Assembly: GCA_000965745.1 (NCBI GenBank) | Contig: CP009479.1 | Location: 928,001 to 992,000, forward strand | DNA: 64,000 nucleotides | Source of the DNA: an uncultured archaeon | Lineage (GTDB): Archaea; Thermoplasmatota; Thermoplasmata; Thermoplasmatales; Thermoplasmataceae | Direction: 5' to 3' | Part shown: piece by piece, positions 1-64,000 of the stretch | How the letters are laid out: each line of letters starts with the position of its first letter | Numbering within the stretch: position 1 is the first letter of the stretch | Notes under the pieces: model-generated | Told to the model about the DNA's origin: nothing | The model's database searches: none | What the model saw: the letters and a program-made list of their open reading frames with translations, nothing else | Program-made: the position numbers and the translations under genes

Positions 1-155
1 ATCTACATTCGATATATTTTTATATGAATGTGGGAAGATTTCGGGTCGATAGTATATTTATAGGTAACCAATGATGGAAATCCAGCTAACCATTATGCTT
101 ATGATGTTGGATACTATCACCATCGGCCGCAATATGGCTGTATGGTGAACTCGAT

Positions 156-1583
156 ATGCCTGGAAATGGGAATGATGAAAGAGTTGATTTTAAGGGAAAA
201 TATGTCGTGCTTTCGGTCACGACTCTTGCCCAGTTTATGGCTGCAATAGATGCAACCATTGTTTTCCTTGCAGTCCCATCTATGGGCCGATATTTCCACA
301 CAAACGCCTCATACATGACCATTCTTGTTGTTGCATACATAATATCCACAACCTCACTACTTCTTCCCAGCGGAGCTATTGGCCAGAGGTTCGGCAGAAA
401 GTTTCCATTCCTCATTGGATTTGCTATTTTTGCTATATCTTCTCTTGGAATAGCCCTATCTCCAGGAATTCTGTGGGCTATCGTCCTCAGGGCAATAGAA
501 GGATCCGGGGCAGCTCTTATGCTTACACTGGGCATACCGATACTTCTCAAGGCATTTCCACCGGAGGAAAGGGGGAAAGCAGTAGGCATAAGCTCCACCT
601 CGTGGTCAATCGGGGCTCTTCTTGGGCCAATCGTGGGTGGTTATCTCGTGACGTTTGCCTGGCAGTATATTTTCCTGATAAACGTCCCCATAGGCATCAT
701 AGCAATGGTAATGGGATTCTACAGAATCCCTAAGGAGGAAGGGCTTTCTACAGTCAAAATCAACAAGATGAACGTTGCCGGTTTTCTTGCTTTTCTCGTG
801 CCTCTTGTAATAGGTATCGCATTCATCAGCATTTACTGGATCGTCGCTTCATTAGTTCTTCTTCCTGTATTTCTGCTCACGCAAAGGGGTCACCCGCTCA
901 TTCCGGTCGAGCTCTTTTCCAACAGGAAATACTATCCAATTATTCTTTCAGCTGCATTGCAGGGCATAGGCTTCATGGGCATACTTTACGTTCTGAGCGT
1001 ATTCTTCCAGAGTGATCTGGGCCTCTCATCAATCGAAGCTGGACTCGCGGTATCCGCTTTTCCGGCCGCATCGATTCTCGGAACTCCTCTGGGGGGATAC
1101 CTGTTGGACAAAACTGGAAGAGGGGGGTCGCTTATGTTTCTAAGCATGGCATTGCAGGGTGTTGCCATCTTCATGATGGTTTTTTTCATCAGGGATCTGC
1201 ACACTATGATTATTCCCCTGCTGATAGCGGGTTTTGGGGGATCTGTGTTCTGGTCAGTCTCCACAACGCTAAGTGTGGATGTTGCAGGAGACAGGTTCAG
1301 GAACATGGCCAGCGGGACCCTGTTTACTGTGAGAAACGGAGCCCTTATAGTGGGCATAGCGCTTCTGCCGGTATTCATAAGCTTCTTCTCCAGTTCGGGT
1401 GCTTCAGGAACGCTTCTGATTTTCGGGACAGGTGTGAGTATATTAGAACCTGTGCGGGCATACATTATCTTCCTGGCAGCCATATCTTTAGTTTCTTCTG
1501 CTATCCTTGCCGCCACTAGGAAAAGATGGGACGTTCCCGGTGAAAAAGTGAGTTCAGCAAAAGAGAACCCTTCCGAAAGTTGA
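156..1583 (+). CDS. MFS transporter, DHA2 (EmrB/QacA-like) drug:H+ antiporter family
   Basis: 475 aa, many TM segments; DHA2-type motifs AQFMAAIDATIV, GQRFGRK, GPIVGGYL, WQYIFLINVPIG. Confidence 0.85.
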   Translation: MPGNGNDERVDFKGKYVVLSVTTLAQFMAAIDATIVFLAVPSMGRYFHTNASYMTILVVAYIISTTSLLLPSGAIGQRFGRKFPFLIGFAIFAISSLGIALSPGILWAIVLRAIEGSGAALMLTLGIPILLKAFPPEERGKAVGISSTSWSIGALLGPIVGGYLVTFAWQYIFLINVPIGIIAMVMGFYRIPKEEGLSTVKINKMNVAGFLAFLVPLVIGIAFISIYWIVASLVLLPVFLLTQRGHPLIPVELFSNRKYYPIILSAALQGIGFMGILYVLSVFFQSDLGLSSIEAGLAVSAFPAASILGTPLGGYLLDKTGRGGSLMFLSMALQGVAIFMMVFFIRDLHTMIIPLLIAGFGGSVFWSVSTTLSVDVAGDRFRNMASGTLFTVRNGALIVGIALLPVFISFFSSSGASGTLLIFGTGVSILEPVRAYIIFLAAISLVSSAILAATRKRWDVPGEKVSSAKENPSES

Positions 1584-1704
1584 TCCTAATGATTACGCGC
1601 ATCCTGTGCCAGAGGAATGTTTCTGCGAAAAACAGTGCGGCATTTCGCCCTATCGGGTAAAGTTTAATATCGGATGGGGAACATTTTGTTAGAAGGGGTA
1701 AATA

Positions 1705-2298
1705 ATGGACGATCACGATCCATTGAGGGCCCGGATCAGTAATGCCAGAAGGTACAGCGAACTGCTGGGCCTTAGGGATTCTGTCTGGAATCTCAGTGGG
1801 AAGATCGATTTTTCATCGTACGTAGATCTAAGGAAAAGAGTAGATGATAGGATCAGGGATTTCGAAACCCCCGAATGCGAAGACATTGAGATAAGGATAC
1901 TTTTTCCCGACAGGGACCCTTCTTTGCTTGACCTTAGGGAATGCAGGATAGCAATGGGAAAGAATGCGTCTCTGCCGAAATACATCTTCTCAAAATATGA
2001 CAATGCTGAGGACATCGAGATCAGACCTCTGGGAATATCAATGGAGGGTGAAAACTCAAACAGCACTGCGTTTGATCCACAGAAGGCGGGAGATTCAAAC
2101 GCACATTTCAACCCAAAACTGGGAATTCTCCAGAACAGGATCGAGAAAGTCATCAAGCTTGCCAACTATATGAATGAGACTTATTCCACGGTAATTCCGA
2201 AGATATCTTCCGATCTGAATGATATTGTTTCAAAACTTGAAGAACTCTACAAGAGAGTTTCCAATAATGAATATGAATTGAGAGACGGTGGCATTTAG
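1705..2298 (+). CDS. hypothetical protein with helical/coiled-coil C-terminus
   Basis: 197-aa ORF with GGGGT RBS-like sequence before the ATG; fills the gap between neighbours; no motif recognised. Confidence 0.6.
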   Translation: MDDHDPLRARISNARRYSELLGLRDSVWNLSGKIDFSSYVDLRKRVDDRIRDFETPECEDIEIRILFPDRDPSLLDLRECRIAMGKNASLPKYIFSKYDNAEDIEIRPLGISMEGENSNSTAFDPQKAGDSNAHFNPKLGILQNRIEKVIKLANYMNETYSTVIPKISSDLNDIVSKLEELYKRVSNNEYELRDGGI

Positions 2299-2304
2299 CT
2301 GCAT

Positions 2305-2973
2305 TCAATGCAGGACAGTCTTCTTGGCCACAAGATTTTCAAGGAACCAGTCTCTTGCCAAGTCTGCCACTTTTTCCAGCGTGCCGGGCTCTTCAAAGAG
2401 ATGTGTTGCCTCGGGAACTAGTTCCATCCTTTTTCTGCACTTCAGCTTGTTGTATGCGCTCTCATTAAGCTCCACGACTCCGTAGTCGCTGGAACCAACT
2501 ATCAGCATAGTTGGCGAGTCCACTTTTTCGAGGATCTCCCAGGCAAGGTCCGGGCGCCCGCCTCTTGATACAACAGCACCCACCTCTGTTTTGCCGGAGG
2601 TTGATGCCCTAAGGGCAGCCGCTGCACCGGTGCTCGCGCCGAAATAACCGATTGGCAAACCCGCGGTCTCAACGTTTTTCATTATCCAGTTTGTTGCCAT
2701 AACAAGCCTTCCGGAGAGAAGCTCGATATCAAAAACGTTTGCCCTTTCCATGGACTCATCGGGTGTAAGAAGGTCGAAAAGCAGCGTTGCAGCTCCAGCC
2801 TTGTTCAGCAATCTCGCAACGAATTGATTTCTCCTGCTGAATCTGCTGCTTCCAGACCCATGTGCAAAAATCACAATACAGCTGGCTTCTGCGGGAATTG
2901 CCAGAAATCCGGGGAGATCAACGCCTTTTCCGGAAATTGTGACTTCTTTAACGATGGCAGAATTGCTTTTCAT
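2305..2973 (-). CDS. dienelactone hydrolase-like alpha/beta hydrolase
   Basis: FAHGSGSSRFS, nucleophile elbow GYFGASTGAAA, SRGGRPDLA, ATHLFEEPG. Confidence 0.85.
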   Translation of the reverse strand: MKSNSAIVKEVTISGKGVDLPGFLAIPAEASCIVIFAHGSGSSRFSRRNQFVARLLNKAGAATLLFDLLTPDESMERANVFDIELLSGRLVMATNWIMKNVETAGLPIGYFGASTGAAAALRASTSGKTEVGAVVSRGGRPDLAWEILEKVDSPTMLIVGSSDYGVVELNESAYNKLKCRKRMELVPEATHLFEEPGTLEKVADLARDWFLENLVAKKTVLH

Positions 2974-3242
2974 CTCATGTCCCCAAATTAAACAATCTTA
3001 CGTAAAATATTAACGTAGTACCGTCATAGTAACACTTCAGCTTACAAAGTGTCAAACCCATAAAACTCGATCAGGTCACATATTGCCGCTTATGGAAGGG
3101 GTTTGGCTCTCATTCCGGTATGGCAGTTAGCCATGTTCAGGCCACGGTGGCTGGAAGTGTATATGTCTAAATAACCGGAAACGATATTCGGTTGCATGAA
3201 GAACCATAAACCACGGTCCTTGCCACTGCCGCAGGTGCATTT

Positions 3243-4160
3243 ATGATATCAATTGAGAACGTTTCAAAATCCTATTCCCCAAAATCTCCGCTTGCTGTTG
3301 ATGAAGTTACATTAGAGATAAAAGATGGGGAAATTCTGGGCCTTGTAGGCCTTAACGGTGCAGGAAAGACAACTACTATCAGGATGGCATCTGGAATAAT
3401 ACTTCCAACAACGGGAAGCATTAAGGTCGATGGCTTTGATATCGTTGAGGATAAGCTCAAGGCATCTTCCAGAGTGGGATGGATACCGGAATTTCCAAAC
3501 TTCGAGCCAAATGCAAAACCCCTCCCCCTCATGAAATATTTCGCCGGCTTTTACGATCTGGGCAGGAAGGATGTAGATACATTGATCAATGAGCGTCTGG
3601 ACAGTGTGGGTCTTGCACCATACCTCAACCGGAAACTCAGGACCTATTCCCAGGGAATGAAAAAGAGGTTTTCAATTGCCGAATCCCTTATAGGCGATCC
3701 TCAGAACGTGATGTTTGACGAGACCCTTAATGGGCTTGATCCCGAAGGTGTGGTATTCGTAAGGAAGTTGATAATGAGCCTTAAATCAGAAGGAAAGGCT
3801 ATACTCCTGTCATCGCATATTCTGACGGAAGTTCAGAACATAGCAGACAGGGTTGCGATAATAAGCCACGGCAAACTGATCAAGACTCTCACGAAGGACG
3901 ATATGAAGAGCCTTGGAAAGGAGGCAATACACATTACTGTTGATAATCCGGACGGAAACCTGTCCGGCCTGCTTGATCAATATGGAACAGTGTCAGTGTC
4001 GGCAGGGGAGATCACAATAACAGACCTGTCAGTGCAAAAATCCGATTATCCCGAAATCCCGGCACTGCTCATAAGCAAAGGATACAGGGTCAGGAATTTC
4101 AGCAGTACAGGAGTAAGCCTTGAGGAGTATTTCTTCACACTGGTTGGTGATAAGCTTTGA
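3243..4160 (+). CDS. ABC transporter ATP-binding protein (ABC-2 exporter type)
   Basis: Walker A GLNGAGKTT, signature YSQGM, Walker B MFDE, H-loop SSH. Confidence 0.9.
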   Translation: MISIENVSKSYSPKSPLAVDEVTLEIKDGEILGLVGLNGAGKTTTIRMASGIILPTTGSIKVDGFDIVEDKLKASSRVGWIPEFPNFEPNAKPLPLMKYFAGFYDLGRKDVDTLINERLDSVGLAPYLNRKLRTYSQGMKKRFSIAESLIGDPQNVMFDETLNGLDPEGVVFVRKLIMSLKSEGKAILLSSHILTEVQNIADRVAIISHGKLIKTLTKDDMKSLGKEAIHITVDNPDGNLSGLLDQYGTVSVSAGEITITDLSVQKSDYPEIPALLISKGYRVRNFSSTGVSLEEYFFTLVGDKL

Positions 4161-5617
4161 GGCCAATTACTTATGAAATAAGACGTACTCTTACCAGCAA
4201 ATTTGTCATTCTCATGATTGTGGCAATTGTGGGGCTTTCCACGCTGCTTGCCTATGAGTCAGCGGCTACATTCCAGTCGTCCCCTCTCGTGTCGAGCACT
4301 CCGTCTGTAAATTACGGTTATTACATCTCCAGCGAAAATATCACTGTGGTCACCTACTCCTATGAACCATCCGGCTCACCATACAACGGACTGCATATTT
4401 ATGTCAACTCCCAGAACGATACTTCTTATCCTCTTGTGTCAAACAATGCCGGATTCGCCAATGTAACAATGCCATATAATCAGACAAGCAAGCAGCCCCT
4501 GTCATTCAATTACACTTACAACATATTCGGCAGAACAATATCAGTTCCAAAGACCCAGATTGCTGTAAATCCGCTAATCATGTTCTCCGGATATACTATA
4601 GTTCCGAGACTGGTAGATAACCACAATACCTCGAACTTTGGGTTCCAGGTCCTTTATGTGGGGGCAAATGGTTCCAAGGCTCCTTTGACTCACATCAGCG
4701 TTGCGACTTACCAGCAAGGCGAGACGAGCTCTGAAGTGGTATCAAACGCAACCTATTCCACAAACGTTTCAGGCTTCTCAGTCATAAACGTCTTCCCGAA
4801 AATACCGGACCACCTTTACAACCAGACTTTCGGGCTCGCAGTGATAAGCAATGGCCAGAATGTCACCACGTCAGGCCCATATGCATTTCCACTTGGAAGG
4901 CTGTCGACATATTCGCCCATGACTCAGGAAAGGCTTCAGACCCTTGTATTCAGTGGCATTGGCCCAATCCTGGGATTCCTGATTCCAATCCTGGGAGTTT
5001 TCGCAGCCTACCTGACATATGGAAAGGACCGTACCACGGGAGTTCTTGAATCGGTGCTGAAACGTCCGGTCACAAGGCAGGGCCTAATATCTTCAAGATT
5101 CGTTGCAAACTCGGTCTCGATAGTAGCTTCAGTGATTGTTTCAATGATATTCGCAGACCTGATAATCATGCATTACTTTTCACTTGGTCTTTCAACCTAT
5201 TTCTCACTCTTCTTTATCTGGACATATATTGTCGAGGGGCTGTCATTCCTGGCTCTGATCTACATGTTTGCCCATGTCGTCAAGTCTCAGGGCGCATTGC
5301 TTGGTGTCTCGATCGCGGTCTTTGTGGTCATGGCACTTTTCTGGTCAATAATTCCGTTCACAATTCTGGCGGCCCTGAATATTGCACCGGCAAGCTCGAC
5401 CTATATCTTTGCATCAGTTGTGTTCAACTATGCCAGCCCATCAGGTTATTCCAGCCTGGTGCAGTTTCTGTTCACAAACCACATTGGGCTTCTGAGCACA
5501 TTAAGTGCAAACCCGGCAGCTTATGCTGTTACTGAGCCTCTGCTGATTGCAGCCGGTATACTCTGGATAGCAGTTCCATTCGGCATTGCTTACTATCTTT
5601 CCAAGAAGTACGACTAG
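4157..5617 (+). CDS. ABC-2 type transporter permease with large extracellular domain
   Basis: TTGA overlap with the ATPase; N-terminal TM, loop rich in N-x-S/T sequons, C-terminal TMs with GKDRTTGVLESVLKRPVTR. Confidence 0.8.
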   Translation: MRPITYEIRRTLTSKFVILMIVAIVGLSTLLAYESAATFQSSPLVSSTPSVNYGYYISSENITVVTYSYEPSGSPYNGLHIYVNSQNDTSYPLVSNNAGFANVTMPYNQTSKQPLSFNYTYNIFGRTISVPKTQIAVNPLIMFSGYTIVPRLVDNHNTSNFGFQVLYVGANGSKAPLTHISVATYQQGETSSEVVSNATYSTNVSGFSVINVFPKIPDHLYNQTFGLAVISNGQNVTTSGPYAFPLGRLSTYSPMTQERLQTLVFSGIGPILGFLIPILGVFAAYLTYGKDRTTGVLESVLKRPVTRQGLISSRFVANSVSIVASVIVSMIFADLIIMHYFSLGLSTYFSLFFIWTYIVEGLSFLALIYMFAHVVKSQGALLGVSIAVFVVMALFWSIIPFTILAALNIAPASSTYIFASVVFNYASPSGYSSLVQFLFTNHIGLLSTLSANPAAYAVTEPLLIAAGILWIAVPFGIAYYLSKKYD

Positions 5618-5669
5618 AATGAGAGGAAGCTTTTGCGGAAAGGATGCCTTCAAACATCACTTTCCCCTC

Positions 5670-6176
5670 TCATGCATTTCCTTTCTTTTTAACGAACAAT
5701 CCGAGCCCTACGACAATCAGGCCGGCAATGCCTGTCATTATGCCAAAGAGGGTCAGCAGGCTGAAGATTGAGGTATACGGGGCGTCATGTATGGCGGTGT
5801 AATGGATTGAAGGGGCTGATGAGGAAAATGCCACTATGTAATACTGTCCAGGATCATTTATGAAGGATATGATAAACGTGTTGCTTGTGTTGGAGGTCTG
5901 GTTTGGGGTCATTGAATAATGGGAGAGATCAGATTGATTTACCGCTGACAGCTCTGATGCGGGCACGAGCCCCACTGTAAAGTTTTCTGACATGGTTACA
6001 TCAATATCTGTGCTGGAAGTCGAGTTCAGCTTAACGGATATCCATTCTCCCGCGCCATGGGGGTTAGTTACTGAACCTTTGGAAACGTGGCCGTTGACAA
6101 CTGAAGCGGAGGAGAACAGCATAGTGGCTCCCAATGCAAGAATTACGACTCCTAATGCAACTACCTTCCGCCTCAT
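5670..6176 (-). CDS. hypothetical membrane protein (N- and C-terminal TM helices)
   Basis: 168-aa ORF with hydrophobic termini and an S/T/N-rich middle. Confidence 0.65.
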   Translation of the reverse strand: MRRKVVALGVVILALGATMLFSSASVVNGHVSKGSVTNPHGAGEWISVKLNSTSSTDIDVTMSENFTVGLVPASELSAVNQSDLSHYSMTPNQTSNTSNTFIISFINDPGQYYIVAFSSSAPSIHYTAIHDAPYTSIFSLLTLFGIMTGIAGLIVVGLGLFVKKKGNA

Positions 6177-6385
6177 ATCACGTTTACACCCTTCTCGTCC
6201 TGTGGTTTCAGTTACTGTAGCTATATTTAATCATGCCTAATGGCTTTGTAATAATTTTATATCTGAAACAGAGGATTCCTAATAAATCTGGTCCAGACTA
6301 TCCTCACACCGACCTATAATAAGTAGACTTGAACTAAGTCCGTTTCCTGCTCGATCTTAAGCTGTGCAAATATAATAAACAGGAA

Positions 6386-7222
6386 CTAATGAGTTCCTTT
6401 TGTTTCGGTTTCTTCAAGGTTGTTCAAGAATTCAAGAGAACTCTTCTTTGCCTTATCGGCTGCAGCTTCAATGGCTTTCATGAAGGCCGTTGTGATCCTT
6501 GAATCCTCAAGTTCGTAGAGTGCCTCTATTGTAACGCCTCCGGGCGTTATGACAGTCTCCTTTAGGGCTGAAAGTGAATCTCCGCTCTCAGCAACCAGTT
6601 TTGCTGATCCCAGGATAGTCTGGTATGATGCTCTAAGTGCAAGCTCTCTTGGAAGCCCTACTTTCAGGCCGGCATATACCATTGCCTCTATGACTGTGAA
6701 AATATATGCGGGACCACTTCCGCTAATCGGCGTCAGGGCATCCATGTATCTCTCCTCTATCTTCTCGACCTCTCCGAAGCATCTCAATATATCAAGGGCC
6801 TGTTTTTCTCCTTCCTCCGAGACTTTTTCAGTTATGCTGTAAGCTGTGAACCCGCCCCCTACTCTGGATGCAACATTTGTCATCGCCCTGATGACTGTCG
6901 ATTCGGGAAGAAGCGATTCAAGTTTCGAAAGAGGCAGGCTGGCGCATATTGATATCACCAGTTTGCCCTTCAGCTCACCCTGCATCTGCTGAATCTGAAC
7001 TACAGTCTCGGCAGGCTTAAGTGAGAATATGATCGCATCAGACTTCACGATTGCTTCTCTGTTGTCGGATGTAACTTCCATTCCCATTGTCTTGAGGTCA
7101 TCCAGTTTCTCTACCGATCTCCGTGTAGCAACAACGCTGTATCCGTTGTTCTTGAGGGCAACTGCAACTGCGCTGCCCATTGTGCCAGCTCCTATTATTG
7201 CTACTGATTTATTGCTCATCAT
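6386..7222 (-). CDS. proC: pyrroline-5-carboxylate reductase
   Basis: Rossmann IIGAGTMG, SGSGPAY, VITPGGVTIEAL motifs. Confidence 0.93.
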   Translation of the reverse strand: MMSNKSVAIIGAGTMGSAVAVALKNNGYSVVATRRSVEKLDDLKTMGMEVTSDNREAIVKSDAIIFSLKPAETVVQIQQMQGELKGKLVISICASLPLSKLESLLPESTVIRAMTNVASRVGGGFTAYSITEKVSEEGEKQALDILRCFGEVEKIEERYMDALTPISGSGPAYIFTVIEAMVYAGLKVGLPRELALRASYQTILGSAKLVAESGDSLSALKETVITPGGVTIEALYELEDSRITTAFMKAIEAAADKAKKSSLEFLNNLEETETKGTH

Positions 7223-7301
7223 CTATCAAATCCGTTTGCGCCAATTATACGGTTAACGTACTAAAGTTGAACGGAAAGAACTTAAATACAATGAAAAAGG
7301 G

Positions 7302-7814
7302 CTAAAAATCTTTCCAGCCGATGAACCAGTATTCATTCTCAATTGTATGGTACGAGTTCTCCCTGAAGTATTGCTTCACCACAGATTCTGATCTTTCGAG
7401 GTCCTCAGGGCTATGCGGATTGGACATCCCAGCTGAATTCCTATTCCAGTCAGCGACTATCAGCCTCCTTGATGTTACTCTCTCCATGTTTCTCAAGCCC
7501 TGTTCAGGTGAAGCGAGATGGTGCATGGATGATATAGAAATGGTGGAGTCAAACTCATTGTCCTCAAACGGCGGATCATCAATGTTCTCTCTCAGCAGCT
7601 TAAGCCTGCCGGTTGCTATCTCAGTTTCATATTTATCCTCAAGCTCACTGAAAGTCCATGCCTCAGGATCAATGCTTACAAGACTGCATCCGGTCGTTGT
7701 GAGAACCTGGTCCACTACAGCACCGAAGCCGGTTCCAACATCCAGAACGGAGTTGCCTTCAATTCTCAGGGCGGCTTCTTTTGCTATTTCCTCTAGGCTA
7801 TCATATTCTGGCAT
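7302..7814 (-). CDS. class I SAM-dependent methyltransferase (not ArsM-like)
   Basis: motif I VLDVGTGFG, PPFEDNEFD, SMHH; only one Cys. Confidence 0.8.
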   Translation of the reverse strand: MPEYDSLEEIAKEAALRIEGNSVLDVGTGFGAVVDQVLTTTGCSLVSIDPEAWTFSELEDKYETEIATGRLKLLRENIDDPPFEDNEFDSTISISSMHHLASPEQGLRNMERVTSRRLIVADWNRNSAGMSNPHSPEDLERSESVVKQYFRENSYHTIENEYWFIGWKDF

Positions 7815-7857
7815 AACTGGACAAATTTTTCAGGCTGATTAATTTTTTGAGACTCTG

Positions 7858-9168
7858 CTATGGAATAATCAGGAATGTCAACCACAGTGAGATCAGCGTT
7901 AAGGAAAGCACAGGCAACCCGACTGCCAGGCCAACTTTTGTGTAATAGAGCCCTGAAACCCTGGCAACCTTTTTCTTCTCCAGAGAATGGATCCAGAGTA
8001 GTGTGGCAAGGGAACCTATGACGGTGAATTTTGGGCCTATGTCGTTGGCTATGACGTTGGTGTAGATCATCATGCTGCTGGCGGAAAGGTGGCTCAGTGA
8101 CAGATTTATGATCATCACGGAGGGCATATTATTCATCAATGCAGCAACCAAGGCAAAAAAGAGCCCAGAAGAGAGGACCGACAATGGCCCTGGAAGATTC
8201 TGCAGATGGGAAACTACATTTGCGAGGACTACTGTAACACCTTCTCTGCCCATTCCGAATACTATTATGTACATTCCGAGGGAGAAGAGGACAATCTGCC
8301 AGGGAGCATTCATTATTGCGGACTTCACATCAATCTTCCTGCTCATAATAGAGATTATTGTGAGGATTGCAACTGCAGGAACAGAGATGAGTGCGACCGG
8401 GATTCCTATGGCACCGCCAAGGGCGTAAACGGTTACTAGTATTATGATGAAGGGTGCAGCAATCCTGAAAACTAGGGGATCCCGTATTTCTTCCCTGGAG
8501 AACGTCACTTCATGATCATATTCGGTAATTATGGACTTCCTGTAGAAAATCCAGAGAAAGGCTATGCTTGATAAAATTGCAACAAGGTCCGGTATCAGCA
8601 TCACAATGCTGTATTCCAGGAAAGATATGCTGAAATAGCTGGCAGTTACTATGTTGACCAGGTTGCTGACAACAAAGGGCATGCTTGCGGCGTCGGCTAT
8701 AAAGCCTGTTGCCATAATAAAAGGCAGAATACCCTCCTTTTTGGCCCCTATCCGGACAAGTATTGAATACACAATAGGGGTGAGCACCAGAGCCGTGCCG
8801 TCGTTCGCAAAAAAGGCTGATATCAGGGCGCCAAGGAGAATTATGAACACGAAAAGCCTTCTGCCGCTTCCCTTAGAGAATCTTACGAATTTAACTGCAA
8901 GATATTCAAAAAAGCCAGCCTCATCAAAGATCAGGGAAGCAATTATTATTGCCACCAAGGTGAATGTGGCATTCCACACTATGCCCCATACTATCTCGAC
9001 ATCCCTGAATGTGGTTATTCCCAATGCAAGAGTGATCCCTGCTCCCAACAGTGCAGAATATCCAATTCCTATTCCGTAAGGCCTCTTTATAACCAGGAAG
9101 AGGGTAAGTGCAAAGATTGCTAAAGAAATGAAGAGATAGGTCTGCGTAAAATCATCCCTGGCGATCAG
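7858..9168 (-). CDS. arsB: arsenite efflux pump ArsB; start extended to a probable CTG at 9168
   Basis: WNATFTLVAIII, FFANDGTALVLTPI, NNMPSV, DIGPKFTVIGSLATLLW motifs; the frame stays open upstream of the called TTG (9048) and encodes the ArsB first helix LAIFALTLFLVIKRPYGIGIGYSALLG. Confidence 0.9.
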   Translation of the reverse strand: MIARDDFTQTYLFISLAIFALTLFLVIKRPYGIGIGYSALLGAGITLALGITTFRDVEIVWGIVWNATFTLVAIIIASLIFDEAGFFEYLAVKFVRFSKGSGRRLFVFIILLGALISAFFANDGTALVLTPIVYSILVRIGAKKEGILPFIMATGFIADAASMPFVVSNLVNIVTASYFSISFLEYSIVMLIPDLVAILSSIAFLWIFYRKSIITEYDHEVTFSREEIRDPLVFRIAAPFIIILVTVYALGGAIGIPVALISVPAVAILTIISIMSRKIDVKSAIMNAPWQIVLFSLGMYIIVFGMGREGVTVVLANVVSHLQNLPGPLSVLSSGLFFALVAALMNNMPSVMIINLSLSHLSASSMMIYTNVIANDIGPKFTVIGSLATLLWIHSLEKKKVARVSGLYYTKVGLAVGLPVLSLTLISLWLTFLIIP

Positions 9169-9494
9169 TTGCCCGAAACTTCACTCTCACATTCGACACA
9201 ATTGCAGATCTTACGTATATTTTGGCCTGCCTCTTCTCCGAAATTAAGCAGAGAGACGATCGACTCATCCGACAGCCGGTATACAATATTCTTCCCCGAT
9301 CTGAAGCTGGAGACCAACCCGTTTTCGCGAAGGTCTTTCAATTTATGTGAAACCAGGGTCTGAGAAACCCCGACCTCAGACATTATATCACTAACACATT
9401 TTTCACTGCCAGAAAGTATCTTGAGTATTTTCAGCTTAGTGTCATCAGCCAGCATTTTGTAAATTGTAAGGTCGCCAATATTGCCGATGTGCAT
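9165..9494 (-). CDS. arsR: ArsR/SmtB family transcriptional repressor
   Basis: wHTH LADDTKLKIL...SQTLVSHKLKDLRENGLV; C-terminal CNCVEC; directly upstream of arsB; ATG at 9494 preferred over GTG at 9503. Confidence 0.85.
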   Translation of the reverse strand: MHIGNIGDLTIYKMLADDTKLKILKILSGSEKCVSDIMSEVGVSQTLVSHKLKDLRENGLVSSFRSGKNIVYRLSDESIVSLLNFGEEAGQNIRKICNCVECESEVSGN

Positions 9495-9517
9495 GTAAAT
9501 CACATTAGTTATTTTTC

Positions 9518-9537
9518 ATATGAATATAGATTCATAT
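9518..9537. promoter_or_regulatory. inverted repeat, probable ArsR operator in the divergent arsR/metallophosphoesterase promoter
   Basis: ATATGAAT-atag-ATTCATAT perfect 8-4-8 inverted repeat next to a TTAAATA box on the minus strand. Confidence 0.6.
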
Positions 9538-9599
9538 TTAATACAATCCTATCCAGTTAAGCTACAAAACGAATATCATCATGAGCCAAATCGTAATTT

Positions 9600-10292
9600 G
9601 TGAAAGTTCTAATCATCTCAGATATTCATGGAAACTATGAAGCATTGAAGGCAGTAATGGAACTCGAATCATACGATCAGCTTGTTTTTCTTGGTGATGC
9701 TGTGGATTATGGCCCACAACCTGCAGAAGTTGTGGACTTTCTCCATGAAAACTCAACCTTCAACCTCATGGGAAACCATGATTATGCAGTTGCTTACAAC
9801 GAAGACTGCAAGTGTTCCCCGCTGATGCATGATTTAAGCGTGTTCTCACGTGAAGAGATTTCAAACAAGCTTCTAGGCCCGACGGACCTGCAGAAAATAA
9901 AGGAATTTAAAACACACATCGAGACAGAAATAGGCGGCTTGAAAATATACATGGCGCATGCCTCTCCTTACAACAACATGTATGGATATCTGTTCTCAAC
10001 TGAGGCTGAAATGGTGAGCAGGGACAAAAAACTGGCAGACTTCTCTTACATTATGGTAGGCCACACTCACTTCCCCATGTTCTACAAGGGCAGGATATTG
10101 AACCCTGGAAGCGCTGGCCAGCCGAGAGACGGTTTTTGGAAGCCATGGTATTCTGTCCTGGAGACTGAGGAAACGAGAGTGGAATTCAAGAGATTCAGGT
10201 ATGACAACCAGAAGGTCATCAATCAGCTCAAAGAACTTATAGACACCGAAAATCCCCATTTCAAGGAACTGGTAAAATTTTATTCTTCCTGA
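9600..10292 (+). CDS. calcineurin-like metallophosphoesterase (YfcE-like) with CxC insert
   Basis: SDIHGN, LGDAVDYG, GNHD, AHASP, GHTH, NPGS motifs; DCKCS after GNHD. Confidence 0.88.
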   Translation: MKVLIISDIHGNYEALKAVMELESYDQLVFLGDAVDYGPQPAEVVDFLHENSTFNLMGNHDYAVAYNEDCKCSPLMHDLSVFSREEISNKLLGPTDLQKIKEFKTHIETEIGGLKIYMAHASPYNNMYGYLFSTEAEMVSRDKKLADFSYIMVGHTHFPMFYKGRILNPGSAGQPRDGFWKPWYSVLETEETRVEFKRFRYDNQKVINQLKELIDTENPHFKELVKFYSS

Positions 10293-10376
10293 AACCAACC
10301 ACCGGCCCAACCTTTTTTCACCCAGGATTGGACAACGTGCTTAACTGGGTGTATTTAATCATTGCCAATGTAGAAA

Positions 10377-10432
10377 ATATATAATTATATATCCAATATA
10401 GTTAGATATATAATATTTGGACATCTTATATA
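10377..10432 (+). promoter_or_regulatory. AT-rich pst promoter region with a perfect 16-bp palindrome and repeated ATATA boxes
   Basis: ATATATAATTATATAT at 10377-10392, further ATATA units, CTTATATA TATA box ~30 nt before the pstS ATG. Confidence 0.5.
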
Positions 10433-10463
10433 TCATTTCCAAGAATCTTCACCTGAAAATCAC

Positions 10464-11540
10464 ATGAACACAAGAAACGTAGCAATAACAATAATTGTTG
10501 CAGTGATCGTAGTGGTTGCAGGTGTAGTAGCCTATGAGCATTTCAGCTCGGGCACCAGCGCACCAAAACAGACCATCACAGAAGCTGGATCAAGCCTGCT
10601 CTTCCCGGTATTTAATTCATGGGCAGGAAACTACACTAATGCAAGCATTCAACCCGCCGCAGGCGGCAGTGGACTTGGAATCTCACAGGCAATAACAGGA
10701 CAGACTGACATAGGAGCTTCAGATGCATATTTGCCGGAAGCTACAGCGAACGCAAACCCGTATGTTATGAACATTCCGATTCTGATATCTTATCAGTACA
10801 TAGCATACAATGTTCCCGGAATCAACAACGTTCATCTGAACCTTTCTGCTAACGTAATTGCTGGCATATACATGGGAAAAATAACCAACTGGAACGATTC
10901 TGCAATTCGGGCTGCCAACCATGGCGTGAACCTGCCAGACCATTCAATATCGCCTATACACAGGTCTGACGGAAGTGGAGATACCTTCATGTTCACATCA
11001 TTCCTGAGCAAGGGGAACTCAACCTGGAATACAACCATTGGAGCCTCCACAGCACCCAACTGGCCAAGTGTTTCAAAAGCGTTGACTGGAGACGGTAACA
11101 CTGGAATCATAGCAACAATGAAATCCAACCAATACAGCATAGGGTACATTGCAGCAACATACAACAAGACAGTGACAGCCGATGGATTCGGAATAGCACA
11201 CCTCCAGAACAGAGATGGGAAATACGTGTCACCAACAGTGCAGAATGTAATCACAGCAGCCTCAAAGTATCTCAATGACATACCTGCAAGCGGAACGATA
11301 GCACTTCAGTACGCTCCAGGGCCAACTTCCTACCCGATAGCAGACATGGAATACGTCATAGTGAAACAGAACCAGACCAGCCAGGCAAAGGCAACGGCAA
11401 TGCAGGACTTCCTGAAATGGGCAGTCAGTTCAACAGGCGGAAGCCAGTCAAAGTATCTTGATCAGCTTGATCTTGCACCACTGCCACCAGCTGTCGTGAA
11501 CAACGTGACAATACCGCTGATAAACAAGATAGCTGGTTGA
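10464..11540 (+). CDS. pstS: phosphate ABC transporter substrate-binding protein PstS
   Basis: AGSSLLFP, GGSGLGI, GASDAYL, HRSDGSGDTFMFT; N-terminal TM anchor. Confidence 0.95.
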   Translation: MNTRNVAITIIVAVIVVVAGVVAYEHFSSGTSAPKQTITEAGSSLLFPVFNSWAGNYTNASIQPAAGGSGLGISQAITGQTDIGASDAYLPEATANANPYVMNIPILISYQYIAYNVPGINNVHLNLSANVIAGIYMGKITNWNDSAIRAANHGVNLPDHSISPIHRSDGSGDTFMFTSFLSKGNSTWNTTIGASTAPNWPSVSKALTGDGNTGIIATMKSNQYSIGYIAATYNKTVTADGFGIAHLQNRDGKYVSPTVQNVITAASKYLNDIPASGTIALQYAPGPTSYPIADMEYVIVKQNQTSQAKATAMQDFLKWAVSSTGGSQSKYLDQLDLAPLPPAVVNNVTIPLINKIAG

Positions 11541-11553
11541 ACTGGAGGAAAAT

Positions 11554-12531
11554 ATGAATACAAAAAACAAATCTTTTAATTTTTTAACTTTTTTAATGGC
11601 CATAGTACCAGCTTTCGTGCTTCTTTCAATTGTTGGGTTTGTTTTCTACTACTCTATCCCGGCAATAAAATTCATGGGAATCAACTTCTTCACAACATTT
11701 CTTTGGAACCCTGGGATTCAGTCAAAGCCGCCTGAGGTAGTCAATGGGGTACTAGCACCGTTCGGTGCGTCATTCGGAATACTTCTCTTCCTTCTGGGAA
11801 CAGTCGTTACATCACTTCTCGCACTTCTAATAGCCTTCCCGCTCAGCTTTTTACTCGCCTTGACGATTGAACTCTATACACCACTGAGACTAAAAAGAGG
11901 ACTGATCTCATTAGTTGAGCTATTTGCAGGGATACCAAGCGTGGTTTACGGACTTTGGGGGATCGTTGTTCTTGAGCCGGTTTTACTTAACAGTGTGGAG
12001 CCATGGATGAGTGCAAACCTATCCTTTATCCCGGGATTTTCGGGTGAAGTATACACTGGGGCCGGCATAATCGCTTCCGGAATAATTCTGAGCATAATGA
12101 TCGCGCCAATTATAACATCTGTAATGGTCAACAGCTTCGACACAGCGCCTGAAGGCATCAAGAGGGGAATAATATCATTGGGGGCAACAAAATGGGAACT
12201 TGGAAAGTATCTCATTACCAATTATTCAAGATCATCAACATACGGAGGCACCCTTCTTGGACTCGGCAGAGCGCTCGGAGAGACCATGGCAGTACTGATG
12301 GTAAGCGGAGGACTGGTCAACGTATACCCGGGAAGCATATATTCGGCCATAAACACAATGGCAGCTCACATAGCGTCTTATCTCGACAGTGCATTCTTCG
12401 ACAGCACAGGGATGAATGTTGCCGCACTAGCATATCTTGGCTTGGTGCTTATGGGAATCTCCCTAGTTGTAAACATCATTGGAAGAAAGATCGCCGGAAG
12501 AGGTGTATTGAGGGGGTATGAAAGTGATTAG
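11554..12531 (+). CDS. pstC: phosphate ABC transporter permease PstC
   Basis: ELFAGIPSVVYGLWG, LGLGRALGETMAV. Confidence 0.93.
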   Translation: MNTKNKSFNFLTFLMAIVPAFVLLSIVGFVFYYSIPAIKFMGINFFTTFLWNPGIQSKPPEVVNGVLAPFGASFGILLFLLGTVVTSLLALLIAFPLSFLLALTIELYTPLRLKRGLISLVELFAGIPSVVYGLWGIVVLEPVLLNSVEPWMSANLSFIPGFSGEVYTGAGIIASGIILSIMIAPIITSVMVNSFDTAPEGIKRGIISLGATKWELGKYLITNYSRSSTYGGTLLGLGRALGETMAVLMVSGGLVNVYPGSIYSAINTMAAHIASYLDSAFFDSTGMNVAALAYLGLVLMGISLVVNIIGRKIAGRGVLRGYESD

Positions 12532-13390
12532 CAACGATGAGCGGGCGTCTGTAACGTGGAAAAACATCAAGACAAGAAGAGGCAAGGATGGTGCGGCCAG
12601 AGCTCTAGGCTACCTTGCCCTGCTGGTCATGTTTGGAATACTTGCATCTATTTTTGGCTACATAATGAGGGGTGGAGCTACCCACATAACAATTCAGATG
12701 CTTACAACTGTTGGAAACGGCTCGACCGGCGGGCTTCTTAACGCCATAGTCGGTACGTGGCTTCTCGTTGGTGTGGGCCTAGTATTCTCATTGCCTCCGG
12801 GGATACTAGGGGCCCTTTACTTTGTGCAGAGGAAATCCATGACCAGGATGGCATCAATAATGAGGATGTTTACGGATGTCCTCACAAGTGTGCCGTCAAT
12901 AGTCATAGGACTGTTCGGCTACCTTGTTCTCGTTATAAGGTTCAACATGGGCTTCTCACTGACGGCAGGGGGCATGGCCCTTGGAGTGATGATGCTACCA
13001 TATATCCTTAGAGTTTCCGAACTTTCCATGAAAGATGTGTCAAAGGAACAGGTTGCCAACGCGTATGCACTCGGAGCGGACGATATCCAGGTAGCGACGA
13101 GGATATACATACCACAGGCAATAGCCGGAGTATTATCAGGAATCCTGCTTGCAATCAGCATAGCAGCAGGAGAAACAGCACAACTTCTCTATACGGCGTC
13201 ATGGAACAATAGTTTCACGAGCGGATTTTTGCACTCTCGTGTAGCGTACCTGACCTATGTGGTGTGGTACGGAATTGATCAGCCGGGGCAGTCTGCACAC
13301 AACCTGGCGTTTGTTGCAGCGTTGATACTCATATTGACAGTAACCGCGTTGATCGTGATATCAAAATATGTTAACTACAAAAGGAGGTAA
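12518..13390 (+). CDS. pstA: phosphate ABC transporter permease PstA
   Basis: GGLLNAIVGT, VPSIVIGLFGY, AAGETAQLL. Confidence 0.93.
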   Translation: MKVISNDERASVTWKNIKTRRGKDGAARALGYLALLVMFGILASIFGYIMRGGATHITIQMLTTVGNGSTGGLLNAIVGTWLLVGVGLVFSLPPGILGALYFVQRKSMTRMASIMRMFTDVLTSVPSIVIGLFGYLVLVIRFNMGFSLTAGGMALGVMMLPYILRVSELSMKDVSKEQVANAYALGADDIQVATRIYIPQAIAGVLSGILLAISIAAGETAQLLYTASWNNSFTSGFLHSRVAYLTYVVWYGIDQPGQSAHNLAFVAALILILTVTALIVISKYVNYKRR

Positions 13391-13395
13391 ATAAA

Positions 13396-14145
13396 ATGGA
13401 AAAGATAATAGAAATAAAGAATCTGAACGTAAAAGCAGGAAAGAAAGAGATTCTGAAGGATGTAAAACTAAACATCTACAGAAACAAAATAAACACCATA
13501 GTCGGACCCTCCGGCGGAGGCAAGAGTACGCTGTTGAGATGTCTGAACAGGCTCACTGAACTCGAACCCAACTTTGAGATCAGGGGTGAGATCCTCTTCA
13601 ACGGCAAGGAACTGAGGGAATACAGCGACATAGAAGTCAGAAGACAGATTGGAATGGTATTCCAGAGGCCGAATCCATTCCCCATGTCAATCTATGATAA
13701 TGTGGCATTCGGAGTCAGGCTGCAGGGCAACGTGAAGAAGGAGAAACTTGACGAAATGGTCAGGACATCCCTTGAAGAAGCTGGACTCTGGGATGAGGTC
13801 AAGGATGACCTTAAAAGGTCCGCGTTCACGCTTTCAGGAGGTCAGCAGCAGAGACTCTGCATTGCCAGGGCGCTCGTTCTGAGGCCGGAGATCCTCATGA
13901 TGGATGAGCCAACCAGTTCCCTGGACCCTGCGGCAAAGGCAAAAGTTGAGGACCTGATGCTTGATCTTAAAGAAAAATACACCGTAGTGCTCGTGACCCA
14001 TGACATAATACAGGCGAGAAAAGTTTCTGACTACACTGCAATGATATTCAACGGAAAAATTGTTGCAACGGGAGAAGGAAGAGACCTGTTGGAGGAATCC
14101 TCCAGTGATTCCGTGAAATCCTTTCTTGGATCAGTTATGGCATGA
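13396..14145 (+). CDS. pstB: phosphate ABC transporter ATPase PstB
   Basis: GPSGGGKST, GMVFQRPNPFPMSIYDNVAFG, LSGGQQQRLCIARAL. Confidence 0.95.
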   Translation: MEKIIEIKNLNVKAGKKEILKDVKLNIYRNKINTIVGPSGGGKSTLLRCLNRLTELEPNFEIRGEILFNGKELREYSDIEVRRQIGMVFQRPNPFPMSIYDNVAFGVRLQGNVKKEKLDEMVRTSLEEAGLWDEVKDDLKRSAFTLSGGQQQRLCIARALVLRPEILMMDEPTSSLDPAAKAKVEDLMLDLKEKYTVVLVTHDIIQARKVSDYTAMIFNGKIVATGEGRDLLEESSSDSVKSFLGSVMA

Positions 14146-14212
14146 GCAGGGCAATGAGGACGATTTGTAGTTAAGTCCTCTACTATTTATTTCATTTAGA
14201 GATGGTGATCTT

Positions 14213-14809
14213 GTGCATTATACAGAGATTCTAGTCGCAAGACATGGAGAGACGGACTGGAACAACAGCGGAAAGTGGCAGGGAGACAGCGACATACCGC
14301 TCAATGCGAAAGGCATGGAGCAAGCGAGGGAACTCGCCGGCAGATTATTGAAAGAAGATATCAGGTATATTTATTCCAGCGACCTCAGCAGGGCCAGGAC
14401 AACTGCTGAAATTGTAAGAAAAATTATCTCTTCATACGGCGTCTACGAGGAAAAGGGGCTCAGGGAAAGAAGCCTGGGAAAATTTGAGGGGTGGTCTGCT
14501 GAGCAGGTAGCCAGATACATGGGCATCCCCGAAGAAGAAGCCTACCGTCTTGAGACCGATGAACTTATGATCGACACCTTCCCGACAGTCGAGAGATGGG
14601 CCGACTTTGTAAACAGGGTCTGGGAATCGCTGAACGACATAGCAGACAAGCATACAGGGTCCAAATGCCTGGTTGTTGCCCATGGCGGAGTGCTGAGGGC
14701 TATAACAATGAAGCTCGGCAACGGCGAAGGGACACGATTAAATTTTGAAAACACTGAATTCGTCAGGCTTTCGTTCGATGGGGAAAGGATATCCCTTATC
14801 GGGGAATAA
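14213..14809 (+). CDS. histidine phosphatase (phosphoglycerate mutase-like) family protein
   Basis: RHGETDWN, SSDLSRA, VVAHGG. Confidence 0.9.
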   Translation: MHYTEILVARHGETDWNNSGKWQGDSDIPLNAKGMEQARELAGRLLKEDIRYIYSSDLSRARTTAEIVRKIISSYGVYEEKGLRERSLGKFEGWSAEQVARYMGIPEEEAYRLETDELMIDTFPTVERWADFVNRVWESLNDIADKHTGSKCLVVAHGGVLRAITMKLGNGEGTRLNFENTEFVRLSFDGERISLIGE

Positions 14810-14850
14810 TTCGCTTTCCTTGTGTCCCGCCCTTCAGGGGAATTCCGGGG

Positions 14851-15624
14851 CTAAAGCCCTGTCTGGACATTCTTGTAGAGCCTCAAAGATATTACGAACA
14901 GTACCACCATTATCACTGTTATGAGCAGCATCTGGTAGGCAGTGGACAAGCCTATACCGTAAACCATTGAGTCACGCACAATATTTGCCACATAACTAAG
15001 CGGGTTTAAGGAAGAGATTATTCTGAGAGCCTCCGGGGTCTCAGAAGTGATTGGGTAGAAGGCGGTGCTCGCAAAGTCCAGTATAAAGAAAAGGAGAATG
15101 GTAAGCGTATTGTAGGCCTGCATGGTTCTGACGAGTATTGAAAGAATCAGGAACAGTGATGAAAACAGTATCGTGCCTGCCACCAGTGAAAGCACAAGGT
15201 AGAGTGAAGAAAGGACGCTGAGTGAAAAACCCCCTGCAATGAAGGTTGCAAGTACCATCATTATAGCACTTCCGCCGAGTGAGAATATTATTGAAACACT
15301 TATTATTCCCAGGAGGTAGTCCGTTCTTCTGAAAGGGCCAACCATAAGTTGTTCGAACATGCCCCATCTCCTGTCTGACCATAGCATTCCACCACCTATA
15401 TTTCCAGCAGTGAATGCCTGCATTCCCACTATTCCAGGAGCAAGGAACTTTGTGTAGGATATTGATTCGTTGTTTATCCCGATTGATGGAATGATTCCTT
15501 GAAACATGATTCCCAGCACCAGCAAATAGAACGCTGGCAATCCAAGCATGAAGAACATTGTGCCTGGGTCAGTGTTGACACTGATGTTTCTGAAGGTCAG
15601 CCTGATGAATGCCGGAATCCTCAT
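14851..15624 (-). CDS. ABC-2 type transporter permease
   Basis: FLAPGIVGM, DRRWGMFEQL, NPLSY; overlaps the cognate ATPase. Confidence 0.85.
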   Translation of the reverse strand: MRIPAFIRLTFRNISVNTDPGTMFFMLGLPAFYLLVLGIMFQGIIPSIGINNESISYTKFLAPGIVGMQAFTAGNIGGGMLWSDRRWGMFEQLMVGPFRRTDYLLGIISVSIIFSLGGSAIMMVLATFIAGGFSLSVLSSLYLVLSLVAGTILFSSLFLILSILVRTMQAYNTLTILLFFILDFASTAFYPITSETPEALRIISSLNPLSYVANIVRDSMVYGIGLSTAYQMLLITVIMVVLFVISLRLYKNVQTGL

Positions 15625-16574
15625 CGTTTCACAACCTCCAGAAAGACATCGTCGAGGGACGGCGCATCGAATATAATCTGATCAATCTCTATTGACATTG
15701 ATGTAATTTTCTTGATCATAAGGTTAAGTATTCTGCTCATGTTGTTTCCCACGATCCATATCGACCTGCCTCTAACCTGGAAATCCGTGACCCCGTCTGC
15801 ATTCCTGATGAAATCCGAAACATCATTCTTTTCAGCATCTTCAAGCACGTTGTGCATCGTGATTTCCAGCTTCTTTACTGATCCGAACTGGTCCTTCAGC
15901 TGGCGGGAAGTTCCTTCGGCGACGAGCTTTCCGTTGTCTATTATTCCTATGCGGTCACAAATGTAATCTGCTTCCTCAAGTATCTGCGTGGTGAACATAA
16001 CAGTCAGCCCTCCCTTGGCCTTCTCCTTGACGAAATCAAGGACCTTTCTCCTCATAATCGGGTCCATACCGACAGTAGGCTCGTCGAGAAAGAGCACATC
16101 CATGTCGTGTATGAACTCTCTGGCAACCTGGAGCCTTTTCTTCTGCCCGCCTGAAAGCTCAAAGACCCGCTTCCTCCTCAACTCGGAAAGGTTGAACAGT
16201 TCAATAAGCTGATCCATTCTCTCTTTGACAACTGCTTTTGGGACTTCCCACAGCATTCCATAAATCTTGAAATTGTTCTCTACAGTAGTGAAGTCGAAAG
16301 CCTCTTCCTGCTGAACTACTCCAACTATCTTCCGTATGCTGTTGGGCTTCTTTCTGAGATCGAGGCCTGATACGTGCACAGTTCCGGCAGAGGGGGGAAT
16401 AAGCGTCGTGAGAACTTTAATTGTAGTGCTCTTTCCAGCCCCGTTTTTTCCAAGGAGCCCGTAAATCTCGCCCTTCTCCACACTAAAACTCAGATCGTCT
16501 ACTGCATTCTTCTTACCGTCATAGGTCTTCACCAGGTTTCTAACTTCAACAGCTTTCTGAGAGTCTGTGGTCAC
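15621..16574 (-). CDS. ABC transporter ATP-binding protein (DrrA-like)
   Basis: GKNGAGKST, LSGGQ, FLDEPT. Confidence 0.9.
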   Translation of the reverse strand: MTTDSQKAVEVRNLVKTYDGKKNAVDDLSFSVEKGEIYGLLGKNGAGKSTTIKVLTTLIPPSAGTVHVSGLDLRKKPNSIRKIVGVVQQEEAFDFTTVENNFKIYGMLWEVPKAVVKERMDQLIELFNLSELRRKRVFELSGGQKKRLQVAREFIHDMDVLFLDEPTVGMDPIMRRKVLDFVKEKAKGGLTVMFTTQILEEADYICDRIGIIDNGKLVAEGTSRQLKDQFGSVKKLEITMHNVLEDAEKNDVSDFIRNADGVTDFQVRGRSIWIVGNNMSRILNLMIKKITSMSIEIDQIIFDAPSLDDVFLEVVKR

Positions 16575-16678
16575 CAGCCCCTATTACAATCTCAATTAAT
16601 AGATTTGCCAGAATTCAAACGCGCAGGGCCAAATCATGCCCGCTTTGGAGGAAAAATATGTTATTTTTGAAAGTGGTT

Positions 16679-17218
16679 TTACTGCTGCTTCAGCAGCTCA
16701 ACCCTTACTTCAAACTTCACTTTGCTGCCCACAAGAACTCCTCCATTGTCAAGGGGGGTGTTCCACTTAAGGCCAAAGTCTTCTCTTACGATCTCACCAT
16801 TGACGTTGATCCCAATCCTTTCGTTCCCCCAGGGATCTTTGGCATTTCCTTCATATTCCCCATCAAGGGTGATTTCCTTTGTTACGTCCCTTACTGTCAG
16901 GTCGCCTGTTATCTTGTACTTGCTGTTTCCAACACTCTCTATTTTCTTTGACACAAAGCTCATCTTGGGGAACTTCTCAGAGTTGAAGAAGTCATCCGAC
17001 CTCAGGTGATTGTCTCTGTCGGGGTCAAGAGTCTCCACAGACGATGTCCCGATTTCTACCCTGGCCACCCCCCGTGTCAGGTCATCAACGTCCCCTTCGT
17101 ACTCCACGTTTATGTCTTTGAACCTTCCCTTTACTGTAGATATCATCATGTGCCTGACTGAAAATTCTGCAGATGAATGTGTAGCGTCCGCTTTCCATAC
17201 TGTCTTTGTCGTTTCCAT
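16679..17218 (-). CDS. YceI family (polyisoprenoid-binding) protein
   Basis: HSSAEFSVRHMMISTVKGRF, RDNHLRSDDFF, DPWGNER, REDFGLKWN; ATG at 17218 follows GGAGGTGA. Confidence 0.9.
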   Translation of the reverse strand: METTKTVWKADATHSSAEFSVRHMMISTVKGRFKDINVEYEGDVDDLTRGVARVEIGTSSVETLDPDRDNHLRSDDFFNSEKFPKMSFVSKKIESVGNSKYKITGDLTVRDVTKEITLDGEYEGNAKDPWGNERIGINVNGEIVREDFGLKWNTPLDNGGVLVGSKVKFEVRVELLKQQ

Positions 17219-17310
17219 TTGTTCACCTCCATCTTTCCGCCCCCATACCACTTTCACCACATTCAGGGTCCAGAAGTCCTGATGCGGATGGTTGTATGGG
17301 TAGTAGCAAG
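17219..17310 (-). promoter_or_regulatory. structured 5' leader of the yceI-like gene
   Basis: nested stems CCCAUAC/GUAUGGG, CCGCAU/AUGUGG, CAGG/CCUG between a TTTAAATATA box (17340-17331) and the RBS. Confidence 0.45.
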
Positions 17311-17366
17311 ATGCAAGTTGATATAGTAATTATATTTAAATACCTTATGCGACTAAAAGTAATCAG

Positions 17367-17753
17367 GTGACGGCAATGAAATCGAACGGTGAAGGCTCGG
17401 GCGTTCAGGTCAAGACTGAATTCTGCCCGATAGTTGAAGCAATAAGGCAGATAGGTGGAGAGTGGAACATGATCGTGGTCAGGTATCTCCTTGACAAACC
17501 CATGGGGTTTAACGAGATCTTGAGAAATGCGAAAGGAATGAATTCCAAGACACTTTCCAGGGTATTGAAGAATCTTCAGGGAAGGAGCATAGTGGACAGG
17601 AAGATCGTAAGCACCCAGCCTTTTTCTGTTGAGTATTCCCTCACTGAAAAGGGGGCGGCACTCCACACCATAATGGATGAACTGAAGAGATGGGGAGAGG
17701 TGTGGGTTCTCTCGCAGGGGAAACAGGGTACGGGGCCGTTGATCACCGATTAG
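17367..17753 (+). CDS. HxlR/DUF24 family winged-helix regulator with N-terminal Cys
   Basis: FCPIVEAIRQIGGEW, MGFNEI, SKTLSRVLKNL, VEYSLTEKG; divergent from yceI; ATG at 17376 is an alternative start. Confidence 0.88.
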   Translation: MTAMKSNGEGSGVQVKTEFCPIVEAIRQIGGEWNMIVVRYLLDKPMGFNEILRNAKGMNSKTLSRVLKNLQGRSIVDRKIVSTQPFSVEYSLTEKGAALHTIMDELKRWGEVWVLSQGKQGTGPLITD

Positions 17754-17804
17754 CCAGTCTACTGCCGCAAATAATACAATTACTCATAAATTCTACGGCC
17801 ATAT

Positions 17805-18107
17805 TCAGGTTTTGCCGGACCTTTTCCCTGCGGCAGTCTTTTTTGACGAAGTACTCTTTCTTCTCGAGGTGGTCCTGGCTACTATCCTGATAGCATCTTC
17901 CGTACTATTTGAACTGGAAAGCCTGTTTGCAAGATTCTTCTCCCCGATGTACCTGAGCCAGGTCGAGATATGCCCATTTAGCAGATGCCACTGAACACAA
18001 CCCTGGTCAACAGAGTTTAGCCTCCTCATCTCGCTTTCAAGCTCAATCAAATCAGTTGCCAGGCCTTTGACGCAATAGTAATAGGAGCGAAAAAGAAACG
18101 GTTCCAT
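17805..18107 (-). CDS. small hypothetical protein with basic C-terminal tail
   Basis: MEPFLFRSY...WHLLNGHISTWLRYIGE; ATG at 18107 lies downstream of an AT-rich promoter-like stretch. Confidence 0.6.
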   Translation of the reverse strand: MEPFLFRSYYYCVKGLATDLIELESEMRRLNSVDQGCVQWHLLNGHISTWLRYIGEKNLANRLSSSNSTEDAIRIVARTTSRRKSTSSKKTAAGKRSGKT

Positions 18108-18173
18108 AAATTTAAAAGTAAATTCAGGTGTATTAAGATTATTGAAATTACAATATATGATACCAGCTTTCAA

Positions 18174-19100
18174 TTACCCAATCTTTTCCATGAGGCCCAT
18201 ATTTTTCAGCACTATGTATCCTGCCGCAATGTCCTCAAGGCCGATCCCCATTGATTTAAAGACTGTTCTTCCCGCGTCGGCATAATCTTCCTTCTTCAGT
18301 ATGAAGTCCTTGAGTTCAACCATTTTTCCTGATTTCTCAGTCTTTGACAGGTGTATTATTTCTCCAGATTCTATAAGTGCCTGCTGAAGATGCTCCACGA
18401 CAACCAGATCGCTTTCAGCCAGGACATCATCGGCTGCTTCCTGCCTCATTGGAAGGTTGCCTCCAGCAAGGTTGACATGATACCTGTCCCCTAGCTGGGA
18501 CCTTGAAAATATTGCATTGTTTGAATCCGTCATGGAATTTACAATAGTGGCATCCTTGAGAGCTTTTCCTACATCTTCAAAGGGCCTTATCTCCATGCCC
18601 GTTTCCCTGCTGTATTTCTGTGCAAAATTCCGGGCATGCTCAAAAGTTCTGGAATAAACACGAATCTCGCTCAAATCCGCAACCTCAAGGATTCCTTTCA
18701 GTTGTGTTTCGGCCTGGAAACCTGAACCGATGAGAGTGAATACATGACCTTTCCCATTTGCGAGATGCCTTGTAACCATTGCAGGCAGCGCACCGGTCCT
18801 GATCTGCCCAAGCTTGTTTGCCTCTATTACGGCAATGAGCCTGCTCATGTTTGAGTCGAACAGAAGAACTACAAAGTGGGCTCCATTGGGGCCCGCTATG
18901 TACGTCTTCATTCCCGCAAGTCCAAGCCTCTTTGAAATGGCGGGCATTGTATTGAAAACAACCCCGTCCTGTATGTTTCTCTCACGAGGGGATGACTGGG
19001 CCTCCCCTTTGCCGTACTCAACAAACGATTTCTCAAGCTCTTCTATGGTCTCTCCCATCGGAAGGTTTTCCTCAACTTCTTTCTCATTAATGTAAAACAT
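18174..19100 (-). CDS. ornithine cyclodeaminase/mu-crystallin family protein
   Basis: LGQIRTGA, IGSGFQAETQ, FKSMGIGLEDIA; start placed at MFYINE (19100). Confidence 0.88.
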   Translation of the reverse strand: MFYINEKEVEENLPMGETIEELEKSFVEYGKGEAQSSPRERNIQDGVVFNTMPAISKRLGLAGMKTYIAGPNGAHFVVLLFDSNMSRLIAVIEANKLGQIRTGALPAMVTRHLANGKGHVFTLIGSGFQAETQLKGILEVADLSEIRVYSRTFEHARNFAQKYSRETGMEIRPFEDVGKALKDATIVNSMTDSNNAIFSRSQLGDRYHVNLAGGNLPMRQEAADDVLAESDLVVVEHLQQALIESGEIIHLSKTEKSGKMVELKDFILKKEDYADAGRTVFKSMGIGLEDIAAGYIVLKNMGLMEKIG

Positions 19101-19260
19101 ATTTATCGGCCTCTTTTCGAAATATTCCCCGGCACTTCCCGGAGCGTACATCAACCATTCGCCCGTCATTCAAAACAGTTGCGTTCTTCTGCAGCATCGA
19201 CACACAGCATTTTTCCGGCATTTGGTGAACCAATAAGTGTAAAATAGTAAAACTGGATAC

Positions 19261-19557
19261 ATGCCTGACATGGGTCCATCAGTAGAAATAGACCGATTAA
19301 GGGACTACATTGATTCGAACAGCTCTTACTCACTCGAAGAAAACGGCGAAAAGGTTGAAGTGCATTTTTCCCCAAACTTCCCGGAAGCCAGAGCTCATAT
19401 GCCGGATAACGAGCCAGTAGAGCACGTGATGTATGGCGATAAAAAGGATGGGAAGATATACTTCTACAGGTTCACAACTTTCAGCAGCTTCGGCGAAACT
19501 TCAATGGATCTGGAAGATGAGGACGATGCCGTGATGGAGTGGCTCAAGTATATCTAA
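19261..19557 (+). CDS. acidic hypothetical protein
   Basis: 98-aa ORF between divergent and convergent neighbours; no motif recognised. Confidence 0.55.
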   Translation: MPDMGPSVEIDRLRDYIDSNSSYSLEENGEKVEVHFSPNFPEARAHMPDNEPVEHVMYGDKKDGKIYFYRFTTFSSFGETSMDLEDEDDAVMEWLKYI

Positions 19558-20486
19558 AGCAGAGGTCCGATCATGATTGGAAGTAACGCGGTGGCATCAC
19601 CGTAAACATTCACGAATTCAGCATCACTTTTCATTTTTTTCCATGAAATAGCTTCTTCGAGCCTCGCGCCTGAGAGTGATCCGTCGTATTCCTGGGCGGT
19701 TGTAACATACACTGCATAGTCCAGGCCTCCTCTGAACTGGTTCCACCAGATTGTGTGGTGCTTTGATATTCCTCCCCCGATCATCAGTGCCCCGGTCTTC
19801 TTTGCCTCAAAAACAATATCAGATAGTTCATGTTCATCCTGGAGAAGGTTGACCTTGAAGTCCCGGTTTCTTTCATAGAATGACCAGAGTTGTGAACCGA
19901 AGGAACCGTCCGTCATTCCCGGAACATACACTGGAATGTTGTTCCTGGAGGCGTTATGGAGTATGGAATCATCATTGTCCAGCCTTGACCCGAATTCCTT
20001 AAGAAGTTCGGACCCTCCCCATTCTTTCTTTCTGCTGTAAAGCTCCTCAAGAATGGGCTGAACCTTGTTCTCTATGATCTCTCCATAGCTCTCGTCCGGA
20101 ACAAACACGTTACCAAGCCTGTTTATCCCGAGATCTCTGAGTTCCCGATCACTGTAGTCGAATGTTCCCGAGTAGTAATCGGTGAACGTTCTAGCTATAT
20201 CATGATCGAGTGTTCCGTTTGTGGTTATGATAACATCAACGAGTTTCTTCCTCACCATCTCATTGATTATGCCCCGGGTACCGGTGGCAATTATGTCGGC
20301 CGGAAACGATAGAAAGGTGGTATTGTCCTCCTCAAACATCTTCTTGATCACTGAATATGCCGAGAATATCTTGGCTGAGGTGAAACCGCCAGATTTTTCA
20401 AATGCATTCATCAGGTCCATGAGGGTTGTTGAACCGTTGACTTTCAAATCCTTTACCGGGGATGTAAGGAGCTCCTCCCTGTCCAT
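19554..20486 (-). CDS. dhs: deoxyhypusine synthase
   Basis: INRLGNVFVP, TDGSFG, GGGISKHH, YDGSLSGARLEEAISWKK, GDAT. Confidence 0.95.
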   Translation of the reverse strand: MDREELLTSPVKDLKVNGSTTLMDLMNAFEKSGGFTSAKIFSAYSVIKKMFEEDNTTFLSFPADIIATGTRGIINEMVRKKLVDVIITTNGTLDHDIARTFTDYYSGTFDYSDRELRDLGINRLGNVFVPDESYGEIIENKVQPILEELYSRKKEWGGSELLKEFGSRLDNDDSILHNASRNNIPVYVPGMTDGSFGSQLWSFYERNRDFKVNLLQDEHELSDIVFEAKKTGALMIGGGISKHHTIWWNQFRGGLDYAVYVTTAQEYDGSLSGARLEEAISWKKMKSDAEFVNVYGDATALLPIMIGPLL

Positions 20487-20611
20487 GCTTCCATGATGGT
20501 ATTTAAGCTAAAACAGTTGCGCACATTAGAAGGGATGCAGGACAAATGAGCATCAGACATTTCTGAAGGGACCTGATCAATTTATCAGTATCTTGTCCTT
20601 ATCTTCATGAA

Positions 20612-21163
20612 ATGATAGATCTAGGCAGGAATCCGGTTCTGGTGATAATAGATGTTCAAAAGGCATGGGACGGCCTGTTTCCTGGAAAATGGAGCAGTGA
20701 GGATGCAGTCTCAAATATATCAAAGCTCCTCGGGAAGTGGAGATCAGAGGGATGGAAAGTGATTCACGTGCGTCACGATTCAAGAAAGCCACAATCTATT
20801 ATCAAGGAAGGCAAGCCGGGCTTTGCCTTCAAGGATGAGGTTAAACCCATTGAGGGGGAGGCGGTAATAACCAAACACGTAAACAGTGCCTTTATAGGCA
20901 CGAATCTCGAAGAAATGCTGAGGAACGAGGGCCCCTCAACCGTGGTAATCTGCGGCCTGGTTACCGATCACTGCGTGAGTACGACTGCGAGGATGTCGGG
21001 CAATCTGGGGTTCAACACGGTAGTTCCCGGGGACGGGTGTGCAACCTACCCAAAGAAGACGCCACAAGGCAGGGAGATTGACGCACTCACTGTGCACGAA
21101 GTCAACCTTGCATCCATCAACGGGGAGTTTGCGAATGTTGTGCCTGTTTCAGATCTGCTCTGA
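20612..21163 (+). CDS. isochorismatase-family cysteine hydrolase
   Basis: IIDVQ, KHVNSAFIGT, GLVTDHCVSTTAR (Asp-Lys-Cys triad). Confidence 0.9.
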   Translation: MIDLGRNPVLVIIDVQKAWDGLFPGKWSSEDAVSNISKLLGKWRSEGWKVIHVRHDSRKPQSIIKEGKPGFAFKDEVKPIEGEAVITKHVNSAFIGTNLEEMLRNEGPSTVVICGLVTDHCVSTTARMSGNLGFNTVVPGDGCATYPKKTPQGREIDALTVHEVNLASINGEFANVVPVSDLL

Positions 21164-21166
21164 TTG

Positions 21167-22081
21167 TCAGTCAGGCTTCCTTTCATCGAACCCGGGGAAT
21201 CTTTCGGGAGTCCAGCTCCCATCCCTCTCCCTGACATATCCGGTGTCATAATTCTTCTGGAAATCATCTGCACCCATTAACTCATCAGCCTGTATAATGG
21301 CGCTCCATGCCTGCCCTCTCATGAAGACTTCCCGATGGTCAGGGTACAGGACAGTGTCTTTGGCGTTCATAGTGGTATCCGGCCACACTTCTATGTCTAG
21401 AATCTTCATGTCATCATCAGCATCCGCGATGAACTGGGAAAAATTGTCTGGCCCTACAGGTTTTGAAATCATGTCGCCCTTCTTGACAGCGACATGGCGC
21501 CTGCCGTATCTGAGTGAGCCTTTTCCCTCCAGGACCAGATAATGCTCTTCTACAGCAGAATGGCTGTGCAGCCGTGAGTAGGAACTGCCCTTCTTTATCC
21601 TGTATGTTCTCATAAAGGATTTCGCAGAGCCCAGGGCGGGCATAAAGAAAGTTGTAACGGAATCGTGGTGATCTTGTGTCATGCTTTCCATTAGGGGTCC
21701 GCCCTCAGATTCAACGTTTACCACTGGCGCCTTCCAGAGATTTTGACCAGCATCTCTCAGATCTGTGCCTTCATTCGGGGCATTTACTGCGAACACCTCG
21801 TCCGACCACATGGAACATATTCTGGTCATCAATTCCTTTGCAGATTCGGTGAGCAGAGGGGTTATAATATAGGTCACTTCTTCCGCACCCTTTCTCATGA
21901 AACCAAGCCTGTCAGATAACTCCCACCAGAGCCAGTGTGTGAACTTTGTAAGCCCCTTCCTCTCAGAGAAGGAAACATCACCCATTTTTTCAGGAAGATA
22001 GAGTTTCCAGGCAACGTCTGCCCTTACAGCATTTTCTGGCCTGACCTTTTTGTCAGGGTCTATCAGAATAACGATTGACAT
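21167..22081 (-). CDS. cupin-domain protein with an unknown N-terminal domain
   Basis: LHSHSAVEEHYLVLEGKG cupin motif 1; start placed at MSIVIL (22081). Confidence 0.7.
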   Translation of the reverse strand: MSIVILIDPDKKVRPENAVRADVAWKLYLPEKMGDVSFSERKGLTKFTHWLWWELSDRLGFMRKGAEEVTYIITPLLTESAKELMTRICSMWSDEVFAVNAPNEGTDLRDAGQNLWKAPVVNVESEGGPLMESMTQDHHDSVTTFFMPALGSAKSFMRTYRIKKGSSYSRLHSHSAVEEHYLVLEGKGSLRYGRRHVAVKKGDMISKPVGPDNFSQFIADADDDMKILDIEVWPDTTMNAKDTVLYPDHREVFMRGQAWSAIIQADELMGADDFQKNYDTGYVRERDGSWTPERFPGFDERKPD

Positions 22082-22189
22082 TTCTAATCTATTCTGAGAC
22101 GCAGGATGTGAATAAATGAATTCCCATGTCCGGATGGAAGGTGTGCTATCCATTGTCAAACCTTTTTAACATGGCTGCAATTCAAGTCC

Positions 22190-23350
22190 ATGAAGAGTGC
22201 AGGAACCTCTACAGACTTTGATCCTTGGGGCGTAGCCACCAGGATTCATGAACTCAGCGAGATAGGTAGCCAGGAGTTCGAATCAGCCAACCTACTCAAG
22301 GAGGTACTTAGATCAAACGGATTCACCATAACCGAGAATTTTATGGGCATACCAACCGCATTCAGGGCGGAGAAGTTAGTTGGAAAGGGATCACACACAA
22401 TAGCGTTCCTTGCAGAATACGACGCACTTCCCGGAATAGGGCATGCATGTGGCCATAACCTGATCGCATCTTCCGCCGTTTTTTCTGCGATCAGGGCGTC
22501 GCAGAAGATCTCGGACGGTAGGATAGTTGTTTATGGCACACCGGACGAAGAAGGAACCGGCGAGTGGTCTGGCTCAAAGATCATCATGGCCGACAAGGGC
22601 GCGTTCAAGGACGTGGATCTGGTGCTCGGATCTCATCCCGGTGATGAATGGAGCGTGGGAAAACAATCCCTTGCCGTTCAGGATTTTGAGATAACCTTCA
22701 AGGGGACGGCATCGCATGAGGCTGCAAATCCAGAGCTTGGGAGAAGCGCACTTGATGCTTCCATACTCACCTACACAGCTGTTAACATGATGAGGCAGCA
22801 CGTCAGGAGGAATGCAAACTTCGTCATGCACGGAATAATCAAGGAAGGAGGAACCGCATCCAACGTTACACCTGAAAGATCCGTCCTGGTGTACGGCATC
22901 AGATCGTCAGATGTGGCCTACCATGGTGAGCTTGTGGCAAGATTCAGGGACATTATAGACGGATGCGCCAAGGCAACGGGGACAACGTACCAGATCAAGA
23001 ATATTGGCCCGCTGTTTTCAACTACAAAGATCAACCCAACCCTGTCAAACCAGATCAGGGAATTCCTGCTTGGCAGAGGAGTCGAATGTCTGCCTCTTGA
23101 AGAAACTGCATCAAGGCTGCCTGGTGGGTCCACCGATTTCGCAAACGTATCCCAGGTCGCACCCGCCCTTGAAGTGGAATTCCAGATTGCACCAGCAGGA
23201 ACGCCGTGGCACTCTAGAGAATCACTGGAAGCCGCAAAGACGGATCGCGCGAGAAAGGCACTTGAGATAATGATAGAAGTTCTCAGCGACACAGCAGAAA
23301 AATACACTGAAGACAGCGAGTTCAGGAAAAAAATTAAGAAAGATTTCTGA
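22190..23350 (+). CDS. M20 family amidohydrolase (AbgB/PM20D2-like)
   Basis: AEYDALPGIGHACGHN, GTPDEEG, GSTDFANVS, WHS. Confidence 0.9.
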   Translation: MKSAGTSTDFDPWGVATRIHELSEIGSQEFESANLLKEVLRSNGFTITENFMGIPTAFRAEKLVGKGSHTIAFLAEYDALPGIGHACGHNLIASSAVFSAIRASQKISDGRIVVYGTPDEEGTGEWSGSKIIMADKGAFKDVDLVLGSHPGDEWSVGKQSLAVQDFEITFKGTASHEAANPELGRSALDASILTYTAVNMMRQHVRRNANFVMHGIIKEGGTASNVTPERSVLVYGIRSSDVAYHGELVARFRDIIDGCAKATGTTYQIKNIGPLFSTTKINPTLSNQIREFLLGRGVECLPLEETASRLPGGSTDFANVSQVAPALEVEFQIAPAGTPWHSRESLEAAKTDRARKALEIMIEVLSDTAEKYTEDSEFRKKIKKDF

Positions 23351-23380
23351 AAAGTGAGGAGTCCTCCGACTCTTATTTTT
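23351..23380. terminator. hairpin between convergent genes, probable terminator
   Basis: GAGTC-ctcc-GACTC flanked by A-run and T-run. Confidence 0.4.
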
Positions 23381-23390
23381 CATATTTGGG

Positions 23391-24344
23391 CTAATACAGG
23401 TGACAAGCTACGTAGTGATCCTTCTTGACCTCTTTAAGTCCAGGGTCCTCTGTTGCACATTTTTCCATTGCAAACATGCATCTGTCCCTGAATTTGCATC
23501 CCGAGATGCTGGAGCTGGAAGTCTGGATATTGCCCTTTATCTCCACCTCCTTCTCCTCAATCTTCCCAAGTTTGGGCACGGACTGCACCAGGGCCTTAGT
23601 GTAAGGATGCATGGCATCATTCACAACGTCGTCCGCATTCCCGTATTCCACGATCCTGCCGAGATAGAGAACGTTTATTTTCCTGCTCAGGTAATACGCT
23701 ATCGAAATATCATGGGATATCAGGATCATCGAGATCCCGCGCTCTCTCTGTATCTCTGCAATCAGGTCTAGGAACGATACCCTCATTGAGGCGTCAAGCA
23801 TTGAGACAGGCTCGTCCGCCACGACAAATGATGGATTCACAACAAAGGACCTGGCGATGGAAACCCTCTGCCTTTGGCCACCACTGAGTTCGTGGGGGTA
23901 CCGGTTCATGTAGTCTTCCGGAGGCGTAAGGCCGACTTTTCTCAGTATATCCGTGATCCGCTCCCTGTCGAATTCAACATGATTGAGCTTCAGTGGCTCC
24001 TCTATAATCTTCTTTACAGTGAATCTTGGATTCAGGGACCCATACGGGTCCTGGAAGATTATCTGTACTTTCTTTCTCAGGTCCCTTACCTTATCCCTGG
24101 AGGAATTGAACATGTCGATGCCGTTTACGGTGACTCTTCCTTCTGTAGGCTCAACAAGCCCGGCCACTATTCTTCCCAATGTCGATTTGCCGCTGCCTGT
24201 TTCACCCACGATTGAGTGTATTTCGCCCTCAGGCACGAGGAGGTTTACCCCATCAAGCGCCTTTATGTAAGAACTCCTCGAAGCGACCCTTCCCCTGGGC
24301 TTGTAGTGTTTCTTCAGGTTCTCGATCTTAAGAACTTCCTGCAT
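23391..24344 (-). CDS. dppF: oligopeptide/dipeptide ABC transporter ATPase (DppF/OppF)
   Basis: GETGSGKST, FQDPYGSLNPR, YPHELSGGQRQR, HPYT, C-terminal Cys cluster with VACHLY; ATG at 24344 after GGAGGT. Confidence 0.9.
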   Translation of the reverse strand: MQEVLKIENLKKHYKPRGRVASRSSYIKALDGVNLLVPEGEIHSIVGETGSGKSTLGRIVAGLVEPTEGRVTVNGIDMFNSSRDKVRDLRKKVQIIFQDPYGSLNPRFTVKKIIEEPLKLNHVEFDRERITDILRKVGLTPPEDYMNRYPHELSGGQRQRVSIARSFVVNPSFVVADEPVSMLDASMRVSFLDLIAEIQRERGISMILISHDISIAYYLSRKINVLYLGRIVEYGNADDVVNDAMHPYTKALVQSVPKLGKIEEKEVEIKGNIQTSSSSISGCKFRDRCMFAMEKCATEDPGLKEVKKDHYVACHLY

Positions 24345-25296
24345 TTTTACCCTCCCCATATTTCACGCAATAGACCAGGTGCCCCTGCCCAGCTTCAACC
24401 GGTTTATAGCTGTAGGTTTCACAGCCTTCTCCTGCGAATGTGCAGCGTGGCCTGAATCTGCACCCTTCTGGCGGATCCCTTATGTTCACTGGCTCACCGG
24501 GGATTGCCTCAAGCCTCCTACCGGGTGTCATGGTTGGAACAGAATTTATGAGCCCCCTCGTGTAAGGGTGGCCGGGTTCCTCGAGAATTTTCCTGTTCGA
24601 TCCGACTTCTGAGACTTTTCCTCCATAGAGAATCATTATGCGGTCGGCCATCTCGGAGACAAGGGGAAAATCGTGGCTTATGAAAATCACGGTTATATCC
24701 ATCTCTCTTTGCAGCCTTCTCAGTATGTTCATTATCTGGACCTGGGTAATGACATCAAGGGCAGTGGATGGCTCATCCGCTATTATTGTGCCTGGATTCA
24801 TCACTATGGCTGTGGCTATAACTGCCCTCTGCTTCATGCCACCACTGAGTTCATGTGGGTACTTCTTCCACGTATACGAATCGAGCCCTATGATCTCCAG
24901 TGTTTCCCTCGCCCTTCGAAGTGCCTCTTCCCTCTTTGCCTCTCTGTGGATGAGAAGAGGCTCTGCAACCTGGTCCTCAATTTTCATCAGGGGGTTCAGT
25001 GTGTTCATAGCCCCCTGAAAAACAAGGGAAATTTTCTTCCCCCTGATCTTTCTGGCTTCTTCCGGTTTGAGCCCAATGATCTCTTTCCCGTCCACTTCGA
25101 TGCTCCCAGCCTCGATCAAGCTGTTTCTTGGAAGGAGCCCCATTATTGTCATTGCCATGGTACTTTTGCCGCTTCCAGACTCCCCCACTATGCCGAATAT
25201 TTCCCCGTTTCCTATCTCGGCATTCACGGAATCCAGCGCCCTGACTTTTCCTGTTCTTGACTTATAGCTGACTGTCAAATCTTTTATCTTAATCAT
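24328..25296 (-). CDS. dppD: oligopeptide/dipeptide ABC transporter ATPase (DppD/OppD)
   Basis: GESGSGKST, YPHELSGGMKQR, GCRFRPRC. Confidence 0.9.
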   Translation of the reverse strand: MIKIKDLTVSYKSRTGKVRALDSVNAEIGNGEIFGIVGESGSGKSTMAMTIMGLLPRNSLIEAGSIEVDGKEIIGLKPEEARKIRGKKISLVFQGAMNTLNPLMKIEDQVAEPLLIHREAKREEALRRARETLEIIGLDSYTWKKYPHELSGGMKQRAVIATAIVMNPGTIIADEPSTALDVITQVQIMNILRRLQREMDITVIFISHDFPLVSEMADRIMILYGGKVSEVGSNRKILEEPGHPYTRGLINSVPTMTPGRRLEAIPGEPVNIRDPPEGCRFRPRCTFAGEGCETYSYKPVEAGQGHLVYCVKYGEGKNAGSS

Positions 25297-25303
25297 TTAA
25301 CCA

Positions 25304-26158
25304 CTAACCTTTGATGGTCCTGAGCCTTGGATTCATGATTTCCTCCAGCGCATATCCCATCAGAATAAACCCGAATATCAGCACGAATATGAAAATGCCA
25401 GGCGGAAGGACATATAACATGTCACCGGACGATAGTGCACCAGTGGTGTAGGCCTGCCTTATGATCTCCCCCCAGCTGATGGAAGTAACATTCCCTACAC
25501 CAAGGAAAACTAATGCTGCCTGGGTAAAGATTGCAGCAGATATTGCAAGCATTGCATTGCCGTACAGGACTGAGGTGACGTTCGGGAATATATGCCTGAA
25601 CATAATGTAGGTGTTTCCCGCATTATTTGCCTTTGCAGATTCCACAAAAGGCCATTCACGTATTGAAAGCACCATTGACCTTATGATCCTGGCAGTGGGG
25701 GCCCAGCTAAGCAACCCAATTACCATGATGATGTTTATGAGGCTCGGCCCCAGGAGCGCGGCTACAATTATCATGAACACTATTGCAGGTATCACTATGA
25801 AGAAATCAACGACTCTCATTATGATCTCGTCAATCAATCCACCCATGTATCCGCTGACAAGGCCTGCTACCAGCCCAATCGCAACAGCAACAGCTCCGGC
25901 CGCGATCCCCACTATCAGCGATATCTGTGCACCATAGACGTCCCTTGAAAACAGGTCCTGCCCGAGTGTATTGGTCCCGAAAATATGTACGGAACTGGAC
26001 GGCGCAAGGAATAATGAAGGGTTCGTTGCGTTCGGGTCATATGGGCTTATCAGAGGTGCCAGCAGCGCCATCATCGCAAAAAATCCCACTATGATGAGCC
26101 CTGCTACGCCTTTCCTGTTCGATTTGAATTCTTTCCAGAAACTGAAATCATCGTTCAT
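25304..26158 (-). CDS. dppC: oligopeptide/dipeptide ABC transporter permease (DppC/OppC)
   Basis: HIFGTNTLGQDLFSR, EAA-loop-like FVESAKANNA, RHIFPN. Confidence 0.9.
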   Translation of the reverse strand: MNDDFSFWKEFKSNRKGVAGLIIVGFFAMMALLAPLISPYDPNATNPSLFLAPSSSVHIFGTNTLGQDLFSRDVYGAQISLIVGIAAGAVAVAIGLVAGLVSGYMGGLIDEIIMRVVDFFIVIPAIVFMIIVAALLGPSLINIIMVIGLLSWAPTARIIRSMVLSIREWPFVESAKANNAGNTYIMFRHIFPNVTSVLYGNAMLAISAAIFTQAALVFLGVGNVTSISWGEIIRQAYTTGALSSGDMLYVLPPGIFIFVLIFGFILMGYALEEIMNPRLRTIKG

Positions 26159-27129
26159 TGGTATCTTATCCTAGGATCCAGGTAGCTGTACAGTATGTCA
26201 GCTACTATGTTTGCAAGCACAATGACTACCGCAACTATCACGAATGCGGCCTGAAGAACGGGATAGTCCCTGGCATTCACTGCATTGAATATGAGAAAAC
26301 CAATGCCTGGCCAGGAGAAAACCACTTCAGTGAGTATTGCTCCCCCAACACTGAGGCCCAGGTTCACGGCTATGACCGATATCATTGGAAGCTCGGCGTT
26401 GGGCACAGCGTGCCTTGCCAGAAGGTAGTTGTCGGATGCGCCCTTGCTCTTTGCAAAATTTATGTAATCCTCTTCCAGTACGTCTATCAGTGAATTTCTC
26501 ATTATAATAGTAAACTGGCCAAAGAGCACAAGTGTCAGTGTGGTAAGCGGCAGTATCATGTGATTGAGCAGGTCTGCAAGCTGTGCCGCAAAGGACGGGA
26601 AGGAAGCACCCGTTGTGTACATGCCTGAAACGGGGAGGGACCTTGTGTAGATCGCCAGTAGAATGAACATTCCGCCAAGCCAGAATGTAGGTATGGAGTA
26701 GAGTGCCATTGAGCCTCCTGTTATTGCGCCATCAAGGGTTGTGCCTCTCCTCCACGCTGCGATCTTTCCCGTTATTATCCCGAGGAATATTGCAATTATT
26801 GTAGCCGGAATAAGCAGGATAAGGCTGTTCAAAAGGGCTGGGAAAAGCACCGATGATACGGACTGGTGATAGTAGATTGATATCCCGAAATTTCCCGAGA
26901 ATGTGTTCTTGATGAATAGAAGGTACTGCTGCCACATGGGCAGGTTCAGGCCGAACTGCTGCTCAAGAGAGGCGATCTGGGAAGGGCTCAGTGCAGGGCT
27001 TCTGTATAGTATCTGTATAGGGTTTCCGGGCATTAACCTGAATAGAAAAAAATCAAAAGTAAAAATGATAAAAATGGAAATGGCGGCAAAAATTATTCTT
27101 TTAGAAATATATTTTTGGAAGCCGCTCAT
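26155..27129 (-). CDS. dppB: oligopeptide/dipeptide ABC transporter permease (DppB/OppB)
   Basis: RLMPGNP, EDYINFAKSKG, EVVFSWPGIG, LDPRIRY. Confidence 0.9.
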   Translation of the reverse strand: MSGFQKYISKRIIFAAISIFIIFTFDFFLFRLMPGNPIQILYRSPALSPSQIASLEQQFGLNLPMWQQYLLFIKNTFSGNFGISIYYHQSVSSVLFPALLNSLILLIPATIIAIFLGIITGKIAAWRRGTTLDGAITGGSMALYSIPTFWLGGMFILLAIYTRSLPVSGMYTTGASFPSFAAQLADLLNHMILPLTTLTLVLFGQFTIIMRNSLIDVLEEDYINFAKSKGASDNYLLARHAVPNAELPMISVIAVNLGLSVGGAILTEVVFSWPGIGFLIFNAVNARDYPVLQAAFVIVAVVIVLANIVADILYSYLDPRIRYQ

Positions 27130-28925
27130 TTATCGCGACCCCTAACTCTTACTGCAGCTACCACACCAACTATTATGAGGATGGCAGCACCTATTCCATA
27201 CAGAACGTAGTTGTTGCTTCCCGCAGGAGTCGAGTTTGCATTTGCCGGCTCAACCTGTATGAATGTCAGGTAGTCCATTCCTCCAAAGGGACCTCCAGGG
27301 AAAGACGAGTTGATGTTCGTGTATGCGGTAGACCATACATTTATCGAAGTCGGTGCTACAAGCGAGAGATACGGCAGCTGGTTGTAGAGCATCTGCTGCA
27401 TCTGGTTAGAGATGTTTTTTGCCTCGGCAGGTGTGGATGCGTTCAGGAGCTGGGTCCACAGACTGTCATAAGTCGAATTTGTAAATCCGCTGTCTGATGT
27501 TCCTGTGACAACCTGGCCCGAAAGGAACACGCTCAGAAGCTGGGGTGCAGCCTGAACATTGTCAAACCAGTCCCAGAGATCTATATCCTGCCCCAGGGTC
27601 CCATTGCTGGACCATATTGTAGCGGCCATGCTTCCGGTAGTCTCGGCCTGGACTGTGATCTTTACCCCTATCGATGAGAGGTTGGATGCAACCAGCTGCG
27701 CAAGGTTAACCGCTTCAGTATCGCCGCTTGGCACGAGCAGTGTGTAGGCAAGCTTTGCTCCCGTGGAATTCTCCCTTACTCCGTTGACGGTCTTGTTGAA
27801 ACCGGCCTGGTCAAGCATCTGTTTTGCCAGAGACACATTGTAGCTGTAAGGCTGCAGGTTGTGGTCGTAATACTGGTTTGTTGGTGCGAGCACTGATGCT
27901 AGTGTGTTTGCATATCCATGGTACACCGTGTCCGCCAGGTATGTCATGTTGAGGGCGTGAGCTATGGCCTGCCTCACCGTGAGATTGTGGAGTGTCGGAT
28001 TTCCCGTTCCATTGGGGTCAACGTTGAATGCCAGATACATGTATTCCAGGCTTGGGCTCTGTGTGACCTTGTAGTTGCTGTTGTTCTGGAACTGGCCTAT
28101 GTTGGCAGGCAGAATCCTTGAGAGCCCCTGCACTGCACCGCTCTGAAGTGCGGAAATTGCCGAACTCTGGCTGCCGAACTCCTGGAATATCACTGTGCTG
28201 ATCTTTGGCTGTTGCGAGGGTATGAACCATTTCGGGTTTTTCTCGAGTTTGGCATACTGGTTTACTACATATTTAGTGAGAACGAAGGGACCGTCTCCAA
28301 CAAAGTATGTTGTGCCGTTTGAATTGTAACCCGGGTATGTAGCAGGATCCACATTTTTCCATATGTGGTATGGAACAATGTAAACATAGGCGGCAAACAT
28401 TTCCCAGAGAACTCCGTTGAAGGCAATCATAACCTGGTGTGGCCCTAGTGCTGTTACATTCGTCACTGCGGCTGTATACTCTGATATGAACGTGTAGTTC
28501 CGCTTGGCTATGTTGTAAGTGTACACAACATCCTGTGAGGTGACATTAACTCCGTCTGACCATACTGCATTCGGGTTCAGGTTGAATATTGCAGTGTGGT
28601 TTGAGTAATTGATAGTCCATGAGCTTGCCAGCGCGGGCTGAATCGTATGGTTGGCAGGATCAAAATTCACTAGCGGAAGAAGCTGGTTGGAATTGATCCA
28701 TGATGTCAGTTGCGAATAGGACGTGAACGGATTCAACGTGTCAATGTACGTTCCAAACCATCCGGTTGTAAAGGTCTGATTCCCGCTGGAGGCAGCTGCC
28801 GGCTGGGCAACACCACCTCCCGACTGTACGATGGCCTGCCCACCCGACCCCAGAAGGATCAGGGCTGATATTACTATCGCAGAGACAATCGCGAGTCGGG
28901 TTGAATATCTATGATTTTTCATCAT
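27126..28925 (-). CDS. dppA: peptide/nickel ABC transporter substrate-binding protein (family 5)
   Basis: signal peptide, PALASSW, WSDG, VGDGPF, VRQAIAHA; C-terminal TM anchor; many N-glycosylation sequons. Confidence 0.88.
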   Translation of the reverse strand: MMKNHRYSTRLAIVSAIVISALILLGSGGQAIVQSGGGVAQPAAASSGNQTFTTGWFGTYIDTLNPFTSYSQLTSWINSNQLLPLVNFDPANHTIQPALASSWTINYSNHTAIFNLNPNAVWSDGVNVTSQDVVYTYNIAKRNYTFISEYTAAVTNVTALGPHQVMIAFNGVLWEMFAAYVYIVPYHIWKNVDPATYPGYNSNGTTYFVGDGPFVLTKYVVNQYAKLEKNPKWFIPSQQPKISTVIFQEFGSQSSAISALQSGAVQGLSRILPANIGQFQNNSNYKVTQSPSLEYMYLAFNVDPNGTGNPTLHNLTVRQAIAHALNMTYLADTVYHGYANTLASVLAPTNQYYDHNLQPYSYNVSLAKQMLDQAGFNKTVNGVRENSTGAKLAYTLLVPSGDTEAVNLAQLVASNLSSIGVKITVQAETTGSMAATIWSSNGTLGQDIDLWDWFDNVQAAPQLLSVFLSGQVVTGTSDSGFTNSTYDSLWTQLLNASTPAEAKNISNQMQQMLYNQLPYLSLVAPTSINVWSTAYTNINSSFPGGPFGGMDYLTFIQVEPANANSTPAGSNNYVLYGIGAAILIIVGVVAAVRVRGRDK

Positions 28926-28979
28926 AAGGAGCACAATTAAGGGGTCATATTTATAAGTATCGACTATCGTATAATTGAG

Positions 28980-29090
28980 ACGAATTTCGTATGGCTATAG
29001 CTAGAAAAACAGAATACAACGAATTTGCAGAAGGACAGCTATGATTATCGAAATCGTCTATGGACAAAATTTCTATGTATGAATTTCATA
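28980..29090. promoter_or_regulatory. array of related palindromes upstream of dppA
   Basis: ACGAATTTCGT (28980-28990), TATGAATTTCATA (29078-29090), partial copies near 29019 and 29064. Confidence 0.45.
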
Positions 29091-29198
29091 GTCAGAGTGC
29101 TAGATTGTGTTATGCATAAATAGATTCCGGTCGGCTTTACGTCATTTTCGTTTATGGTTTATTGAAATGGCAAAGTAACATCAGAAAATTGCCTGTAA

Positions 29199-29990
29199 TC
29201 AGTTTTTTCTTGCAATGAATAACTCAGAAAGGTATTGTTTTGTTATGCTCCCCCCATATTCTGAGTCTATTGTCCGGGCTATGCATTCAAGGAGCCCGTC
29301 TCTGTTTCTTCTGTTCATAGTGATGATGTCTGAGTAGGTCATAAGCAATGACACGTAATCAATTGAGGTATAGGTCTCCCGCCATCTGTAGGTCTCTGAA
29401 TACCATGTTCCGAAGCAACTGGAAAGATCGTCTTCCCATTTTCTGAGCTCAACTTCTGACTCCTCCGGGAGGTGGTATTCTTCGGTTGTTCCCGGATCCC
29501 ATCTACTGTAGCATTTCTGAGAATCCCTGAAAAAGTCGGAAGTGCCTCCATTAATATGGTGTGTGCTGATTATTGCAAGAAACCCTTGGTCTTTAATGGC
29601 GGACCCGGTCCGCTGGAACCTTGTGGCGGGATTCAGCCAGTGGAATGAAGTTGCTGCTATGATGAGATCGTAGTAACCCTCAGGCAAAGGATATTCATCA
29701 AAATCTGAGGTGACTATCTCCACTTTCTCATGACCCTTCAGGTTCGATTGTGCTATCCTCGCAAGATTTCCTCCAAGCTCCACACCTACGAGGCTAAATC
29801 CGAGCTTGGCAAGTTGAAGGGTCAGCTGGCCTGTTCCGGGACCCACTTCTAGGATCCTGCTGTTTTCGTCCAGCCCAGTTTTGGCTACGAGGTCTTTAAT
29901 CAGCCACTCAGGGTATTTCGGCCTTGAAGCATCATAACGCTCAGCTGCAAGGTCAAAGGACTTTCTCCTCAAATCAGTCTCTTCATCCAT
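29199..29990 (-). CDS. class I SAM-dependent methyltransferase
   Basis: SFDLAAERYDASRPKYP, LEVGPGTGQLT, AATSFHWL; start placed at MDEETD (29990). Confidence 0.85.
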   Translation of the reverse strand: MDEETDLRRKSFDLAAERYDASRPKYPEWLIKDLVAKTGLDENSRILEVGPGTGQLTLQLAKLGFSLVGVELGGNLARIAQSNLKGHEKVEIVTSDFDEYPLPEGYYDLIIAATSFHWLNPATRFQRTGSAIKDQGFLAIISTHHINGGTSDFFRDSQKCYSRWDPGTTEEYHLPEESEVELRKWEDDLSSCFGTWYSETYRWRETYTSIDYVSLLMTYSDIITMNRRNRDGLLECIARTIDSEYGGSITKQYLSELFIARKN

Positions 29991-30088
29991 TCTCGCCAGC
30001 ATTCGATACCGTACTTGCGAATAAAATTTGGCGGAGGTGTCCAGCCTCATGAAAAACGAATTAAGCATAGCTTGTATTCCCAACCCGG

Positions 30089-38449: not shown

Positions 38450-40003
38450 TTATATTATTTTTTTATGGGCATCGTCTATGGCCTCAAATGCGGCATTTCT
38501 CCCGGATAATCCTGACACCCCGCCTCCGGGATGGGTAGCTGCGCTGCACATATATAAGCCTGTAAGAGGGGTTCTATATTTGCTGTATCCGGGGAAAGGC
38601 CTAAGCGCCATCATCTGGTGCACGGTTGGCTGCCCGAATACCGGGTCTCCATTAATCACGTTAGCATTCTTAGATTCAATGTCCTGCGGGCTCATCACGA
38701 CACTCTTAAGAATGGAGTTATTTATGTTTGGGGCATATTCCGCAAGCCTGTCCATCGATATCCTGTAAATTTCTTCTTTGGCATCCTTGGACCACTCTTT
38801 TCCGCCAACCCTGGCAGGTGCCCTCACAAAGTTCCACATTATGTGCTTTCCCGGGGGAGCCCTAGTCCCGTCAAAAATGGTTGAATTATTTAATGTCATG
38901 AATGGATGTTGCGGGATTCTTCCTGTTGTAGAGTCGTTGAAGGCTCTTGAAATCTCATCTACCGATTCCCCAATCTGCACCATTCCCGCCTCACTGGCTT
39001 CCTCTGCAATATAATTGGGCGCCTCACCAAGCGCGGCGTGTATCATAATCTGAGTAACATCGGAATATTTGAAATGGTCAACCTTACGTAAGAAGCTTTC
39101 AGGAAGTGATGAATCTTGCACTATCTTTTTGAAAAGTGCCTTAGGCTCTATATTTGAGATAATCCCTCGCTTTGCGGTGAATGATTTGCCGCTTCTGGTT
39201 TTTATTCCAGTTGCTCTTCCAGAATTCACCTTGACCTCTACAACCTCGTCTCCAATAACGAATTCCCCCTTGAGTGTTCTGATATATTTCTCAAAAGCAT
39301 TTGTGAGTGTGTTCATTCCACCAATGGGTATGGAAGACCCTCTTTCCTGGAGGAGGCCTACAAACGTTATCGCCAGCAATGCTCCTCCTGCGCTTTCAGG
39401 CGAAAGAGGGGCATGGTTGGCAGCCCATATTGCGTAAAAAGCCTTCAATTCTTCAGATTCAAATGTCTCGTCCAGCCAATCCCTTACAGACATGAATGAT
39501 AGTCTCATGAACTCCAGCCCCTCCTCATTTTCTTCGAGAAGGGCCATCGTATTGGAATAGTCTGAAGGTGGTGATGAAAAGCTCGCCTCCATCATTTCCT
39601 GTACGCTTCTGTAGTAATCATGAAGATTCCTGTATGCCAGAGCATCTTTCTTTGAAAACTGCTCAATTGATTTCACAGTTGAATCCAAGTTTCTGTGGAT
39701 TGTTATAGCCTTCCTGCTCTTGAACGGAGTTGACGCAACAACCTCTGGGTCAATGTATCTGTAACCATAATCCTTCAGCCCAAGTTCCTGTTCCACCGGC
39801 CCGAGTTTCCATATGTTTATGGAAGAGGCCAGGACATCGTGGTGAAAACCGGGCAGAGTTATATCGCCCGTTATTGCACATCCGCCAAGATGCTGTTCTT
39901 TCTCAACAACAAGAGTTGAAAATCCCTCTTTTGCCAGATATGCGGCGGCAGCCAGTCCGTTTGTGCCTCCTCCGAGTATTATGAAATCGTAAGCCCCAGA
40001 CAT
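38450..40003 (-). CDS. FAD-dependent oxidoreductase, phytoene desaturase-like (COG1233 type)
   Basis: GGGTNGLAAAAYLA, TLPGFHHD, YRTPLTGLYMCSAATHPGGGVSG. Confidence 0.85.
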   Translation of the reverse strand: MSGAYDFIILGGGTNGLAAAAYLAKEGFSTLVVEKEQHLGGCAITGDITLPGFHHDVLASSINIWKLGPVEQELGLKDYGYRYIDPEVVASTPFKSRKAITIHRNLDSTVKSIEQFSKKDALAYRNLHDYYRSVQEMMEASFSSPPSDYSNTMALLEENEEGLEFMRLSFMSVRDWLDETFESEELKAFYAIWAANHAPLSPESAGGALLAITFVGLLQERGSSIPIGGMNTLTNAFEKYIRTLKGEFVIGDEVVEVKVNSGRATGIKTRSGKSFTAKRGIISNIEPKALFKKIVQDSSLPESFLRKVDHFKYSDVTQIMIHAALGEAPNYIAEEASEAGMVQIGESVDEISRAFNDSTTGRIPQHPFMTLNNSTIFDGTRAPPGKHIMWNFVRAPARVGGKEWSKDAKEEIYRISMDRLAEYAPNINNSILKSVVMSPQDIESKNANVINGDPVFGQPTVHQMMALRPFPGYSKYRTPLTGLYMCSAATHPGGGVSGLSGRNAAFEAIDDAHKKII

Positions 40004-40256
40004 ATAATATCTCCCGATGGCGTAATGTTAACACACGAATATAATTCTTTCAAAAATAGTATCTTCGGCACATAAAAATTTTTGACCAAATCACCAGGTC
40101 TATCGGTTGTAGTTAGAGCGTGTCTGTTTCGAGTGCATAATGCAATCGACGCCCTAAAATCTATAGTACAGAGTGCAATATAACTATTATCAAAACGCAA
40201 TACACTCAAAAGCGAATATTTAAATATAGAGAGACAGATTATATAAGGAGTTATAC

Positions 40257-41672
40257 ATGAAAAGCGGAGATCCCTTAAAGGCATGGCCCGATGTTCCAGT
40301 TAAGGCATACGTGCAGTTAACTGACAACGAGAAGAAACTGCTTGGACGACGACAGAAGATCATTTTGATCTGGAGTATCCTTGCCTCTTTCACCTATGCG
40401 TTAATCTGGTATTGGCTTAATGCAGTAGGTATAAGCCCGAACCCTACGTTGATCTCGGTTGCCCACACATACAGCTTTTCGCCGACACAGATTGGATATC
40501 TTGTATCAGCATTTGCTGCAGGTTTTATCATAACCAATTTTATCTGGGGGCACCTAAACGACAACTACTGGCCATATAGAATTGTGACAGTCGGCCTGAT
40601 AGTGGCTGGACTGACGACATTGATTTTTCCCTATGTACACAGTCTCAGTGGCATGATTGCAATAAGGCTGGTAGAGGGAATATTCAACGGTGCTGCCTGG
40701 TCCGGTCTGGTCAAGACCGTCCAGCTCTGGTTCCCCATTGAGAAGAGGTCAAGATACCTCGGAATCATGATAGCGGTTTACAGCTGGGCTATTTCTGCCG
40801 ACGAACTTCTGGGGCAGTCTTTCATGGCTGCAACGGGAGGATGGCAGGAATGGGCAATCATAGTCGGAATCCTAGGGCTTGTTGTTGGTGCAATCACCTT
40901 TTTCACGGCAAAACCATACGGTCCGATGGTAGGCCTTCCACATCTTGACTGGGGAGACGTACCGCCTGCTAAGAACATGACCTTCAAGAACGTATCAGTG
41001 GCTCTATACAAATTCAGATGGATGATCCTGGCAATCCTTTCCGGTTTCGTTGTAATTGGAGGTGCCAATGTCATTAGTGCTTTCTACATACCGGACGTTC
41101 TGGGAGCAATACACCATATGACCGGCCCGCAGATCGGACTTCTGGCAACTGTGTGGGGAGTAGGTCAGGGAATCCTGATACTTATATTCGGCCCACTTAG
41201 TGACAGGCTCAGAAAGAGAGTGATATTCATCAAGATTGGACTCGGAGGATCAGTTCTGGCAATGATTGGTGTGATTTACGCAGCATTGACTCCGGGGCTC
41301 TCGATGCCAATGATGTACCTGATCACAATTTCAACCGGCTGGCCCTTCCTGATCGCAGGCCCGGTTTTTGCCCTTCTGGCTGACAGGTACGGGGTCCAGA
41401 TGGTCGGTGCAGCTTCTGCCCATTTTGAAGGTTTTGGAACTGGTGGAGGTGCGTTTGTACTCCCGCTCATAGTGGGGGGAATGTCTGCATCCACAGCATT
41501 TGGCGTGACATCACCGTATCCATGGGTGGTAATGGCGGCAATATTCTTCGTGATATTCCTGTTCTGGCTGCCACAGAAAGACTATACTGTTTCCCAGTCT
41601 CTTGTGGACGTTAAGACCCTGGAAAAGGAGAAGAGAGAGAAGGAAATAGAATTCGGCCTCGTGGAAGATTAG
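40257..41672 (+). CDS. MFS transporter
   Basis: 12-TM pattern; IRLVEGIF, VQLWFPIEKRSR, GPLSDRLRKR. Confidence 0.85.
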   Translation: MKSGDPLKAWPDVPVKAYVQLTDNEKKLLGRRQKIILIWSILASFTYALIWYWLNAVGISPNPTLISVAHTYSFSPTQIGYLVSAFAAGFIITNFIWGHLNDNYWPYRIVTVGLIVAGLTTLIFPYVHSLSGMIAIRLVEGIFNGAAWSGLVKTVQLWFPIEKRSRYLGIMIAVYSWAISADELLGQSFMAATGGWQEWAIIVGILGLVVGAITFFTAKPYGPMVGLPHLDWGDVPPAKNMTFKNVSVALYKFRWMILAILSGFVVIGGANVISAFYIPDVLGAIHHMTGPQIGLLATVWGVGQGILILIFGPLSDRLRKRVIFIKIGLGGSVLAMIGVIYAALTPGLSMPMMYLITISTGWPFLIAGPVFALLADRYGVQMVGAASAHFEGFGTGGGAFVLPLIVGGMSASTAFGVTSPYPWVVMAAIFFVIFLFWLPQKDYTVSQSLVDVKTLEKEKREKEIEFGLVED

Positions 41673-41681
41673 TTACTCGGC

Positions 41682-41712
41682 GAAAGCGGAAACGCTTTCC
41701 ACACTATATTTT
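41682..41712 (+). terminator. GNRA-loop hairpin after the MFS gene
   Basis: GAAAGCG-GAAA-CGCTTTC followed by a T-rich stretch. Confidence 0.45.
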
Positions 41713-41823
41713 TAATAAAACAATCACTTTTTTATTAATTAAGTATTTTACTCCCGGAATCCAGCAGAAAATGCTATTTGCAAAAGCTTTATATTTTTAA
41801 AGGTAAATCGGTATAAGAAAGCA

Positions 41824-42639
41824 ATGAGTTACAAGTATGACTTCGATCTGGAAAGAAAGGAACCTTATTCACCACAGGAGTTTATTGATCTCATGGGGAA
41901 TATTGCTGAAGAAAGGTGGGCAGGAATACACCATCCGCTAGTCAAGAAATTCCTCAAGGGTGAGCTGTCTAAGGAGCAGCTCAAGATCTGGGCAATACAG
42001 GAGTACTGGTTTTACAAGGGACCATCATACTGGTCTGCGGCTGAAGCTGCGAATGCACCCACACTATTGGATCAGCAGATACTCATGGACCCGCTTGTCA
42101 CTGAGATGGGAACAGGCGAGAAAGAATCCCACGTCTCTCTCTACATTAAATTCTGCAAGGCACTTGGGGCAACCGAAGATGAAGTAATCAACACGCCGCT
42201 TCTCCCAGGGACAGTTTCTGGAGTGATGGAATTCTACAACATATGCAAATTTCTTCCACTTCCCGAGGCCCTTGCCGCTGAAAAAATAGCCGGTGAAAAT
42301 GTCAATAAGATAAGGCACGAAAAGTATGTGGAAGCCTACAAGAAATATTACACATTTGTTCCAGAAGATGCAATGATATTCCATGCGGAACACGTTGAAG
42401 AAGATGTTGGGCACACACAGATAGGCCAGTACCTTGTCAAGAAATACGCGACCTCAAAGGAAGGGCAGAACAGAATGTGGGAAGCAGAGGTAAGATTCCT
42501 GGCACTCCAGTGGGTCCTTTACGATTCCATCTACAGAGTTGCCGTAGAAAAGGAGGACGTCCCAACGTTCAAAGTAAGCCAGTTCTTCCCGCTCCCCTAC
42601 TTCGACACCAATGACATCCCCGTTCCCGAATTCGACTGA
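41824..42639 (+). CDS. heme-oxygenase-like diiron oxidase (TenA/PqqC/CADD fold)
   Basis: HHPLVKKFLKGELSKEQLKIWAIQEY; CADD-like ligand pattern TEMG...ESH, GEN, EHVEEDVGH. Confidence 0.8.
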   Translation: MSYKYDFDLERKEPYSPQEFIDLMGNIAEERWAGIHHPLVKKFLKGELSKEQLKIWAIQEYWFYKGPSYWSAAEAANAPTLLDQQILMDPLVTEMGTGEKESHVSLYIKFCKALGATEDEVINTPLLPGTVSGVMEFYNICKFLPLPEALAAEKIAGENVNKIRHEKYVEAYKKYYTFVPEDAMIFHAEHVEEDVGHTQIGQYLVKKYATSKEGQNRMWEAEVRFLALQWVLYDSIYRVAVEKEDVPTFKVSQFFPLPYFDTNDIPVPEFD

Positions 42640-42643
42640 ATGA

Positions 42644-43444
42644 ATGGTGAATCCTGAAATGGCCGAAGTGAAAGGGAAACTGGAAAACAGGGTTGCGATA
42701 GTAACAGGAGGAAATTCCGGCATAGGACGAGGCATCGCTCTTGCTCTGGCGAAAGAAGGCGCATCTGTCGCCATTGGCGACATAGTCGACACACCAAGAG
42801 AGGGTGGAAAGGATACAGCATCGGTGATCAGAGACAATGGCGGGAAAGCCATTTTTGTCAAGACTGACGTATCGGACGAAAAATCCGTGGAAAATCTTGT
42901 GGAATCGGCAGTAAAGGAGTTAGGCAGTCTAGACATCATGGTCAACAACGCAGGGATAACACTCATGAAAAGCGCCCTCGACACTAGTGGAGACGAATTC
43001 CTCAACGTCCTGTCTGTAAACGTGAAGGGGGCATTCCTGGGGTCAAAATATGCCCTGAAGCACATGGTCAGGGCCCAGAAAGGGAAGATTATCAATCTTG
43101 CGTCCAACTTTTCTTACAACGCCCTTCCTAACCTTTCCGCGTACGTGACATCCAAGACTGCTGTACTGGGGCTCACCAGGGCACTTGCAGTGGAGTACGC
43201 GCCGGTGGGTATAAACGTGAACGCCATCTGCCCGGGAGCAACTAAGACGGAATTCACCAGGCCATTCTGGGGAAACAAGGAAGGGCTTAGCGAACTCAAG
43301 TCAAGAACGCCTCTGATGAAGAACGGGGAATTCCTGGTGAAGCCTGAAGATCTTGGGAAGCTTGCAGTTTTTCTTGCATCTGATGATTCCGACATGATAA
43401 CTGGAGAGGGAATCCTGGTAGATGCCGGCTGGAGCGCAATGTAG
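42644..43444 (+). CDS. short-chain dehydrogenase/reductase
   Basis: VTGGNSGIG, NNAG, YVTSK. Confidence 0.92.
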   Translation: MVNPEMAEVKGKLENRVAIVTGGNSGIGRGIALALAKEGASVAIGDIVDTPREGGKDTASVIRDNGGKAIFVKTDVSDEKSVENLVESAVKELGSLDIMVNNAGITLMKSALDTSGDEFLNVLSVNVKGAFLGSKYALKHMVRAQKGKIINLASNFSYNALPNLSAYVTSKTAVLGLTRALAVEYAPVGINVNAICPGATKTEFTRPFWGNKEGLSELKSRTPLMKNGEFLVKPEDLGKLAVFLASDDSDMITGEGILVDAGWSAM

Positions 43445-43536
43445 AAAAATTTTCCAAAAAAATATTTTTTTTTCAAAAGCACACCGGCCATCCTACATAA
43501 TCACATTTTAGCATGCTCTTGTAATCGCTGCTTCTA

Positions 43537-44400
43537 ATGGTCGATAAAAATTTAAGCCCTTCTCACCTTAAAGCAGATATGAGCACTGAGAGCAAAGCAG
43601 AAGACATTATCAGAATGGTGTCTGAAGCCAAGGTCTATGACTTGGGACAGCCTTACTGGAAGGGAATGCCTGTACATCCTGCCGACCCACCCTTTGTTTT
43701 CTTCCTGTACAGGTACCACGAGCACACTGCAAAACTCTTCAAGGATATAGCCCCGGGTTTCGCCGACTCGATCGGATACATGACTTCCTCCATGCACGCC
43801 GGAACCCATCTGGACATGCCGGTCCATATGTCAAGGAACCTCAAGGTGATGGGGGAGGACATAACAAAATACGAGGACGACAGAGGCTATGTCGATGTTC
43901 CCGAAAAGCTTCCCACAGTAGACAGAATTAAACCGATAGTTAAGCGCGCAGTGCTGTTTGATGTACCAAAGACCAAGAACCTGGACATTCTGGACGAGAG
44001 GTATGAGATAACACCCGAAGACCTTGAAAAGACTCTTGAATCGGAGAATGTTGAGTTGAGGCCGGGGGACTGTGCATTGATAAGAACTGGCTACTCGAGA
44101 TTCTTTGAAACAGATGCTGACGCATACCTGCACAAGTTCGCAGGGCTCGGGGCCAAAGCAGCCCAGTGGCTTGTTGACAAAGGGGTATCACTCGTGGGCA
44201 TAGACAACCTTGCTGCCGGCGTTCCGAAGCCTTTCGAGGTGCACAACATCATACTTACGGACAATGGAAAATTCCTGATGAAGAGCCTGATGCTTGAAGA
44301 TCTTGCAAAGGACAGCAGGTACGTTTCCATGGTCGTGGTCTCCCCCCTCAGGATAAAAGGCGGAGAAGCATCCCTTGTAAGGCCAATAGCTATCGCCTGA
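43537..44400 (+). CDS. cyclase family metal hydrolase (kynurenine formamidase/isatin hydrolase-like)
   Basis: HAGTHLDMPVH, LIRTG, PLRIKGGEASLVRPIA; ATG at 43579 may be the true start. Confidence 0.88.
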   Translation: MVDKNLSPSHLKADMSTESKAEDIIRMVSEAKVYDLGQPYWKGMPVHPADPPFVFFLYRYHEHTAKLFKDIAPGFADSIGYMTSSMHAGTHLDMPVHMSRNLKVMGEDITKYEDDRGYVDVPEKLPTVDRIKPIVKRAVLFDVPKTKNLDILDERYEITPEDLEKTLESENVELRPGDCALIRTGYSRFFETDADAYLHKFAGLGAKAAQWLVDKGVSLVGIDNLAAGVPKPFEVHNIILTDNGKFLMKSLMLEDLAKDSRYVSMVVVSPLRIKGGEASLVRPIAIA

Positions 44401-44541
44401 AAACAAACCCCATTTTTATACACATCTCATTTTTTGCCCTCTCTCCGAACCGGGTTGCAAGTTTCTTTTCTCTTCCGGAATTATGCTCAGCCAAAGCACA
44501 AAATTATTACATATAATCCTTCTATTCCAACTGGTGATACT

Positions 44542-45759
44542 ATGACTTCAGAGACAGGCAAACAGTATTATGGTGATGATTGGTGGGTCAGCCCCTTCAA
44601 TTCGGTCGGCAACGATGAGATGAAAGTCAAGCTTCCTAAGAATGTACAGATTCATGACGTTACTCTAAGGGATGGAGAACAGACTCCCGGGATAGTATTC
44701 AACAAAGACGACAAGGTAAACATATCAAGGGCATTGAGCGAGATAGGCGTCCACAGGATTGAGGTCGGGATGCCGGTCATATCAAAGGAGGAGAAGGACG
44801 CAATAAAAACAATAACTTCAGAGAAGCTCTCGTCCAAGATATTCACACTTGCAAGGCTTATAAAAAACGATGTTGATCAATCGGCAGAATCGGGCGTGGA
44901 TGGCGTCATCCTTGAAACCCCTCTGGGAACCCCAAAGAGGAAGCAGCTCGGATGGTCTGTTGAAAAAGCAATGGACCTCACACTTGAAATGATCGACTAT
45001 GCAAAATCATACGGCCTCTTTGTATCGACTTTTGGGGTTGACACAACGAGAACCGAGGAGGATATTTACATGGATTACATCAAGGCGGTCACAAAGACAA
45101 AGGCAGACTCGATCACACTGGTGGACACATTCGGCTGCATAACATACGAAGGAATGTCATATCTTGCGGAGAAAGTTTCAAAGCTGACAGACAAGCCTCT
45201 TGAGGTCCACACACACAATGATTTCGGCCTTTCAGTGGCATCCTCCTTTGCTGCGGTGGCAAAGGGCGCTTCAACGGTCCATGTCGCAGTGAACGGAATT
45301 GGCGAAAGAACGGGGAATGCTCCACTTGATGAGATTGCGACGGGCCTGAAGTACCTCTACGGTATCGACACCGGAGTTAAGCTGAACAAGCTCTTCGAAC
45401 TGTCAAGGATGGTAGAGAAAAGATCTAACTTCATGCTTCCAAGCAACAAGCCTTTCGTGGGTACAAGGGCATTTGCAAGGGAAAGTGGTATATCTGTGGC
45501 CGGATGGGCAAAATTCAACCTTGGTTCAGAGCCAGTGCTTCCCGATGTTGTAGGAAACAAACACGAGGTAGTCGTGGGGAAGAAGAGTGGAAAGGGCTCA
45601 ATCGAGTACAAACTCAAAGAGCTTAGCCTATGGAATGACAACATCAAAGAGGAACAGCTTGAAAAGCTAATGATGATGGTAAAGGACAAGGCTCAGGCAA
45701 CCAAGAAGGAAGTGTCTGAGGAAGACTTCAGAAAATTTGCCGGGGAAGTCCTCTCCTAA
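44542..45759 (+). CDS. DRE-TIM metallolyase (homocitrate/isopropylmalate synthase-like, no regulatory domain)
   Basis: HDVTLRDGEQTPG, EVHTHNDFG, NGIGERTGN, GKKSG; ATG 44542 follows GGTGA. Confidence 0.85.
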   Translation: MTSETGKQYYGDDWWVSPFNSVGNDEMKVKLPKNVQIHDVTLRDGEQTPGIVFNKDDKVNISRALSEIGVHRIEVGMPVISKEEKDAIKTITSEKLSSKIFTLARLIKNDVDQSAESGVDGVILETPLGTPKRKQLGWSVEKAMDLTLEMIDYAKSYGLFVSTFGVDTTRTEEDIYMDYIKAVTKTKADSITLVDTFGCITYEGMSYLAEKVSKLTDKPLEVHTHNDFGLSVASSFAAVAKGASTVHVAVNGIGERTGNAPLDEIATGLKYLYGIDTGVKLNKLFELSRMVEKRSNFMLPSNKPFVGTRAFARESGISVAGWAKFNLGSEPVLPDVVGNKHEVVVGKKSGKGSIEYKLKELSLWNDNIKEEQLEKLMMMVKDKAQATKKEVSEEDFRKFAGEVLS

Positions 45760-45884
45760 TTTTTACCACATCTATATTCAATTTTTTCTGAGGTACCTAA
45801 ACCTCACCGGAATTTTGTCAAACTTCAGTATAATGTAATGGCATCTTTTAAATAACCAGTTTCAATTTTCTGTCCGGTGAAATT

Positions 45885-46730
45885 ATGAGTTGGGGAAAAT
45901 CTCCGGGAAGCCCGGATGTTCAGGAAGAAATTGACTGGAAAAGAAAGCAGACCCCTCCTGGAAAGAGGCTGGATGGACAGTATGCACTTGTAACTGGAGC
46001 ATCCAGGGGCTTTGGTAGAACCATCGCACTTGCTCTTGCAGAAGAAGGGGCACATGTGGCAGTCAACTACAACAGGTCCAAGAATGACGCAGAGGAAGTC
46101 GTTAAGGAAATTCAGTCCAAGGGGGTCAAGGCCATAGCTGTCCAGGCAGACATAAGGGACAGGAAGCAGGTTATTGCAATGGCAGACAAGGTCTGGAGCG
46201 AATGGGGCCGACTCGACATTCTCATCAACAATGCCGGTGAGACTGCTGCAAGCATGCAGTCATGGAGAGACATGGATGATGAGATAATAGATGAAACACT
46301 TGACCTTGATGTGAAGGGAACATTGTACTGCCTTCACGAATTTGGAATGAGGATGCTGGACAAGCAGAAAGAGGGCACAATAGTCAACGTTGCATCAAAT
46401 GTTATCGTAACAGGAAGCCCGAGATCACCAGTATATGCTGCTGCAAAATACGGAATAATCGGTCTGACAAAATCATACGCACTGGCATTCGCGCCGTATG
46501 TAAGGGTAAACGCAATGGCACCGGGATACATGGATACCCCTTCCCTCAGATCCAGGAAGGACTGGACTGATGACAGAAGGCAGTTTATGGTCAGCCAGAC
46601 GCCTCTGAGATCAATAGGCAAACCGGAAAACATAGCCTACACTGCAGTATTCCTGGCATCACAGGACTCTTTCCACATGACTGGAAACACGCTTCTCTGT
46701 GATGGCGGATTTGGAATGGTAGGAGCTTAA
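45885..46730 (+). CDS. short-chain dehydrogenase/reductase
   Basis: VTGASRGFG, NNAG, YAAAK. Confidence 0.92.
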   Translation: MSWGKSPGSPDVQEEIDWKRKQTPPGKRLDGQYALVTGASRGFGRTIALALAEEGAHVAVNYNRSKNDAEEVVKEIQSKGVKAIAVQADIRDRKQVIAMADKVWSEWGRLDILINNAGETAASMQSWRDMDDEIIDETLDLDVKGTLYCLHEFGMRMLDKQKEGTIVNVASNVIVTGSPRSPVYAAAKYGIIGLTKSYALAFAPYVRVNAMAPGYMDTPSLRSRKDWTDDRRQFMVSQTPLRSIGKPENIAYTAVFLASQDSFHMTGNTLLCDGGFGMVGA

Positions 46731-46771
46731 CCCTTCTTTTTATTTTCTAATTTTTACATCAGGTGAAAAAA

Positions 46772-48046
46772 ATGAGTGGAAAGCAAGGTACGGATATAGC
46801 AAACGCAATAGACAAAGAGTATCTGAAGCAGCTTGTGGTTGACATGGTCAACATACCGAGCCCTACAGGCAATGAGCAGCAGATGGGCGAATATGTGGCC
46901 CAGAAGATGAAAGAGCTCGGGATGGACGTAATCTGGCAGGAGGTCGAAGAGGGAAGGCCGAATGTAATAGGCATTCTGAGAGGAGACGGGACAGGGCCGT
47001 CACTGGAATTCGACGGCCATCTGGATGTTTCGTTCACCGGAACGGAAGAATTCATGTCGGGTGGCGCCTCTGCGGCTACAGCATCAATAAGGGAAGTCAA
47101 TGGAGAAGACTGGATATTCGGAGTAGGGAGCTTCAATATGAAAGGGGCTCTTGGAGCATACCTGGCGGCTGTCAAGGCAATTGTGGACTCAAAGATCAAG
47201 CTGAAGGGAGACCTCGTAATTTCTGCTACGTGCGGAGAGATCGAGGAAACACAGGTGGACGACTTCAAAGGAAAACAGTACAGAGGATATGGCGCTGGTG
47301 CCAAGTACGCAACATCGCACGGAGTCCTTCCGGATTATGCAGTTCTTGGAGAGCCAACAGGGCTTAACCTGATGATTGGACACTTCGGGTCATTCTGGGT
47401 AAAACTTACAGCAAGGGGCGGCACTGTCGTTCACACCGCATGGTCCAGGGAAACGCTGAACAAGATAGAGCAGTTCAACAAGGTTGTGGATCGTGTATCT
47501 GCCTGGAAGAAGGAGTTTGCTGACAAGACTCCCTACAAAGGGTACAACGGAATCGTGAACATAGCTGCAATCAACGGTGGGAGGCCATGGAAAGGTTCCA
47601 GGACCCCGGAGTCTGTTTCCCTTTACATGGACATCAGGTATCCGCCCGACTGGACTGCAATGCAGGTAAAGACAGAGATCGAAAAAATGGTTGAGAAACT
47701 CAACAGCGAAGACCCGGAGCTGAACCTTGTTGCCCAGCCGTATGCCATAAACCCGCCTACGGAAGTGCCCGATGATGCAGAGATAGTGACTGCCGTAAGA
47801 AATGCACACAAGCAAATCCTCGGCAAGGAACCGGGAACAACCTATGAACTCTGGTATTCCAACGCTCCAAGTTTCAATGCACTCGGAGCCAAAGCCATAA
47901 ACTACGGGCCATCAGGGGCGAAGAGGATAGAGGGGCTTACTCTCTCTGACAAGGACAGGGAATATATCAACGTAGACGACCTGTATCAGTGCACAAGGGT
48001 TTACTCACTTCTTGTATCTGATATTTGCATGAGAGAAAGAAACTAA
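46772..48046 (+). CDS. M20 family (ArgE/DapE-like) deacylase
   Basis: GRPNVIG, FDGHLDV, NMKG, GEIE, LGEPT; ATG 46772 after AGGTGA. Confidence 0.85.
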   Translation: MSGKQGTDIANAIDKEYLKQLVVDMVNIPSPTGNEQQMGEYVAQKMKELGMDVIWQEVEEGRPNVIGILRGDGTGPSLEFDGHLDVSFTGTEEFMSGGASAATASIREVNGEDWIFGVGSFNMKGALGAYLAAVKAIVDSKIKLKGDLVISATCGEIEETQVDDFKGKQYRGYGAGAKYATSHGVLPDYAVLGEPTGLNLMIGHFGSFWVKLTARGGTVVHTAWSRETLNKIEQFNKVVDRVSAWKKEFADKTPYKGYNGIVNIAAINGGRPWKGSRTPESVSLYMDIRYPPDWTAMQVKTEIEKMVEKLNSEDPELNLVAQPYAINPPTEVPDDAEIVTAVRNAHKQILGKEPGTTYELWYSNAPSFNALGAKAINYGPSGAKRIEGLTLSDKDREYINVDDLYQCTRVYSLLVSDICMRERN

Positions 48047-48197
48047 AGTCGCCAAAAAGGAGAGTTTTAGAAACTCCCAATTTTAATTTTTTTTCAATAA
48101 ACCACAAAATACCTGTTTCTATGCATTGATATATAAACGGGACCTTATATGTAATAGTTCGAAATACGAAAGATTATAATGAAATCAGAATCTTTAT

Positions 48198-49610
48198 ATG
48201 GCAAGAATTCGTAAAACAGCCATGGTTGATGAACCTGAAAAAGTATCTGAGAAGGAACTTAAGGAATTGGAGAAGGCCGCGAAAGAGGAAAGCGGCGGAT
48301 ACATAATATTCCTTCTTGTAGTTGTTTACTTGGGGTGGGGGTTAATCAATACAGACTCGAATCTGATATTGATTCTTTCAGGTCCAATTTTGAGTGCTCT
48401 AGGGTTGACATTGCAGCAATTCTCGTACATTGTATCGGCAGGATTCGCTGCGAGTTTCGTCCTCAGTCTGTTTCTGGGTCCACTGGGGGACAAGTTTGGA
48501 AGAAGATTTGTGCTTCAGCTCACGCTTGTTGGGACTGCGTTCTTTTCGGTACTGCAGTACTTCATCAACAGCTTCCTGAGCTGGTTCGGCATCAGGCTGG
48601 GAGCAGGCGCTTTCACTGGTGGTGAATGGGGTGCAGGTGCTACGGCCCTTTCCGAGACAGTCGACAAGAAGTACAGGGGTTTTGTCCTCTCAATAATGCA
48701 GTCGGGCTGGGTTTTTGGATATGGTCTGGCCAGTGTGATTTCACTGTTCGCAATAACAACATTCGGGGCCGCAAACGGATGGAGGATTGCTTTCCTGTTC
48801 GCCTTCCTGCCTGCAGTTCTCGTGCTCGCATTGAGGTTCTATGTGAAGGACCCTGAAAGGTTCAAGCATCTGAAGGACGTCGCTGCGGCCAAGAAAAGCG
48901 GAGACCAGGCAGTCCTAGCTGACCTTCTTACAAGGCACAAGGTAGATATTGAAAAGATCACCATGCCAAGCTACAGGCAGCTCTTCTCAAAGGATCTCGT
49001 GAGGATGACAATAGTACTTGCATTCTGGAACTTCATAACAACCGGGATAGCAATTACATCCAACACCTTCCAGCCAACATACTTCGAAGCTCAGTACTCC
49101 TTCGACCAGGTAACAACAATGTTCCTGATTGTTTCATTTGCAGGAATAATCGGGTATATCGCCAACGGTGTGCTCAACGATCGTATCGGTGCCAAGTACT
49201 CCATAATGATATTCGCTGCTATTGAGGTACTGGGCATACTCTTCCTGACATACTCAACAACCAACATTGTGAACCTGTATATATTCTACATAATGTTCTT
49301 CCTCGCAGAAAACGGTCAGTTCTCTGGTCTGATAAGGATGAATACCGAGAATTTCCCCACGAGGGTCAGAGTTACAGGTGCAATATGGGGTGGGGCTTTC
49401 TGGAGCCTTGGACAGGCAGTGTGGCCGCTCATTTTCGGTCAGGCTCTTGCAGTATTCGGTGTTTTCTCTGCAACTGGGATAAATATAGGGGCGTTCAACA
49501 ACGCATGGCTTTACGTTGAGGTATTTCCGGAGATAATTGCCATCATCATATTCTTCCTGGTCATGAAGAACACACCGCCAAGGAAGGAGCTCGAAGAGAT
49601 CGCTGTTTAA
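48198..49610 (+). CDS. MFS transporter (aromatic acid/sialate:H+ symporter-like)
   Basis: GPLGDKFGRR, GGEWGAG, QSGWVFG, ENFPTRVR. Confidence 0.85.
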   Translation: MARIRKTAMVDEPEKVSEKELKELEKAAKEESGGYIIFLLVVVYLGWGLINTDSNLILILSGPILSALGLTLQQFSYIVSAGFAASFVLSLFLGPLGDKFGRRFVLQLTLVGTAFFSVLQYFINSFLSWFGIRLGAGAFTGGEWGAGATALSETVDKKYRGFVLSIMQSGWVFGYGLASVISLFAITTFGAANGWRIAFLFAFLPAVLVLALRFYVKDPERFKHLKDVAAAKKSGDQAVLADLLTRHKVDIEKITMPSYRQLFSKDLVRMTIVLAFWNFITTGIAITSNTFQPTYFEAQYSFDQVTTMFLIVSFAGIIGYIANGVLNDRIGAKYSIMIFAAIEVLGILFLTYSTTNIVNLYIFYIMFFLAENGQFSGLIRMNTENFPTRVRVTGAIWGGAFWSLGQAVWPLIFGQALAVFGVFSATGINIGAFNNAWLYVEVFPEIIAIIIFFLVMKNTPPRKELEEIAV

Positions 49611-49677
49611 GTTTTGGAAAACCAAAACACCATTTATTTTTTAACTTACCTCTGATTATAGCGAAGGAGTTGTACAG

Positions 49678-50457
49678 ATGAGCGATGACGGGAAAGAGAT
49701 AATTTTCAAGGTACAGGGGAACTGCATAATAGTCGAGATAAACAGGCCCGAGAAGAACAATGTGCTGAACAATGAAATCAGGAAAGAGATCGTGGATTTT
49801 CTTGAAAAGTACAGGGAGGACGGGAAGATCAAGAGTGTCATATTTACAAGCAACGGCAAGAATTTCAGCGCCGGTGCAGACTTAAACAACCTTCTGTCAC
49901 TGGATGAGACTTCTGTAAAGGAATATACAGGATTCGTGAAGTATTTTCTCGAATTTATACAGAATTACCCAAAGGTTACAATCGGTGCTGTTCATGGAAT
50001 AGCAGTTGGGGGCGGTGTCGAACTTCTTCTTGCTCTCGATCTTGCAATTGCAACTGAAGATGCGAGATTCGGCCAGACTGAGCTTAACGTCGGCCTTATT
50101 CCAGGAGGCGGAGGAACACAGAGGCTTCCAAGGGCAGTCGGTGTAAGGAAGGCAAGGGAAATGATTTTCACAGGAAGGCTTATCAAAGCAGATGAAGCCT
50201 ACCAGTATGGCCTTGTCAACAGGATAGTTCCAGAGGAGTCGCTGATGGATGAAGCCCTGAAACTTGCTGAAAGAATCGGCGAAAAGAGCTCGTTGTCAAT
50301 TGCATTGGCAAAGAAGGCAATCAACGATCAATGGGCACCGTTAACCAACTCATTCGACCTGGAATCGCAGCTTTATGCAAGGATACTTCTTGAAGACGAC
50401 GGAAAAGAAGGCATAAGAGCGTTTCTGGAAAAGAGAAAACCAAACTACAGGGATTGA
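49678..50457 (+). CDS. enoyl-CoA hydratase/isomerase (crotonase) family
   Basis: FSAGADL, AVGGGVEL, FGQTELNVGLIPGGGGTQRL, AFLEKRKP. Confidence 0.92.
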   Translation: MSDDGKEIIFKVQGNCIIVEINRPEKNNVLNNEIRKEIVDFLEKYREDGKIKSVIFTSNGKNFSAGADLNNLLSLDETSVKEYTGFVKYFLEFIQNYPKVTIGAVHGIAVGGGVELLLALDLAIATEDARFGQTELNVGLIPGGGGTQRLPRAVGVRKAREMIFTGRLIKADEAYQYGLVNRIVPEESLMDEALKLAERIGEKSSLSIALAKKAINDQWAPLTNSFDLESQLYARILLEDDGKEGIRAFLEKRKPNYRD

Positions 50458-50478
50458 AAAATAAAAACAGTGGTAAAT

Positions 50479-50910
50479 CTACTGTTTCTTTACCATTATA
50501 GTGTGCTCTACTTCCATGACTTTATCGCCATTCTGGTTGAAGACATCTGAATGTAGGGTAACTATTCCGTCTTCCTGCCTTTCTCTTTTTTCCTTGACGG
50601 TGGATTCACAGGTTATTGTATCCCCTATCTTTACGCTCTTTTTTGCCTTGAAGCTCGATCCAAGAAGGGCCACGAACCCCTTCTCAAACGGAGCGCTTGG
50701 AAACAGATAAATCAAGCCTGTAGCCATTGAGGCAGTCAGATACCCTGGCGCAATCCTGCCGCCGAATGAAGTTTTACTTGAAAATTCTTCATCAAGAAAC
50801 AGGGAGTTATGAGCGCCGGTCATGGTTGAGAAGAGAACTATGTCTGCTTCTGTGATGGTTCTGCCCTTGGACTTCTCCTTGAAATCATCCGTAAACTCTT
50901 CAAAATACAT
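50479..50910 (-). CDS. MaoC family (hot-dog fold) dehydratase
   Basis: GRTITEADI, FGGRIAPG, VKIGDTI. Confidence 0.85.
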   Translation of the reverse strand: MYFEEFTDDFKEKSKGRTITEADIVLFSTMTGAHNSLFLDEEFSSKTSFGGRIAPGYLTASMATGLIYLFPSAPFEKGFVALLGSSFKAKKSVKIGDTITCESTVKEKRERQEDGIVTLHSDVFNQNGDKVMEVEHTIMVKKQ

Positions 50911-51188
50911 TATGGAAGAATGGTCAGGAATGATAATAGCTTTTCCGGTACCAGCTGTTGCATTGATGGCCTGTGAGGCAAGAGCATCCCAAGGACGCTC
51001 TGTACATCTGTCAGGCTGTCGGAATACAAGTCAGGGATCGAACCACTCAAAAAAACCCCATTCCAAAAAAGGGAAATGCCAATTCTGGAACTCAATGATA
51101 TAATAATCGAACGGAATCAATACACTAACCACTGCTTATTAGCACCTGGGACTGAAAAATATTTTAACAGCAAAGGACATTCCATACT

Positions 51189-52052
51189 ATGAGACCTAGA
51201 CCTTTTTTGCTTCATAGGCCTAATACACTCAAGGAGGCTTCTGAATTGCTTTATTCCCACGAAGACGCGAAGCCCCTTGCAGGTGGACAGAGCCTTATTC
51301 CAATGATGAAGCTCAGAATTTATTCACCAGAGGAAATTGTAATGATCGGCCATCTTCCGGAGATGCAGCCCGGGGTTAAGCAGGAAGGCAGCACCATTGT
51401 GATTAATTCTATGACTACGCATGATATGGTGCACCATAACGAACTTATATCGGAGTACCTCCCCGTTCTCTCAGAGGCTGCGGCGGCAATCGCCGACCAG
51501 CAGATCAGAAACAGGGGGACAATAGGCGGAAACATAGCCCACGGTGACCCCTCAACAAACCTGTCGGCGGCACTCCTTGCTCTCGATGCAAAAGTTCTTG
51601 CCAGCGGAAAGGACGGGCAGAGGGAAATCCCCATCGACGAATTTTTCCTTGATCTCTTCACAACAGCTCTAGAGCCCGGTGAAATAATTACGGGATTCAA
51701 GGTTGACATACCTAAAAATTCCAGGCAGAAATTCATGAAAATAACGCGCTCGGACACTGCATTCCCGCTGGCTTTCGTTGCGGTGAACATCCAGCTTTCA
51801 GATGGTGTAGTGAAGGACGCCAGGATAGGACTTGGAGTTGCTGCCCCCACACCCATAAGGGCTACTGAAGCTGAGGAATACCTGAAAAACAAGCAGCTCA
51901 ACCAGGAAACTATTCTCAAGACTGCAGAAATGGCAACAAAGGATCTTGAGCCTCCGGGAGATGTTCATGCGTCTCCTGAGTACAGGAAGAACCTGCTCAA
52001 TGTATTAATGAAAAGATGTCTCAACTCACTTTTGGAGGAGGTGAAACAATGA
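51189..52052 (+). CDS. molybdenum hydroxylase FAD subunit (CoxM/CutM-like)
   Basis: [29 protein letters not shown]. Confidence 0.92.
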
Positions 52053-52543
52053 TGGAAGGTTTGGTAAAAGTTTCAATTGATATTAACGGCAAGAAATACA
52101 CGGATGATGTTGAACCGAGATTGCTTCTCGTGGATTTCATAAGGGATATTGCAAGGCTGAAAGGAACACACATCGGTTGTGATACCACAAGCTGTGGTGC
52201 TTGCACGATTCTCATCGACGGGATGTCAGTGAAGTCCTGCACAATGTTTGCAGTGGAAGCAGATGGCAGAAAGATACAGACAGTGGAGTCCCTGGCGACA
52301 GACGACAAGCTCCATCCCCTGCAGGAAGCTTTCTGGGAGCATCACGCACTCCAGTGCGGCTACTGCACACCCGGGATGCTGATGTCATCAACATTCCTGC
52401 TTAGCAGGAACAGCGACCCTACAGAGGAGGAAATCAGGGAAGGAATTGCAGGAAACATTTGCAGATGCACAGGATATATAAACATCATAAAAGCAGTAAA
52501 GGACGCAGCAGGTAAGATAAACGCCGGAAAGGAGACGGAGTGA
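52049..52543 (+). CDS. molybdenum hydroxylase 2Fe-2S subunit (CoxS/CutS-like)
   Basis: [24 protein letters not shown]; ATGA overlap at 52049 with GGAGGTGA RBS. Confidence 0.93.
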
Positions 52544-52549
52544 TCCCGG

Positions 52550-54982
52550 ATGCCTCAAAAGGCTGAGTTGGTTGTAGAGAAAGCACCCGAAACAACGGCG
52601 GCTTTCAAGTACATGGGTACGCCCGTCAAAGTAGCAGAGGACTTGATTCCTCTGCAGGGAAAGGGCCAGTATCTGGATGATGTGGAGATTCCCGGGACAC
52701 TTTACATGGCGTACACCCTGTCTCCATACGGGCATGCAAAGATCAAGAAAATAGACACCAGCAAGTGCCTGGAACTGCCGGGTGTTCATTACGTGCTCAC
52801 AGGGGAAGAACTGAAGGCAAACATGGATCCTTACATGCAGATCGCCCCACCACCATCTGGAAACCTGAAGGACTACCCGCTTGCGGTGGACAAAGTAAGG
52901 TACTACGGTGAACCGGTGGCAGCGGTAGTTGCTTCTAACGCATACATTGCCGAAGATGCAGCTGAGCTTGTGGATGTTGAATACGAACCCCTTCCGGTGG
53001 TGACTGATGCTGAAGATGCTCTCAAAGAAGGGTCACCTGTTCTCCACGACTCGGTTGGGAACAACCTGGTCTGGAGAGGTGTCTGGGATCTTGGCGATGC
53101 AGAAAAGGCGCTGAAGGAAGCAGATTATGTTGTTGAGGATACGGTTAAGACTCACAGGTATGCTGCAGTCCCGCTTGAAACCAGCGGAGTGCTGGCAACA
53201 TACGACCAGAGTGTTGACACCATAACAGTATACAGTGTAAACCAGATGCCCATGTTCTCGCTCCCAATCATCTGTGGAGCCCTGAGGATGCCACCGTCAA
53301 AATTCAGGATGATTCTCCCCCCAAACGTAGGTGGAGCATTCGGTGGAAAGATCATCAACTTCACGCACATTACAGTGGTAGCATATCTGTCAAAATTGCT
53401 GAAAGCCCCTGTGAAGTACGTGGAGAACAGGTCAGAGAACATAATGTCCGGAACGCACAATAATGAGAGAATTTTCCATGTGAAACTCGCGGTCAGGAAA
53501 GATGGACGTGTGACAGGGGCATACATGAAGGCTGTGGACAATTGTGGGGCTTACCCAAGATATGAGCCTGCAGGAGCTGTAATCTGGGCTCAGGTTGTAC
53601 CGGGCATCTACGACGTCCAGAACGTCTACGTTGATTTTAGCCAGGCAACAACGAACAAAGGCCCGACAGGGCCTGTGAGGGGTTATTCGAGAATACAGCA
53701 CAATTTCATGTGGGAAAGGATGATGAACCGTGTTGCGCAGAAGCTTAACATGGATCCGGCTGAAGTAAGAAGACTCAACCTCATCAAGGCCGAGCAGATG
53801 CCTTACGAGGGACCTTCGAGGACTATATATGATGGAGGGGACTACCACAAGGCCTTTGACACTCTCCTTGACACCATTGAGTACGGAAAGTGGAGAGAGA
53901 AGCAGAAAGAGGCGAGAAAACAAGGAAAACTCATAGGAATAGGCCTCTCTGCGGTCATTGACTCAGGGGCAAACAATTTCGCGCAGGTTAAGATCATAAA
54001 TCCGCACTTTCCAGCCTCAGGAAGCATGGAAGTGGGCCTGGTTATGATCGACCAGTTCGGAACACTGGTCGCCAGGACTGGAACTACAGACCAGGGGCAG
54101 TCCCATGCAACAACCTTCGGCCAGATAGTTTCAGAAGTGTTCAACACGGGCCCTGAGAATGTGGTTTTCCAGCAGGGTTTTGACTCAATAAGCAACGTTT
54201 GGGCGGCATTCTCAGGAGCGTATGCAAGCAGAAGCGCAGTAATGGCTGGAACAGCACTTTACTATGCTGCAATTAGGCTTAAGGAAAAGGTTCTTACAAT
54301 AGCAGCCCACGCTCTTGGAGAGCTCGAATCAGACCTTGAAGCGAAGGACGCCGCCGTTGTGAGCATGAAGACTGACAAGAAACTTCCTCTCGGGGATATT
54401 GCCACCCTAGCCTGGCTTGACGTGAACAAGCTTCCAGAAGACATGGAGCCGGGTCTGGTCAGCTATGCAGTCTACAAGCCGGACTTTACATACAATATGC
54501 CTGATGAAAAGAAGAGGGTCAACAACACCCTGACCTATTCATATGCAATACACGGAACAGTCGTGGAAGTTGATCCTGAAACTTACGAGATGAAGATACT
54601 GAAGCATGGTGTTGTTTCAGATCCGGGTTTCATGATCAACCCGCTGGTTGTCGAAGGCCAGGAGATGGGTGCAACACTTCACGGAATAAGTGCTGCCCTG
54701 ATGGAAAATCTTGAGTACGATGAAGATGGAATACTCTTGACATCCAACTTCTGGGACTATCTTGTAGCAGGGGCGAAGCACATGCCAGACATAGACATGA
54801 AAACAATAGTAACAAGATCCACCAGTTCAGTTCTCGGTGTGAGAGGGGTCGGAGAAGGTGGAGGAGGACCGATAGGTTCAATAGTGAATGCTGTGGAGGA
54901 CGCTCTTCAGCCACTCGGAATAAAGCTATTAAGCTCCAACCTATCTGCAAACGAGTTATATTCCAAGGCCAACAAAAAATGA
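52550..54982 (+). CDS. xanthine dehydrogenase-family molybdopterin subunit (CoxL-like, not a CO dehydrogenase)
   Basis: VGGAFGGK, QGQSHAT, AYASRS, RGVGEGG; active-site loop GPVRGYSR. Confidence 0.9.
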   Translation: MPQKAELVVEKAPETTAAFKYMGTPVKVAEDLIPLQGKGQYLDDVEIPGTLYMAYTLSPYGHAKIKKIDTSKCLELPGVHYVLTGEELKANMDPYMQIAPPPSGNLKDYPLAVDKVRYYGEPVAAVVASNAYIAEDAAELVDVEYEPLPVVTDAEDALKEGSPVLHDSVGNNLVWRGVWDLGDAEKALKEADYVVEDTVKTHRYAAVPLETSGVLATYDQSVDTITVYSVNQMPMFSLPIICGALRMPPSKFRMILPPNVGGAFGGKIINFTHITVVAYLSKLLKAPVKYVENRSENIMSGTHNNERIFHVKLAVRKDGRVTGAYMKAVDNCGAYPRYEPAGAVIWAQVVPGIYDVQNVYVDFSQATTNKGPTGPVRGYSRIQHNFMWERMMNRVAQKLNMDPAEVRRLNLIKAEQMPYEGPSRTIYDGGDYHKAFDTLLDTIEYGKWREKQKEARKQGKLIGIGLSAVIDSGANNFAQVKIINPHFPASGSMEVGLVMIDQFGTLVARTGTTDQGQSHATTFGQIVSEVFNTGPENVVFQQGFDSISNVWAAFSGAYASRSAVMAGTALYYAAIRLKEKVLTIAAHALGELESDLEAKDAAVVSMKTDKKLPLGDIATLAWLDVNKLPEDMEPGLVSYAVYKPDFTYNMPDEKKRVNNTLTYSYAIHGTVVEVDPETYEMKILKHGVVSDPGFMINPLVVEGQEMGATLHGISAALMENLEYDEDGILLTSNFWDYLVAGAKHMPDIDMKTIVTRSTSSVLGVRGVGEGGGGPIGSIVNAVEDALQPLGIKLLSSNLSANELYSKANKK

Positions 54983-54994
54983 GGTGAAAAAAGA

Positions 54995-55435
54995 ATGAAA
55001 TTTGAAGGATCCAGAGAAGTAAACACGAGTGCGCAGGCAGTATGGGATTTCCTGACAAACCCAAACAACATGGCGGAGTGCCTTCCGGATGCAAAGTCAC
55101 ATGAAGTTGTTGACGACAAGACAATAAAGGCACAACTGAAGGTGGGAGTAGGCTTCATCAAGGAAGTGTTTGACTCCACAATCAGCTATTCCGAAGTCAC
55201 GCCTGACTCAAAGGACATGAAAATCAAAATAGACGCAAAAGCCAAGGCAAACACTGCCACTATAAACATCGATGTCCATGTGGACGGGGCAGACTCAGCT
55301 GCAAAACTCCAGTGGACTGTCGATGCAGTTATGGCTGGAAGACTCGCCAGCATTGGTCAGAGATACATCAGCAAGGTTTCTGACAAGGTCATAGAACAGG
55401 CTTTTGAGTGCATGATGTCCAAGCTTGCACCATAA
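54995..55435 (+). CDS. CoxG/SRPBCC-domain accessory protein
   Basis: VWDFLTNP, ECLPDA, GRLASIGQR. Confidence 0.85.
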   Translation: MKFEGSREVNTSAQAVWDFLTNPNNMAECLPDAKSHEVVDDKTIKAQLKVGVGFIKEVFDSTISYSEVTPDSKDMKIKIDAKAKANTATINIDVHVDGADSAAKLQWTVDAVMAGRLASIGQRYISKVSDKVIEQAFECMMSKLAP

Positions 55436-55583
55436 ACCATTTTTTTCTATTTAATCTGGACAATCAAAGAGTTTATGTTTTTGATGATTCTTGGTTTTAA
55501 TATTTTCGTATTCAGTCTTTCTGCTTAGGCAATAATTTGCTAGGTAAATTTATAGATAAAACAATCATTAAGACGCTGATAAT

Positions 55584-56288
55584 ATGAAAATTGGCACTTT
55601 CTTGACCCTTGGCTCTCCCGAGATATGTGAGATGCTCGGTAATGAGATAGATTTTGCAGTTATAGATGCCGAGCATGGTGTGCTCATGGACAACACTTTG
55701 ATCTCGGTCTTGCGGGCCATTCCCTCTGAGATTACGCCATGGGTTCGAGTGAAAAGACCAGAACTGGCCAGCCTCGCCTTGGATCTTGGTGCAAAAGCTA
55801 TCCTTATTCCACAGGTTCGTTCGATGCAGGATCTCAACTCTGCGGTGGAGTCATTCTACTACCCACCCAAGGGTCAGAGAGGATGGGGTCCTGGAAGGGT
55901 TTCCAGATATGGAATGGACATGATGAAGATAATCCAGGATGAAGCTATAAATGAGCTTTGGGTTCAAATCGAAACAAGGGAAGCACTTGAAATGGTGGAA
56001 GACATTGCCGCCCGTGAGGAGATCGATGGCCTTTTTGTCGGTCCCGGGGATCTTTCGCTTGCCCTTGGACACCCGGGCGAATGGAGCAATGAAGAACTGA
56101 AAAGTTCCACAGAGAGAATATTTGAAGCTTCTAGGAAGAATGGTAAAAAATTCGGGATATTCACGGGCAATCCAGCCCAGGTTAGCTTCTGGGATAAGAA
56201 AGGGGCTGATCTTGTAGTTTTCGGTGCAGACTCTATATTTTTCATAGAAGGCTACAGGAACCTTATGAAAGAAGCAGGGAGGCAATGA
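55584..56288 (+). CDS. HpcH/HpaI class II pyruvate aldolase
   Basis: IDAEHG, YPPKGQRGWG, VQIET, FVGPGDLS. Confidence 0.9.
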   Translation: MKIGTFLTLGSPEICEMLGNEIDFAVIDAEHGVLMDNTLISVLRAIPSEITPWVRVKRPELASLALDLGAKAILIPQVRSMQDLNSAVESFYYPPKGQRGWGPGRVSRYGMDMMKIIQDEAINELWVQIETREALEMVEDIAAREEIDGLFVGPGDLSLALGHPGEWSNEELKSSTERIFEASRKNGKKFGIFTGNPAQVSFWDKKGADLVVFGADSIFFIEGYRNLMKEAGRQ

Positions 56289-56289
56289 A

Positions 56290-57279
56290 ATGGCAAAGAT
56301 TGTATTGAAAACAGATGGCGATTTCAGAGACGTGGGAATGGAGAGGAAGCTACTGCAGGATGCTGGATATGAGTTGGTTGAGAGAAACTGCCTCACATCC
56401 ATGGACGTTCTCGAGGCCTGCAGGGAACTGAATCCTGATGCACTGATTGTACTCAAAGCACCAATCAATCAGGAAGTCATGGCTTCTGCGACTTCGGTCA
56501 AGGCAATCTCACGGTACGGGATCGGGCTTGACATGATAGATATGTCCGCAGCTAGCGAAATGGGAATACCAGTTGCATACGTGCCAGATTACTGCGTTGA
56601 CGAGGTGAGCAATCATGCCATTTCTCTGATGTTTTCTGCCGAAAGGAGACTACTCATTTTCGACAGGAAGGTCAGGAAAGGTGACTGGTCCATGGACGGG
56701 ATAGCTCCTGTGCACAGGTTCAGTGAAAAGACGCTAGGTTTACTTGGTTTTGGGAGACTTTCCCGTGCGGTTGCACAAAAGATGAAGGCATTTGATGTAA
56801 GACTGACGTCATTTGACCCACTTGTCAAAGGAGAGGAAATGGCGGCTCTAGATGTGGAGAAAGCAGAAACTATCGATGAATTGCTTGCTAATTCGGACAT
56901 AATCAGCATCCATGTTCCTCTTACTAGACAGACTCACGGCCTCATAGGAAAAGAGGCGCTGGAAAAAATGAAAAAGGGCTCTGTCGTAATAAATACATCT
57001 AGAGGCGGTATTGTTGACCAGAAGGCACTTTTGGAATCTATTAAGACAGGGCATATTGCGTCGGCGGGGCTGGACGTCTTTGAGGAGGAGCCAATTAATC
57101 CATCAGATCCAATACTAAAAGAATCCAGAATTGTACTTTCTCCACATGTTTCATATTATTCAGAGGAAGCACTTTCGCAGGTGCAGAGTGACACAGCCCA
57201 AGGGATTGTGGATATACTAAGGGGAAAAAGGCCGAGGAACCTTGCTAATCCCGAAGTGTGGGGCAAGAGGCGTACATAA
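56290..57279 (+). CDS. D-isomer specific 2-hydroxyacid dehydrogenase (CtBP/SerA-like)
   Basis: VPDYCVDEV, GLLGFGR, INTSRGG, LDVFEEEP, SPHVSYYS. Confidence 0.92.
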   Translation: MAKIVLKTDGDFRDVGMERKLLQDAGYELVERNCLTSMDVLEACRELNPDALIVLKAPINQEVMASATSVKAISRYGIGLDMIDMSAASEMGIPVAYVPDYCVDEVSNHAISLMFSAERRLLIFDRKVRKGDWSMDGIAPVHRFSEKTLGLLGFGRLSRAVAQKMKAFDVRLTSFDPLVKGEEMAALDVEKAETIDELLANSDIISIHVPLTRQTHGLIGKEALEKMKKGSVVINTSRGGIVDQKALLESIKTGHIASAGLDVFEEEPINPSDPILKESRIVLSPHVSYYSEEALSQVQSDTAQGIVDILRGKRPRNLANPEVWGKRRT

Positions 57280-57284
57280 TCACT

Positions 57285-58166
57285 CTAATATATGCCAATG
57301 GGAGAAACAGGGGAACCCGCCCCACCCTTCAATTTTAGCGGAGCACAGGCAAAGAGGAATTCAGTCACTCCATCCATCGAAAGTTCTTGGAGCCTCATGT
57401 TTTCCACTAGGTGCATACCACTTCCCTTGATGAGTATCTGGTGGCACGGGAACAGAGTGGATGCATCCTCTGAATTAGTCACTTCATATGGCGAGGTATC
57501 TGTGCCAGTGATACTAGCACCACTTTTTCCGAGCCATTTTGCCACTTCAACGCCGGGCCCAGGCGCATCACCAAGGTATTTCTCATTATCAACAGCCCAC
57601 AGCTTCCCAAATCCTGTATGGAAAAACACCCCATCGCCACGTTTTATGGTAAGACCATACTCTCTCACCAGTTTCAATACTTCATCAACGTTTATTTCGT
57701 AACCGGGATCAAGCATGTCCACACCAAAGAATCTGGCAAAATCAAGAAGGAGACCTCTTGTAAACACAGGAGGCATAGTCTCTATCCCGAGTTTCGTTGT
57801 TCCAGTTTCAGCTGAAATCTCCCTTATGTCGATCCCACCATATATTTCGTGTCTGAAAGAAGCATGGTTAAGGCCGTCCACATGGGTTCCAGTGTGGTCA
57901 GAAAGCTCATACCTGCAAACCATTGAACCAAGCTCGTTCTTGAATTCGCTGAACTTTCTCAGAGAATAGTCTACATCCCTGTAGGTGTATGAGAAATACG
58001 GTCCATGGAACCAGATCTGCGGCATCCTATCGCTCAGCTCTTGGCTAAGACTTACCGCTCTCCCTTTCCTGACAAGGGATGCCGATTCTATCATTTTGTC
58101 GGGCGTAATTAGTGCTAAAGTCCCAAGATCATCGATTTCCGCGGGTGGCATGTAGTCACAATACAC
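57285..58166 (-). CDS. cyclase family metal hydrolase
   Basis: HTGTHVDGLNH, FHTG, APLKLKGGAGSPV; start uncertain (ATG near 58151). Confidence 0.85.
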   Translation of the reverse strand: MYCDYMPPAEIDDLGTLALITPDKMIESASLVRKGRAVSLSQELSDRMPQIWFHGPYFSYTYRDVDYSLRKFSEFKNELGSMVCRYELSDHTGTHVDGLNHASFRHEIYGGIDIREISAETGTTKLGIETMPPVFTRGLLLDFARFFGVDMLDPGYEINVDEVLKLVREYGLTIKRGDGVFFHTGFGKLWAVDNEKYLGDAPGPGVEVAKWLGKSGASITGTDTSPYEVTNSEDASTLFPCHQILIKGSGMHLVENMRLQELSMDGVTEFLFACAPLKLKGGAGSPVSPIGIY

Positions 58167-58247
58167 AGAATGCTTAAAACTTCATTGTAAAGGTTTAAAT
58201 CGACTGATGAATGAGAAACCAGTTAAATACCTCCTTATGCTGTACAC

Positions 58248-59048
58248 TTGGTAATGCCTGTACCGGGAGATAGGTCAAGGTTGGCAAAGATTGGTGAAGA
58301 TTGGGAAGTGCTTGAAGGTGTAATTCAGGAATTTATGGGTGAGAAATCAGCACTTAACCCGGTGATTGGAAGATGCAAGGATGGAATCGTTCTGATCGAC
58401 ACGGGGGCACCCGGGACTTTTGGGCAACTTGAAAACTCGCTATTGAAACTTGGTTTTGGCATTGAGGAAATTAAGATGGTGGTCATCACGCATTATCACT
58501 TTGACCATGTCGGAAATCTAATGGAAATCGCCATGAGAAACAAGAATGCGCGCATCCTGATGGGAAAGAACGATATCCCTTACTATGCCGGAGATAAGGT
58601 TCCAGAGGAGGAGGCTGTGGACGAGAAAGAATTGAGGAAATATTTCCCAAATTTTAAAAAAAGCGACTTGGATGGTGCTGCCAAAGACGAAGACATCTCA
58701 TACTCCCCAGACTTGGAATTACTCTCTAGAATTGAACCTGTCGAAGAAGACTTATCAGTGATTGACGTGCCAGGCGAGATGAGGATTGTGGCAACACCCG
58801 GGCATACGCCGGGTCACCTCTCTGTATATCTGCAGGAGCTTAAGGCACTAGTCGCAGGCGACCTCATGATGTACTGGAAAGGGAACTTTTCGGGTCCGAT
58901 CAGGACTTTCTCAAGCGATCCTGAAACTGCGGATGAATCCGTCAGGAAAGTCTCTACCTTTGAGATTGACAAACTAATAGGGTATCACGGGTCACCATTT
59001 TTTGGGAATGTGAATTCTATGATCAACGAGTACTTGAGCAATATATGA
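58248..59048 (+). CDS. metallo-beta-lactamase fold hydrolase
   Basis: LIDTG, THYHFDHVG, TPGHTPGH, AGD, YHG. Confidence 0.9.
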   Translation: MVMPVPGDRSRLAKIGEDWEVLEGVIQEFMGEKSALNPVIGRCKDGIVLIDTGAPGTFGQLENSLLKLGFGIEEIKMVVITHYHFDHVGNLMEIAMRNKNARILMGKNDIPYYAGDKVPEEEAVDEKELRKYFPNFKKSDLDGAAKDEDISYSPDLELLSRIEPVEEDLSVIDVPGEMRIVATPGHTPGHLSVYLQELKALVAGDLMMYWKGNFSGPIRTFSSDPETADESVRKVSTFEIDKLIGYHGSPFFGNVNSMINEYLSNI

Positions 59049-59190
59049 CTCATTCTTTCTTACCTGACCGAATAGGGCAAGCTGTAAGGTTAACTGGCTT
59101 AATAGGGTCAAGTTAAACTATTTAAACAATTCATCAAAACGTATTGCGTCTTGGAAAAGAATTAATATCATACCCATTATATAGCATGCC

Positions 59191-60492
59191 ATGGGTGGCT
59201 CAACTGAGAGTTCGAGTAGTGCCGTAAATATACCAGTATAGTATTCGATTTTTATAACACTGGTATCATTTTTTGGGTGGACGTTGGCTTTTATGGATGC
59301 CCAGTTTTTTGGTTTATTGATACCAAAAATCTTGCCAGCTTTCTCCTTAAGTCTGAACGAAATTAGCTTGATAACAACTGTTTCAAACGTTTTGGCGATA
59401 TTTTCTGCAATTCTTCTGGGGCAGTTGATGGACAGGAGAGGAAGGCTGCTTCCATTTCAGATAACGATGGTCTTGTATTCAATAGGTTCATTTTTCACCG
59501 CGATAAGTGGCGGATTCCTTTCGTTGCTTGGGGCCAGAACGGTGGTAACGCTTGGAACCGGTCCTGAGGGCAGTGTAGCAAGTGTTATGGTAACAGAGAA
59601 CCACGACAAGAAGTGGAGAGGCATAAGTACAGGTCTTCTCTTGCTGGCTGTACCTGTTGGAGTAACAATAGCAACAATAATTACGGGACTAGTTGTTGTC
59701 ACTGGTGGTTTCAATTGGAGATACGTCTTCTTTATAGGAATTTTCCCGGCTATTCTGATACTGGTAGCAAGGCTTAAAGCGAAGGAGAGTCAAAGATTCG
59801 TAGAGATGGACAGGATAAGAAGGGAGGCAAAATCAGAATCCGCTTCTTCTGATATTGTAGACGTTAAGAAAGCAAACCATGACCCAGTGGCACAACTTTT
59901 CGAATCAGACCTAAGGAAGAAGTCGCTTACAGTCATGATATTCTCTACTCTGGCATCTGGTGTATTTTTCAGCATATTGTTATATGCAACGGAATACCTC
60001 ACCGTGGCAAAGGGTCTCAGTTATGGCGCATCCCTGGTTGTTGTGGGAACAGGTTCAACTGCTTCCATTGCAGGATACATAATTGCAACTTTCATAGGCC
60101 AGAAAATAGGCAGAAAAGAAACCACAATTATTTTCGGGCTACTTGGCGGAGTGGCATTGTTTTTCCTTGCTACCTCAAATGGTTATGGAAATATTCTACT
60201 TAGCTACTCGCTTTTCCAAGTGTTCTTTGCAGCCATTGGATCAACATTTGTAGCACTTTTCGCAGAAATGTACCCCACAAGAGCAAGAGGAGCAGGCCAG
60301 AGCCTGAACTTTGCTTCACAGTCTGCAGGATATGCTATTTGGCCACTCTTACTCACATCGACAGTTGGAGTAATTGGGTGGCATAATGGTTTTCTCATCG
60401 TGGAAGTGATACCTCTGATCATATCATCGCTCTCACTCTTCGCAATTCCCAGAGTAAAGCCCACCGATGAATTGGAAGCTATTGCGGTCTGA
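59191..60492 (+). pseudogene. MFS transporter with an in-frame TAG at codon 17 (59239-59241)
   Basis: ATG 59191 is in frame with the 59284-60492 ORF: MGGSTESSSSAVNIPV*YSIFITLVSFFGWTLAFMD; most of TM1 lies upstream of the called TTG. Confidence 0.7.
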
Positions 60493-60735
60493 CGGTACTT
60501 GCCTACCAACCCCAATTTTTCCCATTTTTCCGCTATATGCGCTGCAAAGTAAACTATTTGTGACTTCCTCCAGGATGGGTGATTTAGGAATGGTTCTTAT
60601 CGTAATATAAATTTAACTATCTAGATTAATCGCATACACTTCCTCATTTGCTGATGATCTAAACAACCTATAGTTTTTTATACTCAATATATTCCTACAA
60701 ATAGATTCTTAAACAATTACGCAGTATGACATCCC

Positions 60736-61992
60736 ATGGCATTACCCGGTTTTGATAAGGACTTGACCGTAAGGGGGATGGCTCTTAAGAATGCAGGCTG
60801 GTTTTTATTGCTAGCAGTCATCCTTGCTTACCCGATATTCCTCCAGAATTTTGACTCGGAGGTATATTCATTTGGAGCCCCTACAATTATACAAAATATA
60901 AATGCTCCTGCACTTTATATTGGCCTTACAGCCACAGGTTACGTTGTGGGAATTGTTGTATTCAGCCTTTTTGGAGGATACCTTTTTGACAGAGTATCGC
61001 CAAAAATCGCCATAATACTTGGTCTAGGCATTTTCAGCATTTTCTCTGCACTCAGCGGTTATTCAACTGGAGCTCTGGAACTAGTCATATTCAGGATACT
61101 AGATGGAGTTGGCGTATCAATTTTCCAGGTTTGTTCGGCTTCATATCTTGGGGAAGCTCTTCCAATCACAAGGGGAAGGCTCCTTTCAGTGAGTGTTCTG
61201 CTCGGTGGCCTCGGGCTGTTCGCAGGTCCTTTCATAGTGGCCCCATTCACTGGCAACATATCCCTTCCTTTCACCATAGCGGGTATGCTTGGGCTTCTGG
61301 GTATAGTGTTGTTTATAATTTTCCTACCGAGGAAATTCAAGAGCGAGGTTAAACTGGAGACGCACAAGTACTCGCTTTCGTCTCTCAAACATAGAAACGT
61401 CCTTCTTGGCTCATTATCAATCATTCCCTTCGGGTTGGCACTTTTCGCCGAAGTGAGTTATGTTCCACTTTACTTCCAGAAGGTGCTAACCTTTTCATCT
61501 TTCCAAGCTACTCTGGCGGTTTCTGCGTTTGGAATAGCCCCATTTGTGTTTGCTATACCTGTCGGAATACTTTCGGACAAGATTGGAAGAAAGCCCTTCA
61601 TACTTCTGGCCGCAGCGTTTCAGGTTATAGCAGGCTTCCTGCTCTTCGTGATTCACCCACCGTTCATACTCGCTTTTGTGCTCAACGCAATGTACGGATT
61701 TGGCTGGGGAATATATTTCATGAACATGGTGGCCATAGTTTTAGACTCAGTTCCTGACTCAGTAGCGGGACTTTCAATAGGCATGCTTTACACGACTTTC
61801 AACATCGGAGCTGCTTTCGGTGGTCCTGCGATGGGCTCACTCATTGGGATAAGCTGGCCAATTGCTGGCGCTCTTTCTATTGGCATAGTCTCAATTGTCA
61901 CTTTTGTGATTGCATTACCAATGAAGGAAGGCTTGGGCTTGGCAAAAAAGCAGATGAAAGAGGTCGAGGAAGTAGAAGAAATTCCGGCATGA
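60736..61992 (+). CDS. MFS transporter
   Basis: GGYLFDRV, FRILDGVG, GILSDKIGRK. Confidence 0.85.
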   Translation: MALPGFDKDLTVRGMALKNAGWFLLLAVILAYPIFLQNFDSEVYSFGAPTIIQNINAPALYIGLTATGYVVGIVVFSLFGGYLFDRVSPKIAIILGLGIFSIFSALSGYSTGALELVIFRILDGVGVSIFQVCSASYLGEALPITRGRLLSVSVLLGGLGLFAGPFIVAPFTGNISLPFTIAGMLGLLGIVLFIIFLPRKFKSEVKLETHKYSLSSLKHRNVLLGSLSIIPFGLALFAEVSYVPLYFQKVLTFSSFQATLAVSAFGIAPFVFAIPVGILSDKIGRKPFILLAAAFQVIAGFLLFVIHPPFILAFVLNAMYGFGWGIYFMNMVAIVLDSVPDSVAGLSIGMLYTTFNIGAAFGGPAMGSLIGISWPIAGALSIGIVSIVTFVIALPMKEGLGLAKKQMKEVEEVEEIPA

Positions 61993-62039
61993 CCAATTTT
62001 TATTTCCAATTTTTTTTGAAACCTTTATCCAGACATTTT

Positions 62040-63350
62040 TCAAAGCCCGTTCACTGGAAGCTTAAGCTCTTTCCTATCTACCATGTTCCCGTTCTTGATT
62101 ACAGCAGCTATATCTCGGAGGTTTTCAATGCCCTCCAAGGGGTTAGATCGCAGGAGCACAATATCGGCATTTTTGCCTTCGGAAACTGATCCCAGCTCTT
62201 CTTCTCTGCCAAGAACTTTGGCGCCATTGATTGTAGCTGCCTGCAAGACCTCCATGTTTGTGAGTCCAGCCTGTGAAAGCAGATACAGTTCCCTGTGGTA
62301 ATCGGGGCCGGAAGTCCCATCAGTACCAGCAGATATCACTGATCCCGCCTCCTGGAGCTTGAGGATATTCTCCTGCACTACGGGTGTCATCAATTCCATC
62401 CATTTTGTCCATATGTTTCCGGCAAGCCTGACCCTTTCAGTTTTCAGAAGAAACTCTCTTTCGTCGTCATCCACACATTCTCTGTAAAGGCCTCTATTAA
62501 GATAGTCCGGGTCCTTCACCAGCCTCGAATACCCTTCTCCGATTTGAAGAGTAGAAACTAGTGGTATCCTTTTGCTCGATACTATTTTACCAAACTCTTC
62601 TGTTATGGGTGATTGTATTACGGTATGTGCAAGCACATCAGCACCTGCATTTATTGCTTCTCTTGACCTCACTTCGTTTGACACGTGAACAGTCACTCTA
62701 AATCCATTCTCGTGGCACACATCTATGACATCTTTCAAGACTTTCTTCTCCAGAATTGGTATATAGGGCCTTATGCCCCATCCATGTTCATCATATGTGA
62801 TTTTCACCAGATCGGGGCCCTTTCTCAAAAATGAAATCAGTTTCTCTTTGTCTTCAGGTAGTGAATCTATCTCGCAGGCCACTTCACTCCCGTGCCCACC
62901 AGTAGCTGTAATCAGATTTCCAGTACAGAATATCCTGGGACTTGTTATAACTCCATTACGTTCTTCAGCCCTGAGAGTGTAGATCAAATCGCTGATATTT
63001 CCAGCATCAAAAATGGAAGTCACTCCTGAATATAGGTATGAATGGAGTTTCTGCAGCATTCTTTCCTTTTGTAAGGTTTCATCCATAACCTTTGAAATGG
63101 GGGCGTCTTTCAAAGGTGCGCTGTATCTCCTTGCCTTCAAATGTATATGGGCATCTATCATACCCGGGATCACAAACTTGCCTTTACCATCAAGAATTTC
63201 AAAGTCCTGTCTTTCTTTTCTCAGGTCTTCTGTTGAGATCCTTGATATTTTTCCTTTTTCTACAAGTATGTTCACTTTTTCCCTTGTAGTGCTTGCATCA
63301 ACATCAATCAGTGAAACATTCATGACTATTAGATTCCCTTCACCCTGCAT
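62040..63350 (-). CDS. amidohydrolase superfamily metal-dependent hydrolase
   Basis: PGMIDAHIH, TGGHG, VTVH, LAHT, AGTD, ATINGA, GKNADIV. Confidence 0.88.
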   Translation of the reverse strand: MQGEGNLIVMNVSLIDVDASTTREKVNILVEKGKISRISTEDLRKERQDFEILDGKGKFVIPGMIDAHIHLKARRYSAPLKDAPISKVMDETLQKERMLQKLHSYLYSGVTSIFDAGNISDLIYTLRAEERNGVITSPRIFCTGNLITATGGHGSEVACEIDSLPEDKEKLISFLRKGPDLVKITYDEHGWGIRPYIPILEKKVLKDVIDVCHENGFRVTVHVSNEVRSREAINAGADVLAHTVIQSPITEEFGKIVSSKRIPLVSTLQIGEGYSRLVKDPDYLNRGLYRECVDDDEREFLLKTERVRLAGNIWTKWMELMTPVVQENILKLQEAGSVISAGTDGTSGPDYHRELYLLSQAGLTNMEVLQAATINGAKVLGREEELGSVSEGKNADIVLLRSNPLEGIENLRDIAAVIKNGNMVDRKELKLPVNGL

Positions 63351-63413
63351 AAAGAGGAAATTTATGGAAGACTATATTCCTTTGCAGGAAAAATTTGCCA
63401 GTCATGAACAAAG

Positions 63414-64000
63414 TCACTTCATTTCTGCACCTCTAACCAGTACTTGCTTAATTCGTTCGGGCCTAGTCATTACACCTATATCATCCATCGGACTGCCCTC
63501 TACAAAAATTATATCTGCATCGTATCCAGGTGCAATCTTTCCAACCCTATATTTAGGACCTAGTGCATCTCCCGCAATCCCCGTTGCCGAATACAAAGCC
63601 TCCTCGGGAGTAAGTCCTCCTAAGTCAACGAGACATTCAAACTCCTTTCCATTGTTGCCATGGAGGTTAAAGGGGGTTCCAGCATCCGTGCCAAATCCAA
63701 TTTTTAATTTGTGTTTCCTAGCAAGTCTCACACTTGAGCTGTGTGGATCCAAAGCCTCTGTTGCCTTTCTTACTGCCCACTCTGGGACTCCCGCATCTTT
63801 CCCGTATTTTGATGTCATCAGGGGTGAAACCATGGTTGGCACGATTGTCAAATTATTGTTGCGGATTAGTGAGCATGCCTCGTCGTCCATGAACAGTGCG
63901 TGTTCAATAGTGTCGACCTTTGCGGTTGCCGCGTTTCTAATTCCTGCATTTGACTGAGCATGGGCGGCTACTTTTCTGAATTTGCTGTGGGATTCTTCAA
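63414..64000 (-). CDS. amidohydrolase (Xaa-Pro dipeptidase-like), 5' end beyond the window
   Basis: frame is open to the window edge: ...KVAAHAQS...DTIEHALFMDD..., FGTDAGT, GYDADII. Confidence 0.85.
   Translation of the reverse strand, partial: EESHSKFRKVAAHAQSNAGIRNAATAKVDTIEHALFMDDEACSLIRNNNLTIVPTMVSPLMTSKYGKDAGVPEWAVRKATEALDPHSSSVRLARKHKLKIGFGTDAGTPFNLHGNNGKEFECLVDLGGLTPEEALYSATGIAGDALGPKYRVGKIAPGYDADIIFVEGSPMDDIGVMTRPERIKQVLVRGAEMK

Follow-up and report, generated by a model that had tools for sequence, protein, structure and literature searches.

Which pathway is encoded by the run of transporter, oxidoreductase, hydrolase and molybdenum hydroxylase genes in the window (the whole stretch of 64,000 nucleotides that was analysed), and does it break a nitrogen-containing ring with or without oxygen? 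The gene cluster belongs to a Thermoplasmataceae-like archaeon, with a genome that is 99% complete. We propose, with a probability of about three in four, that it serves, in general terms, the O2-independent catabolism of an N-heteroaromatic compound; most likely, about ten genes, shared by hot-spring archaea and some bacteria, are used for breaking down an N-aromatic ring without oxygen.

Gene content of the locus

All the ORFs named in a previous sequence-only reading of positions 38450–57279 were present where it had placed them, and a profile search returned the Pfam families it had given. The co-oriented run that it described is correct in its genes and is interrupted by an overlooked minus-strand MaoC-fold gene between the crotonase gene and coxM, while the NCS1 permease that it had included is present, but lies just outside that region. 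The genes identified, with window coordinates and strand, are:

35998–36855, plus: ketose-3-epimerase-like TIM barrel (PF01261); accessory, travels with the FAD oxidoreductase
36878–38350, minus: NCS1-like permease (PF02133 weak; TIGR00800 below cut-off); accessory, Thermoplasmataceae only
38450–40003, minus: CrtI/CrtO-like FAD oxidoreductase; accessory upper module
40257–41672, plus: MFS1 transporter (PF07690); accessory, with the HO-like gene
41824–42639, plus: HO-like, CADD/PqqC-fold, probable diiron protein (PF14518/PF03070); accessory
42644–43444, plus: SDR1; accessory, adjoins the HO-like gene
43537–44400 (likely start 43591), plus: CycA, cyclase-family amidohydrolase (PF04199); core
44434–45759 (likely start 44542), plus: DRE-TIM metalloenzyme, homocitrate-synthase fold, non-canonical (PF00682 and PF22617); core
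45885–46730, plus: SDR2, NADP(H)-type, proposed ring reductase; core
46763–48046, plus: M20 hydrolase, NaaA (5-nitroanthranilate aminohydrolase) type; core
48198–49610, plus: MFS2 transporter; core-associated
49678–50457, plus: crotonase with both catalytic Glu (PF00378); core-associated
50479–50910, minus: MaoC-fold protein without the hydratase Asp/His dyad (PF01575); core-associated
51189–52052, plus: Mo hydroxylase FAD subunit (PF00941/PF03450)
52016–52543, plus: Mo hydroxylase 2Fe-2S subunit (PF01799)
52550–54982, plus: Mo hydroxylase large subunit CoxL1, not CO dehydrogenase
54995–55435, plus: CoxG-like accessory protein (PF06240)
55584–56288, plus: HpcH-type aldolase (PF03328); local addition, outside the core
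56290–57279, plus: D-2-hydroxyacid dehydrogenase; local addition, outside the core

A second cyclase gene is located on the minus strand directly past 57279 (57285–58166). The core comprises M20, SDR2, the cyclase, DRE-TIM, crotonase, MaoC, MFS2, CoxMSL, an FAH-family hydrolase gene and a second Mo large subunit (CoxL2). The last two are 2–5.5 kb past the window end (genome 993855–997491), so that the gene set read from the sequence covered the core only in part. The GC content of the island is 46.3%, compared with a genome average of 46.4%.

Conservation and distribution of the cluster

The expectation of a conserved pathway with no known assignment, most likely for the catabolism of an N-heteroaromatic, was supported, as the homologues are found together in different archaeal orders as well as in bacteria and no characterised pathway was found to match the gene set. 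Rearranged copies of the core are found in Marsarchaeota, Sulfodiicoccus and other Thermoproteota contigs, and partial ones in bacterial-looking contigs. The cultured Sulfodiicoccus acidiphilus has its core genes divided over two clusters, with frameshifts in M20 and CoxL1 in the public assemblies. M20, SDR2 or an F420 enzyme, CycA, FAH and CoxL2 are co-located in many gene orders and strand arrangements in several archaeal orders, and MFS2 is present in 10 of the loci compared. Among the 102 other genomes of the family, DRE-TIM and M20 orthologues are found in exactly the same 6, and those of the cyclase, the HO-like protein and the FAD oxidoreductase in 4 genomes each, all within these 6. 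This co-occurrence is far above chance; the genomes represent 4 genera and are non-independent. Genes for CoA-transferase, E1, thiolase/DUF35 and acyl-CoA dehydrogenase are repeated neighbours of the cluster copies.

The best matches of CycA, M20, DRE-TIM and SDR2 in a collection of plasmids did not exceed 35, 29, 39 and 43% identity, respectively; thus, no characterised catabolic plasmid there matches the cluster. Nor did the literature covered yield any matching report on lumichrome, isonicotinate/citrazinate, F420 plus cyclase, or cyclase plus Mo clusters, which is weak evidence for novelty given the limited coverage, and the ESM Atlas matches carried only generic names.

In two bacterial-looking loci, a Mer-like F420 oxidoreductase, FAH, M20, fbiC and CycA form one run with SDR2 absent within 10 kb, and one of them also has cofC/D/E and an F420:NADP oxidoreductase. 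Since an F420 oxidoreductase accompanied by F420 genes is found where SDR2 is missing, it is suggested to replace SDR2 as the ring reductase. With no more than 34–38% identity to the proteins of the present cluster, M20, FAH and DRE-TIM of the bacterial loci may have a different substrate. The bacterial version is rare, as CycA was detected in 0 of 401 sampled genomes from the phylum of the Burkholderiales MAG; one of the F420-linked versions was seen repeatedly on numerous contigs, a sewage metagenome among the sources.

Active sites of the core enzymes

CoxMSL provides the FAD, 2Fe-2S and Moco subunits of a xanthine-oxidase family enzyme, all of them present. The active-site loop of CoxL1 is RGYSR in 9/9 sequences, with no Cys, and its score against the aerobic CO dehydrogenase CoxL profile was 452 bits (cut-off 991); a CO dehydrogenase was rejected on the missing Cys loop.

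The M20 protein, previously read as a deacylase, turned out to be not of the ArgE type but a relative of NaaA with a NaaA-type metal site. Its best PDB match by sequence was 5K8M (E 5e-51; the next 1e-16) and by fold 5K8N. The residues invariant among its orthologues (H86, D88, N125, E159, E197 and R280) align with H86, D88, N124, E158, E196 and R289 of NaaA, among them what is presumably its His, Asn and Glu metal set. The bridging Asp of ArgE/DapE, where Asn125 is invariant, and the C-terminal His are absent, and the score against TIGR01910 was 155 (cut-off 217.6). At the position of NaaA Arg373, presumably the nitro-binding Arg, the M20s have Tyr365 or Ser. With the metal set and the R289 equivalent present, M20 is predicted to be a NaaA-type aminohydrolase, and many NaaA relatives are now placed in a conserved gene context.

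The DRE-TIM label also needed correction, as the synthase Glu/His pair is lost. The DRE helix and the His-x-His metal ligands are kept (R43, D44, E46, H223 and H225), whereas V166, R313 and S318 stand for the synthase Glu, His and His; of these, the Glu that follows strand 5 and the subdomain II His are presumably catalytic. Val and Ser/Ala occupy the Glu/His sites in 12/12 cluster DRE-TIMs, while the housekeeping paralogues have Glu and His; the protein is below all NCBIfam cut-offs. SDR2 looks NADP-specific, judging from a basic residue in the Gly motif of 29/30 orthologues. The crotonase keeps E115 and E135, the two Glu of enoyl-CoA hydratase. In MaoC, the positions of the hydratase Asp/His dyad are Ala and Phe in 11/11 orthologues, for which an itaconate-type hydratase step was rejected. 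The FAH matches include oxo-acid decarboxylases.

CycA keeps the His/Asp metal motif near the N terminus, and also the catalytic His, of the KynB/isatin hydrolase type; H87, H91, D93, H97 and K249 are present in 120/120 homologues and H236 in 114/120. Its second-metal Glu is replaced by Lys in 120/120, whereas two paralogous cyclases have Glu in that column. The closest folds are 5IBZ and isatin hydrolases, the latter being lactam openers. At one locus, a true homologue of enamidase (E 3e-124) is encoded 8 kb away from a 43% paralogue of CycA, together with a luciferase-fold oxidoreductase and an aldehyde dehydrogenase; the link to enamidase consists of this locus and a paralogue.

Residue changes define four families (cyclase, DRE-TIM, MaoC and the CoxL2 loop), and for each of them an activity without annotation is predicted; databases now name these proteins kynurenine formamidase, acetylornithine deacetylase or homocitrate synthase.

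Lineage-specific accessory genes

The HO-like protein had been put forward as the ring-cleaving enzyme, a role that does not agree with its absence from most cluster copies. Residues E94, H103, E158, H190, D194 and H197, a diiron-type ligand set which we take to match the CADD pattern, are invariant in 7 sequences. It has 8 close homologues (one 50% cluster) against 311 for CycA, which argues against a general ring-cleaving step; a dozen other cluster copies showed no such gene within 10 kb, and it is restricted to the M20-positive genomes of the family and Sulfodiicoccus. Thiaminase II was rejected, since CADD/PqqC match far better than TenA. SDR1 adjoins the HO-like gene at every HO-like locus examined, and MFS1 is kept beside it in genomes G107, G108, G118 and G157.

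FAD oxidoreductase orthologues occur only in M20-positive family members, with none above 36% in Sulfodiicoccus. The epimerase-like barrel (best NCBIfam D-psicose 3-epimerase, below cut-off) is beside this orthologue in G108 and G118, and in G118 a 68% NCS1 orthologue is beside both the FAD oxidoreductase and MFS2-ECH-MaoC-coxMSL. The HO-like/SDR1/MFS1 and epimerase/FAD oxidoreductase/NCS1 units are probably lineage-specific add-ons acting as upper funnels. The HpcH aldolase and 2-hydroxyacid dehydrogenase, thought to be a core carbon funnel, proved to be peripheral: an HpcH orthologue was found in one congener only (G107; other matches 32–35%), and the dehydrogenase had a single 35% match at one distant locus.

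A proposed oxygen-independent route and its alternatives

The specific route that we propose, degradation of an azine carboxylate by Mo hydroxylation, ring reduction, lactam/enamine C-N hydrolysis, decarboxylation and C-C cleavage, has somewhat less than an even chance of being correct. What was observed is gene content, conservation and active-site residues, from which we infer every reaction, as well as direction, order and substrate class. MFS2 would import the carboxylate of a pyridine or a related azine, and CoxMSL1 would attach a water-derived hydroxyl beside the ring nitrogen, yielding a pyridone. Ring reduction would follow by SDR2 with NADPH or, in some bacteria, the Mer-like enzyme with F420H2, the reductive direction being presumed for families that also oxidise alcohols. 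CycA would then hydrolyse the lactam, and the NaaA-like M20 could remove ammonia from a beta-amino-acrylate (H2N-C=C-COOH, as in anthranilate). The FAH protein may decarboxylate or cleave a beta-oxo acid, CoxL2 may introduce a second ring hydroxyl or oxidise a semialdehyde, and the crotonase and the non-synthase DRE-TIM would hydrate and cleave the carbon chain. In favour of the model, no ring-cleaving dioxygenase was found in the cluster. Counted against it are the lack of a conserved CoA ligase in the core, the MaoC without its dyad, and the DRE-TIM itself, for which a simple nicotinate route would have no use. The substrates considered were thiamine pyrimidine, pterin, quinolinate, nicotinate, isonicotinate, deazapurine and indole-acetate; each of them accounts for the whole gene set only if further assumptions are made.

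The same oxygen-independent catabolism could have M20 acting early, as an aromatic (SNAr) deaminase of an ortho-amino heteroaryl carboxylate, after opening of a fused pyrimidine or oxidation of a vitamin fragment (pterin, flavin/deazaflavin, deazapurine or thiamine pyrimidine). This is NaaA's own chemistry, with the carboxylate Arg (R280) kept and Tyr or Ser at the R373 position, and in two genera the Thermoplasmataceae island has retained the NCS1 permease together with two amidohydrolases; these are, however, not found in distant copies, and small rings would leave crotonase and DRE-TIM little work. We think this reading rather unlikely. Still less probable is an indole/tryptophan route, with the Mo enzyme giving oxindole, CycA opening it like isatin hydrolase, DRE-TIM cleaving the side chain and M20 deaminating a 2-aminoaryl acid. 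The fold of CycA would suit it, and kynureninase-like and KynB-like genes are nearby in three lineages, with hydantoinase, thiolase/DUF35 and CoA-ligase genes near some copies. However, the kynureninase-like gene occurs in 23/103 genomes, mostly without the cluster, and was rejected as a member; no tryptophan dioxygenase scored above cut-off, the cluster has no benzene-ring cleavage enzyme, and hydrolytic deamination of unactivated anthranilate is chemically hard.

An island of unrelated units with no single pathway, which we find quite improbable, does describe the periphery; in several genomes another, CoA-dependent unit is co-located as well, and some M20 orthologues occur without the core. 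The repeated co-location of the core genes in rearranged orders argues against it. Very small chances are left to the two remaining readings. Oxidative cleavage by the HO-like diiron enzyme with HpcH funnelling the carbon agrees with the CADD-type ligands and the restriction of that enzyme to M20-positive family genomes and Sulfodiicoccus, but not with the narrow spread of both proteins. A biosynthetic role, in which DRE-TIM would be the condensing enzyme for a cofactor or a secondary metabolite, would fit the homocitrate-synthase fold and the several altered active sites, but the cluster DRE-TIMs have lost the synthase pair, the distribution is patchy (7/169 genomes), and importers and hydrolases predominate.

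The heterocycle catabolism of thermoacidophilic archaea is almost uncharted, and the cluster is a defined and testable gene set. Possibly, although we lean against it, it represents a new, widespread O2-independent route for natural N-heterocycles with new subfamilies (a cyclase with a Lys ligand, perhaps carbamylated, a synthase-less DRE-TIM lyase, and NaaA relatives with natural substrates), for which bacteria gained F420 synthesis for ring reduction.

Comparison with known systems

NaaA of Bradyrhizobium JS329 (PDB 5K8M-P) shares with M20 the Asn for the bridging Asp, the lack of the C-terminal His and the R289-equivalent Arg, at about 30% identity and with R373 changed to Tyr/Ser, Y223 to His and D160 to Glu; unlike the NaaA system, the cluster has no cupin ring-cleaving dioxygenase. 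NaaA hydrolyses an aromatic amine (PMC10306065) and is among the few natural enzymes thought to use aromatic nucleophilic substitution (PMC11903332). Homocitrate, isopropylmalate and citramalate synthases share with DRE-TIM the fold, the Arg-Asp-x-Glu helix, the His-x-His site and subdomain II, whereas in DRE-TIM Val takes the place of their catalytic Glu, and Arg and Ser/Ala those of the two His in subdomain II. CADD/PqqC heme-oxygenase-like proteins share fold and six-ligand pattern with the HO-like protein, which scores 76 bits for CADD (cut-off 200) and is a narrow archaeal subfamily with no adjoining pqq genes.

The Pkc/HpoH cyclases, isatin hydrolase and KynB (PF04199) have the CycA fold and the His-x-Gly-Thr-His-x-Asp-x-Pro-x-His motif, although CycA is only 18–25% identical to the solved PF04199 structures. 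The active-site residues of KynB include the metal-binding Glu173 (PMC4243253), which is an invariant Lys in CycA. A PF04199 cyclase was proposed to hydrolyse the N1-C6 bond of a pyridine ring (PMC6214936). No nicotine-type flavin hydroxylase is present in the cluster.

The anaerobic nicotinate pathway of Eubacterium barkeri employs nicotinate dehydrogenase, 6-hydroxynicotinate reductase (a ferredoxin enzyme) and enamidase. Like the proposed route, it combines Mo hydroxylation, ring reduction, and lactam and enamine hydrolysis without O2. Its nicotinate dehydrogenase is only distantly related to CoxL1, and an archaeal enamidase homologue used as query gave no tblastn match at E 1e-10 in the genome. 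The enamidase reaction of E. barkeri (PMC7356986) and its ferredoxin reductase would have their counterparts in an SDR or F420 enzyme for the reduction and in hydrolyses split over the cyclase and M20.

Gene content of the host locus

All ORFs named in the sequence-only reading were found, with the families it had claimed, and the locus was extended by a MaoC-fold gene missing from that reading and by genes in L111, the host locus that runs past the window end. The host genome is 2.23 Mb and 99% complete, and its nearest relatives with the cluster are Thermoplasmataceae MAGs. The FAH-family hydrolase and the second Mo large subunit (CoxL2) are conserved, core members of the pathway.

50479-50910, minus strand: MaoC-fold gene
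L111:8855-9907, just beyond the window end: FAH-family hydrolase
L111:10086-12491, just beyond the window end: CoxL2, second Mo large subunit
Genome 993855-997491: the FAH and CoxL2 pair
57285-63350 and L111:6414-8798: continuation of the island (Glu-type second cyclase, metallo-beta-lactamase-fold protein, two MFS, two amidohydrolases, FMN alpha-hydroxy acid oxidase)
L111:15478-17313: KynB-like cyclase and kynureninase-like PLP enzyme
L162:1762-14256 (genome about 540-557 kb): second CoA-dependent unit (Mo large subunit, ornithine-cyclodeaminase-like protein, two acyl-CoA dehydrogenases, crotonase, acyl-CoA ligases, thiolase-like protein, DUF35)

Both amidohydrolases and one MFS of the continuation are retained in G118, a genome from another genus of the host family. 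The distribution of the kynureninase-like gene in the family is independent of the cluster, and no tryptophan dioxygenase was found above cut-off in the genome carrying it beside the KynB-like cyclase. Portions of the L162-type unit adjoin the core cluster in at least 4 other genomes.

Conservation and distribution of the cluster

The M20 clade is tight (about 46 proteins, 52–100% identity), with members in Thermoplasmata, Marsarchaeota, Sulfodiicoccus, Conexivisphaera and some Proteobacteria. ORFs from 40 loci, 37 of them M20 loci, were clustered at ≥42% identity; as many of the 37 are short or related, the counts are not independent: CoxL2-like 25 (a group that also lumps in other Mo subunits), SDR2 22, CycA 18, FAH 15, crotonase 11, MFS2 10, CoxL1 9, DRE-TIM 8, MaoC 8 and HO-like 4. 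Homologues co-occur across Thermoplasmata, Marsarchaeota, Sulfodiicoccus and other Thermoproteota loci. Marsarchaeota carry MaoC, FAH, CycA, SDR2, M20, CoxLSM, crotonase, MFS2, DRE-TIM and CoxL2 as a single block in a different order, and Sulfodiicoccus has the core genes split over two blocks 40 kb apart. Of 401 Thermoproteota genomes sampled, 20 have CycA, and one of these groups DRE-TIM, FAH, CycA, SDR2, crotonase, M20 and CoxL2.

In the host's family, the same 7 of 103 genomes carry both M20 and DRE-TIM, and CycA, HO-like and FAD-ox are confined to these. In G118, epimerase, FAD-ox and NCS1 adjoin MFS2-crotonase-MaoC-coxMSL, and HO-like, SDR1, MFS1 and two amidohydrolases adjoin M20-FAH-CoxL2-DRE-CycA. 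The periphery is therefore co-inherited with the core inside the family, but not beyond it. The HpcH aldolase and 2-hydroxyacid dehydrogenase, previously proposed as pathway members, are not supported as part of the core: like NCS1 and FAD-ox, each occurs at fewer than 3 of the 37 M20 loci, and the only HpcH orthologue in the family is in one congener.

Three further settings were observed. In the complete Sulfodiicoccus assembly, M20 (L020:80-1371) and CoxL1 (L160:14002-16496) are each broken into two frames; the M20 break, at least, is probably a sequencing error, as M20 is intact in the other assembly. In a Thermoproteota clade (L142-L152), CycA is accompanied only by a family III CoA-transferase and crotonase, amid housekeeping genes. 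An M20 orthologue (59%) at L009:1755-13153 lies with hydantoinase A/B, a luciferase-fold enzyme and a Rieske dioxygenase.

Active sites of the core enzymes

The top PDB match of M20, by sequence (E 5e-51; runner-up 1e-16) and by fold, is 5-nitroanthranilate aminohydrolase (NaaA), which hydrolyses an aromatic amine (PMC10306065). M20 shares its Asn in place of the bridging Asp and its missing C-terminal His, and has kept the Arg that was exchanged in the R289A structure; at the position of NaaA R373 it has Tyr or Ser. M20 is predicted to cleave a C(sp2)-NH2 bond that lies beta to a carboxylate, on a substrate carrying no nitro group.

CycA retains the His/Asp metal ligands of KynB (PMC4243253), but at the position of KynB Glu173 it has Lys in 120 of 120 homologues. 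DRE-TIM retains its metal site, with the catalytic Glu replaced by Val and two subdomain II His by Arg and Ser/Ala (12/12 cluster copies); housekeeping paralogues keep the Glu and the His. Its activity is more probably that of an aldolase, lyase or decarboxylase than that of a synthase. MaoC lacks the Asp/His dyad in 11/11, and the crotonase active site is canonical. The CoxL1 loop is RGYSR and, in the closest clade, the loop Arg of CoxL2 is Val/Ile; neither protein is a CO dehydrogenase.

Proposed redox step

Two bacterial-looking loci (L113:3889-12186 and L114:4154-15504) have a single run of oxidoreductase-FAH-M20-fbiC-CycA, in which fbiC sits between M20 and the cyclase, with no SDR within 10 kb. 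One also has Moco accessory genes and a DRE-TIM of the same altered type; L114 additionally has a full F420 synthesis set, with cofC, cofD and cofE, and F420:NADP oxidoreductase. The nearest relative of the oxidoreductase is the F420 enzyme Mer, at a score below cut-off, and SDR2 has an NADP-type basic residue in 29/30 orthologues. Both enzymes may donate hydride to the ring, as suggested by two related loci whose M20, FAH and DRE-TIM are only 34–38% identical to the host's. The L114-type operon occurs on many contigs, among them sequence from a sewage metagenome.

Proposed pathway

We consider O2-independent N-heteroaromatic catabolism, with step order left free, probable (about 0.75). It had been suggested that the HO-like enzyme opens the ring; this does not apply generally, because the protein, at 4 of 37 M20 loci, forms one narrow cluster tied to SDR1 and a transporter. 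Its CADD-type ligand pattern is invariant, and it likely oxidises an upstream substrate as a preparatory step. No CoA ligase is conserved with the cluster.

The steps would run as hydroxylation, reduction, two hydrolyses, decarboxylation and cleavage, an order we hold tentatively, at slightly less than even odds. Supporting it, cyclases have been proposed to open pyridine rings (PMC6214936), and an archaeal enamidase homologue (E 3e-124 to PDB 2VUN) lies near a CycA paralogue. This locus (L154:7918-17866), which also has a luciferase-fold oxidoreductase, aldehyde dehydrogenase and ABC transporter, is possibly an archaeal nicotinate-type pathway.

As to whether the set maps onto a characterised pathway, searches of PDB, NCBIfam, plasmids and the literature, the last incompletely covered, turned up no matching characterised cluster. 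The pathway logic is already known; for the enzyme set no precedent is known. The template is anaerobic nicotinate breakdown, in which enamidase converts tetrahydro-oxonicotinate to formylglutarate and ammonia (PMC7356986), whereas here CycA and M20 would divide that job between them.
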